IMG/VR virus record: IMGVR_UViG_3300030330_001767
Source: an uncultured virus (IMG/VR IMGVR_UViG_3300030330_001767)
Lineage: Duplodnaviria; Heunggongvirae; Uroviricota; Caudoviricetes
Direction: 5' to 3' (one strand)
Length of the DNA: 64,000 nucleotides
Below are positions 1-64,000 of this stretch, one piece after another. The notes under the pieces are model-generated. The model did no database searches. It saw only the letters and a program-made list of their open reading frames with translations, and was not told where the DNA came from. A program made the position numbers and the translations under genes. Within the stretch, counting starts at the first letter, position 1, and the number at the start of each line of letters is the position of its first letter.

Positions 1-74
1 ACCCTTGAAACACTTTCCCGACTAATAACCCGCTAAGGTGTTCATCTCGCTTTTCACATCCTTCACAAATGTTG

Positions 75-365
75 AGTGTTCATTTATCATCCATTTCTCA
101 CGCCGATGATAAATATTAATCTGCGAAAACAATACCGTTTCGCAGGTTTTTGGCGTTCATTTCTCATTTCTCACGTTTATCATCACTTCCTATAATAATA
201 ATAGGGGTAATAGTATATGAGAGAGAGTGTGTGTGTAGTAGTAATAATATAATGATAATAATGATAAATGATAAATGAATATCAAAAAACATTGATTCTA
301 ACCAAGAATCCCAACTTTCTACCCCTCGACCTTTCTCATTTCTATGATAATCGGTGAGAAATGAA
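75..365. repeat. Non-coding region with direct and inverted TCATTT(C/A)TCA repeats around an AT-rich, low-complexity core; candidate replication origin or terminus
   Basis: TCATTTATCA 80-89, CCATTTCTCA 91-100, TCATTTCTCA 157-166 and 164-173. Reverse-complement copies TGATAAATGA 262-271 and 269-278, TGAGAAATGA 355-364. 8-bp inverted repeat CTGCGAAA/TTTCGCAG 121-145. No ORF. Confidence 0.55.
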
Positions 366-658
366 GTGGAAAGTCAGAACTCATATCAGATAGAATATAA
401 CTATACTAAATCTCATACCAATATTAGTATAATATATTATATTATATTGCGACCCTGTTTGATACCCGATAAAATATAGTGATATTTAGGGAGCAAACCT
501 TTCGTGATGAACAACTAGTGTTCGTTAAGTATTACATTAGGTAGTGACTACACTGAAAGGGTCGCTTCCTACAATATGAAAACACCTCTGAGGGTATATG
601 TACCCTGTCCCACCACGCTCACCCCTCTGCCGACTTTATTTCTAATGCGTGTCTAACA

Positions 659-690
659 ACCATATGGTAGGCCACTTTGTCGGCATCCCC
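659..690. repeat. Palindromic element copy 1 (core plus right arm)
   Basis: ACCATATGGT 659-668, ACTTTGT 674-680, ATCCCC 685-690. Confidence 0.85.
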
Positions 691-761
691 AAAAGAACCT
701 TAGATTGGGTCGAGGCTTATCCCGCTTTTATACAGTCTGCGAAATACCATCATTTTTCAAA

Positions 762-929
762 TCAACCTTCTGCAATAATTATATCACACATTCGATTTAG
801 ATACGCACTCCTATGCTGAACATGGTCTGGGTTTTGGGTTAACACCTTGATTTCGTTATCCACGCCTCGTTGAGAATTATATGGGGCATCGGAACATTGA
901 CTTTGTATTATATGAGTTTTCAAGGTCAT
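762..929 (-). CDS. Possible 55-aa hypothetical protein (MTLKTHIIQSQCSD...)
   Basis: Hand-translated ORF below the track cutoff; no motif. Confidence 0.3.
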   Translation of the reverse strand: MTLKTHIIQSQCSDAPYNSQRGVDNEIKVLTQNPDHVQHRSAYLNRMCDIIIAEG

Positions 930-1030
930 CGAAGATTTACTGTCCAGTCAGTGTCATGAATAACTGAACCCTTTGCCCGAAGAACTTTCCGTTCTCGCAT
1001 TCCACTTGTGTTTTACTCTTCTCATTAACT

Positions 1031-1058
1031 CAAAGTTTGTTCGTCAGCCCCATATGGG
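1031..1058. repeat. Degenerate palindromic element copy 2 (left arm plus core)
   Basis: CAAAGT 1031-1036, CCCATATGGG 1049-1058. Confidence 0.5.
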
Positions 1059-1062
1059 AATA

Positions 1063-1245
1063 TCATTGTCTAAGAATAGTGTTGAATACCTTCAACGCTG
1101 AATCTAATTGTTCTAACGCACTTGGTAAGTCATCACTACGAACCTTAAGGCTCTTGATAACTAAAACATGGTCTTGACCTGATTTGGAGTGAGCCACTTC
1201 TAACTCATATGGATATATCTTGCCTTCAACTATCTGTGCCGTCAT
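1063..1245 (-). CDS. Hypothetical protein, 60 aa (MTAQIVEGKIYP...)
   Basis: ATG at 1245 preceded by AAGGAG. The longer TTG start in the track runs through the palindrome. Confidence 0.65.
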   Translation of the reverse strand: MTAQIVEGKIYPYELEVAHSKSGQDHVLVIKSLKVRSDDLPSALEQLDSALKVFNTILRQ

Positions 1246-1267
1246 ACTCCTTATCCACGAAACAGGA

Positions 1268-1337
1268 TATTTGGGGTGTCTCCTACAAAGTGTTACTACC
1301 ATATGGTTGGGATACTTTGTCAGAAAGACCCCAAATA
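1268..1337. repeat. Palindromic element copy 3 (full), between divergent genes
   Basis: TATTTGGGG...ACAAAGT(1285-1291)-N6-ACCATATGGT(1298-1307)-N6-ACTTTGT(1314-1320)...CCCCAAATA. Confidence 0.9.
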
Positions 1338-1408
1338 ACAAACTTCTGACTAAAAGAGTGCTTAGAAGGGTTTGAGAAAATCCGATTATTTTGAAAAGGT
1401 GATAAAAA

Positions 1409-1879
1409 ATGGAATGGAAAGAGTTTTCAGGAACAACACTAGCATGGCTAAAGAATGATAAGACTGTTGATGAAGCAGATGCTTCAACTATCAGCAGAAT
1501 GATTGAGAAGGGTAACGCAAACCCTACACGACAGGTTCGTATCTCAACTACAATCCGTGAGATTGCAAGAGATTACGCAACTGCTCCATATGGACAAAGA
1601 GGATACACTCTACCCGCAGAAGCACAAACCATCGTTAACGATGTAACTGCAATTGTGAATGAGATGGCTACTCTCTTTGATAACGGTGGAGATGCAATCA
1701 GAGCATTGCTTCTACCTAACCAAAGGAGCAAAGTCAAGCACTACCCTAACGGGTCTGCTTGGGCTTCTTCAGTTCTAAAGAACGTGAACGGCGTAGCAGT
1801 CAAACTATCCAAAGACGGAACTTGGGATGGTTCGATGGAGAGTCTAACCGCTACAATTTCGGAGGTATCTTCGGAATAA
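1409..1879 (+). CDS. Hypothetical protein, paralog of 3716..4225
   Basis: 156-aa ORF with AGGTGA RBS. Shares W.EF...AW, R..KG, RI.(T/S)T(I/V)R and D..T(A/S)P(Y/F) with 3716..4225. Confidence 0.85.
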   Translation: MEWKEFSGTTLAWLKNDKTVDEADASTISRMIEKGNANPTRQVRISTTIREIARDYATAPYGQRGYTLPAEAQTIVNDVTAIVNEMATLFDNGGDAIRALLLPNQRSKVKHYPNGSAWASSVLKNVNGVAVKLSKDGTWDGSMESLTATISEVSSE

Positions 1880-1919
1880 GCGGGTAACTCTCAGTTACCC
1901 TTCTAAGCACCCGTTCTTT

Positions 1920-1981
1920 GGGGTTTGAGATTACAAAGTATCTCTTACCATATGGTTTTGCACTTTGTCGGTAAGAACCCC
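1920..1981. repeat. Palindromic element copy 4 (full)
   Basis: GGGGTT...ACAAAGT(1933-1939)...ACCATATGGT(1947-1956)...ACTTTGT(1962-1968)...AACCCC. Confidence 0.9.
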
Positions 1982-2010
1982 ACTTATACCTTTATTAGTA
2001 GTCAAATACT
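1982..2010 (+). promoter_or_regulatory. TATA-like box (CTTATACC) about 25 nt upstream of ATG 2011; probable leaderless archaeal promoter
   Basis: Similar box and spacing before ATG 4866 (CTTAATACC) and the minus-strand ATG 4640 (ATTATACC). Confidence 0.55.
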
Positions 2011-2313
2011 ATGAAATGCAAGATATGCGGGACAGACCACACGGAAGATGACACAGAGAACTTGATAATGATAAGATGTTCTTGCGGTGCAACTCTAAAG
2101 GGTAATGCTTACCCTAAAGTCAGTGGTAAATCCAATCTTTTTACGAGAAGACATTACAATTGGCTTGTTGAGATGGCGTTAGACTTAGAATTAACACATA
2201 AACAGTGTAGAGAGTTGGCTGAAATGTTGGAGGGAACGAATCCTAAATACGATAGGTTGAAGTTCATTACAACCATTACAACATCAAGAAACAAAAGGAG
2301 TGGAGGAATATGA
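2011..2313 (+). CDS. Zn-finger hypothetical protein
   Basis: CKIC...CSC motif, 100 aa. Confidence 0.75.
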   Translation: MKCKICGTDHTEDDTENLIMIRCSCGATLKGNAYPKVSGKSNLFTRRHYNWLVEMALDLELTHKQCRELAEMLEGTNPKYDRLKFITTITTSRNKRSGGI

Positions 2314-2414
2314 TGAAAGTTTGCAGAGGGTGTTTACACGTAATGGAACACAAATGGACAAGGAAAGGGTATGCCTGTAAAAGATGCCTACACATAACAA
2401 CGGAGAGATACTAA
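2310..2414 (+). CDS. 34-aa Zn-ribbon microprotein (MMKVCRGC...CKRC)
   Basis: Hand-translated. ATGA overlap, GGAGG RBS, two CxxC, stop overlaps the next ATG. Confidence 0.65.
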   Translation: MMKVCRGCLHVMEHKWTRKGYACKRCLHITTERY

Positions 2415-2581
2415 TGTATAAGATAATTAGATTTAGATTTAATGGAAATAACACGACAATAAAAACAGGATTAACTCTTGAAGAGGCACAAGCACATTGT
2501 AAAGACCCTGAAACGAGTGGTTCAACTTGTTCGGATTTAAGCAAGCGTGGAATGTGGTTCGATGGATATACGGAGGAATAA
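2414..2581 (+). CDS. Hypothetical protein, 55 aa (MYKIIRFRF...)
   Basis: TAATG coupling with the upstream ORF. Confidence 0.7.
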   Translation: MYKIIRFRFNGNNTTIKTGLTLEEAQAHCKDPETSGSTCSDLSKRGMWFDGYTEE

Positions 2582-2583
2582 GA

Positions 2584-2724
2584 ATGGATGAAATAGTTGG
2601 ATATTGCGGAGAATGCGGAACAGGATATGAGAAAGGATTTACCTACAAAATGCCGGGAGATGGTGGAATTGTTTGGTATATCTGTATCAATGATAATTGT
2701 GGAGTGAGTTTACCATGCTCATAA
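2584..2724 (+). CDS. Zn-ribbon microprotein (CGEC...CINDNC)
   Basis: GGAGG RBS before ATG 2584; Cys pairs. Confidence 0.65.
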   Translation: MDEIVGYCGECGTGYEKGFTYKMPGDGGIVWYICINDNCGVSLPCS

Positions 2725-2846
2725 ATTGCATACGTTGCAATAAATGCGGAAACATAACAATCAAGCCGGAAGATGAAGAGTTCTTCGGTGAATGGGATGA
2801 ATGTATGTGTAGAGTCAATGAGATACTGGAGGAATACGGATTATGA
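2715..2846 (+). CDS. 43-aa Cys-rich microprotein (MLINCIRCNKCG...)
   Basis: Hand-translated. GGAGTGA RBS; ATGA coupling to the next ORF. Confidence 0.6.
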   Translation: MLINCIRCNKCGNITIKPEDEEFFGEWDECMCRVNEILEEYGL

Positions 2847-2968
2847 AAGTAATAAGTTGGAGAATTGAAATAGAGTTAGAAAATGGAGAGATAGGGCATA
2901 TATCAGATATTCCTAAAGATGTCGCTAATATGGTTGATGAATACCTTTCTGAATTGGAGGCTGATTAA
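2843..2968 (+). CDS. 41-aa acidic microprotein (MKVISWRIEIELENGE...)
   Basis: Hand-translated. GGAGG RBS; stop abuts the next ATG. Confidence 0.6.
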   Translation: MKVISWRIEIELENGEIGHISDIPKDVANMVDEYLSELEAD

Positions 2969-3256
2969 ATGGTTGACATAATAGAAATAAATGGAAGTAA
3001 GACAAAAGACATAACAGAGATAGAACTAACATACAATTGCTGGATGTCATTCAAAATAGATGAATTGGAAAATGTAGAACTATTCAAGACAGGAAAGGTA
3101 GTTAGATTTTGGGTTAAGTATTGCACACTACATATGGAGTTGCAAGATGGCACTGTTGTAGAAGAAGATGTCTCCAATGATTTGAATGAAGATACTAAAT
3201 GGCCTACACAGGTTATGGTTGAGGTTGATGGTGAATGGGAGGAATACAATGATTGA
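2969..3256 (+). CDS. Hypothetical acidic protein
   Basis: 95-aa ORF, GGAGG RBS. Confidence 0.75.
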   Translation: MVDIIEINGSKTKDITEIELTYNCWMSFKIDELENVELFKTGKVVRFWVKYCTLHMELQDGTVVEEDVSNDLNEDTKWPTQVMVEVDGEWEEYND

Positions 3257-3575
3257 TGATTACGATTACCAAAAAGACAAGGATGACGAGATGTTAGCAG
3301 ACTATTATTCAGATTTAGCAACGGAAGAAATACAAGCATACTGCGAACACCGTAATTCATACGTTCAAGGTACAAGGATTTTGATAGCGAAGGACTCCGA
3401 AGTTTTGAAAGGTGTAATATTGCGACAATACGGCAAACTGTTTTATGAGATTGAAGAACCCGACATTGAAGTTAATTACTACTGCTCAGATTGTGGGAAG
3501 GACATATGGCAATCAATTGATATTAGCGATTATCTTGAACGTCTTGATTGTGATGAGATACTCTCACAGGATTAA
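3249..3575 (+). CDS. Hypothetical protein with CEH...CSDC putative Zn site
   Basis: ATG 3249 after GGGAGG. Confidence 0.7.
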   Translation: MIDDYDYQKDKDDEMLADYYSDLATEEIQAYCEHRNSYVQGTRILIAKDSEVLKGVILRQYGKLFYEIEEPDIEVNYYCSDCGKDIWQSIDISDYLERLDCDEILSQD

Positions 3576-3582
3576 CGTAAGC

Positions 3583-3596
3583 CACCCTTCGGGGTG
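3583..3596 (+). terminator. UUCG-tetraloop hairpin CACCC-TTCG-GGGTG after the ORF stop
   Basis: Directly visible. Similar hairpins at 4278-4289 (+) and 4349-4370 (-). Confidence 0.5.
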
Positions 3597-3664
3597 TGCC
3601 TGATTCGACAAAGTGCCTCTTCCAACCATATGGTATGAACTACTTTGTGAATCTTGAATACCCT
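3591..3664. repeat. Palindromic element copy 5 (full)
   Basis: GGGGT...ACAAAGT(3608-3614)...ACCATATGGT(3625-3634)...ACTTTGT(3642-3648)...ACCCT. Confidence 0.9.
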
Positions 3665-3715
3665 AATACCCTAAATACGGGTAATATACCGTCTAAAACG
3701 ACAGGAGAAACAAAT

Positions 3716-4225
3716 ATGACCGAAAATAAATGGACTGAGTTCACTCAGAAGATAACCGCATGGAAAAGAGCGAATAAGGGATGGAATGACCCCGAACATG
3801 AGTCATATCAAGAGGATTTAGATTCTCTTGACCGAATCATGAAGAAGGGTAAGACAGATGAAGGCCGAAGGGCAAGAATCATGTCTACTGTTCGTACTCT
3901 CTTTATGGATATACCAACATCACCGTTCAGAACAGGCAAAGCCTCTTCGATTGATGCGGGTATGCTCGCAACATACAACGAAAACCGAAATGATGCCCGA
4001 ATTGCCTTGATTAGTGCATGGAATGCGTCAAAGTTCCTTCAAATGTATGAAGTAAGGAGCAAAAGAGGCGGAGGCGGAGTTTTCGCCACTGCCGAAGAGT
4101 ATGCTGACTATCAATTGAGTTCAACGGACTCAAGGGTTCACTCAGCAATGCGTGGAACATCAAAAGACTATCAGTTCGCTGATGGTAAGCCTCTAATCAA
4201 CCTTATACCTCAAAAGGAGGATTAG
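3716..4225 (+). CDS. Hypothetical protein, paralog of 1409..1879
   Basis: ATG 3716 after AGGAGA; shared N-terminal motifs. Confidence 0.85.
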   Translation: MTENKWTEFTQKITAWKRANKGWNDPEHESYQEDLDSLDRIMKKGKTDEGRRARIMSTVRTLFMDIPTSPFRTGKASSIDAGMLATYNENRNDARIALISAWNASKFLQMYEVRSKRGGGGVFATAEEYADYQLSSTDSRVHSAMRGTSKDYQFADGKPLINLIPQKED

Positions 4226-4284
4226 ACGGACGCAAAGTAGGGGGGGACACCCTAATTTCACCCCAGTTCCCCCCTACACCCTTC

Positions 4285-4351
4285 GGGGTCTAATGTTCGC
4301 AAAGCAATTTACAACCATATGGTTGGCACGAACTTTGTGACGTTAAACCCT
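4285..4351. repeat. Palindromic element copy 6 (full), between convergent genes
   Basis: GGGGT...GCAAAGC(4299-4305)...ACCATATGGT(4314-4323)...ACTTTGT(4332-4338)...AACCCT. Confidence 0.9.
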
Positions 4352-4376
4352 GAAAGGATGCCCGAAGGCAGTCCAA

Positions 4377-4640
4377 TCAGTATCCGTCATGAACCCTAAT
4401 CGGTTCAATGAAATACTTGGGGTTTTTGAGCATTTCACGGATTTGGTGCATCCTTTCAACGCCCTTACCACGAATAGCACCATTGAGGGTTGCGATTTCA
4501 GCAGTCAATCTGTCTATCTGTATTGCATTCATTCTTTTCACTTCCCGAATTGCACTTCTCTCATATTGGTGGTATTCTGTGATTCTAACTGTGTCATTTT
4601 CGTAGTTTCTGCTCTTTATGGCATACATTGTTCTTGTCAT
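4377..4640 (-). CDS. Hypothetical protein, 87 aa
   Basis: GGGAGGT RBS and TATA-like box upstream on the minus strand; hairpins downstream. Confidence 0.75.
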   Translation of the reverse strand: MTRTMYAIKSRNYENDTVRITEYHQYERSAIREVKRMNAIQIDRLTAEIATLNGAIRGKGVERMHQIREMLKNPKYFIEPIRVHDGY

Positions 4641-4672
4641 GTAGTATATACCTCCCTTTTCAGGTATAATTA

Positions 4673-4705
4673 GGGTTCTTTCCGCAAAGCACTAAACCAT
4701 ATGGT
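4673..4705. repeat. Palindromic element copy 7 (left arm plus core)
   Basis: GGGTT...GCAAAGC(4684-4690)...ACCATATGGT(4696-4705). Confidence 0.85.
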
Positions 4706-4801
4706 TGTAAAAAATTGTCTCGGCTGGTTTTGTGAGCCACTTTTCCTGTCAATTTTGACAAGTCATTTTCCACCATTTACAACTGTCAGTTTATTTCTAT
4801 T

Positions 4802-4838
4802 ACCATATGGTAGGATATACTTTGTAAAGAGACTACCT
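4802..4838. repeat. Palindromic element copy 8 (core plus right arm)
   Basis: ACCATATGGT 4802-4811, ACTTTGT 4819-4825, ACCT. Confidence 0.85.
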
Positions 4839-4865
4839 TAATACCTACTACTTCTTAGTAATACT

Positions 4866-5609
4866 ATGAGCGTAACATACGAACAGAAGGCAACATACCA
4901 GTACACCGACAAGAAGATGGGCGACCAAGCATTTTGCAAAGTCGCAGAGAGACTTATGGACAGTGGATTGATTTTGACCAGTTGGCATTATTCATCTGAA
5001 CCACCATCCATAACATATGGTCAAGTCGAAGAAGAGAATACATCATATGAATACGAAATCACCTTAGATGGAGAGACTGCATTCATGGCAAAGTATCTTT
5101 CAGACGCTAAAGAGTATGTCGAGCAGTTAAAGGAAAACAACTTCGATGCGTCTTATATTCGTCATACCAACACAAAGAGCAAGTTGGTTTGGCAACAACC
5201 CAAAGGGTCAAAGTTCTACTTGGGTCTTGATGCCTTTGAAGGAGAACTAGCATACAATAAGAGCCATCTCTCTTATACCTTCGATGGTAGTCATGAGGGA
5301 GCGGTTACTCTAACTCCAACAATGCGAAATACTGCTGATGGTGTAGAGTTAACTCTAACCACACAATTGACTTTAGATAAGGTTCTCAAGGCTGATAGAA
5401 TTAAACCAGTTATGGTTGATATCACTTTGAATGACTTTGGTATAATCAAGAGTTTAGTCGAAGATGCACTTCGTATCTTCAAGCCCCATACTACTGATTG
5501 CACCTTTGATGTGAAGACTCACTCTGAATCAGAGTGTTCACCCGATATTATCGCACAAAGGGAAGAAGCGACCAAACTTGCTCGCAATGCCTCACAAGAG
5601 GAAGAGTGA
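4866..5609 (+). CDS. Hypothetical protein, 247 aa
   Basis: Long ORF, probably leaderless. Confidence 0.85.
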   Translation: MSVTYEQKATYQYTDKKMGDQAFCKVAERLMDSGLILTSWHYSSEPPSITYGQVEEENTSYEYEITLDGETAFMAKYLSDAKEYVEQLKENNFDASYIRHTNTKSKLVWQQPKGSKFYLGLDAFEGELAYNKSHLSYTFDGSHEGAVTLTPTMRNTADGVELTLTTQLTLDKVLKADRIKPVMVDITLNDFGIIKSLVEDALRIFKPHTTDCTFDVKTHSESECSPDIIAQREEATKLARNASQEEE

Positions 5610-5632
5610 ACATAAAACCCATTGTCCCTAAC

Positions 5633-5675
5633 GGGGCTTTGTGGTCGTTTATACAAAGTTATCCAACCATATGCT
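5633..5675. repeat. Palindromic element copy 9 (left arm plus near-core); end of array
   Basis: GGGGC...ACAAAGT(5653-5659)...ACCATATGCT(5666-5675). Confidence 0.75.
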
Positions 5676-5750
5676 TTGCATTGCAAAATTTTTTTGTTTC
5701 ATTGTTTCTATTACCCAAAGTTAATTTGTATAACCTCTTAGCGACCATCA

Positions 5751-5978
5751 ATGACTGATGAGGCTGTTATTTTAGAACTGGTAAAAAACGCCAACACCAT
5801 ACTAGCCTCAATACGAGAAGAAATTGACATCATAAAGGCTCAAGGAAAGTTAGAACCTTCTTTGGATAAAAAATTAGTTGCAATAAAAACCGCTACAAAA
5901 CAACTCGGTAATGAGATATTAAACAAGGTATTCAGGCAAACACGCTTAACAGATTATGAGGGCTTTGACGCTAAATGA
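5751..5978 (+). CDS. Hypothetical helical protein
   Basis: 75-aa ORF. Confidence 0.65.
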   Translation: MTDEAVILELVKNANTILASIREEIDIIKAQGKLEPSLDKKLVAIKTATKQLGNEILNKVFRQTRLTDYEGFDAK

Positions 5979-5996
5979 TTTTTATTCTGGGAATAG

Positions 5997-6725
5997 GTGA
6001 AAAAGATGAAAAAAATTTTTGCTAGTCCCAAAAAAATTCCAGCCCATTTTTTGAAAAAAGACGGGGTAGAATCTTTTGACCTATGGTTTGATGCACTTCA
6101 CAAGATGGATGAGTCCGATAGTTGGCTTGACATTCTAAAACTAAGAAGTTCAGATGGTTCTGTTGCAGGTATGCCTAATTTCATTAGATTCTCAAACAGA
6201 ATATTTCAAGATGATAAAGAAGGCACATCTTCAGATAGCGGTGCTATGTTTCAAACCAACAATGGAACAGTTGTTATTGTCCGACCACATTTTGACGCAC
6301 AACAGAAGTTTAGTAGAGTTGGCAATCATAGGGATTACCCGTTGAAAGATGTTATTTTAGGAATAGACAATAATGTTCAAGGTCTTGGTAATTACACTTC
6401 CTTCGTTTCAGCAGGTAAGAAAAACCAAGCAGGTGAAGGAAATGTTGACGCTACCCTGAATTATACAATTCAAGGAATAACAAGACCGATGACAGGTTCT
6501 AACTTGTTGAATAGAACTGTTGCTCAGTTTATGATGGAAGTTTATCCTAAAGAAGATTTGAGTGCTTTTTCGACTGCTAGAAAAGTCATAATATTAAATT
6601 CAGTTCATGGATTCAAAGAATACAAAAAACAAGGTAATGTTAATTTTAGAAACATATGGCCTGAAACTTGGCAAGACAATGAACAACTACAAGATAGGCA
6701 AAGGCGTTTAGGTGGTAAGAAATGA
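5997..6725 (+). CDS. Hypothetical protein with two W-tag motifs (LWFDALHK, SWLDILK); start uncertain
   Basis: 242-aa ORF, coupled to the next gene. Confidence 0.75.
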   Translation: MKKMKKIFASPKKIPAHFLKKDGVESFDLWFDALHKMDESDSWLDILKLRSSDGSVAGMPNFIRFSNRIFQDDKEGTSSDSGAMFQTNNGTVVIVRPHFDAQQKFSRVGNHRDYPLKDVILGIDNNVQGLGNYTSFVSAGKKNQAGEGNVDATLNYTIQGITRPMTGSNLLNRTVAQFMMEVYPKEDLSAFSTARKVIILNSVHGFKEYKKQGNVNFRNIWPETWQDNEQLQDRQRRLGGKK

Positions 6726-6985
6726 GTTGGGAAGATATCATCAAACGGAAAAGGAAGAGATATCCCACAACTGCTCAAAAGAAGAATAAGAATTGGAACA
6801 ACCTCAGTGATGAAGAAAAATTCCAAGTTAGGATGAAAAGGTCTTGGAAAGGTGCGAACAAAAGAAGAGATAATGAAATAAGGGAAGCACAAATTTGCTC
6901 TAAATGTGGTAAAAAAGATAATCCGCCCAAGTCTAGGTTTTGTGTAAAATGTGGCAATAAAATGAAAGTGTGGTGGAAAGAATGA
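6722..6985 (+). CDS. Basic protein with C-terminal zinc ribbon; N-terminal W-tag
   Basis: MSWEDIIK; CSKCG...FCVKCG. Confidence 0.8.
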   Translation: MSWEDIIKRKRKRYPTTAQKKNKNWNNLSDEEKFQVRMKRSWKGANKRRDNEIREAQICSKCGKKDNPPKSRFCVKCGNKMKVWWKE

Positions 6986-7257
6986 AACAGTGGCTAATTA
7001 GAAAATTAATTTCGTTAATGGGTAACACATATGTTTGGTTGGATAAGAAACTAGACCATCCTGATGGGCCAGTTCTCGGTTTAGAGATTGATGATGACTT
7101 TGCACAGATGAGCAGGTATGAGTTATGTTGTCACATTGAAGATAAGTTCGGATTGGAAAGAGATTCTTTTTGGAAGTTGGAGTCAACTCAGAAGATAAGG
7201 TACTGTTGCCAAACTGCAAGGAACATACTTACGCCAAAGAAGAGGAAGAAGAAATGA
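6982..7257 (+). CDS. Hypothetical protein
   Basis: ATGA-coupled at both ends. Confidence 0.7.
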   Translation: MKQWLIRKLISLMGNTYVWLDKKLDHPDGPVLGLEIDDDFAQMSRYELCCHIEDKFGLERDSFWKLESTQKIRYCCQTARNILTPKKRKKK

Positions 7258-7511
7258 GTAACTTAAGCAAGTTTGATAGTCTTCATCATAGTGCGACTAT
7301 GCAGGGTTCACTAAGCACCGATGATGATTCTTGGTTTAACATACTAAGAATGGGAGGAGCAGTAACGTCAACCTCAAGCGGGACATCAGCATTATTCAAC
7401 AATAAAACGGGAGGGGGAAAAAGACGTGGTAAAAGGAAAAAGAGTCTCAAAAGACAAAGGTATCAAGACGAAATTACCAGACGGGACAGACGCTACAATC
7501 AACGTAAGTAA
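7254..7511 (+). CDS. Basic hypothetical protein with W-tag (SWFNILR)
   Basis: ATG 7254 coupled to the upstream stop. Confidence 0.65.
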   Translation: MSNLSKFDSLHHSATMQGSLSTDDDSWFNILRMGGAVTSTSSGTSALFNNKTGGGKRRGKRKKSLKRQRYQDEITRRDRRYNQRK

Positions 7512-8538
7512 GAGGTCTTTCGGACAGGCTTTCCAAGAGTGGGAAAGAAAAGCCGATGGACTTGCAGGTGATTCAATCGGGATGATTAGTCCCGAAGCCA
7601 GTGACATGAGTTTACTCGATGTAGTGAAGAATCAAGGAGTAACTGGAAGAATCAAAGGAAAGACTGGAAGTAAGATAAAGGGCAAAGGTGGAGTTGCTAT
7701 CTTCAAGGCGTTGAAGACTATCTTCTCTAAACCTGATATGTCGAAAGCACAGTTACCTGCTTTGAAAGCATTAGACAAACTAATGGATGGAATTGAGGGA
7801 AGTGCTGCTGACCCTCGTAACGTTGTATTCTCTAATCCAGTGGACTGGTCAGAAGACACTGGAAGAGTATTAGATACTGAACCTGTTTATGGTCATTATA
7901 GAACAGATGAGTATGAAACTGTTAGAGATTTGAAAGACGAGGATGTTCCCGCAGTTTCATCTGAATGGTATAATGATTCTAAGAATGCGGCGACACCACC
8001 ATTTTGGCAAGCACTTTATGGCAAAGGAACTAATGCTCCTTTCAATTCTCCAAGCCTACATATGATAATTAAACAGGCTATCAAAGATATTGAAGATGCC
8101 CCAATAATTATCAACAAGGATAACCCTGTTCCTATTGAGGGTAAGAAGGCTGCAACTACTGCCCTCACAATTTCTGTATTGAGAGCCATAGTAGAAACAG
8201 AGTTGAATAACGGAACAGAGGGTAAGTCATTTCCTGATAGTAAAGTTAGAAGATTGATTGTAGGACAGGCTCAAAACATAAAGAATGAGAAAGAGTCAGA
8301 TGCGGTTGAGAGCCTTAAGAGAATAAACGTTCCAAATGACATTGAGGAATGTTGGTTCAAGTTATCAAGAAGACAAGTTAAGTTGATGGCTTTTGAACTT
8401 GCTAAGAGAAAGGGCATCAAGATGCACTTCAAACAAGCAAGTGGAGATGTCGCGAGAAGCCCATTGGTTTTCGGAGAAAGACCTGACCCTGATACAGAAA
8501 AGAAATCTCTTGATTGGAAAGAGATGTTAGCGAGGTGA
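7426..8538 (+). CDS. Hypothetical protein, C-terminal DWKEMLAR
   Basis: 370-aa ORF, GTG start after GGAGGGGG. Confidence 0.85.
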   Translation: MVKGKRVSKDKGIKTKLPDGTDATINVSKRSFGQAFQEWERKADGLAGDSIGMISPEASDMSLLDVVKNQGVTGRIKGKTGSKIKGKGGVAIFKALKTIFSKPDMSKAQLPALKALDKLMDGIEGSAADPRNVVFSNPVDWSEDTGRVLDTEPVYGHYRTDEYETVRDLKDEDVPAVSSEWYNDSKNAATPPFWQALYGKGTNAPFNSPSLHMIIKQAIKDIEDAPIIINKDNPVPIEGKKAATTALTISVLRAIVETELNNGTEGKSFPDSKVRRLIVGQAQNIKNEKESDAVESLKRINVPNDIEECWFKLSRRQVKLMAFELAKRKGIKMHFKQASGDVARSPLVFGERPDPDTEKKSLDWKEMLAR

Positions 8539-8541
8539 TTA

Positions 8542-8628
8542 GTGTTGAAGTGTTGTAAAATGGAAATTTCATTTGATAATTGTTCTAATACAATGTGTCC
8601 CTATTGCGCGAATTACATAGAGAGGTGA
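8542..8628 (+). CDS. 28-aa Cys-rich microprotein (MLKCCK...CPYC)
   Basis: Hand-translated; GAGGTGA RBS. Confidence 0.45.
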   Translation: MLKCCKMEISFDNCSNTMCPYCANYIER

Positions 8629-8632
8629 GAGT

Positions 8633-8743
8633 TTGTTTTTGGGAGTCTGTTGTTTTTGTTTAGCGGTAACTCCCTTTGAGTCATCAATTTCTTCCGGTGA
8701 TTTTTGTGTTAGATGTGGAACATACGAGGGGGCGTTATCTTGA
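8633..8743 (+). CDS. 36-aa Zn-ribbon microprotein (CCFC...CVRC)
   Basis: Hand-translated. GAGGTGA RBS, TTG start, TTGA coupling to the next gene. Confidence 0.5.
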   Translation: MFLGVCCFCLAVTPFESSISSGDFCVRCGTYEGALS

Positions 8744-9399
8744 CTGTAACAAGAAAGAGATGTCGTCTTTGTATGCACGAAGACAGAGAAATCTTTGAGA
8801 GGGATTTGGAGAGTATGCACATTCACCCTGATGACTTGGATAGTAGGATGAACTGGCCTAGTGGGACATCTGCCAAACATCAGAGAAATCATATGGGCGG
8901 TTATGCTGATGCCTCTAATCCCAAGTGTGCATTATGTGTTTATGAGAATCGTTCAGAAATTGAACAGGAATTGTATTCGGGAGATATGACTCCTGAACTT
9001 GCCGCTAAGATAGTTGGTTGTTCAAAGGAGCAAGTAGTTAGACACATCAAGAAACATACACAACCATTGGTGCAAAAAGCGGCGGCACAAATATTGGCGA
9101 CAAAAGAAGTCAATGAGATAGACACACTCAGCAACAACATCGCTAGGTTGGATGGTAAGTTAGAGGCACTGTTTGAGATAGAAGACTTAGACCACAAAAC
9201 AATTGATTCAGTGACAAAGTTAGCAAAGGAAGTGAGAGAGTCGCTAAAGTATCTAATGGAGTTCAAGGGTAAACTCGTTCACAGAAGACAAGACACAATC
9301 ATCGTTCATCAGATGCAGATTATCAAAGAAGTGTTAGCACAGAATCATCCCGAAGTTTGGTTAGATGTTAGAAAGCAAATGGAGGATAAGTTACAATGA
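8740..9399 (+). CDS. Tandem Zn-finger/HTH plus coiled-coil protein; candidate terminase small subunit
   Basis: Two repeats of CxxC...HxxxH (CRLC..HQRNH, CALC..HIKKH) followed by a helical region; lies upstream of TerL. TerS role is inference. Confidence 0.5.
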   Translation: MTVTRKRCRLCMHEDREIFERDLESMHIHPDDLDSRMNWPSGTSAKHQRNHMGGYADASNPKCALCVYENRSEIEQELYSGDMTPELAAKIVGCSKEQVVRHIKKHTQPLVQKAAAQILATKEVNEIDTLSNNIARLDGKLEALFEIEDLDHKTIDSVTKLAKEVRESLKYLMEFKGKLVHRRQDTIIVHQMQIIKEVLAQNHPEVWLDVRKQMEDKLQ

Positions 9400-11216
9400 G
9401 TTACGGATACGGTTGGGCTTGGGAAGAACTTCTATTGAAGAAGCAGACTCTACGAGATAAGGTAGTTCAAGCATCCAAGAGTGGTAACTTCGATGAACTT
9501 CTTGAGAACCATAACTCTGCACAATTGCGTAGAGCGGTAAACACATTAGTAGACGACGGTATGAAGGAAGAAAAGTTTCAGCCTTTGTTGGATAAACTTG
9601 GAACTGCTAAGAGGGTTGATGGTAAAGACAATCCTGAATATGAAAGACCAAATGAAAAGGAAATAGAAATGTATGAATCTTTCATGGAAGGTAATCACGA
9701 AGAATTAGTTAAATTCCTAACAGAAGGTGGAAGAAACGCAGTAGGAAATAGAATTTCACGCTTGATAAAATGGAACTCTGAAAACGGAGATGTACTTCTG
9801 AAATACGTCAAGGATAAACCCGAACTCTATGGCTACATCACTAAGGATATAACACTCACACTACCAAATAACTTTGATAGAGATATCTTGGATGATTACC
9901 AATTTGTAATGGAGAGAGATATCAAGGTAACTTTACCTGAGTTCCTAACAATAGAACAAGGAAAGGCACTTGCAGGTGGTCAGCCATCACAACCAATTGA
10001 GAGAACTGCTTTTGCTAGAATCTTCAAAGCCCCTGAATACAAGGATAAGATTGTAGCAACTTCTATCAAATTAGAGGAAAGCACAATTGATGGTGGATTT
10101 GCAGCAGATTATCTGAACATGGTCGTAACTAATCTACGTGGTAATACAAGAGAACCATTCATGCCTACATTCTCAGTATCAGAAGCCCCTTCTTCGGGGC
10201 AAATCAGAGAAGCACAAAAGTTGTTCTTTGGTGCTAAGACTGGTGGAGGCACAAGTAGGATGTATCCCGCAATGGAGTATATTCTAAGAAATGAGAAGTT
10301 GGACTTGAATGTTGGTTTTGTTAGAACTCAAACTAAGGAAACGCTACAAGAAGTGGAGTTGGCTAATAAGTTTCAAAGGGCAGAGATAGACGATGACGAA
10401 TTGAATAAGTTATACAATAAGTTCGTCAAGACCAAGACTGATGAGGATGGTAATGTAACAAGTGTTACAGGTTATTCTAAGTTTAAACAGGCGGTTATTG
10501 ATGCAGGGCTTGAAGATGACTATAACAAGTTCTTGAAAGAAACCCAAGTCAGACGCTATACTCTACCTGTTGAGGTGAGAGATGCTTTAGTTGCTATGAT
10601 TGATAATGAAGCAGATGAAAAACAAGTTAGATTGGTGAAGTCCAAATTAGGACATTTATTCTCAAAGGTTGGTTTCAAGCGTTCAGTCAGAGAGATGCGT
10701 AAGAAGAAGGTAAACTATGGCGACCCTGATAAAATAAAAGAGGCTCTACTTTCTATGGAAGAAAAGGCAGAAGGAACTGTTTCTATAACAGATAAACTAT
10801 TCCTTGAGAGAGTTAACTTCCTATTCGATGATGTAGACCAAGACCCATTGGGTAATTTCCTTTCGGGAATGGATAGTGGTGGTAAGTTTAGATTAAAGGA
10901 TATGCAACTTTCTTCTAAGCAGGTTCTACAATTTTCAGATTTATTGGTTATGGTTCTACAATTATCGAGAAAGATGTTGAGGGATTCTAAGTTACAAATG
11001 TCCTTGAAGAGATTACTTAGGGAAACAGATGCTAAGAAAAGGAAAGAAGCAGAAGACGAGTTCAAGACAAAACTATCAGAATCATATTCTAAAATACATA
11101 AGGGTGTATTAGACGCAATAAGAAGAAAGATGGTGCAAGTGATGGAAGAACCACTACTACACAATAAGTCAGGAGCAATTCAACCATACGATTGGATTAA
11201 CGAGAACAGGAGTTGA
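9396..11216 (+). CDS. Large helical hypothetical protein (possible virion internal protein)
   Basis: 606-aa ORF; N-terminal AWEELLLK. Confidence 0.85.
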   Translation: MSYGYGWAWEELLLKKQTLRDKVVQASKSGNFDELLENHNSAQLRRAVNTLVDDGMKEEKFQPLLDKLGTAKRVDGKDNPEYERPNEKEIEMYESFMEGNHEELVKFLTEGGRNAVGNRISRLIKWNSENGDVLLKYVKDKPELYGYITKDITLTLPNNFDRDILDDYQFVMERDIKVTLPEFLTIEQGKALAGGQPSQPIERTAFARIFKAPEYKDKIVATSIKLEESTIDGGFAADYLNMVVTNLRGNTREPFMPTFSVSEAPSSGQIREAQKLFFGAKTGGGTSRMYPAMEYILRNEKLDLNVGFVRTQTKETLQEVELANKFQRAEIDDDELNKLYNKFVKTKTDEDGNVTSVTGYSKFKQAVIDAGLEDDYNKFLKETQVRRYTLPVEVRDALVAMIDNEADEKQVRLVKSKLGHLFSKVGFKRSVREMRKKKVNYGDPDKIKEALLSMEEKAEGTVSITDKLFLERVNFLFDDVDQDPLGNFLSGMDSGGKFRLKDMQLSSKQVLQFSDLLVMVLQLSRKMLRDSKLQMSLKRLLRETDAKKRKEAEDEFKTKLSESYSKIHKGVLDAIRRKMVQVMEEPLLHNKSGAIQPYDWINENRS

Positions 11217-11220
11217 GCAA

Positions 11221-13926
11221 ATGATATCAGATGAAGAACTATACAACGCATTTAGGATTTTGATGCTTGAGCCTGATGAGTTCGATGAGTTTACTGAGAG
11301 GATGGTTGCTGAACAGTATAAAGATGAAGACCCTAAAGCAATAGCAGAAAAGGTTGAATTAGAAGCAGATGATAGAGCAGAAGAGTATCTTAGGTCTTTC
11401 AAGCCTGAGTTCCTATACAACTTGATTAAAGATGATGCAGACTTCATGGAGAATGGGAAGTTATCTTCTAAGTATCAAAAGTCAGGTAAACAATTGGGAG
11501 AACTAACTCAATTGTTGATAGAGGACATTTCTTCCAAACACGAAGAGTTTGAAGAAATACCCGATGCTATCAGAAATAACATGATTAAGAAATTATTAGA
11601 ATTAGGTGGAGTATCAGGTAGAGTTTTGACCACTGACTTAGAAGAAGCAACAACTGACCCTAGTAGGTCTATTGCGGTTGATGTTAAGAGGTTAGACAAA
11701 GTTTTGAGGGCTTTCTTAGATGACACTGGTAAACAGTTAACGTATAAGAATACAATAGAACAAGAAAGGGACTTGAGTAGAGTTTCGTTGAAGAATAGAA
11801 ACATAAGAAAGAAAGAAGTAGAACAGATGAAGTATATTCTTGAAAATCAAAAACCTTCTGTCAGGGACAGACTTTCACCGTTAATGGTTGTATTGAGACA
11901 ATTCGATAAGGTAGAAGAGAGAATAATTCAATTAGACGCTGACCAAATAATTGGTGAGTTGGATTTGAAGATGTTGAATAGAAGAAACAGAATCTATTCG
12001 TTTTGGAAAGAACATCAAGGTAAGTATGAAGATTTCAAAGAAGCGTATAATGATTGTAATACAGCATTCGCTAAAATATTACTGCCTTTGATTCAAGAGA
12101 ACAAAGAAGACAAGGAAATCCAAGAGTTCAGAAAAATATTGGATGAGTTCTTGAAGTTTGAATCAGCAATAAATAATGATGAATTAAATTATGTTGTTAA
12201 ATTCAAACCAAAAGACATGGAAGTTTACTTTAGGAATCACAAGGGACTTGCTCTATATGAGAAGTTCATGGAAGATAGCGGTTTAGTTCGTGGTGAAACA
12301 AGAGAAGACGAAGATAGGAAAGCAAGAAGTGAAGGATATTACGATGAGGAAACTGGTGAATTTAAGGAAACTATTACCGTAGAAGGTGTTCAAACTCTTG
12401 ATTCTGAGGAAGAGGTAATGGAAGCAGAAAGGAAAAAAGAAATGGAAGAACTTTCACTCTTCGGTGCAAAACTAAAGAGACTTGAAAGTAAGAAGGTAGA
12501 CCCACTATACTATCACGCATTCACTAAGGAATCAGGAGCATTCAAGGATACTGTTGCTTTCACTCAAGATATTCAAGCAATTCGTGAAGCCATGTTAGGT
12601 GCGGGAGCAGTTAGAGAAATGGCTACTGGTATTGATATGGATGATGAGATAAATGATTACGTCAACCAATTAGAAAGAACATTAGCAAGAGGAGGAAATG
12701 GCCCATATTATCTGCCATTATCTGAATCTGTTAGTAAGTTTGCAATCGAAGAGAACTGGAATGCTGACCCTCTTAGCCTGAATACAGCAAGAGGAATCAA
12801 CAATCGTCTTAGACAGATTGGAGACTTCTTGGATAATCTCAGCCAAATCTTAGATGCAGGGGATGATTTGGATAGAGCGTCAGCACCCAGTTCTGCAATT
12901 GCAGATAAACAAGGAGAAGGAGTACCGAGTCAAAAGATGCCTCATCTTGGAACAAAGAATAGAAAAGACCATCTCGATAAAATCGAAGAGGCAAGAGAAG
13001 AGTTTGATGATTTGATAGAAGCAGTGTTAGATTACTTCGTAGTCCCTATGAGTGGTTCAAACAAACCATTCGATGACCCTCTACCTTTCGACACAAAGAC
13101 AAATAAAACCCGTAGGATTTTCAGAGCATTGGCAACAGGAAAAACCGATACTGCCTTGTTCAAGGTATTAGCATTGGAAGGCAGAGCAGGGTATACAATG
13201 GTGAAAGCCGAAGAGTTAGAGAGCCTAACGAGAATGTTGGAGTTTTTACAAGATATAGAAGGTAGGAAAGATTTGCCTACTTTGGTCAATCAATTAGAAA
13301 AGGGAATCAAAACTGTTAATTTCATAATGCTAAACAAAAGAGGTTCTGCGTTAGCAGAGGAAACTATGGTAGAGTTTGGTCATTATCTACATGAAGTCTT
13401 AGAGGCTAATGATATTTCTTGGCCTTCTGATATGAAGTTCCCTGATAACAGTAGAGGAAAAACTCCCGAAGAGTGGAGTAAGATGTATGATGTTGGTAAG
13501 GTATATCCATTTGAAGCGATAGAAACTCACATCAAGAGAAACATTGGAGGATACTCAGATAGTATGAGAACAATGGTTAGAGGTAGTGATAGGAGAGGAA
13601 AAGGCTCTAACACTATCGTTCAAAGATTCATCAATGCAATAGATGGAATGAAGATTCTTAGAAGTGAAAAGGAAAACACAATCCTATCCGTTCATGACGA
13701 GATTCGTAAGATGATGGGTAAACCCGTATATTACAACAATGCTAAGTTGGACAACTATGACCATGTGAATAGTGCAATTGATTTAATGAAATCAAGATTC
13801 AAGGTTGATGTGACTGCACATGAAGTAGAGTCCATTGTAGGTGAATTGAACTCAATGGAAGAATTGAGCAAAAAGCATGGTGTTCCAAAGGAAGGTGTAT
13901 ATTTCTTGAAGGCTAATTTCAGGTGA
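11221..13926 (+). CDS. Large acidic helical hypothetical protein with possible C-terminal HTH
   Basis: 901-aa ORF; ends MEELSKKHGVPKEGVYFLK. Confidence 0.85.
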   Translation: MISDEELYNAFRILMLEPDEFDEFTERMVAEQYKDEDPKAIAEKVELEADDRAEEYLRSFKPEFLYNLIKDDADFMENGKLSSKYQKSGKQLGELTQLLIEDISSKHEEFEEIPDAIRNNMIKKLLELGGVSGRVLTTDLEEATTDPSRSIAVDVKRLDKVLRAFLDDTGKQLTYKNTIEQERDLSRVSLKNRNIRKKEVEQMKYILENQKPSVRDRLSPLMVVLRQFDKVEERIIQLDADQIIGELDLKMLNRRNRIYSFWKEHQGKYEDFKEAYNDCNTAFAKILLPLIQENKEDKEIQEFRKILDEFLKFESAINNDELNYVVKFKPKDMEVYFRNHKGLALYEKFMEDSGLVRGETREDEDRKARSEGYYDEETGEFKETITVEGVQTLDSEEEVMEAERKKEMEELSLFGAKLKRLESKKVDPLYYHAFTKESGAFKDTVAFTQDIQAIREAMLGAGAVREMATGIDMDDEINDYVNQLERTLARGGNGPYYLPLSESVSKFAIEENWNADPLSLNTARGINNRLRQIGDFLDNLSQILDAGDDLDRASAPSSAIADKQGEGVPSQKMPHLGTKNRKDHLDKIEEAREEFDDLIEAVLDYFVVPMSGSNKPFDDPLPFDTKTNKTRRIFRALATGKTDTALFKVLALEGRAGYTMVKAEELESLTRMLEFLQDIEGRKDLPTLVNQLEKGIKTVNFIMLNKRGSALAEETMVEFGHYLHEVLEANDISWPSDMKFPDNSRGKTPEEWSKMYDVGKVYPFEAIETHIKRNIGGYSDSMRTMVRGSDRRGKGSNTIVQRFINAIDGMKILRSEKENTILSVHDEIRKMMGKPVYYNNAKLDNYDHVNSAIDLMKSRFKVDVTAHEVESIVGELNSMEELSKKHGVPKEGVYFLKANFR

Positions 13927-13930
13927 TAAA

Positions 13931-14431
13931 ATGTTAGAGTTTCAAGAGATGTCTGAGGATGATGCCGTTAGAGTATTCTTAGATGACGGGTATTATGAAT
14001 ACAAAAAAAGAAGAGAACGTTATCAAAGGATATCTCCTAATTCATCTTGGGCTACTGCACCTGCAAGAATGTTTGTTGGTTTTTTAGAAGATAAACCAGT
14101 AGGAGTCATTGGTTTTGCTCCATACAAAGGAGTTCTTTTGGGAGCAGGTATTCATGTTAGAAGAGGATTCAGAGGTAGAGGATTAGCGCAGTTATTAGTT
14201 CAAAAATTAGTAGAGGAAAAAGGAGGACAAACTCTTTTTGCTAATATTGCTAATCCAAGAATTGCTAACACGTACAGAAGATATGGGTTCAAAGATATGA
14301 ATGAAGAAGAGTTACCCGATGACTCAAGAAATGCTATTCGGGGATTAGAGTTCGCAGACCAAGTTCAGAAATGGGTTTGGGGAGTTCATCGAGATGTTTG
14401 GTTTGACGTGGTGAAAAATGGAATTAGATGA
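13931..14431 (+). CDS. GNAT-family acetyltransferase
   Basis: Acetyl-CoA motif A IHVRRGFRGRGLAQLL; N..I...Y.RYGF motif B. Confidence 0.85.
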   Translation: MLEFQEMSEDDAVRVFLDDGYYEYKKRRERYQRISPNSSWATAPARMFVGFLEDKPVGVIGFAPYKGVLLGAGIHVRRGFRGRGLAQLLVQKLVEEKGGQTLFANIANPRIANTYRRYGFKDMNEEELPDDSRNAIRGLEFADQVQKWVWGVHRDVWFDVVKNGIR

Positions 14432-15851
14432 TTTAGATTTTGTTTCAGCAATGGATATGGAACTATCTAAAACTTCATTTCCATATTTTTTTCAAAATGT
14501 TCTTGGAATGATGTTTCCTCCGTATATGCAAGAATGGTTAGAGTCAATGGAGAAAACAGATAGAACCGTTATTGTTTGTAGTCGCGACCACGGAAAATCT
14601 GTTTTTATGCACAGTTGGGTAGTGTGGAATCTTGTGTTTCAAGAACCACCATATCAAATGCTTTACATTTCTTCTAACCAAAAGCAGACTCTTGTTCACA
14701 TGAGAGAAATTGACAGATACTTCAACCACCCTGCTCTTAAAAAATACAAGCCCAGTAGGGGTTGGGCTATTGGTAACATTCAGTTAACAAACGGTAACGC
14801 TATCTTGGAGCGTTCCGTTGGTTCTCAAATCAGAGGACTTCACCCACAGGAGATTATTATTGACGACCCTTTGAAGGAGTTTAGCCTTGCAGGTATTCAA
14901 CGAGTTACAGATTGGTTCTTTGGGGATATGATACCAACACTTCATCATACATCTAAGTTGAGAATGATTGGAACTCCGTTTACCTACACAGATATTTTTG
15001 CTCAGTTAGAGGAGAATGAAGCATATTCTGTTCAGAAGTATCCATGTCTAAACTCTTTGAATGAACCACTTTGGCCTGAACGTTGGGGTTATGACGCATT
15101 GATGAAAAGAAAAGCAGAGATAGGTTCTCTCAAGTTTACAAGAGAATATCTCTGTGTCCCTATTTCTACTGGAACTGCTTTATTTAATCCTGAGTTCATA
15201 GAGAAGTGCAAGAACAAAGATTACGTTTTGAAACTTGGACATCGTAAAGAAAAGGGATACAAGTATTATGTTGGAGTTGACCCTGCTATCTCAACTGATG
15301 GTGACTATAATGTAATTACAGTTTTAGAGGTTGATGAAAATAAAAACAAAACCATAGTTCATGTAGATAGGGCTAAGAATGTAGATTTTAGAGAGAACAT
15401 AGAGAAGATTAGATTGATTGGTAAAATCTTTGAACCCGAAGAAGTTCTCTATGAAACCAACACTTTCGCAAAAGCATTTACACAAGAACTACGAAACATA
15501 TCTGACTTGAATGTTAGAGATTTTACAACTACAAGAAAAAAGAAACAGGAAATAATTCTGAGTCTTCAAATGAATATAGAAAACGGGAAAATAAATTTTC
15601 CATATGGTGATAATGCGAGTAGAAGACTAACCAATGCTTTGATAGAAGAACTGTCTATGTTCTCTATTACTGCTGCCGGAAAATTTGAGGGTGTAGGAGC
15701 GCATGACGACTTAGTTATGAGTTTAGCATTAGCAGTGGCTTGTGCTACAAAGACATCAGATGTGTTCATGTTGTTGGATGATATGGGAATATTTGATGAA
15801 CCTAAGCCAATGAACAGGTCTTTAGGCGGAATGATGGGGCTGAACTTCTAG
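14418..15851 (+). CDS. terL: Terminase large subunit
   Basis: Walker A SRDHGKS, Walker B IIIDD, coupling motif GTP, RNase H nuclease YVGVDPA...HDDLVMSLALA. Confidence 0.95.
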   Translation: MELDDLDFVSAMDMELSKTSFPYFFQNVLGMMFPPYMQEWLESMEKTDRTVIVCSRDHGKSVFMHSWVVWNLVFQEPPYQMLYISSNQKQTLVHMREIDRYFNHPALKKYKPSRGWAIGNIQLTNGNAILERSVGSQIRGLHPQEIIIDDPLKEFSLAGIQRVTDWFFGDMIPTLHHTSKLRMIGTPFTYTDIFAQLEENEAYSVQKYPCLNSLNEPLWPERWGYDALMKRKAEIGSLKFTREYLCVPISTGTALFNPEFIEKCKNKDYVLKLGHRKEKGYKYYVGVDPAISTDGDYNVITVLEVDENKNKTIVHVDRAKNVDFRENIEKIRLIGKIFEPEEVLYETNTFAKAFTQELRNISDLNVRDFTTTRKKKQEIILSLQMNIENGKINFPYGDNASRRLTNALIEELSMFSITAAGKFEGVGAHDDLVMSLALAVACATKTSDVFMLLDDMGIFDEPKPMNRSLGGMMGLNF

Positions 15852-15863
15852 GGGGGTAGGTGC

Positions 15864-17192
15864 GTGGCAGAGAAAGATAGCGAAATCTTAGAAGAAGTTC
15901 TTGAGCAAACAAAGCGAAAAGAGACTTTAGAAGAAGAAATCGAACAACGAACTAAGGATTTGAAACGTTCTTGGCTATCGAATGTTCCAATAGAAGACCA
16001 CAGTATTTTGGAAAAGAAATACGCAGAAGATTTCAGAATGAGTTTATCTGATGCAAGAAAGGAATTGAAGTATACTTTGACTAAGTATGAGATTGAAGGT
16101 TCTGACATTCCTAGAACAGTAAAGCAATTGAAAAAATACCGAAGGACTCTCAAAGGAGAGGACAAGGTAAAGATTACTAATTCAATTGAGAATTTAATCA
16201 AAGCATATTCTGACCATTTGGATAGAAGCATGGATAACATCTACTGGATTAGTAAATACAAACCAGTTCTCAAAGACATGACTTGCTCAGAAGATAATCT
16301 AATCAAACTATCATATGTTGACGATGCAACCACAAGGCGAGAACTAATTGATACTCTCTGTAAATATTGGGAAGCAAAAATAGAGAAGGAGGATATGCCC
16401 TTCAATTCTGATTACTCAAGATTGACAAAGGAGATGACTAACACAAAAAGACAATTCAAAAGATTGTTGAAGAAGCATATGAAAACCACTTCTCCAAAGG
16501 ATAAAATCAAACATCACATTCTAAAATCTATATGTGAAGAACCCGGAATATCTGCAAGGCAGATACATGAGAGACTACCAAAGAATCTCTTTACAAAAAC
16601 GACTCCAAACGTAATTGCAAAAATGGCTAAACAAGAAAATATTACTACTGTTAACGGTGCTTTCTACAAGTTTAGTGATGAGATAAAGAAAGATATCTAT
16701 GCTTATACTGCTGCATTCATTGACTCAGATGGCTACATTACAATGGATAAGAATTACAATCCAAGAGTCGGTTTAGTTGCAACCGGAGAAAGAGGCAAGG
16801 CTTTCATGATAGAGATGCACAAGTCATTAGGATGTGGTAGATTACATCTCGACCAAAAATCTCCACAGGATACAAGACCAGTGAACAGATTGAACTTTTA
16901 CTCAGGTGATGATGTTACAGAACTACTAACAAAATGTAGGCCACATTTCAGAATGAAAGGTAAGAATGCTGATATTCTGTTAGAGTTAATCAGGATGAAG
17001 AAATCACATAAGAAGGCTGATTGGTATAATGAAAGGAGAGAAGAACTCTTCAAGTTGATGAAATATGAGAATCATAAAGACCACGTAGGTTATGATTTCA
17101 CACGATATGATATTGACATTGATACTGTTGCCAAACTACATGACAACTGTAAGATGGGTGCAATGGATGTTATCGAGGGGGTGATTGCATAA
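15864..17192 (+). CDS. Helical N-domain, winged HTH and single-motif LAGLIDADG domain protein
   Basis: YAYTAAFIDSDGYI (LAGLIDADG); ILKSICEEPGISARQIHERL (HTH). Confidence 0.8.
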   Translation: MAEKDSEILEEVLEQTKRKETLEEEIEQRTKDLKRSWLSNVPIEDHSILEKKYAEDFRMSLSDARKELKYTLTKYEIEGSDIPRTVKQLKKYRRTLKGEDKVKITNSIENLIKAYSDHLDRSMDNIYWISKYKPVLKDMTCSEDNLIKLSYVDDATTRRELIDTLCKYWEAKIEKEDMPFNSDYSRLTKEMTNTKRQFKRLLKKHMKTTSPKDKIKHHILKSICEEPGISARQIHERLPKNLFTKTTPNVIAKMAKQENITTVNGAFYKFSDEIKKDIYAYTAAFIDSDGYITMDKNYNPRVGLVATGERGKAFMIEMHKSLGCGRLHLDQKSPQDTRPVNRLNFYSGDDVTELLTKCRPHFRMKGKNADILLELIRMKKSHKKADWYNERREELFKLMKYENHKDHVGYDFTRYDIDIDTVAKLHDNCKMGAMDVIEGVIA

Positions 17193-17785
17193 CTTGGTTT
17201 AGCATTCTGAAAAAAGATAACAGTGGTTGGGTTGGAGAGTTAGATGACTCAAAGAAAAAATATCTAAAAATGACACCTAAAATTAAAGTTAAGATTCCTG
17301 ATTTTGAGTATCCTGATGAGAAAACAGAGATACCTAAAATATTAGATGCAATGAAAAATAAAAAACTAAAACCTACTGAAATGGAAGAGACAGATAAAGA
17401 AGCAAAAAATATGTTATTTAGTTTGGTAGAAGATAGTAAAGAAAATTACAAAGACCTTATCAGAGATTTGAAAATATATACTACTAAGCAGAAAGTAAAG
17501 TACAACAGGAAAAGACCATATCAAGTAACAGATAAAATAAAAATGCCTAAAACTACAACCATAAACACTCCATCTTTTCCAAGTGGACACTCGATTGAAG
17601 CATTTGGAATTGCTACTGCTTTAGCCCACAAGTTTCCTGAGAAGAAAAAAGAACTGATGGAAGTTGCTGAAAAGATATCAGATGCAAGAGTGGAGATGGG
17701 AGTTCACTACCATTCTGATAAAAATGTAGGAAAGCAAATAGGAGAGATGATTGGTAGAGCGTATGTAAAGGAGGCGATGTCATGA
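17189..17785 (+). CDS. PAP2/acid phosphatase-haloperoxidase superfamily enzyme (probable ATA start at 17189; first ATG at 17270)
   Basis: KVKYNRKRP (Kx6RP), PSFPSGH, ARVEMGVHYHSD. Confidence 0.85.
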   Translation: MTWFSILKKDNSGWVGELDDSKKKYLKMTPKIKVKIPDFEYPDEKTEIPKILDAMKNKKLKPTEMEETDKEAKNMLFSLVEDSKENYKDLIRDLKIYTTKQKVKYNRKRPYQVTDKIKMPKTTTINTPSFPSGHSIEAFGIATALAHKFPEKKKELMEVAEKISDARVEMGVHYHSDKNVGKQIGEMIGRAYVKEAMS

Positions 17786-18012
17786 CTTGGTTTGAAGTTC
17801 TTAAGAGAAAAAAGAAGAAGGCTAGGCGAAGGAAAAAGAAGTCAAACGTCAATGCCGCAGGTAACTATACCAAACCCGGAATGAGAAAGAGGATGTTTCA
17901 GAGAATCAAAGCAGGTGGCAAGGGTGGCGCACCCGGCCAATGGTCTGCAAGAAAAGCACAGATGCTTGCTCAAAGGTATAAGAAAGCAGGTGGTGGCTAC
18001 CGTGACAAATAA
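17782..18012 (+). CDS. Small Lys/Arg-rich protein with W-tag
   Basis: MTWFEVLKRKKKK; GGKGGAPGQWSARKAQML. Confidence 0.8.
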   Translation: MTWFEVLKRKKKKARRRKKKSNVNAAGNYTKPGMRKRMFQRIKAGGKGGAPGQWSARKAQMLAQRYKKAGGGYRDK

Positions 18013-18277
18013 TTGGTTTGTAACTCTTAAAGCCAAAAAGAAAACTCAACAAGACCTAGCAACTTGGACAGATGAGGAATGGGGAAGTGCAGAACAACAC
18101 AGTGCTAAAGAAAAAGGGAAGAAAGTACCTTCCAAAACAAAAGGCAGATACATGCCAAAGTCTACTTACAAAAAAACTCCTAAGTCTAGGTTAAAGTATC
18201 AAGATAAAAAGAAAAAAGCAGGTCGTAGAAAAGGCAAGCAACATGTTCCAACAGGAAGGAAGTTCTCTCAGAAGTGA
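18002..18277 (+). CDS. Small Lys-rich protein with W-tag (GTG start)
   Basis: VTNNWFVTLKAK...WTDEEWG...GRYMPK. Confidence 0.7.
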   Translation: MTNNWFVTLKAKKKTQQDLATWTDEEWGSAEQHSAKEKGKKVPSKTKGRYMPKSTYKKTPKSRLKYQDKKKKAGRRKGKQHVPTGRKFSQK

Positions 18278-18282
18278 TTATC

Positions 18283-18705
18283 ATGCCAATTCGTAAAGTC
18301 AAAGGAGGATACAAGTGGGGCAAAAGTGGCAAGGTCTATCGTAGCCGTAAGGATGCTGAACGACAAGCAGCCGCCGCTTATGCTTCCGGCTACAAGAAGT
18401 CAGAAGATTGGTTTGACACTTTAAAGAGAGAAAAGCACCCTGCATTAAAGAGAGCAGGTGTTAGTGGTTTTAGTAAACCAAAGAGAACTCCTAAGCATCC
18501 TAAGAAATCACATGTAGTAGTTGTAAGAGATGGTAAGAAAGTCAAGACTATTCGATTCGGAGAACAAGGTGCTGATACAGTAACCGAAAAAAATCCGAAA
18601 GGAAAGAGGAAAAAGAAACAAGCATCATTCAAGGCTCGCCATGCTAAGAATATTAAGCGGGGGAAAATGTCTGCGGCGTATTGGGCTAACAAAGTAAAGT
18701 GGTAA
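18283..18705 (+). CDS. Lys/Arg-rich protein, two modules joined at a W-tag
   Basis: MPIRKVKGGYKWG...EDWFDTLKR...KTIRFG...SAAYWANKVKW. Confidence 0.8.
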   Translation: MPIRKVKGGYKWGKSGKVYRSRKDAERQAAAAYASGYKKSEDWFDTLKREKHPALKRAGVSGFSKPKRTPKHPKKSHVVVVRDGKKVKTIRFGEQGADTVTEKNPKGKRKKKQASFKARHAKNIKRGKMSAAYWANKVKW

Positions 18706-18707
18706 GC

Positions 18708-20366
18708 ATGGTAGAAGAAAAAAGAAGATTTAGTTTAACTAGTTTGTTTAGGCAAACTACGCCCAAACCCGCAGATAGAACAGTATACAATCCGGGTATA
18801 CAAGAAAGAGATAATTCATATCTTTTGACTAGTCCAATTATCTATCACATAGTATCTCAATCTACTATTGTTAGAACTTGCATTACTCAATTGAAACAAG
18901 AAATATTCAGAAGAGGTTATCACTGGCAATCTAAGTTTGCTCTAAAATGCAAAAATTGTGCTAAGGAACATGAAAGCACCGTAAAAGAGTGTGTTGATTG
19001 TGGAAGCACTGATTTGATTAAACCTGATATTGAACAACTAAAATACGCTAAAAAATTCTTAGATGGATATGTAAATTGCTCAGAGCAATTATTCATTGAT
19101 GTCCTAAAGGAACTTGAAGATGACTTGAATATTATGGATGACGCATATTTGGTAATGGTGAAAGAATACTATGCTGATAACAATTCCAAAGTTAGGATGC
19201 ACAGAATCAAGGAAGTATACAGAGGCGACCCAGTTACTATGCACATCTATGCGAATGATTTGGGAGAGAGAGGAAAAGCCGGATATACTTGTCTAAGACA
19301 TAGAAAAAGAATAAGTCAGAGTTCAACAGAACTTTGTGAGGTTTGTAATTCAGAACTCTATCCTGTTCATTATGTTAACAGAGTAAACGGTGAAGAACAA
19401 TACTTCGTGAAGGGAGAAGTTCTACATTTCAGTAAATACTCACCAAGTAGATTGTATGGTCTTTCACCAATAATCACTCTATGGAACAATGTTACAACAC
19501 TAATTGCTATGGAGAATTATGTCAACTCATCATACACTAAAGCAAGAATGCCGAAGGGACTTCTTGCAGTCCAAACAAGAAACATGGACTCAATGAAATC
19601 ATTTTGGCGTGGTGTTAAGGAAAAGATGGAGCAAGACCCACACTTCATACCTGTAATGGGAATAGAGGGAGAAGGTGGTAAAGGTTCTGTTGAATGGGTC
19701 AAGTTTATGGACAGTCTAAAGGAAATGGACTACATACAAGTTAAGGATGATTTGAGAGATAGAATTTCAGCATTCTATGGTGTAAGTAAAATCTTCATGG
19801 CAGACAACTCTGCTAGTGGCGGTTTGAACAATGAGGGTATGCAAGTATTAGTTACTAATAGGGCAGTAGAAATGGCTCAAACAATTTGGAATAATTATGT
19901 GTTCCCATTTATGTCAGAGGAGTTTGGAATAACTGATTGGTGTTTGAAACTACCACCATCCGAAGAAGAGGATGAGATTGCAGTTCTACGTAAAAGAGAG
20001 ATAGAAGTGAATGTCGCTGCTGCGATTAAGAACTTAGGATTTGAAGTAGATATGGATGATGAAGGTGGGTTCATCTACACAAAACCTGAACCTAAAGAAT
20101 CAACAGAAGGAGAAGGTGAAGAAGATAGCGAAGAAATTGAATTAGACCCATATGCCGGAACTGATATTGATGCCTCTCAAATGGGACAAATGCAAGAACA
20201 AATGATGATGGGAGGAAATAAGTCTGAGAGCAAACCTCAAGAAAACCCCCCCGCTACGAGAAACAAACCATCTATGGCTACTGGCCCAGATAAAAGATTT
20301 ACAGGATTACCAAGAGAAGCCGGAAATGAGAATGTTGACGAAAGAACAGAGAGGAGAGTAGGATGA
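18708..20366 (+). CDS. Portal protein with Zn-ribbon insertions
   Basis: Size and position. EVLHFSKYSPSRLYGLSP, D+DYIQ..DDLRDRISAFYGVS (HK97-like portal pattern). CKNC/CVDC and CLRH/CEVC. Confidence 0.85.
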   Translation: MVEEKRRFSLTSLFRQTTPKPADRTVYNPGIQERDNSYLLTSPIIYHIVSQSTIVRTCITQLKQEIFRRGYHWQSKFALKCKNCAKEHESTVKECVDCGSTDLIKPDIEQLKYAKKFLDGYVNCSEQLFIDVLKELEDDLNIMDDAYLVMVKEYYADNNSKVRMHRIKEVYRGDPVTMHIYANDLGERGKAGYTCLRHRKRISQSSTELCEVCNSELYPVHYVNRVNGEEQYFVKGEVLHFSKYSPSRLYGLSPIITLWNNVTTLIAMENYVNSSYTKARMPKGLLAVQTRNMDSMKSFWRGVKEKMEQDPHFIPVMGIEGEGGKGSVEWVKFMDSLKEMDYIQVKDDLRDRISAFYGVSKIFMADNSASGGLNNEGMQVLVTNRAVEMAQTIWNNYVFPFMSEEFGITDWCLKLPPSEEEDEIAVLRKREIEVNVAAAIKNLGFEVDMDDEGGFIYTKPEPKESTEGEGEEDSEEIELDPYAGTDIDASQMGQMQEQMMMGGNKSESKPQENPPATRNKPSMATGPDKRFTGLPREAGNENVDERTERRVG

Positions 20367-20479
20367 GTTGGTTTGACGTAATAAAAAAATTAAAAGGAAA
20401 GCAAAAGGAACTAGATGTTGATGACGATGGAGACATTGATGGAGATGACTTCAAAGAATTAAGGGAGGGTAAAGAATGA
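20363..20479 (+). CDS. 38-aa EF-hand-loop microprotein with W-tag
   Basis: Hand-translated MSWFDVIKKLKGKQKELDVDDDGDIDGDDFKELREGKE; ATGA-coupled on both sides. Confidence 0.8.
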   Translation: MSWFDVIKKLKGKQKELDVDDDGDIDGDDFKELREGKE

Positions 20480-20769
20480 GTTGGCAAGATATACTAAAAA
20501 ATGAACTAAATGTAAAAACATTGGAAGAGATAGCGAGTGAATTGGATAAAGCAGTAGAAACACACGCTTCCCAAGCGAAGAGAATTAGAGAGTTAATTGC
20601 ACAACACAATAAGGGCGCACCTACAAGAATGCAAGCACCACAATACATAACCAATAGGCCAAGAGTCCCAACAATTCCACAACCAAGAGATTACACTGCG
20701 GGAGATAGAGCATTGATGAGGAGAGCAAAAAACAATCTCGATGAAGAAAAAAGGAGGAAAAATCAATGA
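20476..20769 (+). CDS. Hypothetical protein with W-tag
   Basis: MSWQDILK. Confidence 0.8.
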   Translation: MSWQDILKNELNVKTLEEIASELDKAVETHASQAKRIRELIAQHNKGAPTRMQAPQYITNRPRVPTIPQPRDYTAGDRALMRRAKNNLDEEKRRKNQ

Positions 20770-20990
20770 GTGAAAAAACCGTAAGAGAACTTGAAAGAGA
20801 ACTAAAGGCAGCGAGAGTTAGAGAAAGAAAAGAGCATACTGATAAGGTAACTGTTAGTAGAGACTATTCTATTGGTGGTATTGATAGAGATACCACAGTA
20901 GAAAAGAAAAGTCCTGAATCTGCTGATATTCCTGATGCTATTTTGTTACCTAAGAATAAGAGAAACAGAAGAGAAAACATACCTTTCTGA
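20766..20990 (+). CDS. Hypothetical protein
   Basis: GGAGG RBS, 74 aa. Confidence 0.75.
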   Translation: MSEKTVRELERELKAARVRERKEHTDKVTVSRDYSIGGIDRDTTVEKKSPESADIPDAILLPKNKRNRRENIPF

Positions 20991-20999
20991 GTTGATTAC

Positions 21000-22808
21000 A
21001 TGACATGGACTAGCATTCTCAAGAGAAGCGAAATCCATGCTGATGTTATGTGGGCTTACAATCAAGCACAAAAAAAAGACTCGACAAAGTTTCCTATTGC
21101 AGATTTGCGTGAGGCGCATCGTGCATTAGATGATGCCGCAGAAAAAGATGCAGAAGAAAGGGATAAGTCAGAGGCTAAGGTTACAAATATTCTGAGTAGG
21201 GGTTTCTTTTCTAACTCAAGAGATAGATTAACTCCTGTTGAGTTTGAGAAGGACAAGAGAAAGTTCATCAACAGAATAAACAGTTTGGAAAGATTGCTAA
21301 ACAAAAGAAGTAAAGAATCCATGAAACTCCCCGAAGGGCAGACATTGAACATAAGAGATTTAGATGCTCTAAGAGAAGAAAACTCTCTGTTGGAATTATT
21401 ATTTGAGGGAGAGAAAAAAGTTCTAGTTAAACTAAAAACGGCTTTAGGTGAAAGAAAAGATGCTGCGATTGACTTCGCAGAAAAACTCTATGATGCAATG
21501 GAATCATGGGACAGATATGGAGATAACACTCGCAGTAGAAATCTTGTTGACGACTTAAGACCACGCCTTGCATCGGGAGCAAAGAACTTACAAGCATATT
21601 TGTTAGAAGGGAAGGGTAGAATTAGAACTGAGGTTTCTTCCTTATTCCATGAAAAAGATGCCAAGTTTGATGAAGAAAGTAAAACTTGGAGTCCTCTTAA
21701 GGTATACCCAAAGGGAAACACTTCCTTAGAACTACTTGAGAAAATATACTCCTATCTTAGAATACCAATAAAAATATCAGGAGAAGATGAAGCCGGAGAA
21801 AAGGCAATACGAAGTTATTTCTCATTAGATGTAGATGAGTTTGTAGATGAGATTCACGATATGATAGGTAGTGATGACCCAAAGATTCATGCTAAACTAT
21901 TTTTCAATAAGGATGATGTTTTGAGGAAGATATACAGAATAGTTCCTGAAATTATACAGATTGCAGAAGAAAAAATGGATGACAAAGAAAAGGGAGAGTT
22001 GTTGACTAAACACTTTGACGTGTTAGAATATTTGATTAGGATTAATTCTTTGACTGGTGATTACAGTAGACTAAAAGAAAACAGGTTGGACAAAGTAAAA
22101 CGATTTGCTCATATGCGGAAGGGCAAAAGAAATCTCAGCATGAATAGAAACTTCCCAATGCTAGAAGATGCCTATGAAGAATATGAGGCGAACCCAAGTG
22201 AGTATCATACAAGTGGTAGAAAGAAACAACGTACACCTCCTAAACTTCAAAGTAAAAGATTGGTTTTGAGAAACCCATCTCTACCATCACGGTATCAAGG
22301 GCCACGAACTAAAGAAGAAGTAGAGAGAGATGTCAGTAACTTTACCACATTTTCAAGAAAAATACAGGAGATAAAACCTAAACTAACTTCAGGTGAATTA
22401 GAACGTAAGACTTTAGTTGGTATGAAAAGAACATTAGATTCATTCAAGGAAAAGATGGAGAAGCACGATTTGCTTTTAGAAGATACACTTGATGTTATGG
22501 GTATAGAGGGCATTGAGAATGAAGATGACTTGGATGAAGCCATAAACAAATACAAGGAAATGCTACAACGAATAAAATCGGAAAGAACAGATGATGGTAA
22601 AATCATCGGTGAAGATGGAGAAGAATATGACGCTGATGAATTAATTGAATCCTATGAAGATTATTTGGAATACCTAAATGTTCTAAGTGCAATACCACGT
22701 TTGAGAGAAGTAATCCCTCGATTAGAAACTATTTTACAAAACGTAAAACTTGAGGAACAATCATTAGATGAACCTTCATCTGATGATGCGGAGGAGGAGT
22801 CTGCATGA
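21000..22808 (+). CDS. Large charged helical hypothetical protein with W-tag
   Basis: 602 aa; MTWTSILKR. Confidence 0.85.
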   Translation: MTWTSILKRSEIHADVMWAYNQAQKKDSTKFPIADLREAHRALDDAAEKDAEERDKSEAKVTNILSRGFFSNSRDRLTPVEFEKDKRKFINRINSLERLLNKRSKESMKLPEGQTLNIRDLDALREENSLLELLFEGEKKVLVKLKTALGERKDAAIDFAEKLYDAMESWDRYGDNTRSRNLVDDLRPRLASGAKNLQAYLLEGKGRIRTEVSSLFHEKDAKFDEESKTWSPLKVYPKGNTSLELLEKIYSYLRIPIKISGEDEAGEKAIRSYFSLDVDEFVDEIHDMIGSDDPKIHAKLFFNKDDVLRKIYRIVPEIIQIAEEKMDDKEKGELLTKHFDVLEYLIRINSLTGDYSRLKENRLDKVKRFAHMRKGKRNLSMNRNFPMLEDAYEEYEANPSEYHTSGRKKQRTPPKLQSKRLVLRNPSLPSRYQGPRTKEEVERDVSNFTTFSRKIQEIKPKLTSGELERKTLVGMKRTLDSFKEKMEKHDLLLEDTLDVMGIEGIENEDDLDEAINKYKEMLQRIKSERTDDGKIIGEDGEEYDADELIESYEDYLEYLNVLSAIPRLREVIPRLETILQNVKLEEQSLDEPSSDDAEEESA

Positions 22809-23149
22809 GTTGGCAAGATGTGCTAAAAGATGAAGGATTCTACTTCTCTCCCATCTTCATTGAGAAACTTGATGGTAAGCAGAAAAAGAAGTTGAAGAAA
22901 CTTATACAGAAGGCTCAACCAACAAACATGATGGGTCAGGATATGACTCAACTTTCAGATATAATCGAAGAACTGAAAGACATGGATTTAGTAAAGTCTG
23001 ATAAAAAACTAAGTAAAACCGTAGAAGGTTTTGATGAAAAGAACTTGGAGATTCTCGCCTCTGCCTCTGAGTTGAGAAAGGACTACGAAACACTATTCAC
23101 ACAACTAAGAAAAATGGTTTATCCACCATCAAAGAAAGGTAAGCAGTGA
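22805..23149 (+). CDS. Hypothetical protein with W-tag
   Basis: MSWQDVLK. Confidence 0.8.
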   Translation: MSWQDVLKDEGFYFSPIFIEKLDGKQKKKLKKLIQKAQPTNMMGQDMTQLSDIIEELKDMDLVKSDKKLSKTVEGFDEKNLEILASASELRKDYETLFTQLRKMVYPPSKKGKQ

Positions 23150-23153
23150 TACA

Positions 23154-23234
23154 ATGAATTGGAAAAATGAACTAAGAGTGCGGATTAAAGAAAGTTTATC
23201 TAAAATGTATGAGGAGGAAGCAAGCAATGAGTGA
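23154..23234 (+). CDS. Possible 26-aa microprotein MNWKNELRVRIKESLSKMYEEEASNE
   Basis: Hand-translated; fills the gap between genes; tag-like N-terminus. Confidence 0.45.
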   Translation: MNWKNELRVRIKESLSKMYEEEASNE

Positions 23235-23448
23235 CGAGATGTTGATGTTGATGAAAGAATTGGTAGACAAAGTGAAAGCCTTAGAGCAAGCAGTCTACAA
23301 CAAAGATAACCTGTTAATGAAATCAGGATTTGTCGTTTACGAATCACCTACACCTACAATGGACAGTAAGGATGTTGCAGGTAGTAGTACGATAAAGAAG
23401 AGTATGGATTGGGAAGACATACACGAATTAGTCAAACAAATGGAGTGA
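23227..23448 (+). CDS. Small coiled-coil protein ending in MDWEDIHELVK
   Basis: GAGGAGG RBS; C-terminus matches the scaffold C-terminus MSWEDIHAL. Confidence 0.8.
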   Translation: MSDEMLMLMKELVDKVKALEQAVYNKDNLLMKSGFVVYESPTPTMDSKDVAGSSTIKKSMDWEDIHELVKQME

Positions 23449-23453
23449 ATAAT

Positions 23454-23672
23454 ATGCCGGAGAGAGTAACAAGAGAAGAGAAAGTAGTCGAGTTGGCTAT
23501 TGCCAAAGCAAAAGAAGTGCTACAAGAAGCAAAGCATCTTGGACAGTTAGAGTTGGATGAGCCTCTTACTGGTGAAGAAGTCAAAGTAAAAAGACCAAAG
23601 AAGAATCCTTCGGAAGAACCTTTACCAAAAACAAGTAATGTTGAAGGAAAAGAAGATAAGTTAAATGACTGA
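23454..23672 (+). CDS. Hypothetical protein
   Basis: GGAGTGA RBS. Confidence 0.7.
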   Translation: MPERVTREEKVVELAIAKAKEVLQEAKHLGQLELDEPLTGEEVKVKRPKKNPSEEPLPKTSNVEGKEDKLND

Positions 23673-23699
23673 ATCCCTACGAAAGACGTGAGGGGTCAG

Positions 23700-26291
23700 A
23701 TGCCGCAAACAGGATTAGAGTTTGAAAAAGAAACAAGTGGCCTAACAAAACAGGTCTTAGATTTTTTTGAGAAGGTTCGCTACTCCTATCTTTCAGCAAG
23801 AGAAAATCCCGATGATTATGGGGATGCTTGGAAGAAAACAGTCAAGGATATCAGAGAACAATTAGATTCTCTTGATGATTTCAGCAATGAATTGAAAACT
23901 TATGTCAAAGAAGACGTGGCTCAATCTGATGAGGCATACAACCCAAAATCAAGACAAGCAAAAGAATTGTATGAATCGGTAAAGGAACTCAGGTTCAAAT
24001 CCGAAAAGGTCAGTGACCCGTTTTCAAAACAACTTGGTGATAATGTAATACCTAAGTTGTTGAAGAATGAAGCATTGTTTGCTTATTTTATTCACTATGC
24101 TTTACGCTCTCATGCAAATGCTTTACCTGAAAAGGCATGGAAAGCGGTAGAACTCAAACCCGATAAGATAACTCAAAATGTAATGGGTTTGGATTTAGAG
24201 CCAAAGGACATTCCATTATACATCATAGAACATTATGGTGGAGAAGAGGAAGACACAAGAAGAGTGGAAAGTAAGTTCAAGGGGGCTTACAAATTATTAG
24301 AGAAGGTGTATGCTTCTCAATATGATGAAGATAAGTGGGATAATCTCGTTGAGTTAGATATTGCAAAGAGTGAACAAAAACAAGAAATTGACTTTATCGT
24401 TCCCAACAAACCAATGTATAGAATTTTTGAAATAGATGATATGAAAGAAATCAAAGGTCTTACTGGTGAATATATTGTTCAAGAAAAATATGATGGTATG
24501 AGAATACAACTTCACAAGTTCAATGGTAAAGTCAGAATATACTCTTTCAATGAAAAGGACATTACAGATAAGTGTCCAAAACAAGTTAAACAACTGGAAA
24601 AGAAAATGTTCAATGATTGTATATTGGATGGGGAACTCATGTTGTTCGATGGTGATGAACCATTACATAGAGCAGATACAATAGCCCATGTTTTCAAGAA
24701 TAAAAAGGGTGGTGAACTAAGGGCACACGTCTTTGATATTATGGTTCATGAAGGAAAGAACATTTCTGATGAAACTCTACGAGAAAGAAATAATATTCTT
24801 TTGTATCAGTATGCTCAACATTCGTCTGAGGACTTAGCGTTCCCATCTAAGAAGGATACAAGAATCGCTGATTCCATAAAAGAAGTAGAATCCTATGCTA
24901 AAGAAATAATGCAGTTACCTGCATCAGAAGGTGTGGTAATCAAAGATATAGAATCAACATATTACATTGGAGTTAAGAAAAATCCTAAGTGGATTAAGTG
25001 GAAGAAGTTCATTGATTTGGATGTTGTAGTTTTAGATGATAAGAAAACAAAGAGCAATCTACATTCCTACACAATGGGAGTTGGGCCAGTTAATGCTGAA
25101 ACTGCGAGGAACTACAAGACTGTTGAGTTTGAAGATAAAGACTACTTAGAAGTGGGTAAGGCTCTCAACACAAAACAATCAGTAAAAATTGGTAGTATTG
25201 TTAGAGTAAAAGTTGATGAAGTTAAGAAAGGTAAAGATGGGTTCAAACTATTTTCTGCTAAAGTTATAGAGATACCCGAAGTAACCCAATCAGATACGGT
25301 TGAAACATTAGAGCAACTAGCAAGTAAAACAAAGAAATCTCTTACTGCAATTGGATATACATTTGGAGATAAGGTAGGTGGGATGTTTGAAGTCACATCA
25401 GGATTAGAGAACCCAAGAGGTCAGAAAAGGAAAGATGTCAAGAAAGGATATTACATTACAGACCACATACATGGAACTGCTGAGATTATTCTAAAAGAGG
25501 ATATGAATGGTTTCACAATCTATGGTTTTGAAGGAGATTCTCTTATGCAGAAGAATGCTCTATACAACATAGACTTGTGGAAAGAGCAAGTAATTAGTAT
25601 AATGAAAGGGAAACGTTCTACTTTTAGATTGGCTATTCGTAATGAAATATTAGAGAGTGGTAGAGATAATCTAAGGTTTGAACAGATATTAGATTATGTT
25701 AAGGACAAACATCAAGGAACTTTTCAAGACTTATTCGATTCTGATGAAGGAAGGTTAATGTCTTGGATGAAACAACAAGAAGATTTAGTTTACCTTCATC
25801 CTAACAAGTTTACTGCAAGAGAAGATATACTGGAAAAAGATGTTGAAGAATTACAAAAGGAAGAAACAGGTAAGTATACAATTAATCTTAGAGAAGATGA
25901 TAATGTAGATTTAATCATAGAATACAAAGACGAGCGTATGGGTTGGACTATTGATATTGAAGAGTCAGAAGACATATACGAATTGTTTGGTAAGTCAGGT
26001 AAGTATCCGGCTATTGTAATGAAGAATGCAGGTGAGCCTAAGAAAGTATTGGATAAAGGCAGTATAGAATTAGGTATTCAAAAAGATGGATACCATGAAT
26101 ATAGATTAGATGGAGATAAGTTCCAAACAAGAATGCACTTTAGAGTAGTTCCGTTAGATGAACAAAAGAGTTGGATAGCATGGACAGGAAAAAAACAAGA
26201 AATGTTAGACGATGAAGAGAACCCAAATAAATGGAATCTGAATGAAGATTCTTATGCTCAATTACCCTTCCCTTCGGATAAAAAAGAGTAA
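23700..26291 (+). CDS. lig: ATP-dependent DNA ligase with N- and C-terminal extensions
   Basis: Motif I QEKYDGMR, III ILDGEL, IIIa HVFDIM, IV EGVVIK, V WIKWKK, then an OB-fold region. Confidence 0.9.
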   Translation: MPQTGLEFEKETSGLTKQVLDFFEKVRYSYLSARENPDDYGDAWKKTVKDIREQLDSLDDFSNELKTYVKEDVAQSDEAYNPKSRQAKELYESVKELRFKSEKVSDPFSKQLGDNVIPKLLKNEALFAYFIHYALRSHANALPEKAWKAVELKPDKITQNVMGLDLEPKDIPLYIIEHYGGEEEDTRRVESKFKGAYKLLEKVYASQYDEDKWDNLVELDIAKSEQKQEIDFIVPNKPMYRIFEIDDMKEIKGLTGEYIVQEKYDGMRIQLHKFNGKVRIYSFNEKDITDKCPKQVKQLEKKMFNDCILDGELMLFDGDEPLHRADTIAHVFKNKKGGELRAHVFDIMVHEGKNISDETLRERNNILLYQYAQHSSEDLAFPSKKDTRIADSIKEVESYAKEIMQLPASEGVVIKDIESTYYIGVKKNPKWIKWKKFIDLDVVVLDDKKTKSNLHSYTMGVGPVNAETARNYKTVEFEDKDYLEVGKALNTKQSVKIGSIVRVKVDEVKKGKDGFKLFSAKVIEIPEVTQSDTVETLEQLASKTKKSLTAIGYTFGDKVGGMFEVTSGLENPRGQKRKDVKKGYYITDHIHGTAEIILKEDMNGFTIYGFEGDSLMQKNALYNIDLWKEQVISIMKGKRSTFRLAIRNEILESGRDNLRFEQILDYVKDKHQGTFQDLFDSDEGRLMSWMKQQEDLVYLHPNKFTAREDILEKDVEELQKEETGKYTINLREDDNVDLIIEYKDERMGWTIDIEESEDIYELFGKSGKYPAIVMKNAGEPKKVLDKGSIELGIQKDGYHEYRLDGDKFQTRMHFRVVPLDEQKSWIAWTGKKQEMLDDEENPNKWNLNEDSYAQLPFPSDKKE

Positions 26292-26336
26292 TTATTGCTA
26301 TTACTTCATATAGTAAGAGTGTAAAACCTACCGATA

Positions 26337-27563
26337 ATGCTCATGATGGATACTCCTCTCTTAAAGGCTGAGAGTAATCATGAGTTTACTATTTTGAAGT
26401 CTGACAACTTAATCATTGGAGGTTATGCTTCAATCGAAATAGTAGACAAGCAGAACGATTTAATTACAATTGAAGCATTACAAGATGCGGTAAAGAAATA
26501 CATGGCTGATGAGAAATACAGAAATGTAATGTCTAATCATTCTAATGTGCAAGTTGGTGAAGTTGTAGAAAAATATAGAGATGCTAACGGAGTTTTGCAC
26601 AAGACTGCGGTAGATGACGTAGGATTCTATGTTGTAATAAAACTACGAGATGACATTGAGAAAGCAAAAGAAATCTCAAGAGGAATTAGAAAAGGAACTC
26701 TACGTTCCTTTAGTATTGGAGGACAAGCCATTTCAAAGAAGCAAAGAACTTCTGATGAGTATGGTGAGTACAATGAGATAGACAGGTTGGAACTGCACGA
26801 AGTTACAATCTGCGAGAAGGGGATAAATCCCGAAGCAAAATTCGACATTTTGAAAATGGAGGAAAAAAACATGAGTGAAAAGTTAGAAAAAGCACTTGAA
26901 GAACTGAACGACCTGATGAAACAGGTTAGTGACGTTACTTCGATAGAAAAAGAGGAAGAAACGATGAACGAGAAGATGATGGACGAAAAAATGGAAACAT
27001 CTGATGAAGACGAGAAAATGATGTCTGAAAAGATGATGGAAAGGATGGATGACGAAGAGATGAAGGCAGAAGACGACGATGAGGAGACAAAGGCTCTTGA
27101 TGAAGATTCAACAAGAGACTATGAAGCCGGAGAGTTGGTTGTAGATAATGGCAACCCCACTGCTGCGCCTACTGAACTAAAGTCATTTGGTCTTGATGGA
27201 ACAGACTTTGCTACTCTCGACCTATCAGTTGAGAACGTAGAGAAAGCATATGCAAAGTACAAGGCAGAGAAAATGGAAGCAATGGCTTACGATTCTCTAT
27301 CAAAGCAATTTGAAGCCCGTCTTGCAGAAGAGTTGTCTGTTAAGAAAGCAGAGGCTGAAAAAGCATCTTATGATGCTCGCTCAGATGTAGCGGCTCTGAA
27401 AGAAGAGTTTGCTGAACTACGCAAGTCCCTATCCGAGAAGGATTCAGAAATCAGAAAGGCACAGGAAGTAGCATTTGCTCTACCCGATGGAATGCCAACA
27501 AGCATTGAGGCGGCGGCTGAGATGTCTTGGGAAGATATACACGCACTAACAAGAGGTGATTAA
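26337..27563 (+). CDS. Prohead maturation protease fused to acidic coiled-coil scaffold
   Basis: IIGGYAS...VDKQND, HSN..VG, RSFSIGG, LHEVTIC..GINPEA (HK97-type protease); E/M/K-rich tail. Confidence 0.9.
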   Translation: MLMMDTPLLKAESNHEFTILKSDNLIIGGYASIEIVDKQNDLITIEALQDAVKKYMADEKYRNVMSNHSNVQVGEVVEKYRDANGVLHKTAVDDVGFYVVIKLRDDIEKAKEISRGIRKGTLRSFSIGGQAISKKQRTSDEYGEYNEIDRLELHEVTICEKGINPEAKFDILKMEEKNMSEKLEKALEELNDLMKQVSDVTSIEKEEETMNEKMMDEKMETSDEDEKMMSEKMMERMDDEEMKAEDDDEETKALDEDSTRDYEAGELVVDNGNPTAAPTELKSFGLDGTDFATLDLSVENVEKAYAKYKAEKMEAMAYDSLSKQFEARLAEELSVKKAEAEKASYDARSDVAALKEEFAELRKSLSEKDSEIRKAQEVAFALPDGMPTSIEAAAEMSWEDIHALTRGD

Positions 27564-27565
27564 AT

Positions 27566-28960
27566 ATGTCAGGATATATTAAGACAATGAAAGACTTAGA
27601 AGCAGCAACATACGGATACGGTGGAAACACTGGTAATGCTCTACTCAAAGCGGGTGGAGTTGTTGGAGGATTCGGAACTCCTCACGATACAGCCAGTAAC
27701 CCATTTACTGCTGCTGCGGGTCTTGGCGACCTTTACAATGTTCTTTATGGACAGAAAGTTTGGTCAATGCTAAATCAGGAAGTTAACCCTCTTGCTATGT
27801 TGGCTAAGAGGCCATACACATCTTCTGGTTGGAGAGTTCTAAAGAGCCGACCTATTGGTGGTAGTGGTTCAGAGTTTGCTACTGGTGCTAACGCTGTTAC
27901 TGCCGGAATTTCATCTGCAAACGCTGCAACACCAAGAGCAGATACCATTGGTGGTGTCCCTGAAAACGCAGTTCTTGGAACTGATTTCGTTGCTCTTGCA
28001 CCTGAATACACAAAACTGTATGTTAGCCCTAAGACTATTGCACACCTGTTTGAGTTCTCAGAACTTGGTATGGAACTTGCTGCAATTGATGATGGTGTTG
28101 GCGATATTCGTGCTATCGTAAGAGAAGACATGGGTAAACTACACGCCGAAGTTCAGAGCAAGATGCTAGTTATGCCTCTTGAGAAATACTCAGAGAACAA
28201 CACAACTGGTATTGAGAAGAACTACACTTCTCTACTAAAGATTGTTTCATCTGCGGCTGAATTGGCTCAAATGGCTGATGACGATGTATTCTACCACAAT
28301 CAGACAAACAATGGAACTGCTGCACAACTTGCTGATGCAACCAGTATCTTTGGAACTGAGAGAACTGTAACTGTTGATACATCCGGTGGTAGTGGAAACT
28401 ACACATACACTGGTGTTGCATCTTTCCTTGATGCAGAGGTTGACTTTGGAGCAAACTACACATCAGGCGGTTGCCGTGTACTAACTCTAAGTCTACTAAA
28501 CGACATGATTCGCAGAATCAGACAGAATGGTGGAAACCCGAAAGTTATCCTTACTGGATATGATACCATCCAAAAGATTGCTGACTTGCTACAAAGCCAA
28601 GAGCGATTCATGGACAGGAAAGAGGTTGTTCCAACCCACAACGGAGTTCGTGGTGTAAAAGGACAGGAAGTTGGATTCAGAGTTGCAACATACTATGATA
28701 TCCCAATTATCCCTGCAAAGGATATGCCTTCTACTGGTAAGTCAACAAGCAATAGGCTCAGTGATATACTGATTCTTGATACTGACCATCTATGGCTATC
28801 TGTTATGAAACCAACTCAATACTTTGAGGATGGTATCACTAGCGGAAACCCATTCGGTGTTGGTAAACTAGGGAATCAAGGTATGTACCGCACTATGGGC
28901 GAGACTTGCTGTTCCTTCTTCAAGGGACAAGGTAAGATTACCAACCTAAAGAGTGCTTGA
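27566..28960 (+). CDS. Major capsid protein (HK97 fold)
   Basis: Follows protease/scaffold; 464 aa; strong GAGGTGA RBS; GGNPKVILTG...YDIPIIP pattern. Confidence 0.85.
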   Translation: MSGYIKTMKDLEAATYGYGGNTGNALLKAGGVVGGFGTPHDTASNPFTAAAGLGDLYNVLYGQKVWSMLNQEVNPLAMLAKRPYTSSGWRVLKSRPIGGSGSEFATGANAVTAGISSANAATPRADTIGGVPENAVLGTDFVALAPEYTKLYVSPKTIAHLFEFSELGMELAAIDDGVGDIRAIVREDMGKLHAEVQSKMLVMPLEKYSENNTTGIEKNYTSLLKIVSSAAELAQMADDDVFYHNQTNNGTAAQLADATSIFGTERTVTVDTSGGSGNYTYTGVASFLDAEVDFGANYTSGGCRVLTLSLLNDMIRRIRQNGGNPKVILTGYDTIQKIADLLQSQERFMDRKEVVPTHNGVRGVKGQEVGFRVATYYDIPIIPAKDMPSTGKSTSNRLSDILILDTDHLWLSVMKPTQYFEDGITSGNPFGVGKLGNQGMYRTMGETCCSFFKGQGKITNLKSA

Positions 28961-29000
28961 TTTCAACACTGAATAAGTAAGTAAATCTGAAAAACGTAAA

Positions 29001-29042
29001 GTAGTAGCCTCTGCCCCGACAGTATGGGGCAGGGGTTACTGC
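29001..29042 (+). terminator. 17-bp RNA hairpin after MCP (3 G-U pairs, no U-tract); stabiliser, processing site or terminator
   Basis: GTAGTAGCCTCTGCCCC-gacagtat-GGGGCAGGGGTTACTGC. Confidence 0.6.
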
Positions 29043-29066
29043 CGAAAACAAAACAGAGGTAATAAT

Positions 29067-29504
29067 ATGGCTTATATTAGATTGAAAGAACACAGAACAA
29101 GAGGCGACATAGTAATACAAGGTGCAGGTGAAACAGTATATTCTATCAATGAAAAACCTGTTGAAATACCTGCAAGAATTGCTGCACTTTACTTAGGTGA
29201 CGAGCAAATGATTGTAGAGTTTATTGATAGCGATAAGAAAGATATCAAGAATATGCCTGAAAATAGATTGGTTTCGATTAGAGAGCATTTGGGCTTAGAT
29301 GAGGGTGCAGATGTTTTGAACGTTCTATATCCTAAGAAAGCAAAGGCCACTGTTAAGAAGAAAGTTGAGGAGGTTGTTGAAACTGTCACTGAAACAGTTG
29401 TTGAAACTGTTACACCGGAAAAGAAAACACCTGCTCCTAAGAAAACAACAACAACCAAAAAAGAACCTGCTAAGAAAACAACCACTAAGAAGGAAGTGGA
29501 ATGA
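29067..29504 (+). CDS. Hypothetical protein with K/T/E-rich tail
   Basis: GAGGT RBS; KKTTTTKKEPAKKTTTKK. Confidence 0.8.
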   Translation: MAYIRLKEHRTRGDIVIQGAGETVYSINEKPVEIPARIAALYLGDEQMIVEFIDSDKKDIKNMPENRLVSIREHLGLDEGADVLNVLYPKKAKATVKKKVEEVVETVTETVVETVTPEKKTPAPKKTTTTKKEPAKKTTTKKEVE

Positions 29505-29785
29505 TGGTAGGTGGAGTAGCGGGTAGTCCAGTTAGAACCGCTAGTGCAGTGCTGAATGTAGGCAGGTGTAAGTTGAACAGTGTTCATTTTACTTCTACTG
29601 GAACTGCAACTCTAAAAATATACGACCACAATAGCACAAGTGTTGGTTCTGCTGATGAGGTCGCACGTCTAATTCTAACCGCTAATACAACAACTGAGTT
29701 CGATATGCACGGGAGAGCAATGGGAACAGGTATTACGGCAATATTGAGTGGTTCAGGGGGAGCATACTCTTGCACATGGAGTTGA
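29501..29785 (+). CDS. Small beta-rich protein (possible capsid decoration)
   Basis: 94 aa, G/S/T rich; position after MCP. Confidence 0.7.
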   Translation: MMVGGVAGSPVRTASAVLNVGRCKLNSVHFTSTGTATLKIYDHNSTSVGSADEVARLILTANTTTEFDMHGRAMGTGITAILSGSGGAYSCTWS

Positions 29786-29789
29786 TTGC

Positions 29790-30203
29790 TTGCCAGTTAT
29801 AGATACAGATACAAGATTAATAATGACTATGCTCTTTGTTGGAGCGGTAAGTGGATTGAACATTTACGTATACGCCTTAGTTGGAACTTCTTTCCCATAT
29901 AGCGGAGTAGCCCATGCAGTGTTATTTGGAGTTAGCACTGTTGGTGGGATAATGATATTGAAAGTAATATTAGATTTGATTGCCAATGATTTCATTGAAG
30001 AGTTCTTGCTAAAACGAAGAATAGATGCTTATTGGAATAGAAAGGCAAATGACGAAGAAAACAGAAAGAGGGTAAGAGAATCCTTAGTTCAGTTTCAACA
30101 GGCATACTATCAGAATCAACAACAAGCGCAACAAAATGTTATGGTTCAACCAGTAAGCGACAACACTCTAAGCCCTACTTTCTTAACACAGTTTCAAGAG
30201 TGA
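29790..30203 (+). CDS. Two-TM membrane protein with Q-rich C-terminal tail
   Basis: Hydrophobic segments LIMTMLFVGAVSGLNIYVYALV and VAHAVLFGVSTVGGIMILKVIL; TTG start after GGAGTTGA. Confidence 0.75.
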   Translation: MPVIDTDTRLIMTMLFVGAVSGLNIYVYALVGTSFPYSGVAHAVLFGVSTVGGIMILKVILDLIANDFIEEFLLKRRIDAYWNRKANDEENRKRVRESLVQFQQAYYQNQQQAQQNVMVQPVSDNTLSPTFLTQFQE

Positions 30204-30212
30204 GGGTAGAGT

Positions 30213-30440
30213 ATGGTCGGAGAAATCCTAATGGGATTCGATGAATCCACATTAGCATATGACCTACAAAGAGCGCATTCTGCTGATATTTGGTTTCTAA
30301 GAGCAAGGTTCTACATTTGGGGTGCAGCAGTTTCAGTAGGAACTTTTCTAATAGGCCATGCTTTGCCGTTGTTTGGTGTCAATCTATACTCTATCTTTTG
30401 GGATGGGTTTGTCTCTTTTTGGAATCATCTATGGGGGTAG
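30213..30440 (+). CDS. Small membrane protein
   Basis: FYIWGAAVSVGTFLIGHALPLFGV plus aromatic amphipathic C-terminus. Confidence 0.75.
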   Translation: MVGEILMGFDESTLAYDLQRAHSADIWFLRARFYIWGAAVSVGTFLIGHALPLFGVNLYSIFWDGFVSFWNHLWG

Positions 30441-30446
30441 AGCCTA

Positions 30447-31118
30447 ATGTCCGTGATGACGGGCTTTGCCATACTCATAGTTGAGGCTATGAACAAGATG
30501 TATCAACGTCTTCACTCTATACCGTTTGGTGTGTATGGTGCAAGCAAAGTAGGTAAAACAACATTACACCATCAATTGAGAACAAGAGGAGAAGTTCCTT
30601 CTATTACAGACAGAACAGTTGGTCTACATAGAGCCACAAGAAAATATGTAAAACTTGACGGTGATGCTCATACAGTAAAAACTGCTGATGTTGGTGGAGA
30701 AACTGTTTACTGGAATGAGTGGTTAGAGGATATGCGTGGTCGTCACGTTAAATATATTATTTTCATGATAGATGATAGACATATGGACAAACACTACGAT
30801 ATAGAACAACAACTATGTTGGACATTTTTAGTTGATACTATTTGTTCATCTCATTGGAACTTGAATGGTAGAAAAAAGAAAAAGAAGCCTCATGATTACC
30901 CAATAGCCGTATCTATTTGGGCTAACAAATATGACTTATGGAAAGACAAGTATGACTACAATGGAGATATGGATAAGCACCCTATATTTGAGTCATTTAA
31001 ACCCGGTATGCAGAAGTTAAATGATAAAGGAATACCATGTCACAAATACATTGTAAGTGCTAAATCTGATTCAGAAATGGTATATAGAGGAATCCTAACA
31101 ATCATAAAGGACTACTAA
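30447..31118 (+). CDS. Ras-superfamily small GTPase (Arf/Rab-like)
   Basis: G1 GASKVGKTT, G2 RTVG, G3 DVGG, G4 NKYD, G5 SAK; N-terminal hydrophobic helix. Confidence 0.9.
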   Translation: MSVMTGFAILIVEAMNKMYQRLHSIPFGVYGASKVGKTTLHHQLRTRGEVPSITDRTVGLHRATRKYVKLDGDAHTVKTADVGGETVYWNEWLEDMRGRHVKYIIFMIDDRHMDKHYDIEQQLCWTFLVDTICSSHWNLNGRKKKKKPHDYPIAVSIWANKYDLWKDKYDYNGDMDKHPIFESFKPGMQKLNDKGIPCHKYIVSAKSDSEMVYRGILTIIKDY

Positions 31119-31130
31119 GGGAGAGATGAT

Positions 31131-31805
31131 ATGTCTATGCAATTTCAGCCACCCAGTTTAATTGGCGCACAGTCAGCAAATACAGGAATGAACCCATTTC
31201 TTGACAGACTTTCTGCTGCAAGAGCAGCAGGTTCAGTCATGCTTTATGAGTACAAAAGCAATAAGCCAAAAAAACAATTGAAAGAAATTATCAAAGTGCT
31301 TATGCCTGAAAAGAAAAAACTGTTAGGGATAAGATATGGTTTCAAATACAACATAAAAGATAGATGTGTGGTATGTGGAACACAAAAGAATTGGGAAGCA
31401 GGGGACTCGATGAGGCCACCTCTTCCTTTACATAAAGTGCGTAAAGGATATCCAATGAGAGGAACATATTGTGAGAAACACGCTCAGATACACAGACAAT
31501 ATGAAATGTTAGAACAACAAATGCTTGCAGAAGAACATGGTCTTTCTTTTAGTGCTTACATTCCATCTGCAAGAAGTTTGAATCCTTTAGCGAGTGGCCC
31601 TATGACTGGTCTAAAACAGGAAGATATCACCTCTCTAACATCATTGGGTTGGACTATCAAACCCCCTGTTGCTTTAGTAGAAACTAAAGAAGAAGAATTG
31701 TTCAGATTAATCATAGAAACTAATGGAATCAATAGTAGGATGAAAACACTATTAGCCGAAGGCACTAGGGTATCATCAGCACAAGACGAGGAGGATGTAG
31801 AATAA
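31131..31805 (+). CDS. Hypothetical protein with CVVC...CEKH putative Zn finger
   Basis: 224-aa ORF. Confidence 0.8.
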   Translation: MSMQFQPPSLIGAQSANTGMNPFLDRLSAARAAGSVMLYEYKSNKPKKQLKEIIKVLMPEKKKLLGIRYGFKYNIKDRCVVCGTQKNWEAGDSMRPPLPLHKVRKGYPMRGTYCEKHAQIHRQYEMLEQQMLAEEHGLSFSAYIPSARSLNPLASGPMTGLKQEDITSLTSLGWTIKPPVALVETKEEELFRLIIETNGINSRMKTLLAEGTRVSSAQDEEDVE

Positions 31806-32503
31806 TGGGACTATTCGGAACAAGCAACAGTTCGTTGTCAACTCAAATACAGGGTCAACAACAAAGTAATTTCAAAGCAATGAACAACTTACTAACATTA
31901 CAAGAGAATCATGTGGAAGACTTTTTCCAGTATCATGGAGAAGCATTTTTGGGTGCTTTGGAGAAGTTAATTGAAGATGTAGTAACACGCTCTGTAAGTC
32001 AAATGTTAACTAAGTTAGAGTTCAATCAGAGTTCAAGCGGTAATCTAACAATCGCTCCCGAAGCACTCAATGAGTTTACATCAATAACTCAAGAAAATAT
32101 TGATTTAGATTTGGCTAATCTTTTGGCTACTGCTATCAACAGTGAAGTTGTTATGCAGAGAAGAATGGCTAAACAACAGTATCTTGAAGCGCAAGGCTTC
32201 TCTTCTCCTTCTCAACCACAACCCACAACAACTCCAATGGGTATGAATCCCAGTGGATTAGACCCTTCACAGATACAAGGTGGAAATATGGCAGTAGGTA
32301 TGAATAATACTCTAATGCAACAACAAATGGCTTTCAATAACCAATCAGGATATCCTGTTCCTCCTTCGGGATATGACAGTATGAACAATCCATATTGGAT
32401 TGACCCCGCAACAGGCCAACCAACATACACCCCACCGCAGAGTGGATTAGGTTTAGCATCAGGACTAGGTAAAGCAGTTGCATGGGCTAAGTGGTTAGCA
32501 TAG
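31805..32503 (+). CDS. Q/P/M-rich low-complexity protein with C-terminal amphipathic helix
   Basis: GLGLASGLGKAVAWAKWLA terminus; YPVPPSGYD...PYWIDP. Confidence 0.8.
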   Translation: MGLFGTSNSSLSTQIQGQQQSNFKAMNNLLTLQENHVEDFFQYHGEAFLGALEKLIEDVVTRSVSQMLTKLEFNQSSSGNLTIAPEALNEFTSITQENIDLDLANLLATAINSEVVMQRRMAKQQYLEAQGFSSPSQPQPTTTPMGMNPSGLDPSQIQGGNMAVGMNNTLMQQQMAFNNQSGYPVPPSGYDSMNNPYWIDPATGQPTYTPPQSGLGLASGLGKAVAWAKWLA

Positions 32504-32518
32504 GATGGGGTCTGATGG

Positions 32519-34612
32519 ATGGCAGAGATAAAAGTAACAAGTAAAGTTGTTGACGGGTTAAAAACAGGATTTATTCTCAAACCCGAAAAGAAAAAACAAT
32601 CCGTTGATGACTTGTTTACTAATGATGAGTTATTCAGAACTCTCACTGCTTTTATCTTCAATGGTGTGTCTAACACAACCCCAATGAAAGGAGTTCGTAA
32701 ATTAACTAGAAAATTAGTTTCATTAGATAATTCTGATTATAGAGGCACAGACTTAGAGTTCGATGAAGCAGAGTATGAAAAGTATCTTGATACGTATTTT
32801 AGTAAAATAGAGAAAGCACAATTAGATGAATTAGTTAATATGCTTGAAAATATGAATTACGTTACTTCATCAGGTAAAAATAGAGCATTTTCTTTGGGTT
32901 TCCGTAAAGAGTTGGCAAAAGAAAATATTAAACTTTTAGATTTGAGGAATGATTTGAAAGTTAGTAAATTATTAGGTAAGAGATACGGTAAAGGATTAGA
33001 TGATACTGATGTTGATGATAGTGTAAAAGATAAGAAGTCTGCTGAGAAAAGAAGAGAGAAAAAATATGAAAGAAGAAGTAGTAAACTATTAGGAGCATTT
33101 GATAGAAGTGAACCTGCACTGTATCCATCAATATTGATGAAACACATTACTATTTCAGGCGGAATAATAACTATTGATACAGAAGAATACTTCAAAGAGA
33201 TTTTCAAGAAAGAAGGGTATGGAACAATAGGAACAGGTTCATTTCAGTTTAATGTAGGTGGAGCATCCAAATCAACATTTGAAGGTAAGGATGAAGAATC
33301 TAAGAAGGAAAAAGATGAGAGATTAGATAGAGAAGCAGAGGAACAGGCATTAGAAGACTTTGGTTCAGATATGGAAACTGAGGAAGGCATTGAACAAAAA
33401 ATGCTAACCAAAGCAGAAAACTATGGACAACCCGTTGACCAATTAGTTTCTCTTGCAATTTTAGATGGTGGTAAATATGAATTGTTTGTGTTCGGAGAGA
33501 AGAAATCTTTCAATTCTAAAGACAGAGATAAAAACATGGAAGATGTTTGGAATGCTATTCAAGATGTAAAGATGCCTGATAAAAAGTCATTACTTGATAT
33601 TCTTCGCTCACAGAGAAAATCAGTATTGAAAGACACCATCCTTTCTTTCATTACTCCAAGAGAAAATAAGATATCCATAGGAACTGCTACTATAACATTG
33701 AAGAGAAAAGAATGGAAAGATGAAGAGGATTTTATTGTTTGGATGACTAAAGGAGCAGGTAGTCAATCAGATAAGAAAGTCATCAAAGACGCAAGAAAAC
33801 TTGCTGAACTTCTTATGAAGATTGATAATCAGATAGATGCTATTGAAGGTAGTTGGGATGAGTATAATACAAATGTTCCTTTTGACAGATTTTTCACATA
33901 CTTAATGTCCAAGCAAAGAAAGGAAATGGTAAGTTGGCTTCAAGATTTAATTACAAGTATAAAGGATGATAAGTATAATATTGATAATCCAATACAACAA
34001 GAAACAAAACCTGTCATAGATGCAGAAGGAAACCGTGTTTTAGATGAAAGAGGATTTACAGAACAAGAGGTTGTAAGAGAAGGAAAAATACAGGTTGAAC
34101 GAGATGGAAAGAAAGTTGATTATGAGCCAGTATATGATAACCATGAGAAATTAATGGAACTACTATCTACATTAAGAAAACAATTAGGTAATAGTAAGAT
34201 AACAGAAGGACTTAACGTTGGTCAGTTCTTTTTACAAGAGGGAAAGAGAGAAGATTTAATCTTAGAAGAATTACAAAAAGATGTATTAGATGCTCTAAAA
34301 GGAAAAGGTAATTGGCAGACATACCAAGATGAAAAAACAGGAGATTCTGCTGAATTTAGATTTACTACAAACAAATATGTTCCAATAATCAAATACACAT
34401 CAAACGCTCCTAAGAAAAAGGTCATTGATACTAAGTTAGATGGAATATCGAGTAGAGAGTTCAAGCGTGGAAGATTCGGTGAGTCCAGAGTTAGAGCCAC
34501 TAAACAACAAAAAAGAGACAGAGCCAGTAAAGCGGATAAGGATGACTCCGATGAATTGCAACTCATTTATAACGAATATATGGCTTTGAAAGAATTAATA
34601 GGAAGTGTATGA
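32519..34612 (+). CDS. Large charged hypothetical protein
   Basis: 697-aa ORF. Confidence 0.85.
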   Translation: MAEIKVTSKVVDGLKTGFILKPEKKKQSVDDLFTNDELFRTLTAFIFNGVSNTTPMKGVRKLTRKLVSLDNSDYRGTDLEFDEAEYEKYLDTYFSKIEKAQLDELVNMLENMNYVTSSGKNRAFSLGFRKELAKENIKLLDLRNDLKVSKLLGKRYGKGLDDTDVDDSVKDKKSAEKRREKKYERRSSKLLGAFDRSEPALYPSILMKHITISGGIITIDTEEYFKEIFKKEGYGTIGTGSFQFNVGGASKSTFEGKDEESKKEKDERLDREAEEQALEDFGSDMETEEGIEQKMLTKAENYGQPVDQLVSLAILDGGKYELFVFGEKKSFNSKDRDKNMEDVWNAIQDVKMPDKKSLLDILRSQRKSVLKDTILSFITPRENKISIGTATITLKRKEWKDEEDFIVWMTKGAGSQSDKKVIKDARKLAELLMKIDNQIDAIEGSWDEYNTNVPFDRFFTYLMSKQRKEMVSWLQDLITSIKDDKYNIDNPIQQETKPVIDAEGNRVLDERGFTEQEVVREGKIQVERDGKKVDYEPVYDNHEKLMELLSTLRKQLGNSKITEGLNVGQFFLQEGKREDLILEELQKDVLDALKGKGNWQTYQDEKTGDSAEFRFTTNKYVPIIKYTSNAPKKKVIDTKLDGISSREFKRGRFGESRVRATKQQKRDRASKADKDDSDELQLIYNEYMALKELIGSV

Positions 34613-34613
34613 A

Positions 34614-35687
34614 ATGAGTAAGGTTCGTTCCCCAAGTGATTTTACAGATATTAATGTAAACTACGCAATAGGAAATGGACATTATACTACACATACAGAT
34701 GTATCTAATCTTTTACAAATAAGTGCTTTTAGTGATACTACTACGCCTACAAGAGCAGAAGTAGGTAAGATAATCAAGAGAGTAGAGGAGAAGATTGACG
34801 ATAGTATAAAACAATCATTCAGACCAATAATACACCATGAGGAGTTTTACTCTTTTGATGGGTGGAATAAGGGTTCATACCCTGTTCAACCCTATCGTGA
34901 TTATGTGGGCTTCATTCAACTATCACAACCTAAGATACAAAAGTTGGTTCGATTGGAAGTATGGCAAGGTGATAGGTATATTGACTTGGCATCTGCAACT
35001 GCTAGACTAACTCTACCTAATTCTGTTACTAATAGTACATGGACGATATCTCTTACTGCTGGAACTTACACTTTCAATCTAGTAGAGGGAACTCACTTCT
35101 TTGATAACTTTGGTTCAAGTACAACTGCTAGTCAACTCTCTGATGCAATCAATGAAAGATTCCCTGCAAAGACTGCTAGATTCACAGGAGAAACTACCCG
35201 TAAGACTTTGAAAGATACTACTAATACAGTGAACATATCTGATTTTTTCTATGCAACAGTTGATTCTGAGAATGGAGATACTGTTGTAATATCTTCACTG
35301 CTATTGGGTAACGATGGTTCTAACTGTAATATAACATCCACATTTGGGACTATTGAATCATTTACTGGTAATCAAGACTCAGGAAGAACAAGGGACTTTT
35401 GGCAGATGAAGAAAGAAGGTAAGATATTCTTCTATCAAGAATACCCTCACGTTACTAACCATTCAATTAGAGTTGCATATGTTGCAGGTGATGGTAGAGT
35501 CCCTGCACCAATACATGAAGCAGCGACTAAGTTTGTGGCTGCGGAAGTAATACGACATGATGATAACTCAATCATGATTGCTGAAACAGAATCAAACATA
35601 GATTTGAAAACTAAGCATGATATTCTTCTTGAGGAAGCAAACAAGATAATTGACGGCAAGAAAAACATAATCCATTTCATAACGTGA
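34614..35687 (+). CDS. Head-tail adaptor/connector with insertion domain
   Basis: YTT..DV..LL, then IRVAYVAG...VPAPIHEAATKFVA (gp6-like adaptor pattern). Confidence 0.7.
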   Translation: MSKVRSPSDFTDINVNYAIGNGHYTTHTDVSNLLQISAFSDTTTPTRAEVGKIIKRVEEKIDDSIKQSFRPIIHHEEFYSFDGWNKGSYPVQPYRDYVGFIQLSQPKIQKLVRLEVWQGDRYIDLASATARLTLPNSVTNSTWTISLTAGTYTFNLVEGTHFFDNFGSSTTASQLSDAINERFPAKTARFTGETTRKTLKDTTNTVNISDFFYATVDSENGDTVVISSLLLGNDGSNCNITSTFGTIESFTGNQDSGRTRDFWQMKKEGKIFFYQEYPHVTNHSIRVAYVAGDGRVPAPIHEAATKFVAAEVIRHDDNSIMIAETESNIDLKTKHDILLEEANKIIDGKKNIIHFIT

Positions 35688-35691
35688 TACT

Positions 35692-35880
35692 ATGACGAAT
35701 TTAATTTCTACCTTTAATGAAATACTGAAAAGGGAACAAGAAAGAAATGAGATACTGAACGAAGTAGGTTTAGCAGGGTTCTCTCTAAGTGATGAGGAAG
35801 TATTCAAACACGCAGTAGATGCTTTTGTGTTAAGAGTACAAGAAAAAGCAGTGGAGGCAGTAAATGGCAGAACTCCTTGA
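35692..35880 (+). CDS. Hypothetical protein
   Basis: 62-aa ORF. Confidence 0.65.
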   Translation: MTNLISTFNEILKREQERNEILNEVGLAGFSLSDEEVFKHAVDAFVLRVQEKAVEAVNGRTP

Positions 35881-36397
35881 TGAAGTTACTTTTGTAAAAA
35901 GACTTCTTTCTGATAATTGGAGTGCTTCTGCTTTATCACTATACAACAGTGGTAAAATAGCAACTAACCTACCTGTTCCTAAAATCATAGATGTTCGCTC
36001 GATTGAGCCACAAGAAGGGAGAAGAGTAGATATAGATTCAAACAATGTAATTGTTATCTTTGAAGATAGTTCTTCTACCACTTATCCTACTATTGACTAT
36101 GCAGTTAGAAACGAGACATTTACCTTTACAATACACATAAGAGTGTTACATAGAAGGGACTTTCCTGACAATACAACTTCAAGAGATAGACTCAGAATAC
36201 TATATCGAATCGTGCGACACATTCTTGAGACAAACTCTCTTAGCCCTACCATAACGACTACATCGGGAGGCTCAACTTTTACTGATAGTGCAGAAGTAAT
36301 CAAACTAACAAGTAGGAGTGAAGCCAATGATAGAAAGAAAAGGTTATTGGGCTACAAACTAAGCGTAGAGATGAAGAGAATGGGGAGAAGCATATGA
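35864..36397 (+). CDS. Putative tail terminator/completion protein
   Basis: Position directly before the tail tube; size and beta pattern. Confidence 0.55.
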   Translation: MAELLDEVTFVKRLLSDNWSASALSLYNSGKIATNLPVPKIIDVRSIEPQEGRRVDIDSNNVIVIFEDSSSTTYPTIDYAVRNETFTFTIHIRVLHRRDFPDNTTSRDRLRILYRIVRHILETNSLSPTITTTSGGSTFTDSAEVIKLTSRSEANDRKKRLLGYKLSVEMKRMGRSI

Positions 36398-37971
36398 CGA
36401 CAACCGCAATATTGACTGATGAGGTGTTTACCGGAGCAGGTGCATCTGCTACAATGATACCTGAATGCGACATATATTTGCCTAATTGTGACCTTTCCGA
36501 CACTCCCTTTACTAGCGTTGATATTATTCAGGCTGATTCTCTTGAGAATGTTGCAATGTCATTAGTCCCAAATCTGTATGTTGGTTGTATGGCGAAAGTC
36601 GTTAATACAGTAGATTCAGAATTTAGTGGAACATACATGATAAAGAGCAACACTACTAATTCAATTACTTTTGCAGAGGCTCTTGGAGATACCGCAGACG
36701 ATAGAATAGATATTACAATCCTATCTTTTGGCTCACCATCCCCTGCTCCTAACGTAATATCAGGAAAACCCACATTGTTGGCTGATAACTGGTTAGGCTT
36801 AGTCAACACAATTACTCCTCCATCAGTTGAGGTTGAAGTGGGACAACTCAATCTCGCATTGGGAGGAAGCAGAAACTTCGGATACCAATTCAAGAAGGGA
36901 GAAACCGTTAGCGGTGGTTCTCTTGATATCTCAATGAGTAACGGTTCATGGCTTTACTATGTCTTAGGAGATTACACTGTTGCAAATGGGGCTAGTGGAG
37001 GTGGAACATATCACACATTAGGCGGAGGTGGAAGTCTATCGGGTGATGGATACGCTTTGGATACTACTAATCATAGGATTGTTAGAGTAATTGGTGGAAA
37101 GGAATATCCTCCATCTTCAAGCATAGGTGATTTGAAAATGGTAACTGAGGGTTCAGCCGGATACTTCAATTACACATTTGTTCCCAACGAAGGAGATTCA
37201 TTGCCTTCATTCGCATTAGAACTTATTTATGAAAAAACAGGACTATCTAACGATAACTACTATGTTGGTTCAGAGGGAACATCAACTGATGCTACTGCAA
37301 AGCCAATCAAGGATATCTATGCAAAGATATTCACTGGATGTCAAGTAAACAGTATGACCATGAACTTTGAAGAAGGTCAAGAGTTGAAGACAAGTTTAGA
37401 CTTGGTTACAAGAAGAGCATTTGATGCACCAATAGATTACACTCCAAGAAGAAGAGTTCGCACGAACACTTCTCTGTTCAACTACCATTCTGAGGATACC
37501 AATAACAGACCATACCTTTTCTCAGGTGGACACATACAGTTGTATGGTCAGACTATTGCAAGAGTAAAGTCGGGAAGTGTTACAATTGCAAACAACATAA
37601 CTCCTCAGAGATTCATAGGACAGTCCTCAAGAGAAGTCATGTCTGCTCATATTCCGGCACAAAGGACATACGATATTCAATTGACAATGCTGATAACAGA
37701 CTCAAAGGTTTGGGATGAACTAAGAAAGGAAGGAGAGTCATTGGGAGCAGGTCAAAGACTTACTCTCAAGTTCGCCAAAGATTTAGACAATAACACTGTT
37801 GATGATTTCATTGAGTTGAAGTTCAATGACTATCTAACACAAAGCGTAAGCATACCGTTCCCCGAAGACAAAGGAGCAGTAGAGGTAGAAGTTACCTTAG
37901 CGGCAAGGACTTTGGAAAGTGCAACATATCAAGGAGATTGGAAGATACTACAATCTGCATCAGGAGTATAG
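36394..37971 (+). CDS. Major tail tube protein
   Basis: LPSFALE...FTGCQVNSMTMNFEEG siphoviral tube pattern; followed by chaperones and TMP. Confidence 0.75.
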   Translation: MTTTAILTDEVFTGAGASATMIPECDIYLPNCDLSDTPFTSVDIIQADSLENVAMSLVPNLYVGCMAKVVNTVDSEFSGTYMIKSNTTNSITFAEALGDTADDRIDITILSFGSPSPAPNVISGKPTLLADNWLGLVNTITPPSVEVEVGQLNLALGGSRNFGYQFKKGETVSGGSLDISMSNGSWLYYVLGDYTVANGASGGGTYHTLGGGGSLSGDGYALDTTNHRIVRVIGGKEYPPSSSIGDLKMVTEGSAGYFNYTFVPNEGDSLPSFALELIYEKTGLSNDNYYVGSEGTSTDATAKPIKDIYAKIFTGCQVNSMTMNFEEGQELKTSLDLVTRRAFDAPIDYTPRRRVRTNTSLFNYHSEDTNNRPYLFSGGHIQLYGQTIARVKSGSVTIANNITPQRFIGQSSREVMSAHIPAQRTYDIQLTMLITDSKVWDELRKEGESLGAGQRLTLKFAKDLDNNTVDDFIELKFNDYLTQSVSIPFPEDKGAVEVEVTLAARTLESATYQGDWKILQSASGV

Positions 37972-38064
37972 GGGGATTTCTAAAGTAAAATAGAATCCCT
38001 ATACAATTCATACATTCCACCAACATTGTTTGTTTGTTGGTTTTTCGTTAGGTGGAAAGATATT

Positions 38065-38430
38065 ATGAGTGAAGAAAAAATAGTAAGTGATAAGAACAGT
38101 TTGTTTGCGACAGTAAACACCGATTGCCATGTGTTGAAGGTTAGTCCTGATTCAGATGAAGTGCTGAAAGTTTGGGTAAAAGAACCCACTTGGCTACAAG
38201 TAGAACAAGCACTATCATCTGTGATGAAAGTTGATGATACTGGACAGATGGAACTTGACTTGAACAAGATGTATAAGTTCATGTGTAAAGAGTTTGTAGA
38301 GAAAACTGAACCCCAACTTTCTAGCATTGAATTACTCAGATTGAATCCCTACATTGGGGCGCAATTGAAAGAAGTCCTCCCAAATCCATTCTTTGATTTA
38401 CAGGAGGAGGATACAAAAAAAGCAATGTGA
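38065..38430 (+). CDS. Tail assembly chaperone (lambda G-like)
   Basis: Between tube and TMP; ends at slippery A AAA AAA. Confidence 0.7.
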   Translation: MSEEKIVSDKNSLFATVNTDCHVLKVSPDSDEVLKVWVKEPTWLQVEQALSSVMKVDDTGQMELDLNKMYKFMCKEFVEKTEPQLSSIELLRLNPYIGAQLKEVLPNPFFDLQEEDTKKAM

Positions 38431-38666
38431 TTCGTAAGGCATTAACTGGTAGAGAGGTAGAACCCTCTATTGCCTTTAGAGTTATATTGTATTCATACTG
38501 CAAGGCTTTCTCGATAAGCCCTGCGGAAGCACAACACACCCCAATGAAGTTAATGAGCGAAATGCTACAAATACACGCAGAAGTAGAACATATGAAATCT
38601 AAGGAAATAGAAAAGGAGATGAAAAAACATGACTATGGGAAATCAGTCAGAGGAAAATCTCTCTAA
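38415..38666 (+). CDS. Tail assembly chaperone extension (lambda T-like), -1 frameshift ORF
   Basis: Open -1 frame from the A7 run at 38415-38421; AFSISPAEAQHTP pattern. Confidence 0.65.
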   Translation, partial: KKSNVIRKALTGREVEPSIAFRVILYSYCKAFSISPAEAQHTPMKLMSEMLQIHAEVEHMKSKEIEKEMKKHDYGKSVRGKSL

Positions 38667-40083
38667 ACTTAGTCTAGCGTTTGATAGAGCAAATACTTCT
38701 ATTACAAGAACAGGCCAAGCGTTTGGTGAACTCGCTAAAAGCAGTCAAGAATGGAACATTATTAGTCGTATTCTTTCCGGTACAGGAGCATGGAGATTAC
38801 AAAATCAGATTCGTGCGATTGGTAACGTCATTAACGTATATCACACAAGACAGGAAAATGCAAGAAAGGCTACATTAGAGGCAGTAGATGCTAATGAAAA
38901 ATTAGTGGAATCACTTGAACATATTGAAAATGCGTTAAAATTAACAGATGAACAAATTAAGAAAACACCACTATACAAATTGTTTGATAAAGCAAATCTC
39001 AATGGTATTGCGGAATACAAGAAACTTTGGGGTGAAGCAAAGGTAGCAGTGGGAGATGCAATAGATGGTATTGGTAAATCAATGCAGAAATCAAGAGCAA
39101 GTAAGTATTTGAGTGGAGAAATGGGTAAAGGTCTTACTGGTTTCTTAGAATACACAGGCATACAAGGAGTATATGATAGGATAATGGATAACCCTACGGT
39201 TTCTCATGCTGTTACTATGCCTCGACATTTTGCAATGACTCAAAAAGGTAGGGCCATGAGATTTGGTCAAAGGGTCGGAAAGAGAGCAAGGTCATTTGGT
39301 CGCCAAATGAGGTATAGTCCAGTAGCGACTACAAAAGATGCAGTGACTACATTAGCCAAAAAACTTGCACCAGTAGCAGGTAAGATAAGTCAGTTTTTCG
39401 TTATAGGTTCTGTGGTATTAGGGAAGTTTTTGATTTACTTATTGGCTATTGTTACTGGTTTTGCATTATTAATTTTCTTAATAAAGAAATTGAAAATAGG
39501 GACTAAACTAAAAGCGTTTGAGAAACGGTTTGGTATTTTTGGAGATATATTCAAGAATGTAAAAGACATATTATCCGGCGTATTTGATATATTCAAAGCC
39601 GCTTTTGGTGGTGATGGTCAAGGGCTTATGAAAGCATTTGGAAAGTTTGTCAAAGCATTAGGAGGATTGTTGTTTAACGTTATGAAACTAATGGTAATGG
39701 GATTCTTACAGGTGGTTAAATTCTTAGTAGCGAGTTTTATTCAGGTTATTGGAAAAGTTGTAGGGAAAATACCATTTATGGGAGGACTTGGTTCATCAAT
39801 AGAAGGCTTTGGAAAAAACATTAGAGGAATGGCTACTGGTGGTGTGAGTGGTGGAGGTTTAACCATAGTAGGTGAACGTGGGCCTGAACTAGTTAGATTA
39901 CCTTCAGGAGCAAGAGTTCATTCTAACGCTGAAAGTAGAAGAATGGGTGGAGGAACAATCAACGTTCACGTAAACGGAAGAGTCGGTGCTTCTGATACTG
40001 AGATAAGAGATATAGCCAGTAAAGTAGCAAGAGAGATTAATTTACAGATGAACAGACAATCACATACGGTAGGTAGATTCTGA
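38629..40083 (+). CDS. Tape measure protein (short, 484 aa)
   Basis: Helical and hydrophobic repeats; C-terminal MATGG...IVGERGPELV..PSGARV. Confidence 0.8.
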   Translation: MTMGNQSEENLSKLSLAFDRANTSITRTGQAFGELAKSSQEWNIISRILSGTGAWRLQNQIRAIGNVINVYHTRQENARKATLEAVDANEKLVESLEHIENALKLTDEQIKKTPLYKLFDKANLNGIAEYKKLWGEAKVAVGDAIDGIGKSMQKSRASKYLSGEMGKGLTGFLEYTGIQGVYDRIMDNPTVSHAVTMPRHFAMTQKGRAMRFGQRVGKRARSFGRQMRYSPVATTKDAVTTLAKKLAPVAGKISQFFVIGSVVLGKFLIYLLAIVTGFALLIFLIKKLKIGTKLKAFEKRFGIFGDIFKNVKDILSGVFDIFKAAFGGDGQGLMKAFGKFVKALGGLLFNVMKLMVMGFLQVVKFLVASFIQVIGKVVGKIPFMGGLGSSIEGFGKNIRGMATGGVSGGGLTIVGERGPELVRLPSGARVHSNAESRRMGGGTINVHVNGRVGASDTEIRDIASKVAREINLQMNRQSHTVGRF

Positions 40084-40772
40084 TGGCTGAACCAAATTAC
40101 AGAGTCTTCTTAGAATTACAAAGAAGAAACTCCATTGGTGCAGGTCAACAGAATAGAATATCTCTTCTTGCAACAGATGTAACAGTTTCAACCAATAAAA
40201 CGGTATTCAACATGGGTGTACCATTCTCAGGAGCAATTCGTGGAGAATCATTGAATATTGCAATGGATGTGGGTATGGCTCAAAAGACTGTTAGTGTTAG
40301 TGGCTTTTTAGTTGACCAAACCATACACAAAAAGAAAGATGAAGATGGAGAGGAAACAGAAGCGAAACTGACTTCCTTTGAATTAGCCCAATTGATTCAC
40401 TCATACGCAGATGCGAGTTCATTTCAAGATGACCAAAACATAAACAAATTGGTTATATTAATTCCAAGTAGAGTTGACCATAATTTTCAATATCATCCTA
40501 ATGTAAATGCAGATACGGATATAGGAGATTTGCCTTTGATATCATGGTCTTGGAAAAATAGAGAGTATGATAATACATTTACTTCAAATGTGAGTGGTGG
40601 TGAAACTTACTTCAAGGAATATTCAGCCAATGAAACTGGTGAAACCTCTCTTGGAATATCAGGATTTATTCGTTCATTCTCAACTACTGTAAGTGGTCAA
40701 GAGTTTCCGGCAGTTCAATTTCAATTGGAGTTTGAGGAAGCAATGGTGGTAGCGGATAACTTCTTGGATTGA
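40083..40772 (+). CDS. Putative distal tail protein
   Basis: Directly after TMP; GFIRSFSTT...FQLEF. Confidence 0.55.
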   Translation: MAEPNYRVFLELQRRNSIGAGQQNRISLLATDVTVSTNKTVFNMGVPFSGAIRGESLNIAMDVGMAQKTVSVSGFLVDQTIHKKKDEDGEETEAKLTSFELAQLIHSYADASSFQDDQNINKLVILIPSRVDHNFQYHPNVNADTDIGDLPLISWSWKNREYDNTFTSNVSGGETYFKEYSANETGETSLGISGFIRSFSTTVSGQEFPAVQFQLEFEEAMVVADNFLD

Positions 40773-40781
40773 GGGATAAGG

Positions 40782-41939
40782 ATGGTAGTAAATGCGTATG
40801 TTGGTAGTCCATACAAATTGGTTTTCCCACTTCTCTCATCAGGATATTTAGAAATAGACTACGATAAAACAGTAACACAGATAGAAGGAACTTCCGGTAC
40901 TGTCGGTGGTTCAGGAGATGATACAAACACTCCAACTGCTTCTACGATATCAGACACAAGAAACATACAGATGTGGAATCACACTGGGCCTTTTTCTTTG
41001 GAATGTATAGTAACTCCTTATGACGTAAATGGCTCTGCTAAATACAAAGATGATAACAATAATAACACAGAAGTTGGAATATTAGACTCCACTAAAACCC
41101 CACCATATCCAAGTGATTTCAACAGTAATAGAGCAACTACATATGAAAGCACTAGTATATTGGGAACATCCAACAGTGCATTGCATACTGCTTCTCCACT
41201 TAAACTGATGATATTTCATAATACTAACTTACAACTCTATTTAGAAAATACAACAAAAAATAGTTACAATCAACCTGCTGAGTATAAGATAGTTGCTAAG
41301 TTCAAAAGGACTGGCACTAACACATTTCAAACATTAGAAACAGATACAGTAATTAAGGCTGAACATAAATTAACAGGATACTATGATTCTTATGGATATT
41401 ATGATGGTATTAGCACATCATACACAAATATAGGAGGTGCAGATATTGCAGGTCAAGGAGGTAGTAATCTAACATTGGGTTTAGGAACTCCAATGAATGT
41501 ATACAGATTAGCAAAGGGAACAGAACTTTTTGACTCTAACCTAAACTCTCTTGGAGTAATAGATGGAATTAATTATTCAAATGGGGTTTTAACAATGAGT
41601 CAACCCCAAACTACTAGTCAGTCTAAGGTCTATATTCACCAAAAGAAAGAAGCCCTTTACTTAGAGCAGATGTATAAGATATCATTCACTTACTTACCAA
41701 ATGCTGCCGAGATATACTTGAATAACAATTTAGTTGCTTCAATGAGCCATACCGAATCAACAGTTGTAATACATCCAAGTGATATCAGAATATGTGGTAG
41801 TGGAACTACAAGCGAGCAGTTCTATGGTGAATTATATGAGATAGCATTACACAAGGGAAACTCGATAAACACCACGACACAAAAAACATTGAGTCCAAGT
41901 TATAGTAATATTTTCTTTTATTTCAGGTTTGGTGAGTGA
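40782..41939 (+). CDS. Tail protein with probable LamG/concanavalin-like domain
   Basis: FSLECIVTP...IYLNNNLV...QFYGELYEIAL. Confidence 0.6.
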   Translation: MVVNAYVGSPYKLVFPLLSSGYLEIDYDKTVTQIEGTSGTVGGSGDDTNTPTASTISDTRNIQMWNHTGPFSLECIVTPYDVNGSAKYKDDNNNNTEVGILDSTKTPPYPSDFNSNRATTYESTSILGTSNSALHTASPLKLMIFHNTNLQLYLENTTKNSYNQPAEYKIVAKFKRTGTNTFQTLETDTVIKAEHKLTGYYDSYGYYDGISTSYTNIGGADIAGQGGSNLTLGLGTPMNVYRLAKGTELFDSNLNSLGVIDGINYSNGVLTMSQPQTTSQSKVYIHQKKEALYLEQMYKISFTYLPNAAEIYLNNNLVASMSHTESTVVIHPSDIRICGSGTTSEQFYGELYEIALHKGNSINTTTQKTLSPSYSNIFFYFRFGE

Positions 41940-44900
41940 AGTGGGGACGACAAGCACTTCAATCGGTAGAATGTTTTACCCCATAAACGTGGGTAAAAAA
42001 GATACTGATATCACAAGTAACTATGAAAGTAGAACAACAGAGTTCACACAAGGAGATGCTTTTAGCAACGTATCAGTGAATCCACAATTCAAAACTACTA
42101 ACTTAGAATATGAGAACTCTACGACATCTACCTCTTGGGTAAACTCTGCTAACTTTATTGAGATTAGAAATACATCTCATGTAACTGGAATATCAAACGA
42201 TAATGCAAGTGGTATAGTAAACAGGGTATATCCAACGGGAACTGGGTTAGATACATATGCTAAGAACAGAGATGAAACTAACTCATTCAAGGTAAAGGTG
42301 TTTGATGCTCAATCCAACTATACTGATAATAACAAAAAACTCAGATATGCTACATCAGATACTACTCAAACTATTGGGTTGGATATTGATAATTATGATT
42401 ACTTTATTCTGATAAACCCTGATTTAACAACGGCGGGAACAAATAGAATAAGACCTCATTTTGCTAAGATAACAAGAATAACGGCATTTGATGAGTTTGG
42501 TGATGGGGTAGAGTTTGAGCCATCATACCCTACTTCTATTGCCGCTAATAGTAATTTTGAGATTTACAAAGGGCCATCCAAAACAGATACATCGGTTGTA
42601 GCAGTAAGTTATGGTCTTAGGGGTGATACTGATGCTAACACCTCAAAGTATGATGTATCTCAGAGAGCGACAAGACCAACGTTCTACTTTTACAATGATA
42701 GATTAGATGAGAAAGACCAACTGGATTATCAGGAAAAGTATACTGCTACTTCTGAAAGATGGTGGGACTACTCAACTGAAATAAATGTCAGTGCTATTTC
42801 TGCTCATACTCAATACTCATCAACAACTCCTACTTTGGGTTTCTTACTAGCACCAACAGGAGATAGGGCGAAACTTGTAGAAGGGCAATCCATTTTTGAT
42901 GAGAATGATGTTTTCATTGGTAACGTGAAAGCAAAACATACTAGCACTAACGGAGCATTTTCTATTGACTTTGCAAGAGTTGCAGTATCTTCCTTCACTG
43001 CAACACAATCAGAAATTGCAACTGTTGGCACTGCAAGTCAAAGTGGAACTCCTGATAATTGCACTAGTGGTAACTACAATCCCACTGGTGGTAGTGGTAG
43101 TGGAGCAGTATTGAACATTACATTGGCAAGCATTGGAATTGGCAATCTACAATCCGTTCAGTCAATAACAGTGGTTGATGGTGGCTCAGGGTATACTACG
43201 AGTGATAATCTATCAGTTACCTTAAGCGGGGGTAATGGAGTAACACTGACTATACCCGTTGCTAGTGTAACATACGACTACAAATCATACAAAATAGGAA
43301 AGACGATACAGAACACGGTATTCAAAACAAAGGCAAAATATTCAAACAAAGTGTATTCTTTGGGTAATAGTCCTATTAGTGCAACTATCGTAGATTCAAA
43401 TAAAACAGCAGATGAGTCAGATAATAACTTTGACCCAATAAGATGGAATACTGCATTTCCTAAGATGAAGAGACACTCACTTGATTTGCTTTCTGATACT
43501 GCCGTTACTTCTGATGGTAGACTTACTGGGCCTAATAGATATATCACATTTGAAAAGGCAGATTTCAAGAATAATAAAGTAGAACCTATAACAAGTAGTT
43601 CTTTGAATAGCCCTAAGAATAAGTTATCTCAACTTGCAAGAATACAAACTTCTGATAATAGTGGTCTTAATCACTTGAAAATAAAAGAAGGAGATATTCT
43701 AAAGGTAAGAAGAAACTTACATAATGGTTCATTCACTAAAAAGAATTATTTTGGATTAGCAACAAGTAACAATCAAACAATAACAATGTCTGAACTTAAC
43801 AGTAAATTAGACTTGAAACACATACTGTCTACTGATGATATAGTAGAAATAGATGGTAATTACTTAGTTGTTAATGTAGTAGGGAGTAAAACAAGCGATA
43901 CTGAACAGAGTTTTACTGTAAAAGATTACAAACTAATTAAGTCAAAGACTTGGACTGGAAACTCTTCGGGTTTTACGATAATAAGAAAGCCAATGAAACT
44001 CACACCTTACACTGGTGTTTTGAATGTTGATTTTGAATCTGATGCAGAAGTTAAAATTGATGCTAACGGTAATTTTCAGACCCTAACTATGGATGGTGTC
44101 GGTGTTGCTAAATCAGATAGTAAAATACACAAGGCAAAGTTTACTCCTTTGCTTTACAATAGCCATGTAATAGAAATTGACTATGCTGATAGATACAATA
44201 AATATGCTAAAATTATAGATGCTGATAAGACCTTTTACCAAAAACCAACTGCTTCTGCGAGTAGAATGTATTACTATCAAGGAAAGTATTCCATATCCGA
44301 AGATGTATTCAACGGTGAAGTAGATAGCATAGATGTTAATACTTCTGATGGTTTTACTACTTTCAAATTTCAAGGTAGAGATGATACATCTAAGTTCTTA
44401 GGGGCTACAATAGACAAGACGTTGACACAACACTCTGATATTGTAAAAACAACCTTAGCCCCAATAATAACCAATCATTCTACCATAACTGGAATATCAA
44501 ACGTTGCAGTAACTACAAGTGGAACTAATGCTAACAAGCAAATAACGTATAGTGGAACGCCTAATGTTACTTTGAAACCTTTTACACTTCTTTTGAACAG
44601 TAGTGGGGAATTGATTGGAGAAGTAAGTTCTGCAACATCGGGTTCTATTATTTTGAGTCATAGAATCATAAACTCGCCTATTGGAAATACAATTAGATAC
44701 TTCGACCCATATTCCTCTACACAACATAATCAAATCTCAGGAACAAAGGCAATGCAGAGCAACATTGCACATACAGGAGCAATTTCTGATTTTACTTCTA
44801 TTAGCGAAAAAGGACTTGCTTTCAAAAGAGGATTGGATATTGATTATGATTCTTCTTTTACATATACCCCATTACAACTAAGTTCCAACGTTGGGTCAAA

Positions 44901-47900
44901 AGTTGGAGATGTTTTAGGTTATGATATATCTTCACCAAAATCAATATCAACAGGAGATGCAATATTCGCATTTTCAATAGGAAATGAAAACGGTGTTACT
45001 CTTGATAAGAATGATATTATGAGTGTTAACTCAGAAATGTTTGATATTGTGAAAGAGATTAAACAAGATGATTCTACTACTGTATTGGAAATAGCACCTA
45101 ACTTTCCAATGGTATTAGGTAGGTTCGATTCTAATACATCAGATACAAGGGACAAGAACACTTCAATATACTTAGTTAATAGCAACATAGAAACAGGAGG
45201 ATTTCTACATAGAATACCTGATACATTGGAGATAGGAGGACAGATTGAACCTAAAGAAACTGTTCGCTATTGGGATTTGCAAGCACTGAATCCTAATGCC
45301 TTAGTTAGAACCTATGATAGTATATACAACGTAGGAAAAAAGCCTCAGTCAATACAGGGATATGCTATCGGTTATGGTGTTAAGGCCACAGGAGATACCA
45401 AGAGCATAACAGATACTCCAACAAACAAACCTAAGAATGGTAGCAATAATCTATTGGGTTGGAATGGCCTTAGTTCGTTTTACCATGCTTCTGCTCCTTT
45501 GCCGAAGAGTTATCCTTTAGATACTAAATACTGGGATGAACCCGGTAATGACCCATATGAAGTTGATATTGAGTATTCTAAGTTAGAGCAGATAGACCCT
45601 AGAACACTAAACTACGAACTACTGATGACAGGAGATATATTCCCTTCAAGTAAATTAAGGCATAATAGCATATTCAAGCACAATGTTGGTTTTGATAACT
45701 ATGGAGTTTTACTGGAAACTTCTCCACAGAAAACTGGCGTGGTTAAACATCAACACTATGATGGGGCTACTTCTGAAACGCTGAAAAGAAATGTCAACTT
45801 TGAGTTAGTGAACATAAAGGAAAGCACTCCAAATGCGACTGATGCCACTAATATTAGAAGATGGGGAGTTATCAGACTAGTAGAAGCAACCTTCGATTGG
45901 CATTTCAACCCAATAGATTTTGATTCTTTGAGTCACGTTAAAGATATTCCATCTGTTTCTTACTTTGACTATCATATGATTAAACCAGTTGCAACTCCAA
46001 ACTACACGCATTCTCAATTAGATGATAATGATGTCAAAGGAGATATGTTCTACAAGTCACCTGTATTGAGTTCAGCAACAAGGCCAAGCACAGAGGAGCA
46101 TCCTGATGGGGATTTCATACTGAATAGTGGTGAATATGGTGGATTAATGGCCGTAAGTGCATTGGAAGGTTTTTCTCAAAACGGGTTGACGGCAAGTGTT
46201 GGTGAAGTATTAGAGTTCTCAGCAGATGCAGCATATACTAACTATCCTATATTTGGAATTGAAACTTTTAGATTATTCTCTGCACCGAATTACAGTTTAG
46301 ACGAAGTATCTACGAGATTAGACGGTGAAGACGGTTCAGTAGATACTTTCTTTGTTGATAAACAAGAAGGGCTTAGGGATATTAGATTCCACACAAATTG
46401 GTTGATAAGACCACCTGTTAGTATTGACCAGTTTAGTCATCAGAATCTTAAGTATACTGTTGGTAACTCTACTCAAACTTACAACCCTATGAACATTATA
46501 CTTCCACTTATGGCGGAAATAAAAGACCCTACTGACAAGGATTATATTAGAGATATGAGATATTCTCCCTTCCACCAAATAGACGGTTGGAATGATGACA
46601 ACATTAACTATTTAACTCAAGATTCAGGTATAGTTAGATTACATATGTCAAGGGTAATTTCTGCTATGGTTGGAGAATCATTTGATGAAGGCCCAACTAA
46701 CACTCCCGTAGATAAAGAAATGATGGGTATTGGAAAGAGCCATGTCTATGACAACTGTATTGGTGTATTCAAAGATTGGATTCCCGCATCTGAGAACACA
46801 AGGGGTGTAGAAGAAATAACCCTATCAAGCAGTCCATTGCAATTAGAAACTCAAGCGAAATGGTCGGGGTATGCTGATGACGTAACTACTACATACGACC
46901 AACACACACAGACTGCTCGCTACTGGTCTTTCACTAATTCGGTTTCACATAGATATAACCTTAATAATGGTCAAGTTACTATACTGCCTACAAGAAAAGT
47001 TGCTTTGTTGGGAACGAAGACTAAAGAATACCCATTAAAATTACTTGCAGGTAATAGAGCCAATTTAACAAATAATAACCTAAGAGCAACTAACCATGCC
47101 GGAGCGGGTATAACAGGAGCAGCATTGAATACAGGTCTTATGTATGCTACTCAAATGATAGTAAAACCAAGATTTAATCTGACACTTAGAAACGCCACAG
47201 GGTTTTCTGATGCAGTAACTAAGTCTGCTGATAGCAAGACCTTCACATTTACTTTAGGGGATAACAACAGTGGAACTGCTCATACTTGGTTATCCTTCAT
47301 GCCTGACTTGACTGGTTACTATTTGGTGTCTGAGAAACTAAAAGACGGTAAGAGTTTGAGTAGTGCAAATCATCATGGTATTCCAAAATTCATAACTAAA
47401 ATACTTGACCACCAAATAACCGCCCCAGTAATATCAGGCGGTAGTGCTGCTTGGGAAAAACACGTATTAACCTTTGATACTGCAATTGATACTGCAAATG
47501 GTAATTATTACAGACTAATGAAAATATCAGAAAGAACCTTTGATGATACACCGGATAAGATAGAGTTCAATGTGCTACATGATAGTGGATTGAAGTATGA
47601 TACAACAACTAACAGTTTCATTAGAGGTGTAGCGTCTACTGAATCTTCTAATACAGAAAATCAATATTACAATGAAGCAGTTTATTCAATGTATTTGAAA
47701 TTAGATGTTGATAACGCTATTACTGCAAATAATCCTTATCTTGAAGCAAGAACAACAGTAAAGGCAGTAGAAGGTTTTACTGATGAGGAAGTGATATCTG
47801 CTTTTGTTTCTGATGGTAATAAGAAAAAGAGATTAGATTTTACTGTTTCATTAGCAAGAAAGAAAGGTACGAGCAAATCAAAAACAGAACAGTGCTTAGT

Positions 47901-49155
47901 ATTAACATATGATGGTAAACTCAGTGGTAGTGGTGTGGTTTCTTTTGGTGAGATTTTCAATATAACGTTAAGTAGAAAGGCAAAGTTAACTAGTTTAGAT
48001 AGATGTTACATAGGAACTAGTTTTGAGATTGGTTCTAATGTAAACACTGAACTGAATAACATAGTCAAGGATGCAGGTTTAGAATATGACTTCACGAAAA
48101 GTAATGCAACATTCACTAGTAACATTGTGAACTCTAATGGGACAAACACAGTAGTTTGCATGGAAAACGTTGTTGGTCTTTCTGCGGGTGATGTTATTTA
48201 TACAGAAGAAGGACACGTAATAGGAGAGATACTTTCTATTAATAACCAAACCATAACCTTTGCATCGGGAGAAAAATTCTATTCTCCTCCTCAATATTCC
48301 AATATAATAAAAATGAATGAGAAAACTTTTGTTACTAATCTAAAATTCGATAATACTAATGTGTATACTGCAATAAACTCATTAGTTCAGGCTAAAGGAA
48401 TGGACTACAAAATCCACAATGGTAATGTAATATTTAGAAACTTTGAGGATACATCAAGTCTAAGAAGAAAGGAAGTTAGATTTGAACATCTAATAGGCAG
48501 AGAACCAATAAGTAACAACGTTGCTTTGTTTGATAAAGCGAGTAAAGTAATTGTCAACGGAAATAAAGTAAAAGGACAAGATGAAGACCCTACAATAAAT
48601 GTTGAAAAAGTTGTTACTATTAATGACTCTACAATTGTAACAAAAGAAGATGCAGACTTGAAAGCAATGAAAGTTTTACAGATACACAACGGAGACTCAA
48701 GAAAAATAACATTAGAGATAAAGAAAGATGGGTTTGAGTTATTTGAAGCAGGGGATATACTACACTTAGATTTTCCAAATTATAAAATACCAAAGGGAGA
48801 TTACATAATATTTGAAATTGAAAACGTATTAGGGCCAACTATGAAACTCACTGTCGGTTCATACAGTAAGGGAATTGCTGAGATACTAAGTGGAATATCC
48901 CAAGCATCTGAAAGCAACGTGACTTCTCTATTGAGAGAAAATGGAGAAGATGAATCAGAAAGAAGACTAACATTTTTTGAGGATTTGAATATTACTTTAT
49001 TAGATATTGAATACATACACAGAGGAGCATTACCTAATGCAAATATTGGGTTTGATGATACAGTAGGATTTGGAGAAACAGTTGGGTTTGATGTTGATAC
49101 TGGCCCATCTGAGTTTGGGATACTAAAACACTACAAAGATAGATTTTATGATTGA
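41929..49155 (+). CDS. Giant tail-tip/host-specificity protein (2408 aa)
   Basis: Position; C-terminal hub-like region (ITLE...FEAGDIL...YIIFEIE). Confidence 0.7.
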   Translation: MVSEVGTTSTSIGRMFYPINVGKKDTDITSNYESRTTEFTQGDAFSNVSVNPQFKTTNLEYENSTTSTSWVNSANFIEIRNTSHVTGISNDNASGIVNRVYPTGTGLDTYAKNRDETNSFKVKVFDAQSNYTDNNKKLRYATSDTTQTIGLDIDNYDYFILINPDLTTAGTNRIRPHFAKITRITAFDEFGDGVEFEPSYPTSIAANSNFEIYKGPSKTDTSVVAVSYGLRGDTDANTSKYDVSQRATRPTFYFYNDRLDEKDQLDYQEKYTATSERWWDYSTEINVSAISAHTQYSSTTPTLGFLLAPTGDRAKLVEGQSIFDENDVFIGNVKAKHTSTNGAFSIDFARVAVSSFTATQSEIATVGTASQSGTPDNCTSGNYNPTGGSGSGAVLNITLASIGIGNLQSVQSITVVDGGSGYTTSDNLSVTLSGGNGVTLTIPVASVTYDYKSYKIGKTIQNTVFKTKAKYSNKVYSLGNSPISATIVDSNKTADESDNNFDPIRWNTAFPKMKRHSLDLLSDTAVTSDGRLTGPNRYITFEKADFKNNKVEPITSSSLNSPKNKLSQLARIQTSDNSGLNHLKIKEGDILKVRRNLHNGSFTKKNYFGLATSNNQTITMSELNSKLDLKHILSTDDIVEIDGNYLVVNVVGSKTSDTEQSFTVKDYKLIKSKTWTGNSSGFTIIRKPMKLTPYTGVLNVDFESDAEVKIDANGNFQTLTMDGVGVAKSDSKIHKAKFTPLLYNSHVIEIDYADRYNKYAKIIDADKTFYQKPTASASRMYYYQGKYSISEDVFNGEVDSIDVNTSDGFTTFKFQGRDDTSKFLGATIDKTLTQHSDIVKTTLAPIITNHSTITGISNVAVTTSGTNANKQITYSGTPNVTLKPFTLLLNSSGELIGEVSSATSGSIILSHRIINSPIGNTIRYFDPYSSTQHNQISGTKAMQSNIAHTGAISDFTSISEKGLAFKRGLDIDYDSSFTYTPLQLSSNVGSKVGDVLGYDISSPKSISTGDAIFAFSIGNENGVTLDKNDIMSVNSEMFDIVKEIKQDDSTTVLEIAPNFPMVLGRFDSNTSDTRDKNTSIYLVNSNIETGGFLHRIPDTLEIGGQIEPKETVRYWDLQALNPNALVRTYDSIYNVGKKPQSIQGYAIGYGVKATGDTKSITDTPTNKPKNGSNNLLGWNGLSSFYHASAPLPKSYPLDTKYWDEPGNDPYEVDIEYSKLEQIDPRTLNYELLMTGDIFPSSKLRHNSIFKHNVGFDNYGVLLETSPQKTGVVKHQHYDGATSETLKRNVNFELVNIKESTPNATDATNIRRWGVIRLVEATFDWHFNPIDFDSLSHVKDIPSVSYFDYHMIKPVATPNYTHSQLDDNDVKGDMFYKSPVLSSATRPSTEEHPDGDFILNSGEYGGLMAVSALEGFSQNGLTASVGEVLEFSADAAYTNYPIFGIETFRLFSAPNYSLDEVSTRLDGEDGSVDTFFVDKQEGLRDIRFHTNWLIRPPVSIDQFSHQNLKYTVGNSTQTYNPMNIILPLMAEIKDPTDKDYIRDMRYSPFHQIDGWNDDNINYLTQDSGIVRLHMSRVISAMVGESFDEGPTNTPVDKEMMGIGKSHVYDNCIGVFKDWIPASENTRGVEEITLSSSPLQLETQAKWSGYADDVTTTYDQHTQTARYWSFTNSVSHRYNLNNGQVTILPTRKVALLGTKTKEYPLKLLAGNRANLTNNNLRATNHAGAGITGAALNTGLMYATQMIVKPRFNLTLRNATGFSDAVTKSADSKTFTFTLGDNNSGTAHTWLSFMPDLTGYYLVSEKLKDGKSLSSANHHGIPKFITKILDHQITAPVISGGSAAWEKHVLTFDTAIDTANGNYYRLMKISERTFDDTPDKIEFNVLHDSGLKYDTTTNSFIRGVASTESSNTENQYYNEAVYSMYLKLDVDNAITANNPYLEARTTVKAVEGFTDEEVISAFVSDGNKKKRLDFTVSLARKKGTSKSKTEQCLVLTYDGKLSGSGVVSFGEIFNITLSRKAKLTSLDRCYIGTSFEIGSNVNTELNNIVKDAGLEYDFTKSNATFTSNIVNSNGTNTVVCMENVVGLSAGDVIYTEEGHVIGEILSINNQTITFASGEKFYSPPQYSNIIKMNEKTFVTNLKFDNTNVYTAINSLVQAKGMDYKIHNGNVIFRNFEDTSSLRRKEVRFEHLIGREPISNNVALFDKASKVIVNGNKVKGQDEDPTINVEKVVTINDSTIVTKEDADLKAMKVLQIHNGDSRKITLEIKKDGFELFEAGDILHLDFPNYKIPKGDYIIFEIENVLGPTMKLTVGSYSKGIAEILSGISQASESNVTSLLRENGEDESERRLTFFEDLNITLLDIEYIHRGALPNANIGFDDTVGFGETVGFDVDTGPSEFGILKHYKDRFYD

Positions 49156-49158
49156 GGG

Positions 49159-49503
49159 ATGAATATGATAACAGATGCCGGAATTGATGATATAGGAAAG
49201 ACGTTTATTGCTGCAAACTACACTAAAATAAAAGTGGGTAGTGGAGGTGATGCTCCTTCTTCTGCTGATATTGAGTTAGATGCCTTTGTCGCTGAGAAGA
49301 CTGTTACTCCAAGTGTTATAGGAAATATACTAACTTGGGACATATCATTTACAGGAACAGAACTTGGTAGTGAAGGTATATCTGAATTAGGTATTTTCAA
49401 CACATCAGGAGATAAAATGTTAAGTCGAGTCACGTTCAGCAATACAGGAGTGTTAGCCTCAACAGACACGTTGACGTTTACAATTAGAATGGAGGTGAGA
49501 TAA
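49159..49503 (+). CDS. Tail fibre collar/attachment protein
   Basis: IKVGSG..AP..ADIEL...ISELGIF..GDKMLSRVTF. Confidence 0.65.
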   Translation: MNMITDAGIDDIGKTFIAANYTKIKVGSGGDAPSSADIELDAFVAEKTVTPSVIGNILTWDISFTGTELGSEGISELGIFNTSGDKMLSRVTFSNTGVLASTDTLTFTIRMEVR

Positions 49504-52500
49504 TTTCTGCAAGAACTAACCCTGATTTTATCAGCACACTTGATAGTTCGGGAACATTAGGTAGGATACGTGATGATGTTGATAGTCTTCATAGTGGTCT
49601 GATTAATTCTTTGAATATCGCTACTGGCGGTAGTAGAATAGTAGAAGGATTCGACATCACCTTATCTGATGGTGGAGACTATACAAAATACACATTAGGA
49701 GGGACTAACAAGTTTCTAAGAGAAGGAATATTGTTAGAAGTAGAAGACACTACTACAACAGGAGATGGTAATGGTGATACTCCTTCCGGTGGTGAGTCAT
49801 CCTCTGCAACTCCCGCAGTATTTCAAACAAGAACATCAACAACCAATGGAAACTGGTATGCTTTGCTTGTTGTTTGTGATGGTTCTCAATCTAATGAAAC
49901 AATAAACACTCTAAAACTAAGAGAGGACAGACAGAACGACAAGATATCTGCTTTGAAGTCAGGTGATATTCCTGTTGCCATCATACAAATAGCGGCGAAC
50001 AGTGCCGCCGATGCAACAAATAGAAAAGTGCAGTTTTTAGGGTTTGGACAACCAAATCAAGGTCTTAGTATAATAGATAACAATACTGAAACTATACGAA
50101 TAAATAAAGATGGGACTATTACAAAGGGTTCAGGAACATTGACTTTACCTTCTACAACAGGTACTCTTGCTCTACTATCAGACATAGAATATACTTCTGC
50201 AATACCAAATGCAACTGCATCTCAAACAGGTTTGGCTACATCAACTCAGATAACTAAGTTAGATGGGATTGCCGCTAATGCAAACAATTACTCTCTTCCC
50301 GCCGCTACTGCTAATGCTCTTGGTGGAGTAAAAGTAGGAACTAATCTCAGTATAGATGGTAGTGGAGTTCTTTCTGCTACTGATACGAATACTCAACTTA
50401 CAACTGAACAAGTTCAAGATATTGTTGGGGATATGTTAGTTACTAATGCTAGTCATACTAACATATCTGCTTCTTATGATGATAACAATGATGGGGCTAT
50501 TGATTTATCTTTATCTGCTACTGATGTTGATGTAAGTGTTAGTAATTTGATATCAAGGTTATCACAAGTCAATTCTCCTGTATCCATAGGAACTGGTGTA
50601 GGGGTAACAATGGGAGGTAATCTCACTGTTAGCGGTAATTTAGTTGTAAGTGGTTCTACTACAACTCTTGATGTAGCAAACTTAGCAATAGAAGATAATA
50701 CCATTCTATTGAATAAGAACCAAACAGGTAACTCAACTACTGATGCAGGTATAGAAGTAGAAAGAGGAAACTACACAAATGTTCAGATTAAGTGGAATGA
50801 AACAACTAACAGATGGACTTTCACTAATGATGGTAATAATTACTTCAACATACCAATAACATCAGAACTTGCAAACCCATACACACACCCAACATACTCT
50901 ACGACTAACATTGATACAACTGGTGCAGAAATAGTAGATAGCATAACCACTAACTCTACTGGTCATATTACTGCAATGGCTAAGAGAACTCTAACTCTTG
51001 CTGACTTAGGATATACAGGAGATACCAATGCTAACGAATATGTTCATCCTAACCATTCAGGGGATGTAACATCCAGTGCAGATGGTGCAACCACAATATC
51101 TGCTAACGCAGTTACAACTGCTAAGATATCGGATAGTGCAGTTACAGGTACTAAAATAGCAGATAATGCAATTACAGACGTTAAGGTAGATTCTAACGCC
51201 GCAATTGCACAAAGCAAGATTAGCGGTTTAGTTTCATCTCTTGCCGGAAAAGAACCTGCTCTTACTATTAGTGATGGGCTTGACAGAACAAATGCTACAC
51301 TAAAATTAGACATAACAGGATTAACCAATGAAAATGCAATAGACAGAACTGCCGACTTTATCGCTTTCCATGATAATTCCGTTGGTCTGAGAAAAGTGAA
51401 TCTTGCAAATGTATTCTCAAAACTGACTGCAAGTGACATTCCTGATTTGAGTGCTTCATATCGAGCAGTTGGAACTCAGATAGTAAACGCTGATGTTAGT
51501 AATACTGCGGCGATAAGTGCCGATAAGATTGCGGCGGGAACAACTAACAAACTATTCACAAGTACATTAGAAGCAAAACTAGCAGGTATTGCAACAGGTG
51601 CAGAAGTTAACGTTCAAGCAGATTGGAGTGAATCTAGTAATAGTTCTGATGCGTATATTCAGAATAAACCAACAATACCTAGTGGTAATCAGATTATTGA
51701 TTGGACTGCAAATGGAGCGGGAACTATTCATGCTTCAAACTATACTAACACAACATATTCTGTTGGTGACGGTGGACTAACACAAAAGAACTTCACAACT
51801 GCTTTACATGATAAGTTAGTTGGAATTGCAGCAAACGCAAACAACTTTTCTCTCACAAATGGTTCTGTAACTAATGCTCATCTTGCAGGTAGTATTGCTA
51901 ATTCAAAACTAGATGATATAGCACAAAGCAAGGTAACTGGATTAGTTACTGCTCTAAACTCTAAGGTTGAGAATCTTGGTGATTTGAGTATAACTGCATC
52001 TGCTTCTGAACTTAACATATTAGATGGTGTAACAAACGTAAGTGCTACTGAGATAGGATACTTGGATGGAGTTACATCATCAATACAAACTCAATTGAAT
52101 GCTAAACTCTCTTCATTGGCGGTTACAGGACTAAGTGATATTTCTACCTTTGACACTAGTATAGACAGTGGAGCGTCAAACAGTGGATTAGCAAGCACTC
52201 TTGCAATTAAGAACTATGTAGACGGTAAAGCCACTGTTGATACTACTTACTCACTAACAACCGCAGATGGAACAGATACCAATGGGGATGATGACCCCAC
52301 ATTCAAGACAATCAATCTCGCTGATAACACAAGTGGTTCTGGTAGTGTAGTTCACTTAGCGGTAGGAGCAGGTCTTGGTATCTCAAGAAATGCTGCCAAC
52401 AATACACTAACATTAACCAACACTGGTAGTTCCTTAACAAAAGCAACGCTAACACCTATTCTTGCTTCTTACAATGGAACAGATACATTGAACATAGGAG

Positions 52501-55500
52501 ATACAGATAACGATACTACTGTAAATATTCGTGGTAATCTAAATGTCTTGGGAACTACAACTACTGTAAACCAAACTGAGGTTAATGTTCAGAACGCCTT
52601 TGTCTTTGAAGGTGCTAGTGCTAATGACTATGAAACCACTTTGACAATTACAGACCCTACTGCTGATAGAACAATTACTCTACCAAACATAAGTGGAACA
52701 TTAATCACTTCGGGAGATACATCTACTGTTACTAATAACATGATAGCAAGCACTGCTATTACTAGTGCTAAACTTGCAAGTAACTCTGTATTGACAAGTA
52801 AGATAGCATCTAATGCAGTAAGCACTGCAAAGATTGCCAATGGTGCAGTGACATCTGACAAGTTAGCAGGGTCTTCTGTAACTACTGCTAAACTTGATGA
52901 TGGCTCAGTTACCGTAGATAAGGTAGATGGGGTAACTTCTTTTGGTAGTGGAAGCATTATCAGTTCTGCTGAGAGAACAAAATTAACTGGAATAGAAACT
53001 TCTGCTGATGTTACTGATGCAACTAATGTTGCTGCCGCCGGAGCAGTGATGGATTCAGATTTCAGTTCTAATGGATTAATGAAAAGAACGGGAGCAGGTA
53101 GTTATACTGTTGATACTAGCACATATCTAACTTCTTTAGCAGTTACAGGACTCTCAGATATCAATGCGTTTGATACTGATTTGAGTAGCGTTAGTGCATC
53201 CCATGACAGTTTGGCTTCTGCTAAAGCAATAAAGGCATACGTTGATGCTAATGGTGGAGGGGGTGGAGGCTCTTTCAATTCGTTCTATCTACTTGATGGA
53301 ACAGGAACAAGCGTAAATGTCACTGATGGAAAGTATGTTCAATTTACACAAGGAACAGGTATAACCGCTACATGGACTGATACTAACAGTGGTGCATCAA
53401 GTGACCCATTCGATATTACACTGACAAATACAGGTGTAACATCTAATGTTGCGGGAACAGGAATAGGTGTAAGCAGTGCTACTGGTGCAGTGACAATAAC
53501 AAATACTGATTTGGGTTCTTCACAGAACATATTCAAGACAGTAGCAGTTAGTGGTCAATCTAACATTGTTGCAGATTCCAACAGTGATACTCTAAATTTC
53601 GTTGGCGGTACAAATGTAACAATAGCAACTGATGCTTCTACTGATACAATCACAATCAACGCCTCTGACACGAACACTCAGATTAGTCAAGAGCAGGTTG
53701 AGGATTATATTGCAGGTCTGCTTACAGCAGGTAGTAACATAACTCTGAACTATTCTGATAACAATGCTTCGGCAGGTACTCTTACAATAGCCGGAACTGC
53801 TAACGATGATGTATCCGTTACAAATCTAAAATCTGCTCTTAATTCAGATTTCGGTGGAGATTTCACCATTGGTAATCAGTCTGATGATACTCTAACAATT
53901 AGTGGTTCACTTACTGTTGGGGCTGATTTGATTGTCAGTGGAGATACTGTAACTGTAAACACTTCAACCCTAACAGTAGAAGACCCGTTGATTTCTCTTG
54001 GAAAGAACAACTCTGCTGATTCTGTTGACTTAGGATTCTATGGAAGATACAATGATGGAAGCAATATTAGATACAGTGGTTTGTTCAGAGATGCGTCTGA
54101 TAACGACAAGTGGAAGTTATTCTCATCAACAGGCAACTCAAACGCAGAACCTACAAGCACAGTAAATACAACAAGCGGTTTCTCGTTAGGAACATTGGTT
54201 GCTTCTACCTTTGAAGGTGGTTTAGTTGGTAATGCCACTACTGCAACCACATTGGCTACTGCACGAACAATAGCAGGTGTATCTTTCGATGGTTCAGCAG
54301 ACATAGCACTGCCTTTGAACAACCTAACAGGAACACTTGCAGTTTCAAGAGGAGGAACAGGATTAACTTCTATTGCTTCGCTATTGAACAGTAACGTGTC
54401 ATTAGCAGTTGCAGACTTATCTGATATTGCTTCTCTTGATACAGATATTACTAGTGTTAGTTCCAATGATGATACTCTTGCTTCTGCTAAGGCTATCAAA
54501 ACCTATGTAGATGCTCAATTTGCAGGTGCAGGTTCAGGAGATATGACTGGTGTTGATATCACCGCAGGTGATGGTATCAGCGTAACTCAGAACAATGTAT
54601 CGAGCGGTAATTACACTGCAACTATTTCTGCATCAGGAATAACCACTGCACAATTAGCAAATACGGCTCTACAAACAAGTTCAGAATCTTTCAATGACAA
54701 CGATACAAGTTTAATGACTTCCGCCGCAATTGAAGATAAGATTCTATCATACGGATATGGAACAGGTAGCGGTAATGGAGACATAACCAGTGTAGTTGCC
54801 GGAACAGGTTTGAGTGGAGGAGCAACTTCGGGAGATGCAACACTGAATTTAGACTTCTCTGAACTAACTGACATGACTGGTGATATTGCCGGAACTACTG
54901 AGTTTATTCTACAAGATGGTACTACTGAATCAAGAAAGGCTGCATCTGAGATAAAACTGTCTTACTTCAATAATGATGCTAATTGGAATAACTACGTTCA
55001 TCCAACAGGAGCAGGTTATAATCACATCCCAAGCGGAGGAAGTGCAGGTCAATTTTTGAAATACAGTTCTAATGGGACTGCTACTTGGGCTACTCCAAGT
55101 TACACTACGGAAGAACAAGTAGAGGACTTTATCGCCGCAATGATTACTGCGGGTAGTAATATTGCATTGAACTATGATGATACGGCAGGGACATTAACCA
55201 TAGATGCAACAGACACAAACACTTTCAGAACAGTTAGACTGACTGACGGAAACATACTAGGAGGAACAGAAGTTCTATCTTTCACTGCGGGTAGCAATAT
55301 ATCTCTAAGCGAAAGCGGTGGAGAAATAACAATCGCAACTACTGCTAATAACTATTCAATCTCATCTGATTTGTTAGATGAAGATAACATGGCTTCTAAC
55401 TCAGCAACTAAGGTAGCCAGTCAACAGTCAATCAAGGCTTATGTTGATTCACAAGTATCGGGATTAGTTGATTCTGCTCCTACTGCATTAGATACATTAA

Positions 55501-58500
55501 ATGAATTAGCGGCGGCATTAGGAGATGATGCAAGTTTCTCGACTACAATGACTACTGCTCTTGGCAACAGACTAAGAGTTGATACAAACAGTCAGGGATT
55601 AACTTCCACCCAACAAGGATACGCATTAGACAACTTAGGAATAACTGCATCATTAGCAGAGATAAACATACTAGCCAGTGGTCTATCTGCTTCTGATATA
55701 CCAAACCTCAATGCTAGTAAAATAAACGATGGAGTATTCGATGCTGCTAGAATACCAACACTAAACCAAAATACAACAGGAAGTGCAGGTAGTCTGTCTG
55801 CAACACTAGCAATAGCAAGTGGAGGAACAGGAGCAACTAGTGCATCCGGTGCGAGAACTGCTTTAGGATTAGGGGCGGCGGCAGTAAAGGCAGTTGCAAC
55901 TGATGGTTCAAGTGGAGTTGCTGATGGAGAAGCGGGTCTAGTTACTGGTAATGCAGTTTATGATTACATTGCCGCACAAGGATTTGGTACATCATCAGGA
56001 GACATTACTGGTGTAGACATAACAGGTGGAACAGGAATATCGGTATCTCAAAATAACACAGAATCAGGTGATTATACGGCAACTGTTAGTTCGGCAACCG
56101 GAGTAAATACTGGAAAATATGGTAGTTCTTCTAACCCGATAACATTTGCAGTAACAGTTTCAAGTAAAAGTACCTCTCACCCTTACTATGGTGATGGTAG
56201 TAGTTTAGGTTATTACTTGGATGGTGTAGAAGCCCCTGCTCTATCTCTTAACGGAGTAGATGCTGTAACTTCTTCATCAGGATATTATTATAGATTTGAC
56301 CAATCAGATAGTTCAAACTCAGGACACCCATTGAGATTTTACTTAGATGCTAATAAAACCACTGCATATACCACAAATGTAACAACTAACGGTTCTGCGG
56401 GAAGTTCAGGAGCATATACTCAAATCGCCGTAACAGAAGATACGCCAAGTATATTGTATTACCAATGTACTGCACATGGGTACATGGGTGGTCATGTAGT
56501 AATACTAGGCTCAAACAACGTCAATCATAACAAAGCCCTAATCTCTTTCCCTACAAGCACTGGAACATTGGCTCTATCAGGAGCAAGCGTGAATTACTCA
56601 CAACTCACCGGAACAGTACCTACATGGAATCAGAATACAAGTGGAAGTGCGGGAAGCCTATCTTCTACTTTAGCAGTATCAAGTGGTGGTACTGGACAAA
56701 CAAGTTACACCAATGGACAACTGCTCATAGGAAACACAACTGGTAATACATTATCAAAAGCAACATTGACTGCCGGAAACAACATAACAATCACTAATGG
56801 TGCGGGTTCAATATCTATTGCGGGAACGGCTAATGACGATGTTTCTGTTGCTAATCTAAAATCTGCACTCAACAGTGATTTTGGCGGAGATATAGTATTT
56901 GGAACACAAACAGATGATTTAGTTACTATTGGTGGGGGTCTAACTGTAACAGGAGATTTAATTGTTAGTGGAACTACAACTACAATTAACACTGCTACTG
57001 TTGAAGTCGAAGATAACATTCTACAATTGAATACTACTCAAGGTTCTCCTGACACTGCTACTGCTGCTACAAGTGGCATAAGCGTTTATCGTGGTAATGG
57101 TGTAACTCAGGCATCTTTCATCTTTGATGATGCTGATGATACTTGGGATTTGACAAATGCTCTTACTGTTGCAGGTTCAAATGGAATAACCCTTGATTCA
57201 GGCTCTATCAAAATTAAAAACAGTGGAACACAATCTTACATTGATTTCTATTGTGAAGTATCAAACGCACATTATTTGAGATTACAAGCACCTGCTCATT
57301 CGTCATTTAGCGGCAATCCTACTGTTACTTTACCCGCTACGGCAGGGACATTAGCACTAACAAGTAGCAATATCACAGGTAATGCTGACACTGCTACTAA
57401 CCTTGCCGGAACTGCAAATGCTAATGTTGTGTATGCAGGGCCAACAACAGGTAGTGCCTCCGCACCTGCATTTAGAGCATTAGTAGCGGCAGATATTCCT
57501 GACTTATCAGGAACATACTCTACTACTGATACAGTAGATATGGGTGATGGTTTTACTGTTACTGCTACAACTGCGGGAACTAACTCAACAATAACAGAAG
57601 GAGATACACTAACAATAGCGGCGGGAACAGGAATATCTACAACTGCTACATCTGATGGAACAATAACCATAGCAAACACATTAACATCTAATGCTACACA
57701 TACAGGAGATGTAACAGGTGCAACAGCATTAACAATTGCTAACGATGCAGTAACTTATGCAAAGATGCAAAATGTTTCTGCTACAAATAGAGTATTAGGT
57801 AGGATAACTAGTGGTGCAGGTAATGTTGAAGAATTAACAGGAGCAAATATTAGAACAATAATAAATGTTGAAGACGGTGCTGATGTTACTGACACTGCAA
57901 ATGTAAAGACTGCTCTTGGTGCAGCCATGCCGGATAATGCTCTGACTATTGGAGATGGAAGTACCGCAGTTTCAATTCCGGGTAATTTAACTGTAACTGG
58001 TACTGTTACTACTAACAATGTAGAAACTGTAAGTACAAGTAATGGTATTGTCTTTGAAGGTTCTACTGCTGATGATAGTGAGACAACATTAGTAGGTGGT
58101 AATCCGAGTGGGTCTAGTAATGATATTACAATTACATTACCTAATACAGCAGGTACTTTAGCATTATCAGGAGCATCAGTAAACTACAATCAATTAACAG
58201 GAACAGTTCCTACATGGAATCAAAACACTACTGGAACGGCGGCAGGTCTTTCCTCGACATTAGCAATTAGTAGTGGTGGAACTGGTGCTACTTCTGCTCC
58301 TATGATTGGTGTAATTACTGCCGCAAATGCAGGTGCGGCAAGAAGTGAATTAGGATTAGGAACACTGGCTACTCTTAGTTCAGTTGCCGCAGGGCAGATT
58401 GACGCAAATTCAGTTGATAGTTCAGAATTGAAGAATGGTGCAGTTCAAGAATCACATCTTGATGTTACTAACGCCGCAGGTAGTGGAACTGATAATTACT

Positions 58501-59471
58501 TATTATCATATAATCATGCAGGTGGAAATTTCACTTGGGTTGCTCCGGTATCGGCGGGAATATCATTAGATGCCTTATCTGTTGGCTCAGAGGCAAGTGC
58601 TTCGGGTGATGGAGGAATAGCATACGATGATACAACTGGTGTATTTACCTACACTCCTCCACTTAACATAACAGGAAATGCTGCAACTATAACTGTCACC
58701 GCTAACAACTCTACTGATGAAACAGTCTATCTATTGTTTGCTGATGGTGCATTTGGGTCAAAAGGAGCAGAAACAGATGCACAGTTGTATTACAATCCTA
58801 GCAACAATACTTTGAATGCTAATGTATTAAACTCTACAAATGTAATCTCTACTACTGCGAGTGCTTCTACTTCGTTAACTACACCACTTGTTACTAACAG
58901 TAATGCAGTATCTATCACAACTACTGCAAACAATGGCAATATTGCATTAAGTCCACATGGAACAGGACAGATTAGAGAAAAAGGTCTAAAGACAAAGACT
59001 GGAACATATGTCGAAACAAGACATCCCGATACTGGAACACCTGCTGCAAATAACGCAACATATGCACAAACGCATGGTATAACTAAAGTTCAAGGAAGCC
59101 AAAGTCAATTCGGTATAATTGCTGATGGTGGAACTGTTACGGTTTCTGGTGTATTACCGACTGGTGCAGTTGCAAGTGGTAGTTGTGGATACAGAGCAAT
59201 AAGAGGAACTATTCACATAGACGCAGGGTTAACAAGCAACAACTTTGTAATGACTCAAGACTTTATCGCAAACGCAAGAAGCGGTAATGGAGGATTTACA
59301 TTTACATCATACGGTATGGTGTTTGATGGACAAACAGACCCACCATTCAAGATAGCATGGGATGAAGTTCAGACCAATGATATGCCGTTGAAGATAATCA
59401 ATAACATGGGAACTTCTACAACAAACACACTAAGAGTGTGGTGGGATTTGACTTTGTTCCCCCAAGTCTGA
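49503..59471 (+). CDS. Giant long tail fibre/adhesin (about 3320 aa; probable ATT start at 49503)
   Basis: T/S/G/A-rich; AVTTAKI repeats; LVDSAPTALDTLNELAAALG fibre motif. The frame is open back to a GGAGGTGA RBS. Confidence 0.85.
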   Translation: MSARTNPDFISTLDSSGTLGRIRDDVDSLHSGLINSLNIATGGSRIVEGFDITLSDGGDYTKYTLGGTNKFLREGILLEVEDTTTTGDGNGDTPSGGESSSATPAVFQTRTSTTNGNWYALLVVCDGSQSNETINTLKLREDRQNDKISALKSGDIPVAIIQIAANSAADATNRKVQFLGFGQPNQGLSIIDNNTETIRINKDGTITKGSGTLTLPSTTGTLALLSDIEYTSAIPNATASQTGLATSTQITKLDGIAANANNYSLPAATANALGGVKVGTNLSIDGSGVLSATDTNTQLTTEQVQDIVGDMLVTNASHTNISASYDDNNDGAIDLSLSATDVDVSVSNLISRLSQVNSPVSIGTGVGVTMGGNLTVSGNLVVSGSTTTLDVANLAIEDNTILLNKNQTGNSTTDAGIEVERGNYTNVQIKWNETTNRWTFTNDGNNYFNIPITSELANPYTHPTYSTTNIDTTGAEIVDSITTNSTGHITAMAKRTLTLADLGYTGDTNANEYVHPNHSGDVTSSADGATTISANAVTTAKISDSAVTGTKIADNAITDVKVDSNAAIAQSKISGLVSSLAGKEPALTISDGLDRTNATLKLDITGLTNENAIDRTADFIAFHDNSVGLRKVNLANVFSKLTASDIPDLSASYRAVGTQIVNADVSNTAAISADKIAAGTTNKLFTSTLEAKLAGIATGAEVNVQADWSESSNSSDAYIQNKPTIPSGNQIIDWTANGAGTIHASNYTNTTYSVGDGGLTQKNFTTALHDKLVGIAANANNFSLTNGSVTNAHLAGSIANSKLDDIAQSKVTGLVTALNSKVENLGDLSITASASELNILDGVTNVSATEIGYLDGVTSSIQTQLNAKLSSLAVTGLSDISTFDTSIDSGASNSGLASTLAIKNYVDGKATVDTTYSLTTADGTDTNGDDDPTFKTINLADNTSGSGSVVHLAVGAGLGISRNAANNTLTLTNTGSSLTKATLTPILASYNGTDTLNIGDTDNDTTVNIRGNLNVLGTTTTVNQTEVNVQNAFVFEGASANDYETTLTITDPTADRTITLPNISGTLITSGDTSTVTNNMIASTAITSAKLASNSVLTSKIASNAVSTAKIANGAVTSDKLAGSSVTTAKLDDGSVTVDKVDGVTSFGSGSIISSAERTKLTGIETSADVTDATNVAAAGAVMDSDFSSNGLMKRTGAGSYTVDTSTYLTSLAVTGLSDINAFDTDLSSVSASHDSLASAKAIKAYVDANGGGGGGSFNSFYLLDGTGTSVNVTDGKYVQFTQGTGITATWTDTNSGASSDPFDITLTNTGVTSNVAGTGIGVSSATGAVTITNTDLGSSQNIFKTVAVSGQSNIVADSNSDTLNFVGGTNVTIATDASTDTITINASDTNTQISQEQVEDYIAGLLTAGSNITLNYSDNNASAGTLTIAGTANDDVSVTNLKSALNSDFGGDFTIGNQSDDTLTISGSLTVGADLIVSGDTVTVNTSTLTVEDPLISLGKNNSADSVDLGFYGRYNDGSNIRYSGLFRDASDNDKWKLFSSTGNSNAEPTSTVNTTSGFSLGTLVASTFEGGLVGNATTATTLATARTIAGVSFDGSADIALPLNNLTGTLAVSRGGTGLTSIASLLNSNVSLAVADLSDIASLDTDITSVSSNDDTLASAKAIKTYVDAQFAGAGSGDMTGVDITAGDGISVTQNNVSSGNYTATISASGITTAQLANTALQTSSESFNDNDTSLMTSAAIEDKILSYGYGTGSGNGDITSVVAGTGLSGGATSGDATLNLDFSELTDMTGDIAGTTEFILQDGTTESRKAASEIKLSYFNNDANWNNYVHPTGAGYNHIPSGGSAGQFLKYSSNGTATWATPSYTTEEQVEDFIAAMITAGSNIALNYDDTAGTLTIDATDTNTFRTVRLTDGNILGGTEVLSFTAGSNISLSESGGEITIATTANNYSISSDLLDEDNMASNSATKVASQQSIKAYVDSQVSGLVDSAPTALDTLNELAAALGDDASFSTTMTTALGNRLRVDTNSQGLTSTQQGYALDNLGITASLAEINILASGLSASDIPNLNASKINDGVFDAARIPTLNQNTTGSAGSLSATLAIASGGTGATSASGARTALGLGAAAVKAVATDGSSGVADGEAGLVTGNAVYDYIAAQGFGTSSGDITGVDITGGTGISVSQNNTESGDYTATVSSATGVNTGKYGSSSNPITFAVTVSSKSTSHPYYGDGSSLGYYLDGVEAPALSLNGVDAVTSSSGYYYRFDQSDSSNSGHPLRFYLDANKTTAYTTNVTTNGSAGSSGAYTQIAVTEDTPSILYYQCTAHGYMGGHVVILGSNNVNHNKALISFPTSTGTLALSGASVNYSQLTGTVPTWNQNTSGSAGSLSSTLAVSSGGTGQTSYTNGQLLIGNTTGNTLSKATLTAGNNITITNGAGSISIAGTANDDVSVANLKSALNSDFGGDIVFGTQTDDLVTIGGGLTVTGDLIVSGTTTTINTATVEVEDNILQLNTTQGSPDTATAATSGISVYRGNGVTQASFIFDDADDTWDLTNALTVAGSNGITLDSGSIKIKNSGTQSYIDFYCEVSNAHYLRLQAPAHSSFSGNPTVTLPATAGTLALTSSNITGNADTATNLAGTANANVVYAGPTTGSASAPAFRALVAADIPDLSGTYSTTDTVDMGDGFTVTATTAGTNSTITEGDTLTIAAGTGISTTATSDGTITIANTLTSNATHTGDVTGATALTIANDAVTYAKMQNVSATNRVLGRITSGAGNVEELTGANIRTIINVEDGADVTDTANVKTALGAAMPDNALTIGDGSTAVSIPGNLTVTGTVTTNNVETVSTSNGIVFEGSTADDSETTLVGGNPSGSSNDITITLPNTAGTLALSGASVNYNQLTGTVPTWNQNTTGTAAGLSSTLAISSGGTGATSAPMIGVITAANAGAARSELGLGTLATLSSVAAGQIDANSVDSSELKNGAVQESHLDVTNAAGSGTDNYLLSYNHAGGNFTWVAPVSAGISLDALSVGSEASASGDGGIAYDDTTGVFTYTPPLNITGNAATITVTANNSTDETVYLLFADGAFGSKGAETDAQLYYNPSNNTLNANVLNSTNVISTTASASTSLTTPLVTNSNAVSITTTANNGNIALSPHGTGQIREKGLKTKTGTYVETRHPDTGTPAANNATYAQTHGITKVQGSQSQFGIIADGGTVTVSGVLPTGAVASGSCGYRAIRGTIHIDAGLTSNNFVMTQDFIANARSGNGGFTFTSYGMVFDGQTDPPFKIAWDEVQTNDMPLKIINNMGTSTTNTLRVWWDLTLFPQV

Positions 59472-59532
59472 TAAACTAACATGATATGCGAGGTATAGAA
59501 CATAATGGACAGTGAAGTTATGGTGATTGTAA

Positions 59533-61314
59533 ATGGTAACAGATGCTAATTTTGTAGTGAAGAAAGGACTTAACGTTCAAGATGGAGATATCTCCATAAA
59601 AGGAAGTAACAAAGAACTCAGATTTTATGAGGGTTCTAACTATGTAGGGTTTGAAGCCCCTGCTCTTTCTGCCAATAAGATATGGGTTTTACCTGCCTCC
59701 GATGGTTCAACTGGTCAACTGTTGAAGACTGATGGTAGTGGTAATCTTGGTTGGGTTGATGGAGGTGCTTCTGTAATTGGTGGGTTAACCGATGTAACAA
59801 TGGATATTACTAATTATACAGATGGTATTCTAATCCAAACAAATAGTGATGGTTCAGCACCAACCACAGGAACGCTAAATGCAGCAGATGGTAACGTAGG
59901 AATAGGAAAAAGCGTTTTGAGTGCAATAACTAGTGCTGATGCTAACGTGGTTATTGGAAAAAATGCAGGGCCAGCCATTACAACAGGTGGATTCAATGTT
60001 TTATTGGGTGAAAACGCAGGTTCTCAAATCAGTACAGGTCATTCTAATATCGCATTAGGTAGAGGAGCAAACAGATTCGGTAATGGAACAGATAACATAT
60101 CACTTGGTACTTTCTCAATGATGAACGCTGATTTAACTGGTATTCAGAATATTTGCATAGGTTATAATGCCGGAAACAATATCACCACTGGTGATTATAA
60201 CGTAGTTCTTGGGAACGCAGATGTTGCTAGTGCTACGGGAAATCACCAATTATCTATATCTTCTAATGATGCTACTTCTCCTGTAACTTGGATAACAGGC
60301 GACTCATCCGGCGTGGTAAATATTCCGGGTTCTTTGACTGTTGCAGGTTCAGCAGTTGGTGGTATAGCAAGTCTAGCCGCAGATACTACACCACAGTTAG
60401 GTGGAGATTTAGATGTTAATGGTAATGAACTTGTATCAACTTCAAACGCTGATATTAGTATTACACCAAATGGAACAGGGAAAGTAATCATCGGTTCAAT
60501 TACATCACAACACGATAGTTTAGGTAAATTAACTGTCAAAGGAACTGATGCTTCTTTCCTCTTGGAAAAGCACGATGATGGTGCAAGCGGTGGGCCTACT
60601 CTTTCACTTTACAGATACTCTGCATCCGTTGCTGATAGTGATTTAATTGGTCAAGTAAACTTTAGAGGGGAAGGTTCTACTGGTAATCCATCAACGTATA
60701 TATCTTTGAGAACAGAGATAGAGGATACAACAGAAGGGTCAAAGGATGGTAAGTTAATTGTTAGAGGATTGAAGGCAAACAGTCAAACTGATTTTATGTC
60801 AGTTGGTTCGACTGGTGTAGAGTTTGAAGGTGGTGCGAAAGTAGGAGATGTTACTGACGTAACCATAGGCTCAGGTACGAGTGGAACAACAACAGGTTTC
60901 AGACTCGGTGCTAATCAAGAAGCAGGTATGGTTGCGGGAGAAGTTAGTAGTCAATCCACCGCTAATGATGGATATATCGAATTGATGAATATGGATTTAG
61001 ATTCGTTAACTGGTTCAAGTGGTTTACAGACAATAGAACTAACAGTTCAGATAGAGGATGAAACTAATGAAGAGGTAGAATCCTTCAAAGCATTAGTTCA
61101 AGCATCAGAAAAAACAGTATTGGGAACTACTGCAAGAGCAGTTAATTTTACTGAATGGGCTATATTGTTTGATGGTGCTGCAAGAATAGGAACACTAGTA
61201 GCAGATTATGATTCAAGTGATGATACTATTAGAATAAGATATCAAAACAAACAAGGTTCAACTGCAACCTTAACTGCAACCTTCTACGCAATTACAATGC
61301 AGAATAACACATGA
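59533..61314 (+). CDS. Tail fibre/spike with YadA-head-like NxxIG repeats
   Basis: NVGIG, NVVIG, NVLLG, NIALG, NISLG, NICIG repeats; DTTPQLGGDLDVNG. Confidence 0.8.
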   Translation: MVTDANFVVKKGLNVQDGDISIKGSNKELRFYEGSNYVGFEAPALSANKIWVLPASDGSTGQLLKTDGSGNLGWVDGGASVIGGLTDVTMDITNYTDGILIQTNSDGSAPTTGTLNAADGNVGIGKSVLSAITSADANVVIGKNAGPAITTGGFNVLLGENAGSQISTGHSNIALGRGANRFGNGTDNISLGTFSMMNADLTGIQNICIGYNAGNNITTGDYNVVLGNADVASATGNHQLSISSNDATSPVTWITGDSSGVVNIPGSLTVAGSAVGGIASLAADTTPQLGGDLDVNGNELVSTSNADISITPNGTGKVIIGSITSQHDSLGKLTVKGTDASFLLEKHDDGASGGPTLSLYRYSASVADSDLIGQVNFRGEGSTGNPSTYISLRTEIEDTTEGSKDGKLIVRGLKANSQTDFMSVGSTGVEFEGGAKVGDVTDVTIGSGTSGTTTGFRLGANQEAGMVAGEVSSQSTANDGYIELMNMDLDSLTGSSGLQTIELTVQIEDETNEEVESFKALVQASEKTVLGTTARAVNFTEWAILFDGAARIGTLVADYDSSDDTIRIRYQNKQGSTATLTATFYAITMQNNT

Positions 61315-61323
61315 GGTGATTAA

Positions 61324-62016
61324 ATGGCAAGACAACCTTTCAGACGAACAAAAAGTGATGGAACAATTGATGACGGAACAGGTGGAGGAGGTGGAACACC
61401 CGGATATAAGACAGTAGATTTGGATGCAACCCATAATAACTCATTTCACAAATCCTACGGTGCTTTTGGTGTAGATGGACAATCAACAGGTTATACTATG
61501 AATTTTTTTGGTGGTAATAATTCATGGTCAGGATATCCCTTTGTTATGCCTAAAGATGGAACATTAGATTCTATTGTTGTTCAAGTTTCAACGGCTGCAT
61601 CAGACTCAGGAGATGAGATAGCCGTAGCAATCTACCCAAGTGATGCTAATGGTAATCCCGAAGGTCAAGATGCTATTGTTCTAAAGACAGACGTAGATGT
61701 GACGACTACTGGATATAAGACAATAGATGCCGTAGCAAACGCCACTGTTACCGGAGGAGATATTTACTGGTGGGCTTGTTGTCCAAAGTTAGGTACTTAT
61801 CCGGGAACTTTGAAGATGAAAACTTCAATAGGAGGAATACCTAATTTATCAGGTAAAATAACAGGAGGTAGCACTACCACAACTCCTTTTTCCGGTGTTT
61901 CAAGATGGGGAACATTCAGTGGCGACCCACCCTCAACATTCGCATCAAATGGACTACAATACAAAGTGGGTTCTCCAACTGGTAGATACGTATTGTTTAA
62001 TTTGACTTACACATGA
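61324..62016 (+). CDS. Putative receptor-binding/fibre tip protein
   Basis: GAGGTGAT RBS; beta-sandwich-like; precedes the fibre chaperone. Confidence 0.6.
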   Translation: MARQPFRRTKSDGTIDDGTGGGGGTPGYKTVDLDATHNNSFHKSYGAFGVDGQSTGYTMNFFGGNNSWSGYPFVMPKDGTLDSIVVQVSTAASDSGDEIAVAIYPSDANGNPEGQDAIVLKTDVDVTTTGYKTIDAVANATVTGGDIYWWACCPKLGTYPGTLKMKTSIGGIPNLSGKITGGSTTTTPFSGVSRWGTFSGDPPSTFASNGLQYKVGSPTGRYVLFNLTYT

Positions 62017-62017
62017 G

Positions 62018-62314
62018 GTGATGAACATGGTAGAGATAAGAAATGAAAGATACAAAACAGACGGAACAGTAGAAGTAGAAATTTTAGAGATAACTATAAC
62101 ATGGGAAGAAATATTTGTTGAAAGAGAAATGATGATGAAGAACACTGATTCATTTGTTCTTCCCGATAGAGGACTTACAGACTCTCAATTATCAGATATC
62201 CAAACTTACAGACAGGCATGGAGAGATATCACTGATTATGATACTGCTGATGAGGCATATGAAAACCTACCAGTTCTACCTGATTGGGTGTTAGAGAATG
62301 GGTTAGTAGGCTAA
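62018..62314 (+). CDS. Tail fibre assembly chaperone
   Basis: W..I..ER..M...D...YRQAWRDIT...P..P motif. Confidence 0.75.
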   Translation: MMNMVEIRNERYKTDGTVEVEILEITITWEEIFVEREMMMKNTDSFVLPDRGLTDSQLSDIQTYRQAWRDITDYDTADEAYENLPVLPDWVLENGLVG

Positions 62315-62765
62315 TCACCAGTCATCTAAGTCTTCAAACATCTCAGTCAAACACCTAATGAACATTGCACAGGTAGAAAATGGTCTATCGTCTATGTTTA
62401 CCCCCCCTTATTAGTCTATATTTCATGTTGTAAAATGAACTCACAGACGAAATTTTCCCCAAGCCCGAAGACTCTTGAATAGGGCAACTAATATCCGTAT
62501 CCCTCCAATTGTGCATCCCAATAATCCCAATTCCAATCGGGATTTTTCTTTTTGAGATTGTCTAATTTATTATTACCCCTGCTACTTTTAACACCCAATA
62601 CCAAGACCCCGTAAGTTCTACGCTAATACCGTCATCTTCCATCCCGCACCAACTGGTGCAAAAAAAACACCGAAGGTTAATTTACTTTTTGCACTGAATA
62701 GTCAGTTGTTGCTATTAATCACATAATAGGGAGTATGCGAATCTTGAGGGGTCGAAATTTTTGCA

Positions 62766-62814
62766 TAAAAAAAAGTTGGCCCTATGGCCGGATTCAATTA
62801 TCCGACCATAAGGC
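62766..62814 (-). terminator. Hairpin plus U-tract terminator of the minus-strand operon
   Basis: Minus strand: GCCTTATGGTCGGAT-aattga-ATCCGGCCATAGGGC followed by a run of about 8 T. Confidence 0.6.
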
Positions 62815-62931
62815 TTTACATTCCCTACATTGCCATATCTTGATTTGCTCAAGACTACCAACATAAGTTCCTTTGATGCGTTTTGCAATAGTTGGTTGAT
62901 TGCAGAATCTACAAGTTTCTCTGAGAGCCAT
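62794..62931 (-). CDS. 45-aa Zn-ribbon protein (CRFC...WQCREC)
   Basis: Hand-translated MALRETCRFCNQP...WQCRECKALWSDN. Confidence 0.7.
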   Translation of the reverse strand: MALRETCRFCNQPTIAKRIKGTYVGSLEQIKIWQCRECKALWSDN

Positions 62932-63076
62932 CTCTCTGCCTCTCTTCTTCAATCAACTTCTCCATATACTCTTCAATACTTTCTTCGGAATATTTACTGT
63001 TTCCAAATGCAGCAAAGAAAAGAAGAGAAATTACCAACACAAATACAAACCATGCTAACCATTCAAACGGGGTCAT
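62909..63076 (-). CDS. 55-aa single-TM membrane protein
   Basis: Hand-translated MTPFEWLAWFVFVLVISLLFFAAFG...; TAATG coupling, GAGGTGG RBS. Confidence 0.7.
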   Translation of the reverse strand: MTPFEWLAWFVFVLVISLLFFAAFGNSKYSEESIEEYMEKLIEEERQRDGSQRNL

Positions 63077-63672
63077 TACCATTCCACCTCCAATGTCTTT
63101 ACGATTTCTTCGTCAAGGGAGAATCCTTTAACCATTTTGTTAGAAACCCCATGTTTCCATAGGTCATAGACCAATTCGCAGTCTTTTAGACAATATTCTG
63201 CTACTTCTGAATATCTACCTGCTTTCCAAACTATTGGAGCATCAGCACTATCCATTATCTTATCACTACCCAATGTATGTTGAACTAAATTAGAAAGAGA
63301 ATATCTCTCACCGTACTCCTTAGAAAGTATTGCACTGGTATCAATGTATGACTCATTATCCAAATACTTCTTGATACAATAGATATCCATAGCATTCTTC
63401 AAAACAGGTAGGTCAAAGTTACGAATATTGTGACCCAAAAGAACTCCTCCTTTTTGGAAGTGTTCATCTAAATCAAACTTCAAATCAGATAATGGTTTAA
63501 TCTGAACATTGCTTTTGGCTAATTCATCTACCGCTTTATCAATGTATATTGTTCCCTTGTCGCCATCCCATGTGCAAACAGTTGATACAAGAAACATATG
63601 GGTATTGTCCCATCCTCCAATCTCATAGGAGAAGTTCTTTGTTTCTAAGTCAATTGCTAAAACAGACATCAT
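63076..63672 (-). CDS. DEDD(y) 3'-5' exonuclease (DnaQ/RNase H-like)
   Basis: ExoI AIDLET, ExoII GHNIRNFDLP, ExoIII YCLKD. Confidence 0.85.
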   Translation of the reverse strand: MMSVLAIDLETKNFSYEIGGWDNTHMFLVSTVCTWDGDKGTIYIDKAVDELAKSNVQIKPLSDLKFDLDEHFQKGGVLLGHNIRNFDLPVLKNAMDIYCIKKYLDNESYIDTSAILSKEYGERYSLSNLVQHTLGSDKIMDSADAPIVWKAGRYSEVAEYCLKDCELVYDLWKHGVSNKMVKGFSLDEEIVKTLEVEW

Positions 63673-63917
63673 TCATCATCCTTGTTTGATGCAGTCCATA
63701 TAGATGCAATTTTATCTGCTTCTGATTGTTTAGGGTCAGGGGCATCCTTTCGGTTTTCTTTTGTTAAGAATCCTACTAATTGTGTTTCTCCGACATTCAA
63801 CATTGCCGCCAATCTCCAACCTTCTGCTCCAAATGCGTTCAGTTGTTCGATTATTACTTTTGGGCCTTCTCTTACATCAAATACTAAGTATTGATTTTCT
63901 ACCGTTATTTTACTCAT
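63669..63917 (-). CDS. Small protein, DUF4177-like
   Basis: EQLNAFGAEGWRL motif. Confidence 0.6.
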   Translation of the reverse strand: MSKITVENQYLVFDVREGPKVIIEQLNAFGAEGWRLAAMLNVGETQLVGFLTKENRKDAPDPKQSEADKIASIWTASNKDDE

Positions 63918-64000
63918 TGGTTTTCACTCCTTTTTAGTTTAACATATCCGTATCTTCCAACCCTCTTCTCATCAAAATGTTCTGATACTTCCTTGTAATT
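63914..64000 (-). CDS. C-terminal fragment of an ORF continuing beyond the window
   Basis: Open frame ...NYKEVSEHFDEKRVGRYGYVKLKRSENQ*, ATGA-coupled to the next gene. Confidence 0.55.
   Translation of the reverse strand, partial: NYKEVSEHFDEKRVGRYGYVKLKRSENQ

Follow-up and report, generated by a model that had tools for sequence, protein, structure and literature searches.

What is the palindrome that recurs between the small genes at positions 659-5675 of a 64,000-nt stretch of uncultured virus DNA (IMG/VR record IMGVR_UViG_3300030330_001767; hereafter, the window)? The initial annotation saw a gene array divided by a ~65-bp palindrome, and proposed either an integron- or shufflon-like platform for swapping genes or a promoter/operator. 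Its cassette array and its promoter motif both stood in our analysis, but membership of the integrons or shufflons did not. We consider it probable, from the sequence comparisons below, that the elements, here called joints, are a common archaeal promoter/operator module doubling as a recombination joint in the accessory-gene switch region of a magrovirus.

Origin of the window

The window encodes TerL, portal, S78 protease and an SU10-type capsid protein, with a DNA ligase gene sitting within this structural block. TerL and portal share 68-74% and 70-72% amino-acid identity, respectively, with those of its relatives. The relatives carry split PolB, RFC, XPF, archaeal-type ligase, chaperonin and RNR, a set given as magrovirus traits in the part of PMC5434244 consulted. 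By the match of the window's genes and the relatives' gene set to these traits, the window belongs to the magroviruses, which are tailed viruses infecting marine Poseidoniales archaea; on the same grounds, bacteriophage identity was rejected. A blastn comparison of positions 600-5700 with 50,697 phage and virus records gave no match, and in the literature we found no description of magrovirus palindrome-hairpin joints.

All 10 relatives examined have a single 2-4 kb array of this kind at the point where gene direction switches. Among the 113 IMG/VR contigs listed, 44 had at least two armed cores and 34 at least three, in the latter case within 0.9-5.4 kb. Armed cores were confined to the array in the window and the three whole genomes checked. 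The motif is, in the sequences compared, family-wide; its core is invariant across lineages with 59-74% protein identity while the arms diverge, and the number and spacing of the cores vary with cassette content.

The core and its arms

We describe a joint as the invariant core ACCATATGGT, a 10-letter palindrome often extended to ACAACCATATGGTTGT, an arm on one or both sides, and what lies beyond the arm (Table 1). With up to one mismatch allowed, the window holds 10 matches to the core (2.15 expected; 10 reached in none of 100 shuffles), seven of them exact and three, at 5666, 5012 and 15599, with one mismatch. Because the copies at 5012 and 15599, like CCATATGG at 1586, are intragenic and armless, we attribute all three to chance. 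The degenerate core CCCATATGGG at 1049 is real, and the relative G007 keeps it at the same place. All the intergenic cores previously placed in 659-5675, seven exact and two degenerate (1049 and 5666), were recovered, as were the CTTTGT and ACCC(C) arms and the mirror image of each. Both arms are present at cores 1298, 1947, 3625 and 4314; cores 659 and 4802 have a right arm only and cores 4696 and 5666 a left arm only, which agrees with the earlier description of the edge and gap copies as single-armed. The initial annotation was also right in placing genes 1063-1245 and 4377-4640 on the minus strand and in reading the genes around 4314 as convergent.

The ~65-bp palindrome held in part: the arms are there, but they are not only its halves, each arm having its own stem-loop. 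The left and right spacers did not pair (identity 0.42 vs 0.48 in the control). Compared across the family, arms are DNA stem-loops with covarying stems, GGT..(R)CTTTG(Y)..ACC: the GGT of the core opens the stem, the ACC within 'ACCCC' closes it, and R-CTTTG-Y forms the tip. The perfect stem averaged 4.47 bp over 333 unique arms; swapping partners 200 times gave 3.40 on average (at most 3.52). There were 77 stems of at least 6 bp (swap mean 10.7, maximum 20) and 135 of at least 5 bp, the latter with 64 distinct sequences. The pair flanking CTTTG covaried in 311 arms, with A-T in 137, G-C in 55 (18 expected) and A-C in only 3 (36 expected). This apical pair tolerated G-T while A-C was almost absent, in 5' and 3' arms alike (11 G-T and 0 A-C among 68 of the 3' arms); in the lower stems of 5' arms there were 3 G-T per 587 pairs, the same count as for A-C. 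Tolerance of G-T with near absence of A-C suggests a hairpin formed by the outward-reading strand in single-stranded form, for which a double-stranded operator would have no need. The strand preference is mirrored on the two sides of the core. Within the window, single arms make weak hairpins (z = -0.7, +0.2 and +0.3), and joints with two arms give a better fold as a single long hairpin (z = -1.4 to -3.0).

Table 1. Joints and cassettes of the array (window positions).
Element	Positions	Strand	Content
Joint 1	659..690		core 659-668; right arm 669-690 = 3' arm of minus-strand cassette C1, without TATA; no left arm
Cassette C1	746..1245	-	gene 1063-1245 (60 aa, family F4); possible ORF 762-929; decayed core CCCATATGGG 1049-1058
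Joint 2	1275..1338		core 1298-1307; left arm 1275-1297 serves as promoter arm for gene 1063-1245 (AAATAT box 1267-1272), right arm 1308-1330 for gene 1409 (AAATAA 1333-1338)
Cassette C2	1409..1879	+	156-aa protein, paralogous family F1
Joint 3	1920..1989		left 3' arm 1922-1946; core 1947-1956; right 5' arm 1957-1979; TATA TTATAC 1984-1989; ATG 2011
Cassette C3	2011..3597	+	~9 small ORFs in a run (2011-3575); end hairpin CCC-TTCG-GGG 3585-3594
Joint 4	3593..3669		left 3' arm 3593-3624; core 3625-3634; right 5' arm 3635-3662; TAATAC 3664-3669
Cassette C4	3716..4288	+	169-aa F1 paralogue 3716-4225; end hairpin CCC-TTCG-GGG 4279-4288
Joint 5 (convergent genes)	4287..4349		core 4314-4323 between two TATA-less 3' arms, left 4287-4313 and right 4324-4349, the right one belonging to inverted cassette C5
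Cassette C5 (inverted)	4355..4672	-	gene 4377-4640 (87 aa); end hairpin ~4361-4368; TATA TAATTATA 4665-4672
Joint 6	4674..4705		left 5' arm 4674-4695; core 4696-4705; right arm absent
Interval without arms	4706..4801		96 bp between two cores; ends in GTTTATTTCTATTA; CTGTCA repeats
Joint 7	4802..4844		core 4802-4811; right 5' arm 4812-4837; TTAATAC 4838-4844; ATG 4866
Cassette C6	4866..5609	+	247-aa protein, family F5; homologues in 6 relatives
Closing element	5643..5695	+	left 3' arm 5643-5665; degenerate core ACCATATGCT 5666-5675 directly into CTTTG, then T7 run 5689-5695 (archaeal terminator type)

Promoter geometry of the joints

The two kinds of arm differ in what adjoins them. The 5' (gene-facing) arm adjoins an archaeal TATA box, with the ATG 25-34 nt after it or at the end of a longer leader; 152 of 279 arms have an ORF start no more than 140 nt ahead of them, and in 62 of these 152 the start lies 25-34 nt after the ACC. 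Downstream of the ACC the consensus is Y-T-A(90%)-T-A-T-A. The TFB recognition element, BRE, lies upstream of the TATA box, and because the 5' arm runs directly into that box, the ACC half of the stem occupies the BRE position. The 3' arm, which faces a gene end, has no TATA box and adjoins a GC-rich TTCG-loop hairpin that ends the previous gene; these sense-strand hairpins share GGGG with the arm. A T-run follows an arm only in the closing element, and the same succession of core, CTTTG and T-run closes the arrays of G002, G003, G005, G006 and G010. Since 5' arms carry TATA boxes and 3' arms adjoin the gene-end GC hairpin, the region reads as six self-contained cassettes of promoter, gene(s) and hairpin that meet at cores; four run forward, two are inverted, and a core with a T-run closes the series.

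This arm-TATA-ATG geometry bears out the promoter alternative of the initial annotation, and, the host being an archaeon, its 'TATA-like boxes' are archaeal TATA boxes. The full copy between the convergent genes at 4314, noted as lying where a promoter is not needed, also fits, as its two arms are both TATA-less 3' arms.

RNA evidence consisted of assembled contigs from runs picked using the window's stretch, in which DNA carry-over is possible. Contigs of four runs lay within cassette C1, from 746, 830 or 878 to 1201-1264. In library X15 one contig ended at 1241, which is 4 nt away from the start codon (ATG, 1245), and one started at 4863-4866, at the ATG at 4866; these two ends, within 4 nt of start codons, give a weak hint in favour of the promoter geometry. 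Other contigs crossed joints (1355-3582, 3573-4333 and 4447-4779), and most contig ends fell outside the arms.

Host RNA polymerase with TBP and TFB would initiate at each 5' arm, and arms close to an ATG (25-34 nt) would give leaderless mRNA. The TFB may be virus-encoded: a 295-aa protein present in G002 and all four other near-complete relatives, whose gene lies outside the window, is a candidate viral TFB, its model matching the Pyrococcus woesei TFB core (E = 4e-5). The common core and hairpins may form one control site for all cassettes, through a putative binding protein. A plain promoter would leave the retained 3' arms, the arm-less cores and the stem covariation unexplained.

Cassette exchange at the core

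Comparison of relatives showed aligned arrays differing by cassette insertion, deletion, transposition and inversion at the core, as expected of the cassette array first proposed, in which content, order and orientation change there between related viruses. The cassette order is A-B-C-D-E in G003 and A-C-D-B-E in G010, and the blastn matches between them begin no more than 2 nt from cores. Compared with G007, G008 carries an ~83-bp insert between cores, with identity of 44/45 before and 15/45 after the first core and 8/45 before and 42/45 after the second. Relative to G007, the window has an inverted cassette plus an interval inserted into one core, identity being 24/45 and 13/45 across one boundary and 12/45 and 29/45 across the other. 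Positions 4311-4369 match the end of the G007 F31 cassette, inverted, and an insert in G008 similar to the arm-less interval also ends in GTTTATTTCTATTA. The right arm of Joint 4 is 0.97 identical to G007 8984R, indicating that an arm moves with its cassette. All rearrangements observed were between lineages; the window and G001, ~95% identical, are collinear across the array. Gene changes were not all at cores: segment 2973-3269, absent from one relative seen in RNA runs, lies inside C3.

We believe that exchange most likely relies on homologous or microhomology recombination carried out by the virus itself, with no dedicated recombinase involved, although the invariance of the core at 59-74% protein identity exceeds the needs of homologous recombination alone. 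The alternative, which we consider unlikely, is that an unrecognised virus or host enzyme binds the outward-strand hairpins and cuts or exchanges strands in the symmetric core, so that cassettes are excised, inserted and inverted site-specifically, an integron- or shufflon-like function with a different enzyme. This would account for breakpoints at the 10-bp core and inserts flanked by core copies, for a core that stays invariant as arms diverge, for cassettes in both orientations and arm-less mini-inserts between cores, and for attC-like covarying stems with G-T tolerated on one strand only (attC sites are recognised by structure). A profile search of five near-complete relatives, however, found Phage_integrase and Resolvase in none, and neither Y1_Tnp (one 15-bit match) nor LAGLIDADG_3 over the cut-off in any, so the suggested scan for a tyrosine or serine recombinase turned up none in these genomes. 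Neither an integrase nor a transposase is reported for the related family Aoguangviridae in its ICTV profile (PMC10768690). The restriction of rearrangements to different lineages also counts against a dedicated enzyme, a conserved promoter/operator would be just as able to preserve the core, and for viruses with their own recombination genes 10-15 bp of identity can suffice. T4 recombination, in the part of PMC2839356 consulted, needs <50 bp.

Comparison with known systems

Integron cassettes are bounded by attC imperfect palindromes, conserved in structure outside short core sites, in arrays of varying content. The joints likewise bound gene cassettes with palindromes in arrays that vary. 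Unlike in integrons, no IntI-type tyrosine recombinase was found in the five near-complete relatives, each cassette has its own promoter, both orientations occur, and a perfect 10-bp palindromic core is common to neighbouring cassettes. These differences, and the lack of any Rfam family matching the joint elements, speak against integron or shufflon membership.

By analogy, the system seems closer to an archaeal-virus counterpart of the promoter-early stem-loops (PeSLs) of T4-type phages and the intergenic repeats of HF2. PeSLs are also the subject of Comeau et al. 2014 (PMC4122927). As described in the sections consulted of Arbiol et al. 2010 (PMC2839356), PeSLs too combine an intergenic promoter and a stem-loop before small orphan genes in a hyperplastic region, relatives gain, lose and replace the flanked genes with crossovers inside the motifs, and a dedicated recombinase is not known. 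That account gives PeSLs a bacterial sigma-70 promoter and a stem-loop that is an RNA terminator, whereas the joints have an archaeal TATA box with a stem at the BRE position and an invariant palindromic core with a hairpin on both sides; in the joints whole cassettes are inverted and all copies lie in one array, and the sequences are unrelated. The Class I/II repeats of HF2 and other haloferacalesviruses (29-58 bp; Russ et al. 2021, PMC8707807, as far as consulted) resemble the joints in occurring between genes of an archaeal tailed virus, in their TATA/BRE promoters (TATA at ~-26) and in conservation among relatives. Compared by description, they differ in being directional, not palindromic ('palindrom' and 'hairpin' are absent from the text consulted), and in spanning tens of kb at fixed positions with no cassette shuffling reported there.

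Other roles for the hairpins

RNase III sites lie between T7 early genes, and the joints could similarly be transcribed as terminator, stabiliser or processing hairpins between cassette mRNAs. We hold this to be very improbable: some RNA-library contigs run through joints, the sense-strand TTCG hairpins ending cassettes share GGGG with the 3' arm, and the tip tolerates G-T, but the lower stems of 5' arms show no such tolerance, the G-T pairs of 3' arms lie on the strand antisense to the upstream mRNA, no T-run follows arms save in the closing element, most contig ends are outside arms, and Rfam gave no match.

Slightly less credible still is that the cores are origin or priming sites at the gene-arm switch, with hairpins on the lagging-strand template on either side. 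In three whole genomes the cumulative GC and AT skews reach their extremes at the array, although this skew switch is confounded with the gene-direction switch; a low-complexity A+T-rich stretch (1-650) lies immediately to the left of the array, and the strand preference is symmetric. Unlike origins, the cores occur in 6-10 copies among genes, fused to TATA boxes, and their number and spacing follow cassette content.

REP/BIME/REPIN elements are paired inverted short hairpins, intergenic and genome-wide, mobilised by a Y1 (RAYT) transposase. That selfish palindromes of this or the MITE type spread in the region, with promoter use secondary, we find the least plausible: the inverted hairpin pairs with a conserved tip in intergenic DNA and the arm-less or decayed copies (1049, 5666, G008 6921) would suit it, but the joints form one array per genome, at gene boundaries, fused to promoters with fixed TATA/ATG geometry and conserved in position across the whole virus family, and no Y1/RAYT-type transposase was found in the five near-complete relatives.

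Cassette proteins

The proteins encoded in the cassettes, for which the initial annotation suggested a part in early host takeover, matched no family. The 156-aa protein of C2 is predicted to be all-helical with an acidic C-terminal tail, and several ORFs of C3 have Cys-pair zinc-ribbon-like motifs.

The core forms a single array in each genome

All seven exact copies of the palindromic core ACCATATGGT claimed in the initial annotation (659, 1298, 1947, 3625, 4314, 4696 and 4802) were confirmed, and the degenerate core at 5666 proved to be a copy with one mismatch. The annotation was also right about which copies have one arm and which have two, about the two minus-strand genes and about the convergent gene pair at 4314. 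With up to one mismatch, 10 cores were observed against 2.15 expected, a number reached in none of 100 shuffles; the copies at 5012, 15599 and 1586 are intragenic and arm-less. Alignment of the half-sites gave the same arrangement on each side of the core: ATGGT, 5–10 nt, (A/G)CTTTG(T/C), 6–14 nt and ACC(CC).

An exact-pattern scan of 19 of the 64 parts of IMG/VR returned 161 loci from 113 contigs, with ~410 stretches estimated in all. At least two armed cores were present in 44 of these contigs, and at least three within 0.9–5.4 kb in 34; both counts are underestimates because many loci carry 300-nt flanks only. In the ten relatives examined, 5–8 CCATATGG cores per genome fall in one cluster, and stray cores outside the array were arm-less in all three whole genomes checked. 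The array is family-wide and single in each genome. In every relative it lies where a leftward block (UvrD-like helicase and others) diverges from a rightward block that leads to the structural genes. Cumulative GC and AT skew also reach their extremes at the array, a coincidence confounded with gene direction.

A host regulon using the same core was considered and rejected: a genome-contig scan (2 of 64 parts, with no Poseidoniales genome included) gave one match in each of the 80 loci listed, all in unrelated bacteria and at about the chance rate by our own arithmetic.

Window positions 1–650 are non-coding and of low complexity (AT-rich runs, GA/GT runs and short direct repeats); a breakpoint of the assembly and an origin-like region are both conceivable here. 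The contig G001, 95% identical to the window, stops within this stretch at window 454; the repeats at 210–267 and 420–453 were skipped when RNA contigs were placed; and 48–691 matches the left flank of the array in the relative G007 at 69%.

Assignment of the virus to Magrovirales

A near-complete archaeal-type replication gene set in a genome of ~65–100 kb is a trait of Magrovirales. The structural set of the window (PHROG/Pfam) comprises TerL (14418–15851), portal, S78 protease, SU10-type MCP (capsid protein) and tail tube. A DNA_ligase_A_M domain is found in the ORF at 23688–26291, between portal and protease and inside the structural block; the window thereby shows the magrovirus hallmark of a Caudoviricetes structural module with an embedded second ATP-dependent DNA ligase. 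Excerpts of PMC5434244 give this second ligase as a trait of magrovirus groups A/B and also list a split polymerase as a trait of the magroviruses of Marine Group II archaea. The best cultured match to TerL was only 28% identical; contigs retrieved by the motif matched the window at 68–74% for TerL, 70–72% for portal and 59–60% for the capsid protein. Relatives with structural proteins 59–74% identical are 84–97 kb long, and the replication part of the genome lies outside the 64-kb window. The complete contig G002 codes for a split family-B polymerase (PolB), RFC, XPF/ERCC4, an archaeal-type ligase and ribonucleotide reductase (RNR), as well as a Cpn60/TCP1 chaperonin and ThiF+JAB. Judged by the structural module of the window and by these genes of G002, which together match the traits given in PMC5434244, the virus classifies as a magrovirus (order Magrovirales), and because magroviruses are viruses of Marine Group II archaea, we read its promoters as archaeal. 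In the related family Aoguangviridae, according to its ICTV profile, two gene clusters are transcribed in opposite directions, TFB is encoded, and neither an integrase nor a transposase is present (PMC10768690).

A crAss-like or N4-like phage, suspected from ORFs of 2408 and 3286 aa, was unsupported by PHROG or Pfam. Early promoters for a crAss-/N4-like virion RNA polymerase were also rejected: PHROG and Pfam found no such polymerase, no motif of DFDxD type was seen in a fitting context, and the preprint on phi14:2 reports no shared early motif.

The two giant ORFs (41929–49155 and 49611–59471) lie downstream of the tail tube, with a tail-fibre PHROG match in the 3286-aa ORF only; the 2408-aa ORF probably encodes a tape-measure-like protein. 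A GNAT acetyltransferase and a PAP2-family phosphatase (13931–14431 and 17270–17785) sit among the packaging and head genes, and the 442-aa ORF after TerL had no sequence relative in the PDB. The G002 contig carries the same weak LAGLIDADG-like match at both ends (274–417 and 96464–96607), and therefore the record seems terminally redundant, though labelled linear without end repeats.

The arms are covarying stem-loops

The two arms of a joint do not appear to be selected as one long hairpin: the lengths of left and right spacers were uncorrelated (r = –0.17, 127 two-armed copies), and the spacers were not complementary (0.42 versus 0.48 in the control). The arms of all relatives revealed the true pairing, between the bases following the core GGT and those preceding ACC. 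Stems vary between copies (GGTAATA/TATTACC, GGTACTA/TAGTACC, GGTTGTAAA/TTTACAACC), and the arms covary. Over 333 unique arms, the mean perfect stem was 4.47 bp compared to 3.40 bp after swapping of 5′ halves (200 swaps, maximum 3.52), and stems of at least 6 bp numbered 77 compared to a swap mean of 10.7 (maximum 20). Stems of at least 5 bp (135) comprised 64 distinct sequences.

The pair closing the hairpin tip was A-T in 137 of 311 arms, G-C in 55 (18.3 expected if independent), G-T in 34 and A-C in 3 (36 expected). G-T exceeded A-C both in gene-facing arms (10 versus 2 of 106) and in gene-end arms (11 versus 0 of 68). That G-T is tolerated and A-C nearly absent in both arm types suggests that, to either side of the core, it is the outward-reading strand that folds. 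Lower stems held 3 G-T in 587 pairs, where mismatches were too few to judge wobble bias.

Local stems of the window itself are short (3–5 bp). Its single arms fold no better than shuffles (z = –0.7, +0.2, +0.3). Each of its two-armed joints instead forms a single long hairpin with imperfections (z = –2.2, –1.4, –3.0, –2.5). In relatives, single arms are strong (z = –5.4, –4.2) and twin hairpins occur. RNAalifold on 46 of 63 arms (most of the longest left out) predicted no pairs because MAFFT misaligned the variable stems. No Rfam family matched in window 1–7000.

Gene-facing arms have the geometry of archaeal promoters

Promoter geometry was examined in the 279 unique arms whose stem reaches at least 3 bp; 152 of these point towards an ORF start no more than 140 nt away. 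The ACC-to-ATG distance in these 152 peaked sharply at 25–34 nt (62 arms), with a second, broad group at ~55–85 nt. The consensus following ACC is Y-T-A(90%)-T-A-T-A, with TATA examples after arms of the window at 1984, 3664, 4665–4672 and 4838. In archaeal promoters the A+T-rich TATA box is centred ~26 nt before the start and is immediately preceded by the BRE. The ACC stem half occupies the expected BRE position, and gene-facing arms reproduce the archaeal TATA/BRE sequence geometry. As read from the sequence, the arrangement is that of an archaeal TATA box with predicted leaderless or short-leader mRNAs, and we infer that the 5′ (gene-facing) arms act as promoters. A few promoters with CCC or C-rich sequence plus TATA, and no core, occur elsewhere in G002; the C-rich BRE is therefore not array-specific. 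Shine-Dalgarno-like leaders precede most non-array genes. PMC5069720 gives no MGII promoter consensus.

The 3′ (gene-end) arms lack TATA and run into GAAGGG-type sequence; on the sense strand this gives a CCC-TTCG-GGG hairpin that immediately follows the stop codon. Because 5′ arms carry TATA and 3′ arms do not, the array of the window divides into six cassettes (C1–C6), every one with both arm types; the joint at 4314, between convergent genes, consists of two 3′ arms. The array closes at 5666–5695 with the degenerate core running into CTTTG and then a T7 run, oligo-T being the usual archaeal terminator. A closing element of the same type ends the arrays of five relatives (G002, G003, G005, G006 and G010).

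Cassettes, end hairpins, clustered cores and proteins discussed in the text
Feature	Location	Strand	Remarks
Cassette C1	arm 660R to arm 1298L	minus	
Cassette C2	gene 1409–1879		
Cassette C3	genes 2011–3575		
Cassette C4	gene 3716–4225		
Cassette C5	gene 4377–4640	minus	
Cassette C6	gene 4866–5609		
CCC-TTCG-GGG end hairpin	3585–3594		
CCC-TTCG-GGG end hairpin	4279–4288		
CCC-TTCG-GGG end hairpin	4361–4368	minus	
F1 family members	1409–1879; 3716–4225		18 more ORFs in relatives
Viral TFB/TFIIB homologue	G002 L172:5136–6023		homologues in G005, G006, G008, G009
Clustered CCATATGG cores/total	ten relatives		G002 8/8; G006 8/9; G004 6/6; G005 6/11; G003 6/9; G007 7/7; G008 7/9; G009 6/6; G010 6/7; G011 5/6

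In G001 (reverse strand, corresponding to window 1328–1345), the right arm of joint 2 is followed by the box CCCCATATGGC in place of CCCCAAATAAC, a variant that makes the promoter-proximal ACC+ATAT itself a core-like half-site. An RNA-library contig of run X16 begins with this same variant.

A 295-aa protein with a TFIIB zinc ribbon is encoded in G002 and in all four other near-complete relatives. This viral TFB homologue has the zinc ribbon and two cyclin-like repeats, and its gene lies in the replication arm, outside the window. The top Foldseek match of its model (pLDDT 70.5) was the Pyrococcus woesei TFB core with TBP and BRE/TATA (E = 4e-5), followed by TFIIB in pre-initiation complexes. 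Since TFB reads the BRE, the viral protein is a candidate reader of the arm promoters. A TFB on a magrovirus map has already been published (PMC10768690).

RNA-library contigs on the cassettes

Three studies contributed four metatranscriptome runs with contigs on the cassettes. The contigs are assemblies, the runs had been selected using window 600–5700, and such libraries can contain DNA. All eight placed contigs of run X15 were at least 99% identical to the window. One stops at 1241 (minus-strand ATG at 1245) and another starts at 4863–4866 (ATG at 4866); other contig starts lie at 1383, 1998 and 3704. Such ends hint weakly at leaderless starts. Contigs at 1355–3582, 3573–4333 and 4447–4779 span joints. 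RNA-contig cover is sparse over 5700–8300, which does not indicate silence there because the runs were selected using 600–5700.

Contigs in runs X16 and X18 join window 2972 to 3270 with 14 other letters between, which indicates a related strain without the 95-aa gene 2969–3256 in C3.

Cassettes are rearranged at the cores

Array ORFs were grouped into families across 11 genomes. The cassette order is A(F1)–B(F1)–C(F7,F4)–D–E(F5) in G003 and A–C–D–B–E in G010, and the nucleotide matches of B, C and E between the two begin no more than 2 nt from a core; arm-to-cassette assignment was noisier in this pair. G007 and G008, 90–94% identical, differ by an ~83-bp arm-less insert, with left and right identities of 44/45 and 15/45 at its first (degenerate) core and 8/45 and 42/45 at its second. 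Where G007 has a single joint, the window carries an inserted stretch made of an inverted homologue (37% aa) of the F31 cassette of G007 and a following 96-bp arm-less interval; core-anchored identities (left, right) were 24/45 and 13/45 at 4314 and 12/45 and 29/45 at 4802. Arms accompany their cassettes: the right arm of 3625 was 0.97 identical to 8984R of G007, and the left arm of 4314 was 0.87 identical to 9679L. Cassette rearrangements thus have breakpoints at cores.

G001 (~95% identical) is collinear with the window across the array and has an indel inside C1, and the loss of 2973–3269 inside C3 is a gene-level indel away from any core. A cassette array, one of the readings in the initial annotation, is supported by changes of gene content, order and orientation at cores; the indels inside C1 and C3 lie elsewhere.

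Possible mechanism of exchange

We propose that host-type archaeal transcription would start from the 5′ arms, that the shared core and hairpins may be bound by a common regulator, and that cassettes may be exchanged by the virus's own recombination functions. Recombination in T4 needs under 50 bp of homology (PMC2839356, excerpt), and magroviruses encode RadA-like and nuclease genes (PMC5434244, excerpt). A plain promoter model does not account for the conservation of 3′ arms, for cores and intervals without arms, for a tolerance at hairpin tips that depends on the strand, or for the invariance of the core, and these features keep a dedicated recombination enzyme as the main rival. The core and its two strand-specific hairpins would then be the substrate of an as-yet-unrecognised structure-specific nuclease or recombinase, a reading we consider improbable. 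Were it true, magroviruses would carry a virus-borne gene-cassette exchange platform in Archaea, mechanistically unrelated to integrons, in which each exchanged unit has its own archaeal promoter.

Enzyme families that define known cassette systems were looked for in five near-complete relatives and not found. Integrons have the IntI tyrosine recombinase next to the array and promoterless cassettes of one orientation expressed from Pc, and attC sites fold as R''-L''/L'-R' with extrahelical bases. Phage_integrase (PF00589) had no match in any of five near-complete relatives (control positive in 14/14 genomes) nor among the window ORFs scanned. The window cassettes, in contrast to those of integrons, each have their own TATA arm, and two of the six are inverted. 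A shufflon, which relies on an Rci-type tyrosine recombinase and only inverts segments of a single gene, fits no better, as no tyrosine recombinase was found and the cassettes are separate genes that are also moved, gained and lost. REP/BIME/REPIN elements are dispersed genome-wide with a RAYT (Y1 HUH) transposase; Y1_Tnp (PF01797) gave nothing over the cut-off in the five relatives (one 15-bit match), and armed cores are confined to the array. Membership of integrons, shufflons and REP/BIME fails on defining enzymes and cassette design. Resolvase was found in none of the five. A LAGLIDADG nuclease as core cutter was rejected, with LAGLIDADG_3 over the cut-off in 0/5. NdeI-like cutting and religation is unlikely because CATATG is not avoided (observed 40, 24, 33, 38; expected 23.9, 35.7, 33.2, 38.8).

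The nearest functional counterparts of the joints are the promoter-early stem-loops (PeSLs) of T4-type phages and, in the archaeal halovirus HF2, intergenic repeats that carry promoters. Like the arms, PeSLs join a stem-loop to a promoter before orphan genes of a variable region, and recombination between copies reshuffles genes; excised mini-circles are a further PeSL trait. PeSL promoters are of sigma-70 early type, whereas those of the window are archaeal-type, with 11–13 nt from CTTTGT to TAATAC as read from the sequence. In the HF2 repeats, TATA is at –26 and BRE at –33 to –37 (PMC8707807), and the arm geometry matches these measured positions. A blastn search of window 600–5700 against 50,697 phage/virus records, among which HF2 was not confirmed, returned no match.

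Magrovirus hosts are uncultured, and we know of no experimental work on magrovirus gene control or diversification. Excerpts of one source report magroviruses among the most abundant marine viruses (PMC5434244). The main texts of PMC5434244, PMC10160649, PMC10768690, PMC5332604 and PMC8651126, in the portions available and with supplements and Zhou et al. 2023 outside this scope, mention no repeat, palindrome, promoter or motif; the excerpts of PMC7318539 mention no motif, "palindromic" there being part of the spelled-out CRISPR name. The motif offers a predicted promoter class with exact geometry; the core with its CTTTG hairpin is a marker locating the variable accessory-gene region in any magrovirus contig, and the joints are defined junctions at which to seek cassette exchange. 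The idea of a regulatory cassette as shuffling joint, so far known from T4-type phages, would extend to archaeal viruses, with their eukaryote-like transcription.

Cassette proteins and arm-less intervals

The cassette proteins matched no Pfam or PHROG family. F1 is the commonest family (20 ORFs in 11 genomes, usually 2–3 per array), with members also in the leftward block of G002, G005 and G006. Its alignment (18 ORFs from 10 genomes, two near-duplicates of G008 left out) shows a Trp close to the N-terminus that never varies, a loop resembling PHGRSGGG and a tail of acidic residues (EEE). The F1 model is all-helical (pLDDT 80.7), with no PDB match at E ≤ 0.001.

Arm-less intervals of 29–205 bp between two cores occur in the window (4706–4801) and in G008, G004, G009, G002 and G006; small RNA genes, alternative promoters and empty cassettes are possible identities. 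The G008 interval (L186) runs from a degenerate core to the core at oriented position 7005. GTTTATTTCTATTA ends just before the core in the window and G008 intervals and also at window 633–659, and a conserved block of ~30 nt is common to the intervals of G002 and G006.

Follow-up and report, generated by a model that had tools for sequence, protein, structure and literature searches.

Sixteen otherwise unrelated proteins encoded in the head gene block of an uncultured tailed virus share a short peptide, [M]-[ST]-W-x-[DE]-[IV]-[LI]-K, which we read as a portable head-loading label, that is, a short linear binding motif that mimics the C-terminal tail of the protease-scaffold. We put the probability of this reading at about 60%. 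An earlier note on this DNA had proposed a capsid-targeting address. Its portability, its use at any position in a protein, its confinement to the head block, and the resemblance to the scaffold tail all hold, and the loading into heads itself carries the probability just given.

The window, by which we mean the whole stretch of 64,000 nucleotides that was analyzed, belongs by gene content to a magrovirus-type archaeal tailed virus. Magroviruses infect Poseidoniales archaea and have genomes of about 65-100 kb; they are uncultured and very abundant in marine samples, and most of their genes are of unknown function. In addition to the terminase and portal, a tail tube and a tape measure are encoded (PHROG and Pfam matches), and IMG/VR contains about 600 relatives of the capsid protein, the longest of their contigs reaching 101 kb. 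The portal is 28% identical to halovirus portals. In a tblastn comparison with halovirus HVTV-1, matches were limited to the portal, protease, and capsid genes of that virus, apart from a single marginal one (29067, E=0.007), and no tags were found in HVTV-1. Between the portal and the protease the window encodes an 867-aa protein with a ligase domain (Pfam); a magrovirus structural module with an embedded DNA ligase is described in part of PMC5434244. The genes that frame the argument are the following.

14418..15851, plus strand: large terminase, untagged, given for context (PHROG 38, E=6e-56)
18699..20366, plus strand: portal protein, untagged, given for context (PHROG 18178, E=4e-63; Pfam PF04860)
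26337..27563, plus strand: S78 prohead protease with an acidic scaffold region and the C-terminal tail MSWEDIHALTRGD (Pfam PF04586, E=2e-9, residues 26-179)
27566..28960, plus strand: major capsid protein, the candidate receptor; its gene starts 3 nt past the protease-scaffold stop (PHROG 24667; Pfam PF17236)

Tag-bearing proteins account for 16 of the 24 called genes between 5997 and 27563, as the earlier estimate of about 16 had it. Nine carry the tag at the N-terminus, three internally, and four, the protease-scaffold among them, at the C-terminus. The other fifteen are listed here together with one further candidate (8713..9399).

5997..6725, plus strand: 242-aa protein with two tandem tags near the N-terminus, LWFDALHK at residue 30 and SWLDILK at residue 43
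6722..6985, plus strand: 87-aa very basic, Zn-ribbon-like protein (Zn-ribbon Pfam matches weak and below cut-off), N-terminal MSWEDIIK
7254..7511, plus strand: 85-aa basic protein, SWFNILR at residues 26-32 (start at 7254 chosen by us)
7426..8538, plus strand: 370-aa protein, C-terminal tag DWKEMLAR
8713..9399, plus strand: 228-aa protein with C-terminal VWLDVRKQMEDKLQ, a possible scaffold-type tail (weak PHROG transposase match)
9396..11216, plus strand: 606-aa protein, N-terminal variant tag MSYGYGWAWEELLLK with one extra Leu
13931..14431, plus strand: GNAT acetyltransferase, C-terminal tag VWFDVVKNGIR (Pfam PF00583, E=3e-9)
17189..17785, plus strand: soluble PAP2-family phosphatase, N-terminal (ATA)TWFSILK (Pfam PF01569, E=3e-12)
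17782..18012, plus strand: 76-aa very basic protein (26 K/R), N-terminal MTWFEVLK; its PHROG 17747 match starts past the tag, at residue 15
18002..18277, plus strand: 91-aa very basic protein, N-terminal (GTG)TNNWFVTLK; PHROG 14910 match from residue 11
18274..18705, plus strand: 143-aa basic two-module protein, DWFDTLK at the junction (residues 45-51)
20363..20479, plus strand: 38-aa acidic protein, N-terminal MSWFDVIK; 28-member cluster in relatives
20476..20769, plus strand: 97-aa protein, N-terminal MSWQDILK; 9-member cluster
21000..22808, plus strand: 602-aa all-alpha protein, N-terminal MTWTSILK, conserved acidic C-tail
22805..23149, plus strand: 114-aa helical protein, N-terminal MSWQDVLK, the sole near-core tagged family
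23209..23448, plus strand: 79-aa coiled-coil-like protein with the scaffold-type C-terminal tail MDWEDIHELVKQME

Every motif instance in the earlier list is present at or near the position given there, and the tag occurs at N-termini, internally, and at C-termini, as had been claimed. One entry that was already marked as weak, MNWKNELR at 23154, was dropped, its open reading frame being only 26 codons long. Conversely, the protein at 8713-9399, absent from that list, is a possible seventeenth tagged protein.

Counts of the strict pattern W-x-x-[ILVT]-[LIV]-[KR] were made over 50 called genes (18,751 aa); we called these genes ourselves, and also chose the starts at 7254, 17189, and 18002. The pattern occurs 13 times, versus a mean of 1.04 (maximum 6) in 2000 within-protein shuffles, and thus is enriched over shuffled controls. 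It falls within the first eight residues of eight proteins, where 0.03 are expected and two is the maximum in the shuffles. A chance origin of the motif in this window is excluded. The 27 genes that precede the capsid gene (7,376 aa) contain all 13 matches. None was found in the 23 genes (11,375 aa) from the capsid gene onward, which include the tail genes and bear out the earlier remark that these lack the tag. A peptide in the ligase-domain protein, DAWKKTVK at residue 48, is conserved and fits the pattern, but since the acidic position is missing we do not regard it as a tag.

The same placement is seen in relatives. Among 80 of them and the window, 177 N-terminal tags were found, of which 173 lie upstream of the capsid gene (502 kb searched) and four downstream (516 kb), all four being false. 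Five relatives of 93-102 kb, estimated by CheckV to be 94-100% complete, yield 41 matches to a DNA-level pattern versus 0 for the reversed pattern. Thirty-eight of the 41 share the orientation of the capsid gene and lie 5-28 kb upstream of it, although for three of them this requires that the two ends of record G004 join. Open reading frames outside the head module are therefore not equally tagged: tail genes have no tag, and 38 of 41 matches in the five relatives fall within the head gene block, which also holds the terminase, portal, protease-scaffold, and capsid genes. Co-regulation alone could explain such placement, with the tagged genes occupying an operon-like block shared with the head genes. 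Tail genes have the same orientation as the head block and no tag, an observation that counts against co-regulation alone.

The tagged proteins in these relatives are diverse. The 177 N-terminal tags fall into 57 BLAST clusters or 56 phmmer clusters, and the unrelated domains that bear them (PAP2, GNAT, Zn-ribbon, DUF1540, and DUF5754) confirm that the tag is portable. Of the 49 clusters present at the 28 loci whose upstream 10 kb is complete, 33 are restricted to one locus. The Pfam cut-off was reached by 2 of 47 cluster representatives. The 114-aa family is unusually widespread, present at 26 of the 28 such loci with M1, W3, and K8 invariant (n=26 sequences). None of the 16 tagged proteins of the window has a hydrophobic segment, and several consist of 25-34% Lys/Arg, a composition that, as expected, would fit DNA-associated internal proteins.

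These features bear on whether the partner of the tag lies in the head at all. The partner might instead be a factor of host or viral origin (a chaperonin, for example) whose targets are accessory proteins in the cytoplasm, with the scaffold tail using the same partner for another reason. We consider this improbable. The motif is limited to the head gene block, with none in tail genes and nearly none on the replication side; tails with the W-x-[DE]-I core, though not the full tag, occur on the protease-scaffold and its small coiled-coil neighbor; the known role of a scaffold is inside the prohead; and many of the passengers are basic enough to serve as DNA counter-ions. Nonetheless, a position-independent motif suits any linear binding motif, the passengers are fast-evolving orphans like host-takeover proteins, and magroviruses are stated in part of PMC5434244 to encode thermosomes.

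Codon usage is informative as to whether the peptide itself is what has been maintained. The earlier note had argued that codons differ between copies, which is true of tag positions 6-8, where many synonymous codons occur, but not of Ser at position 2, which is AGT in 83 of 85 unique tags versus 27% of background Ser codons. Likewise, ATA accounts for 69 of 93 Ile codons in tags (background 44%) and CTA for 36 of 83 Leu codons (background 18%). This bias in AGT, ATA, and CTA indicates common ancestry of the tag-coding ends, and thus the pattern is in part inheritance rather than independent selection. Taken to the extreme, the peptide could be functionless, either one ancestral 5' cassette spread by duplication or recombination, or a translation-start context acting at the DNA or RNA level. 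The over-used codons would fit such an origin, as would the similar ribosome-binding sites that precede all tags, with a GGAGG/GGTGG-like site located 6-12 nt upstream of each of the nine N-terminally tagged genes of the window. We regard a functionless peptide as very improbable, however. The same peptide is kept internally and at C-termini, where a start context cannot apply; it is found on unrelated Pfam domains; and its W, two hydrophobic positions, and Lys are held even though the bodies have diverged beyond detection and the synonymous codons of positions 6-8 vary.

Two proteins are especially instructive in this respect. Orthologues of the 370-aa protein occur in all five complete relatives with 27-65% identity in the body, and each keeps the C-terminal tag (SWADILKVT, SWEEILKC, DWREIVKAV, SWNEILKVN, and NWQDMLVRL). 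In the 143-aa protein the tag lies between module 1 (PHROG 31267, residues 4-46) and module 2 (PHROG 7595, residues 53-143); module 2 stands alone with a tag near its start in three relatives and is fused in two relatives and the window. A C-terminal tag in five of five orthologues, together with a tag at an internal junction, argues for a binding epitope rather than an effect of the start codon or N-terminus.

The link to the head comes from the scaffold tail. In all 80 readable loci the protease-scaffold carries W-x-[DE]-[ILV] within its last 16 residues, with one of the 81 sequences cut by a contig end. The conserved core of this tail, M-S-W-x-[DE]-I, is also the core of the tag, and thus the resemblance to the scaffold C-terminus noted earlier is upheld. 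In this window the 6722 protein and the scaffold tail share the exact hexapeptide MSWEDI. A similar tail is present on homologues of the 79-aa coiled-coil protein, which at 49 of 49 loci carry W-x-[DE]-[ILV] in the corresponding place and end in M-x-W-x-x-I-[HNRS] and following residues. Tag families are absent both from more distant capsid lineages with a related tail (MSF[ED]ELN and following residues, or MTWREVEDYV) and from those whose tail is unrelated (GEFGNGLPGGY, or one ending in RAARLRESA). The P0009 and P0007 capsid lineages provided no usable loci. Tags were seen only in lineages that have the W-type tail.

From this likeness we propose the following route. The conserved tail M-S-W-x-[DE]-I-H-x-L would dock the protease-scaffold on the inner face of the assembling shell, as in other tailed viruses. 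Since the tag appears to copy the core of this tail (an aromatic residue, an acidic one at +2, and a hydrophobic one at +3), tagged proteins would be recruited to the receptor of the scaffold tail during prohead assembly, whether the tag is at either end or internal, and become trapped inside. Such passengers would be mostly small, soluble, often extremely basic proteins, with a few enzymes (PAP2 and GNAT) and two proteins of about 600 aa, and they would enter the next host cell together with the DNA. Docking, receptor identity, cleavage, and delivery are what we infer here. The likeliest receptor would be the capsid protein, and within it perhaps the conserved first 28 residues, with L-L-K|A-G at their end; naming the capsid protein is a guess. 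Complex prediction for the capsid protein (125-row alignment) with residues 1-40 of the 114-aa protein gave an ipSAE of 0.00 in both runs; this value, obtained without controls, weighs neither for nor against binding.

Structure predictions are consistent with the label reading. In AF2 models of the 114-aa and 602-aa proteins, the tag is predicted to be a flexible short helix set apart from the body. For the 114-aa protein it is a low-confidence helix of residues 3-9 separate from the rest, and for the 602-aa protein (mean pLDDT 70.7) residues 1-9 score below 50.

The S78 head protease may also cut at the closing hydrophobic-hydrophobic-Lys of the tag. In a different route into the head, the tag would not be a ligand of the capsid protein but would bind the scaffold or protease core, or be an S78 substrate; its likeness to the scaffold tail would then arise from the self-association of helices of this kind. 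We judge this route unlikely, though it has some points in its favor. The I-L-K end of the tag resembles F-x-ILK-[SA]-[DE] (residues 17-23) and [KR]FDILK (residues 168-173), both invariant in 56 of 56 unique protease-scaffold sequences, and it also resembles the capsid N-terminus, G-N-A-L-L-K|A-G, which is conserved in 81 sequences, as well as a family-wide h-x-K-[AST]-D pattern located after an N-terminal helix of the capsid protein. However, the scaffold tail and the 79-aa protein tail lack a closing Lys at equal spacing, C-terminal tags would stay attached if the cut falls after Lys, and [KR]FDILK lies inside the Pfam match to the protease fold (residues 26-179), where it may have a structural role instead of being cut. 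Counts of hydrophobic-hydrophobic-Lys in the tagged proteins of this window show no difference from shuffles in either direction. A cut after Lys in the C-terminal tags would free only 1-3 residues, and therefore a removable label cannot fit all copies. The case for general removal by the prohead protease would consist of parallels between motifs, with ILK common to the tag, the protease, and the N-terminus of the capsid protein, and the C-terminal tags argue against such removal. In T4 the capsid-targeting sequence (CTS) acts through affinity for core proteins, according to part of PMC9026906, which favors the route through the scaffold or protease core.

The T4 CTS is the closest known system to the proposed label, and the likeness is that of a short N-terminal peptide on several otherwise unrelated proteins (internal proteins IPI-III and Alt). 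The tag appears to be CTS-like in role by analogy, but it is no homologue of the T4 system. Whereas the T4 sequence is N-terminal and removed, the magrovirus tag is also internal and C-terminal. T4 sites end in Glu, but Lys closes the magrovirus motif; the only protease family found here is Peptidase_S78, to which gp21 of T4 does not belong. Tagged families are also far more numerous here (56-57 clusters) than in T4, and the host is archaeal. To our knowledge, mimicry of a scaffold tail by the CTS has not been reported. Parts of PMC9026906 describe the T4 CTS as an N-terminal peptide of about 10 aa common to divergent basic internal proteins, with passengers that vary among related phages, and state that the first 10 residues of IPIII suffice for loading foreign proteins into the T4 head. 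A literature search of main texts found no report of a magrovirus tag or of a magrovirus virion proteome; the term "N-terminal" occurs 0 times in both PMC5434244 and PMC11706807, and "motif" occurs 0 times in the former and twice in the latter, both times for HTH motifs.

Other systems share individual elements of the proposed arrangement. Phage HK97 also has an S78 protease encoded just upstream of the capsid gene, as does the window, where the protease carries a strictly conserved C-terminal tail. Duda, Oh and Hendrix reportedly found in 2013 that the HK97 maturation protease gp4 enters the prohead by means of its C-terminal tail; in HK97 that tail is reported to serve the protease alone, whereas here the tail core is copied onto dozens of other proteins. 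The scaffolding proteins of P22, 80alpha, and phi29 have a conserved coat-binding C-terminal helix, expected at the inner face of the shell, and the likeness here is a conserved tail that is linked to a protease and encoded just upstream of the capsid gene. We know of no case in which these scaffolds lend their tail to unrelated passengers. Encapsulins use a short terminal peptide to send varied cargo inside an HK97-fold shell. The analogy drawn earlier to these cargo-loading peptides holds for function only. Encapsulins are nanocompartments without portal, terminase, or tail, whereas this virus encodes all three kinds of component, including a tail tube and a tape measure; moreover, their loading peptides differ in motif, and the magrovirus tags are mostly N-terminal. 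Polymorphic toxins of temperate phages combine variable passengers with a shared capsid-addressing module, the MuF domain, encoded beside the portal gene. A scan of 48 window proteins gave no Pfam match to Phage_Mu_F (PF04233) at E<=0.001. The MuF address is a whole domain, whereas the magrovirus address would be an 8-residue peptide.

A larger proposal, to which we give somewhat less than even odds, is that about 1 in 6 magrovirus genes belong to a fast-turning arsenal that is packed in the capsid, co-injected with the DNA, and addressed by an 8-residue peptide copied from the docking tail of the scaffold. If so, one of the ocean's most abundant archaeal viruses would deliver DNA-coating proteins, enzymes, and host-takeover factors. 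The shared label would place dozens of orphan families inside the virion, acting at the first moments of infection, and if the passengers serve in anti-defense or host takeover, the speed of their turnover would point to an arms race between a major marine host and its viruses. No natural capsid-loading tag known would be smaller or more widely reused, and foreign proteins could readily be loaded into the shell of an archaeal virus with the peptide as a tool. The label would extend the idea of T4 capsid targeting to archaeal viruses, with an origin of the label through scaffold-tail mimicry.

Several tagged proteins have few recognizable relatives. The 242-aa protein has no Pfam or PHROG family above the cut-off, and the 606-aa protein has no Pfam or PHROG family and no Atlas match. 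The 602-aa protein likewise has no Atlas match, and searches with its AF2 model found no fold match in the PDB (best E=0.07, TM about 0.1) or BFVD (best E=0.0015, TM 0.11). Sequence searches of the PDB gave no match below E=0.4 for the 602-aa and 606-aa tagged proteins or for an untagged 901-aa protein. Distant homologues of the 602-aa protein have lost the Trp (MDILTK and MTFMGVLKK). The PAP2 gene at 17189 is preceded by GAGGGGGTG, its ATA start overlaps the preceding stop, and its product has no hydrophobic segment. The GNAT protein has a single homologue among the five relatives (in G006), which ends in SNWFYIMRK.

The tailed-virus genes of the window form one co-oriented block, with the following landmarks.

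14418-15851, co-oriented block: large terminase
18699-20366, co-oriented block: portal
23688-26291, between the portal and protease genes: 867-aa protein with an ATP-dependent DNA-ligase domain (residues 257-439)
26337-27563: S78 prohead protease fused to an acidic scaffold region
27566-28960: major capsid protein
After the capsid gene: tail tube, tape measure, then two giant proteins (2408 and 3286 aa)

Because the best portal matches in a phage collection are the haloarchaeal siphoviruses HCTV-5 and HVTV-1 (28-29% identity), together with a Methanomassiliicoccales virus, and because IMG/VR contains ~600 relatives of the capsid protein, on contigs reaching 101 kb, we read the window as a magrovirus.

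The earlier note had proposed that about 16 head-module proteins share a tag, W-x-x-[ILVT]-[LIV]-[KR], and all of the peptides it listed are present in the window. A six-frame scan yields 19 matches on the + strand and 2 on the - strand. The strict motif is found 13 times in the 50 called genes, compared with a mean of 1.04 and a maximum of 6 in 2000 within-protein shuffles, and eight proteins carry it inside their first eight residues (0.03 expected; shuffle maximum 2). All 13 copies lie upstream of the capsid gene (27 genes, 7,376 aa), and none is found in the 23 genes (11,375 aa) from the capsid gene onward. When variants outside the strict expression are counted as tags (AWEELLLK, C-terminal DWKEMLAR and two scaffold-type tails), tags are present in 16 of the 24 genes called from 5997 to 27563, as had been claimed; those without a tag include the terminase, portal, HNH-like, ligase-domain and 901-aa proteins. 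MNWKNELR at 23154 was dropped as a tag, its ORF having only 26 codons. The 8713-9399 protein, with the C-terminus VWLDVRKQMEDKLQ, may be a further tagged case, judging from that peptide. A GGAGG/GGTGG-like site lies 6-12 nt ahead of every N-terminal copy, and two tagged genes begin at atypical codons (ATA, 17189; GTG, 18002). The apparent ATA start, that of a PAP2 gene, sits within an ATAA (17189-17192) overlapping the stop of the upstream HNH-like gene and may reflect coupled re-initiation or a non-canonical start codon; an Ile-codon start also occurs in 3 of 134 tags of relatives.

Among 80 loci from IMG/VR relatives (1.07 Mb, up to 10 kb either side of the capsid gene), matches to the motif number 398 on the coding strand and 56 on the other, and those to the form beginning M-x-W 145 and 1. 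The window and these loci together hold 177 N-terminal tags, 173 upstream and 4 downstream of the capsid gene, in about equal amounts of DNA (502 kb versus 516 kb). The four downstream instances are false, three being a capsid-internal site and one a tiny ORF. The concentration of tags upstream of the capsid gene favors the finding over equal frequency in non-head ORFs. In five relatives (93-102 kb, CheckV 94-100% complete), a degenerate DNA pattern of the tag gives 41 matches and the reversed pattern none; 38 have the capsid-gene orientation and lie 5-28 kb upstream of that gene (3 of these on the assumption that the ends of one record, G004, join), and the other 3 lie elsewhere. Clustering of the 177 proteins without their tags gives 57 groups by BLAST (E<1e-4) and 56 by phmmer (E<=0.01). 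These counts set a ceiling for the number of families, since short, fast-evolving proteins can evade linking. Clearly unrelated domains nevertheless occur among the carriers (PAP2, GNAT, Zn-ribbon, DUF1540 and DUF5754). Where a full 10 kb is available upstream (28 loci), each locus carries 0-9 tags (mean 4.4); the cluster of the 114-aa protein (22805) is near-universal (26 of 28), and 33 of 49 clusters are confined to a single locus.

Residues at each tag position in 134 unique tags with Trp at residue 3
Position 1: M 130
Position 2: S 85, T 15, N 10
Position 3: W 134
Position 4: Q, F, E or K
Position 5: D 66, E 26
Position 6: I 93, V 20, T 16
Position 7: L 83, I 31, V 19
Position 8: K 127, R 7
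Position 9 onward: no residue preferred

In a near-core 114-aa family (26 sequences), M1, W3 and K8 are invariant and positions 2, 4 and 5 vary. AF2 models predict the tag to be a short, low-confidence helix separate from the folded body. On sequence comparison, the tag appears to be independent of its position in the protein. The 370-aa protein (7426-8538) ends in DWKEMLAR; the five complete relatives each have an orthologue (27-65% identity), with the C-termini SWADILKVT, SWEEILKC, DWREIVKAV, SWNEILKVN and NWQDMLVRL. The GNAT protein (13931-14431) ends in VWFDVVKNGIR, and its sole homologue among the five in SNWFYIMRK. In the 18274 protein the tag lies between two PHROG families; the second module is separate, with a tag near its start, in three relatives and fused in two relatives and the window. 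These C-terminal and internal copies contradict the proposal that the tag is a functionless inherited cassette or a start-context signal, which we consider highly improbable. A tagged 602-aa protein (21000-22808) also has an acidic C-terminal tail, QSLDEPSS[DE][DE]A.EESA, strictly conserved down to 38% identity and possibly serving as another interaction motif; distant homologues no longer have the Trp of the tag (MDILTK, MTFMGVLKK).

The earlier note had argued that codons differ between copies, such that selection acts on the peptide. Codon variation does not extend to Ser-2, for which 83 of 85 unique tags (window positions 6722-22830 and the 80 loci) use AGT; AGT makes up 27% of Ser codons in window genes, and untagged Met-Ser genes mostly use TCN (capsid gene TCA, 30447 TCC, 31131 TCT). 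The codons of the other position-2 residues (Thr ACT, Asn AAT, Gly GGT) each differ from AGT by a single step, and ATA and CTA are over-used at positions 6 and 7. Given the AGT bias and one-step codons, the tag-coding ends look homologous, spread by duplication or recombination rather than repeatedly invented, and the 56-57 clusters are thus not as many independent inventions. Peptide-level selection then maintains the Trp, hydrophobic pair and Lys, and the functional reading is not weakened.

The claimed resemblance to the scaffold C-terminus is borne out by a common core (an aromatic, an acidic residue at +2 and a hydrophobic one at +3), with MSWEDI identical between the start of the 6722 protein and the scaffold tail. 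The ending [MLVI]-x-W-x-[DE]-[ILV]-[HNA] is present in the protease-scaffold at 80 of 80 readable loci, one of 81 sequences being ended by its contig and excluded. Homologues of a 79-aa coiled-coil-like protein (23209-23448), present in 49 loci, all have the same ending.

Scaffold tails and multi-family tags in further capsid lineages
~38% capsid identity to the window (6 loci): tail KMSF[ED]ELN.[LVM]EVA; no tags
L085: tail MTWREVEDYVAKMRGE; no tags in 8 kb
~37% capsid identity (43 loci): unrelated tail, GEFGNGLPGGY; no tags, and no N-terminal W tags in 229 kb upstream
L082, L084 and L086: unrelated tail; no tags

Since lineages without tags have it, the aromatic tail appears to be older and wider than the tags. 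Among the lineages surveyed, tags occur only where the Trp-bearing tail exists, as tail mimicry predicts, although independent lineages are few.

We propose, with a probability of roughly 0.6, that the tag is a head-loading label. Because a scaffold must dock to the shell under construction, its conserved tail would be the obvious docking element, and a peptide copying the tail core might reach the same site from either end of a passenger. The conserved tail is the docking element of P22-type scaffolds, and a study of the HK97 protease reportedly points to the same role. The 16 tagged proteins lack hydrophobic segments, and the Lys/Arg content of several is extremely high (26 K/R in 76 aa, 28 in 91, 43 in 143 and 27 in 87), features that fit head loading. 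A binding motif for some non-head partner, which would be consistent with the position-independence of the tag and with orphan passengers, is improbable; it leaves unexplained why the scaffold and a small neighbor are the two conserved proteins that carry the W-x-[DE]-I core, as distinct from the full tag, and why tail and replication genes lack the tag. For head loading, we infer the capsid protein as the first candidate receptor. Its residues 1-28 (MSGYIKTMKDLEAATYG...GNALLK/AG) are conserved in 81 of 81 sequences, and their plan, an N-terminal helix followed by h-x-K-[AST]-D, recurs in the wider capsid family to ~27% identity. Loading through the scaffold or protease instead would share all of this evidence except that on the receptor, and seems unlikely.

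A second, weaker inference, to which we give somewhat less than even odds, is that the protease cleaves at the I-L-K of the tag. The HK97 S78 protease cuts after Lys, and I-L-K is echoed by A-L-L-K/A-G in the capsid protein. Two tag-like segments, F-x-ILK-[SA]-[DE] ahead of the protease domain and [KR]FDILK at its end, are invariant in 56 of 56 unique sequences. Against cleavage, KFDILK falls within the Pfam S78 match, C-terminal tags would not be freed by a cut after Lys, and hydrophobic-hydrophobic-Lys is neither depleted nor enriched in the window's passengers.

Among known systems, the T4 capsid-targeting sequence comes closest, and the tag would be functionally analogous to it. T4 internal proteins are basic, as are several passengers here; however, protease family, motif, placement and host domain all differ, and the tag is not a member of that system. 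In T4, ten residues at the N-terminus can be enough for loading, and passengers of this kind differ between relatives (PMC9026906). Term searches of the main text of magrovirus articles (PMC5434244 and PMC11706807) and wider literature searches found no mention of the tag. New here are the orthologous C-terminal tags, the 79-aa second tail-bearing protein, the AGT signature of common descent and the lineage comparison placing the tail before the tags.

Several other observations concern neighboring or related sequences. In a distant capsid lineage (GC ~0.5), a conserved ~125-aa protein (L142:2120, L143:1144, L145:5287, L146:3844) starts MI[VT]DAWL.[AL]VR, resembling a D-x-A-W-x-h-h-K leader form, and this start is found in a single family only. 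The 1314-aa 'zeta toxin' of HVTV-1 (20096-24037), between portal and protease, starts MKQQIFKEMLARR, which recalls the C-terminal DWKEMLAR of the 370-aa protein, perhaps by chance. The untagged ligase-domain protein has long flanks; its odd gene position is remarked upon, without explanation there, in a magrovirus article (PMC5434244). The giant ORFs downstream of the tape-measure gene (41929-49155 and 49611-59471) have apparent TTG starts and no Pfam family above cut-off, and presumably encode tail or fiber proteins. Finally, a palindromic element, ACAAAGT-N(6-9)-ACCATATGGT-N(6-9)-ACTTTGT, repeats at 650-5680 of the window, where long ORFs are scarce. All seven copies of its core lie within the first 4.8 kb, against 0.03 expected and fewer than seven in each of 100 shuffles, and a near-copy is present at 5662; the repeats may serve as operators, promoters or an origin at the regulatory end of the genome.

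What the first reader, a model, noticed from the sequence alone, without database searches (positions are those of the whole stretch)
29790..32503. Viral Arf/Rab-like small GTPase in a cluster with membrane proteins: candidate membrane-remodelling or egress module
Seen: a 223-aa protein with all five G-boxes (GASKVGKTT, RTVG, DVGG, NKYD, SAK). DVGGETVYWNEW...YIIFMID...IWANKYDL aligns by eye with Arf DVGGQ...W...LIFVVD...VFANKQDL. The interswitch (VKLDGDAHTVKTAD) looks Rab-like. The catalytic Gln position is Glu, and there is an N-terminal hydrophobic helix as in Arf/Sar1. It is tightly clustered with a two-TM protein, a small TM protein, a Zn-finger protein and a Q/P-rich protein ending in an amphipathic helix, between head and tail genes. 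No recognisable holin/endolysin pair is in the window. Established: Arf/Sar1 insert N-terminal helices to bend membranes, and such GTPases are characteristic of eukaryotes and Asgard archaea and uncommon in tailed viruses. Inference: a GTP-switched lysis, egress or assembly-site system for a peptidoglycan-free archaeal host.
Basis: partly seen in the sequence, partly recalled or inferred. Interest (0 to 1): 0.82.

Follow-up and report, generated by a model that had tools for sequence, protein, structure and literature searches.

The report
Magrovirus Arf-like GTPase membrane cassette
A tailed virus of marine archaea encodes its own very divergent Arf-type GTP switch inside a conserved five-gene block with two small membrane proteins, an undescribed and untested candidate for how such viruses act on or leave through the host membrane.

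Summary
ORF 30447-31118 encodes a 223-aa small GTPase with all five G-boxes. These are invariant in 28 relatives.

It is real but very divergent. No Pfam family reaches its cut-off. A family profile ranks Arf-family structures first, led by the Asgard ArfR 8OUN.

The window is a magrovirus-type tailed archaeal virus.

The five genes are a 2-TM protein, a small TM protein, the GTPase, a Cys/His protein and a Q-rich protein. They are co-conserved wherever contigs reach: 79/79, 80/80, 75/75 and 74/74 loci.

A second virus lineage has a GTPase about 30% identical and the same gene order, but about 20-23 kb upstream of its capsid gene. Three of its genes are homologous by profile comparison.

The gene is almost absent from 185,579 prokaryotic species genomes: 2 contigs of one MAG.

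An egress or lysis role stays an inference. The Rab-like interswitch claim and the ArvC/OapC lead are not supported.

This scan found the same cassette before on other genomes. My searches found no paper that describes it.

The parts
29790..30203 (+). Cassette gene 1: 137-aa membrane protein. It has two hydrophobic segments and then a conserved charged helical tail (IEEFLLKRRIDAYWNRK...NRKRVRES).
   Evidence: ORF and TTG start aligned with relatives' N-termini. Hydropathy. Present in 79 of 79 lineage-1 loci that reach this position. No Pfam, PHROGs or PADLOC family.
30213..30440 (+). Cassette gene 2: 75-aa protein with one hydrophobic segment and an aromatic amphipathic C-terminus (LYSIFWDGFVSFWNHLWG).
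   Evidence: moment 0.54, hydrophobicity 1.01. Present in 80 of 80 loci. No family match.
30447..31118 (+). Cassette gene 3: 223-aa divergent Arf-like small GTPase.
   Evidence: G-boxes invariant in 28 sequences. Ras-like fold in a mid-confidence model, pLDDT 66 and pTM 0.67. The family profile ranks Arf, Arl and ArfR first among solved structures.
30450..30512 (+). N-terminal hydrophobic helix (residues 2-22) ahead of strand beta-1. G6, F7 and E13 are invariant.
30537..30563 (+). G1 P-loop, GASKVGKTT (residues 31-39).
30687..30722 (+). G3 and switch II, DVGGETVYWNEW (residues 81-92). Glu85 sits at the usual catalytic Gln position. Trp92 is aligned with the switch-II Trp of ArfR and Arl3.
   Evidence: (W92 in at least 90% of A2 rows).
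30870..30887 (+). Polybasic run RKKKKK (residues 142-147) in an insert between helix 3 and strand 5.
   Evidence: Predicted hairpin at 136-145. K146 invariant. All 58 and 69 members of the two lineages have 5-9 K/R in the 22 residues before NKxD.
30924..30935 (+). G4, NKYD (residues 160-163), followed by the invariant W165.
31056..31064 (+). G5, SAK (residues 204-206).
31131..31805 (+). Cassette gene 4: 224-aa Cys/His protein, an orphan family.
   Evidence: Present in 75 of 75 loci. Homologous to the protein in the same position in lineage 2: hhalign 96.5%, E 1e-9, score 71 against at most 20 for reversed or shuffled controls. No Pfam, PHROGs, NCBIfam or PADLOC family.
31365..31493 (+). Cys/His cluster C79-x2-C82 ... 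C114-x2-H117-x3-H121. Zinc binding is inferred.
   Evidence: C79, C114 and H117 are invariant in 36 sequences of both lineages. Consensus.
31805..32503 (+). Cassette gene 5: 232-aa Q/N/M/G/P-rich protein with an MGLFG N-terminus and a hydrophobic Ala/Trp C-terminus.
   Evidence: Present in 74 of 74 loci. Homologous to its lineage-2 counterpart: hhalign 94.1%, E 1.3e-7, score 55 against at most 17 for controls. MGLFG start in 45 of 57 and 23 of 69 sequences; Q+N+M+G+P fraction 0.41 and 0.47.

Best explanation
This is a virus-encoded GTP switch cassette that acts at the host cytoplasmic membrane late in infection.

Proposed mechanism:
- The GTPase is a very divergent Arf-like protein.
- In its GTP state it would dock on the membrane through its N-terminal hydrophobic helix and the polybasic loop.
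- There it would work with the two virus-encoded small membrane proteins.
- The Cys/His protein and the Q-rich protein would be its soluble regulator and its effector or scaffold.
- The most likely output is timed remodelling or permeabilisation of the membrane for release of the tailed virions.

Shown: the GTPase is real and Arf-like; the five genes form a conserved block that has been relocated as a unit; the block sits in the late, same-strand gene region in both lineages.

Inferred: membrane docking, the roles of the partners, and egress as the output.

Rough odds: real Arf-like GTPase 0.9; functional five-gene module 0.9; acts at a membrane 0.6; egress specifically about 0.3.
For: GTPase identity:
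- The G-boxes are invariant in 28 sequences.
- The model has a Ras-like fold. The top structural matches are Arl1 (Z 14.1, rmsd 2.6, 148 aligned), Arl2, Arl8, Gi-alpha and GerdArfR1 (Z 13.1).

Arf affinity:
- The profile of A2 scores 8OUN (Asgard GerdArfR1) at 7e-13. Arl3, Arf1, Arl8 and Arf6 then fill nearly all of the 60 rows shown.
- Arf is the best Pfam family for 9 of 18 distant relatives, and 7 of them pass its cut-off.
- hhalign against six Heimdallarchaeial or Arl-type proteins gives 94.1% (E 1.3e-7) for lineage 1 and 95.8% (E 7e-9) for lineage 2.

Membrane link:
- The two upstream genes encode hydrophobic-segment proteins in both lineages.
- The GTPase has a conserved N-terminal helix and a conserved polybasic insert.

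Module:
- Co-occurrence is 79/79, 80/80, 75/75 and 74/74, and 75/75 reciprocally from the Cys/His protein.
- Lineage 2 has the same order in 79 loci where an ORF was called.
- The GTPase, Cys/His and Q-rich proteins are homologous between lineages, well above reversed and shuffled controls.
- The block lies 1.5 kb behind the MCP gene here. In 5 of 5 near-complete lineage-2 genomes it lies 20-23 kb upstream of the MCP gene on the same strand.
- There is one copy per genome in 10 of 10 near-complete genomes.

Selection:
- Median GTPase identity is 81% against 77% for the MCP. It is at least as conserved as the MCP in 50 of 76 loci.

Precedent:
- Arf-type N-helix membrane switching in Asgard ArfR (bioRxiv 10.1101/2024.02.28.582541; passages).
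- ArvA-driven vesiculation in Haloferax (PMC10927574; passages).

RNA libraries:
- Contigs from metatranscriptomic libraries of three studies cover parts of the cassette, including the GTPase and two gene junctions. This is consistent with transcription but does not prove it.
Against: - No experiment or computation here shows membrane binding, GTP hydrolysis or lysis.
- The window protein fails every Pfam cut-off: Arf 16.0 bits against 22.3, with Roc, SRPRB and MMR_HSR1 scoring about the same.
- The structural ranking of Arf/Arl over Rab spans only about 2 Z units, so these rows are effectively tied.
- The N-terminal helix is only moderately amphipathic. Its moment of 0.36-0.48 is within the range of the protein body, whose maximum is 0.44. 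Its model confidence is low.
- The usual catalytic Gln is Glu here and varies in the family.
- The two membrane proteins are not detectably homologous between lineages: hhalign 4% and 0.7%, no better than controls.
- No holin, endolysin or other lysis family matches.
- The related haloviruses lack the GTPase by tblastn: no match in 50,697 phage records. It is therefore not a general egress device of archaeal tailed viruses.
Confidence: 0.4

Rival explanations
1. Assembly-site or morphogenesis factor. The GTPase and its partners tether or organise capsid assembly or DNA packaging at the membrane, or chaperone virion assembly. They do not breach the membrane.
For: In both lineages the block lies in the same-strand late region. 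Here it sits between the MCP and neck or tail genes. In lineage 2 it sits just upstream of a homologue of window gene 8713-9399, which precedes the terminase region (80 of 80 loci). Within the lineage it is at least as conserved as the MCP.
Against: Related haloviruses with the same morphogenetic module have ordinary small genes at this position and no GTPase. The block moved relative to the structural genes. This reading does not explain why two dedicated membrane proteins are needed.
Confidence: 0.2
2. Host takeover at the envelope. The module blocks superinfection, alters host vesicle formation or division, or rewires membrane traffic or lipids for the virus's benefit, without being the exit device.
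For: Archaea of the same broad group use a small GTPase, ArvA, with a Zn-ribbon partner for vesicle formation (PMC10927574; passages). The virus also carries a PAP2 lipid phosphatase. Between lineages the cassette proteins diverge faster than the MCP, at about 30% against 45-52% identity, as host-interaction genes often do.
Against: No cassette protein matches ArvB or ArvC families or any PADLOC defence model. Placement among late genes fits a late function better than early takeover (inference).
Confidence: 0.2
3. Virion-borne ejection or entry proteins. The small membrane proteins and the Q-rich protein are packaged and form the conduit for genome delivery, with the GTPase acting in their loading.
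For: The block lies between capsid and neck genes in this lineage. The nearest ESM Atlas cluster with any Pfam family for the Q-rich protein had P22_gp7 (an ejection protein) on 13% of its members, at score 0.88, which is only a lead.
Against: None of 34 Q-rich family members matches P22_gp7 at E up to 1. The block is not next to capsid genes in lineage 2. I recall no packaged GTPase in tailed viruses.
Confidence: 0.1
4. An accessory gene recently taken from the host, sitting by chance beside unrelated small genes.
For: Small GTPases occur in archaea. Arf-clade GTPases were reported in an MGE-like region of an Asgard genome (PMC11529989; passages).
Against: There are 362 homologues and hundreds of viral contigs in two lineages. 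The neighbours are strictly co-conserved. Only 82 representatives among 1.84 billion reach E 1e-3, none shown to be cellular. Only 2 contigs of one MAG hold it among 185,579 species genomes.
Confidence: 0.02

Closest known systems
Arf family small GTPases (eukaryotic Arf, Arl, Sar1) and Asgard ArfR such as GerdArfR1 (PDB 8OUN/8OUM; bioRxiv 10.1101/2024.02.28.582541)
   Same: Single-domain GTPase of about 200 residues with an N-terminal helix before strand 1, a DxGG motif with Trp eleven residues after the Asp, and NKxD. These are the best profile matches among solved structures and the top structural matches.
   Different: - The window protein is below the Pfam Arf cut-off.
- Glu or a variable residue stands at the catalytic Gln position.
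- The switch I/interswitch stretch is 8 residues longer in the HMM alignment.
- A polybasic hairpin is inserted before strand 5.
- G5 reads SAK.
- It is encoded by a tailed virus in a fixed block with membrane proteins.
ArvA-ArvB-ArvC vesiculation operon of Haloferax volcanii and other archaea (PMC10927574; passages read)
   Same: A small archaeal-type GTPase with an N-terminal hydrophobic helix. Pfam annotates it only weakly (MMR_HSR1), with Arf as the nearest family. It is encoded next to a Cys-rich zinc protein and is linked to membrane deformation.
   Different: No neighbour matches ArvB (DUF2073) or ArvC (PF09845). The only PF09845 signal is sub-threshold, lies in the hypervariable gene behind the cassette, and appears in 2 of 24 homologues. 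No ArvA sequence was on hand for a direct comparison. ArvABC has no dedicated membrane proteins.
Virus-encoded small GTPases of giant viruses, such as the mimivirus Rab (PDB 5xc5)
   Same: A virus carrying its own Ras-superfamily GTPase. 5xc5 appears among the structural matches at Z 12.4.
   Different: That one is a recognisable Rab in a eukaryotic giant virus. This one is an Arf-like orphan family in tailed viruses of archaea, with a fixed set of partner genes.
Arf-clade GTPases in a mobile-element-like region of Atabeyarchaeia (PMC11529989; passages read)
   Same: Arf-type GTPase genes associated with archaeal mobile DNA.
   Different: Those cluster with Asgard and eukaryotic Arfs and lie in a chromosome region. 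Here the family is far more divergent, belongs to complete viral genomes, and comes with four co-conserved partners.
Phage holin-based lysis cassettes
   Same: Small proteins with one or two TM segments and a charged tail, encoded together among late genes.
   Different: No holin, endolysin or spanin family match. No lysis cassette that I recall contains a GTPase.

Membership tests
Ras-superfamily (TRAFAC) small GTPase | G1-G5 nucleotide-binding motifs in order | tested here: met
   GASKVGKTT, RTVG, DVGG, NKYD and SAK are present and invariant in 28 relatives.
Ras-superfamily (TRAFAC) small GTPase | Six-stranded sheet and five-helix G-domain fold | tested here: met
   The AlphaFold2 model (pLDDT 66, pTM 0.67) has the canonical order of elements. 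At least 500 Foldseek matches at E <= 0.001; the rows shown are small GTPases and G-alpha. VIA Z is 12-14. Residues 35-73 are low confidence.
Arf family (Pfam PF00025) | Score over the curated Pfam cut-off (22.3 bits) | tested here: not met
   The window protein scores 16.0 bits, E 0.0087. 7 of 18 distant relatives found with the viral profile do pass.
Arf family | Closest solved relatives are Arf, Arl or ArfR over the full G domain | tested here: met
   A2 profile: 8OUN at 7e-13, then Arl3, Arf1, Arl8 and Arf6 to about 1e-9. Apart from these, the 60 rows shown hold two G-alpha chains and one RecA P-loop hit. With the close-family profile A1 alone the scores are weak: 8OUN at 0.0087 and KRas at about 0.05.
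Arf family | N-terminal amphipathic helix, named the defining feature in bioRxiv 10.1101/2024.02.28.582541 (passage) | tested here: inconclusive
   A helix is predicted at residues 2-22 with pLDDT 52-66. G6, F7 and E13 are invariant. It is hydrophobic (H 0.5-0.7), but its moment of 0.36-0.48 is not above that of the protein body.
Arf family | Switch-II Trp eleven residues after the G3 Asp (signature recalled, not from a call) | tested here: met
   W92 is present in at least 90% of A2 rows. It is aligned with the Trp of GerdArfR1 and Arl3 in the HMMER alignments.
Arf family | Catalytic Gln after DxGG | tested here: not met
   Glu85 in the window. Lineage 1: E 36, Q 22 of 58. Lineage 2: Q 30, E 14, D 9, T 5, no motif 11 of 69.
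Arf family | Nucleotide-dependent interswitch toggle that releases the N-terminal helix | not testable with these tools
   This needs structures or assays in the GDP and GTP states.
Rab family | Pfam Ras/Rab cut-off; C-terminal prenylation cysteines (recalled feature) | tested here: not met
   PF00071 scores 15.4 bits against 21.6. The protein ends in ...TIIKDY with no C-terminal Cys. RabF motifs were not examined.
SR-beta | Pfam SRPRB cut-off; N-terminal transmembrane anchor | tested here: not met
   SRPRB scores 17.2 bits against 25. No 19-residue window reaches a Kyte-Doolittle mean of 1.6; the maximum is 1.11. SR-beta chain 7nfx_v matches structurally at Z 12.7.
Roc/ROCO | Roc cut-off and an adjoining COR domain | tested here: not met
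   Roc scores 18.1 bits against 27. The protein is a single 223-aa domain.
ArvA-ArvB-ArvC system | Neighbouring ArvB (DUF2073) and ArvC (PF09845 OapC) genes | tested here: not met
   None of the four cassette partners matches any Pfam family of relevance at E up to 0.1. PF09845 appears only at 14.6-16.3 bits (cut-off 23) in 2 of 24 homologues of the variable gene behind the cassette. It scores 18.8 bits in G001.
ArvA-ArvB-ArvC system | The GTPase groups with ArvA rather than with other small GTPases | not tested
MglA-type prokaryotic Ras-like GTPases | Best matches to MglA and a neighbouring MglB (roadblock) gene | tested here: inconclusive
   No MglA chain is among the 60 rows shown of 1187 matches. 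No neighbour has a Pfam match. The full list was not seen.
Holin-endolysin lysis cassette | Match to a holin, endolysin or spanin family | tested here: not met
   No such Pfam or PHROGs family for the cassette proteins or the other window ORFs scanned. Only the generic architecture is shared: small TM proteins with a charged tail.

The most novel reading that the evidence does not exclude
Magroviruses run their own Arf-like membrane machine. A GTP-loaded viral GTPase recruits a Q-rich scaffold and a zinc-protein regulator onto two viral membrane proteins to cut or open the archaeal membrane for virion release. This would be the first exit mechanism known for tailed archaeal viruses. It would be a virus-borne counterpart of Arf/ArvA vesiculation outside Asgard archaea and eukaryotes, and a possible route by which Arf-type switches moved between lineages.
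Probability: 0.25. Interest if true: 0.85.

Novelty: new variant of a known kind. Interest (0 to 1): 0.66.

Why it matters
Magroviruses are reported as the dominant archaeal viruses of the surface ocean (PMC5434244, passages). How tailed archaeal viruses leave their hosts is not known. Arf-type GTP switches that act through an N-terminal helix are regarded as a eukaryote and Asgard trait.

A strongly conserved, virus-owned relative with fixed membrane partners gives a concrete, cloneable candidate for a membrane step of infection. It also widens the known range of this switch type. All five proteins are small and can be expressed and assayed without culturing the host.

Tried and rejected
- **Complex prediction.** GTPase (A2) with the Cys/His protein (A5) gave no answer: score 0.00 in both runs and controls not run. 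This says nothing either way.
- **Fold of the Cys/His protein.** pLDDT 55.8 and pTM 0.38. This is too poor for a fold search, so none was made.
- **OapC/ArvC lead.** The hit lies in the variable gene 32519-34612. It is sub-threshold and present in 2 of 24 homologues. Rejected as a charged-helix artefact.
- **P22_gp7 lead for the Q-rich protein.** ESM Atlas score 0.88, family on 13% of cluster members. 0 of 34 family members match it in Pfam at E up to 1. The profile had no PDB relative better than E 0.74.
- **ESM Atlas for the Cys/His protein.** Only unnamed viral clusters at 0.82-0.83.
- **PADLOC.** No match for 12 cassette proteins of both lineages.
- **Distant relatives.**
  - P0154 and P0139 were not found in viral contigs.
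  - Ten distant representatives are unnamed, all on contigs under 19 kb.
  - P0169 has no relatives by word search.
  - The cellular origin therefore stays open.
- **A2 in genome contigs.** A1 was used instead.
- **Own assembly.** Not held, so host genomes could not be searched around it.
- **RNA-library contigs.** They leave large parts of the cassette uncovered and cannot rank expression.
- **tRNA scan.** No tRNA genes in the window.
- **Literature.** No hit for magrovirus plus GTPase or for Poseidoniales plus GTPase plus virus beyond three unrelated papers. GTPase terms are absent from the main text of PMC5434244, PMC10160649, PMC11706807 and PMC8651126. They are also absent from the held supplements of the first three, which are 2, 3 and 2 files. 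Supplements not held could still name it.


Full report
**What is there.** Between 29790 and 32503 the + strand holds five ORFs, 1 base of overlap to 15 bases apart.
- A 137-aa protein (TTG start at 29790, matching the N-termini of relatives).
- A 75-aa protein.
- A 223-aa GTPase (30447-31118).
- A 224-aa Cys/His protein.
- A 232-aa Q-rich protein.

The GTPase has GASKVGKTT, RTVG, DVGGE, NKYD and SAK. In an alignment of 28 relatives every key residue of these motifs is invariant.

**What the window is.** It encodes:
- a large terminase, a portal protein, a prohead protease, an HK97-type capsid protein and a tail tube protein (Pfam);
- a tape-measure-like protein (PHROGs);
- an ATP-dependent DNA ligase lying between the portal and protease genes.

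The capsid protein matches only archaeal tailed viruses among 50,697 phage records. There are 11 records: haloviruses HVTV-1 and HCTV-1/-5 and relatives, and viruses assigned to methanogen-related archaea.

A ligase embedded in the structural module, and capsid similarity only to haloviruses, are features that Philosof et al. describe for magroviruses of Marine Group II archaea (PMC5434244; passages). Relatives sit on marine contigs of 90-107 kb. Ten of these are 94-100% complete and three have terminal repeats. I therefore read the window as a magrovirus-type virus. The host is inferred, not shown.

**What the GTPase is.**
- *Sequence, window protein alone.* Only sub-threshold Pfam hits of similar weight: Roc 18.1, MMR_HSR1 17.7, SRPRB 17.2, Arf 16.0 and Ras 15.4 bits.
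- *Isolation of the family.* A profile search of 1.84 billion representatives gave 82 proteins at E up to 1e-3, many of them fragments.
- *Family profile.* Adding the distant full-length members gives profile A2. Its best solved relatives are the Asgard ArfR GerdArfR1 (8OUN, 7e-13), then Arl3, Arf1, Arl8 and Arf6, over the whole G domain.
- *Distant relatives.* Arf is the best Pfam family for 9 of 18, and 7 pass its cut-off.
- *Named cellular relatives.* A word-indexed search with the seven most Arf-like relatives returned, beyond themselves, six proteins. They include two named Heimdallarchaeial proteins and an Arl6-type protein. Profile-profile comparison of each viral lineage with these six gave 94.1% (E 1.3e-7) and 95.8% (E 7e-9).
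- *Structure.* The AlphaFold2 model (pLDDT 66, pTM 0.67) has the canonical strand and helix order, an N-terminal helix at 2-22, and a hairpin insert at 136-145 that carries RKKKKK. The second-look ranking puts Arl1, a Lokiarchaeal Rag-like protein, Arl2, Arl8, Gi-alpha, Arl3, Arf6 and GerdArfR1 at Z 14.1-13.1, SR-beta at 12.7 and Rabs at 12.1-12.4. These rows are effectively tied.

So it is a real small GTPase that leans to the Arf/Sar/G-alpha side. By the Pfam criterion it is not a member of the Arf family.

Its departures from Arf are these:
- Glu at the catalytic Gln position, which varies in the family between E, Q, D and T.
- A switch I/interswitch stretch 8 residues longer than in ArfR.
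- A polybasic insert, conserved as 5-9 K/R in all 127 sequences of both lineages.

**The N-terminus.** The helix is conserved (G6, F7, E13). It is hydrophobic, but it is not a transmembrane segment by hydropathy, and it is only moderately amphipathic. This fits an Arf/Sar1/ArvA-type membrane-inserting helix but does not prove one.

**The neighbours.** Among the 80 best viral loci, each of the four partners is present wherever the contig covers its place: 79/79, 80/80, 75/75 and 74/74. Median identities are:

| Protein | Median identity |
|---|---|
| GTPase | 81% |
| MCP | 77% |
| Cys/His protein | 72% |
| Small TM protein | 68% |
| Q-rich protein | 68% |
| 2-TM protein | 61% |

Starting from the Cys/His protein gives the reciprocal result, 75/75, though largely on the same contigs.

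The gene behind the block (32519-34612) is hypervariable, at 433-1326 aa. I do not count it as part of the block.

**A second lineage.** A profile of the GTPases that are about 30% identical found 280 further viral stretches. In the 80 kept, only the GTPase is recognisable by tblastn with the window's proteins. The gene order is nevertheless the same:
1. a hydrophobic protein of about 150-205 aa;
2. a hydrophobic protein of about 60-90 aa;
3. the GTPase;
4. in some loci an extra ORF of about 65 aa;
5. a Cys/His protein of about 300-345 aa;
6. a Q-rich protein of about 205-225 aa;
7. an extra 2-TM protein of about 82 aa.

Profile-profile comparison between the lineages:

| Pair | hhalign result | Reversed or shuffled controls |
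|---|---|---|
| GTPase | 99.9% | at most about 21 |
| Cys/His protein | 96.5%, score 71 | at most about 21 |
| Q-rich protein | 94.1%, score 55 | at most about 21 |
| 2-TM protein | 4% | no better than controls |
| Small TM protein | 0.7% | no better than controls |

C79, C114 and H117 of the Cys/His protein are invariant across both lineages.

Lineage-2 genomes have a capsid protein 45-52% identical to the window's. Their cassette lies 20-23 kb upstream of it on the same strand, in 5 of 5 genomes. It sits just before a homologue of window gene 8713-9399, in 80 of 80 loci. There is one GTPase per genome in 10 of 10 genomes. The block has therefore been kept intact while its position changed.

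**Not a host gene.** Patterns from the close family found 2 loci among 185,579 species genomes. Both are in one MAG labelled Maricaulis and probably represent binned viral contigs. No phage record matched. A few JGI copies are auto-named 'GTPase SAR1 family protein'.

**How it may work.** The parts are:
- a conserved Arf-like switch with an N-terminal hydrophobic helix and a basic loop;
- two dedicated small membrane proteins;
- two soluble orphan partners.

All are encoded in the late, same-strand region. Together they point to a GTP-controlled step at the host membrane. Two precedents exist. One is Arf-type helix insertion, shown for Asgard ArfR in yeast (bioRxiv 10.1101/2024.02.28.582541; passages). 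The other is ArvA, the small GTPase needed for vesicle formation in Haloferax, whose zinc-ribbon neighbour ArvC was proposed as a regulator (PMC10927574; passages).

I take timed membrane remodelling or opening for virion release as the single most likely output, at about 0.3. 'Acts at a membrane' stands at about 0.6. Nothing here tests it.

Rival readings remain open: an assembly-site organiser, host takeover at the envelope, or packaged entry proteins.

Contigs of metatranscriptomic libraries from three studies cover parts of the cassette. Such libraries can hold DNA.

**What is known.** The searches listed under Tried and rejected found no paper that describes this gene or block. Earlier agents of this scan reported the same cassette on other genomes, and one of those reports later had a part fall; I could not see which part. 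I reached the reading independently before looking.
- the reversed and shuffled controls on the between-lineage homology;
- the position mapping in ten near-complete genomes;
- the rejection of the OapC and P22_gp7 leads;
- the explicit comparison with ArvABC.

**Verdict.**
- The Arf-like and module parts of the interpretation are supported.
- The egress function is an open, testable inference.

Noticed in passing
window 23688-26291: An 867-aa protein with an ATP-dependent DNA ligase domain lies between the portal and protease genes. This 'ligase inside the structural module' is described as a magrovirus group A/B peculiarity (PMC5434244).
   Followed up: partly
window 17270-17785: A 171-aa PAP2-family lipid phosphatase (E 2e-12) lies between the terminase and portal genes. 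It is a second virus gene that could act on membrane lipids.
   Followed up: no
window 32519-34612 and the same slot in L001-L080: The gene directly behind the cassette is hypervariable: 433-1326 aa, often unrecognisable by tblastn, rich in E and K. It has a sub-threshold PF09845 (OapC) hit in 2 of 24 homologues.
   Followed up: yes
window 41929-49155 and 49611-59471: Two giant ORFs of 2408 and 3286 aa lie downstream of the tail genes with no significant Pfam family. They are presumably fibre or adhesin-like host-recognition proteins.
   Followed up: no
L092 8327-8578 and the same slot in lineage-2 loci: Lineage 2 has an extra 2-TM protein of about 82 aa right after the Q-rich gene (two hydrophobic segments in 55 of 66 sequences). 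Some loci also have a 65-aa ORF between the GTPase and the Cys/His gene. Neither is present in the window.
   Followed up: partly
window 8713-9399; L081-L160 at about 8800-9550: This 228-aa protein (weak PHROG 'transposase' hit, E 2e-4) is the only other window protein recognisable in lineage-2 loci. There it always follows the cassette (80 of 80 loci).
   Followed up: partly
L162, L163: The only two genome-collection hits are contigs of one MAG labelled Maricaulis (a bacterium). They are likely magrovirus contigs binned by mistake.
   Followed up: no
window 13931-14431 and 15864-17192: A GNAT acetyltransferase lies just upstream of the large terminase. A 442-aa protein with an HNH-endonuclease-like C-terminus lies just downstream of it.
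   Followed up: no
window 1-64000: GC skew is positive along almost the whole + strand coding run and turns negative only in the last 2 kb, where a gene lies on the - strand (63076-63672, RNase H-like). There are no tRNA genes.
   Followed up: no
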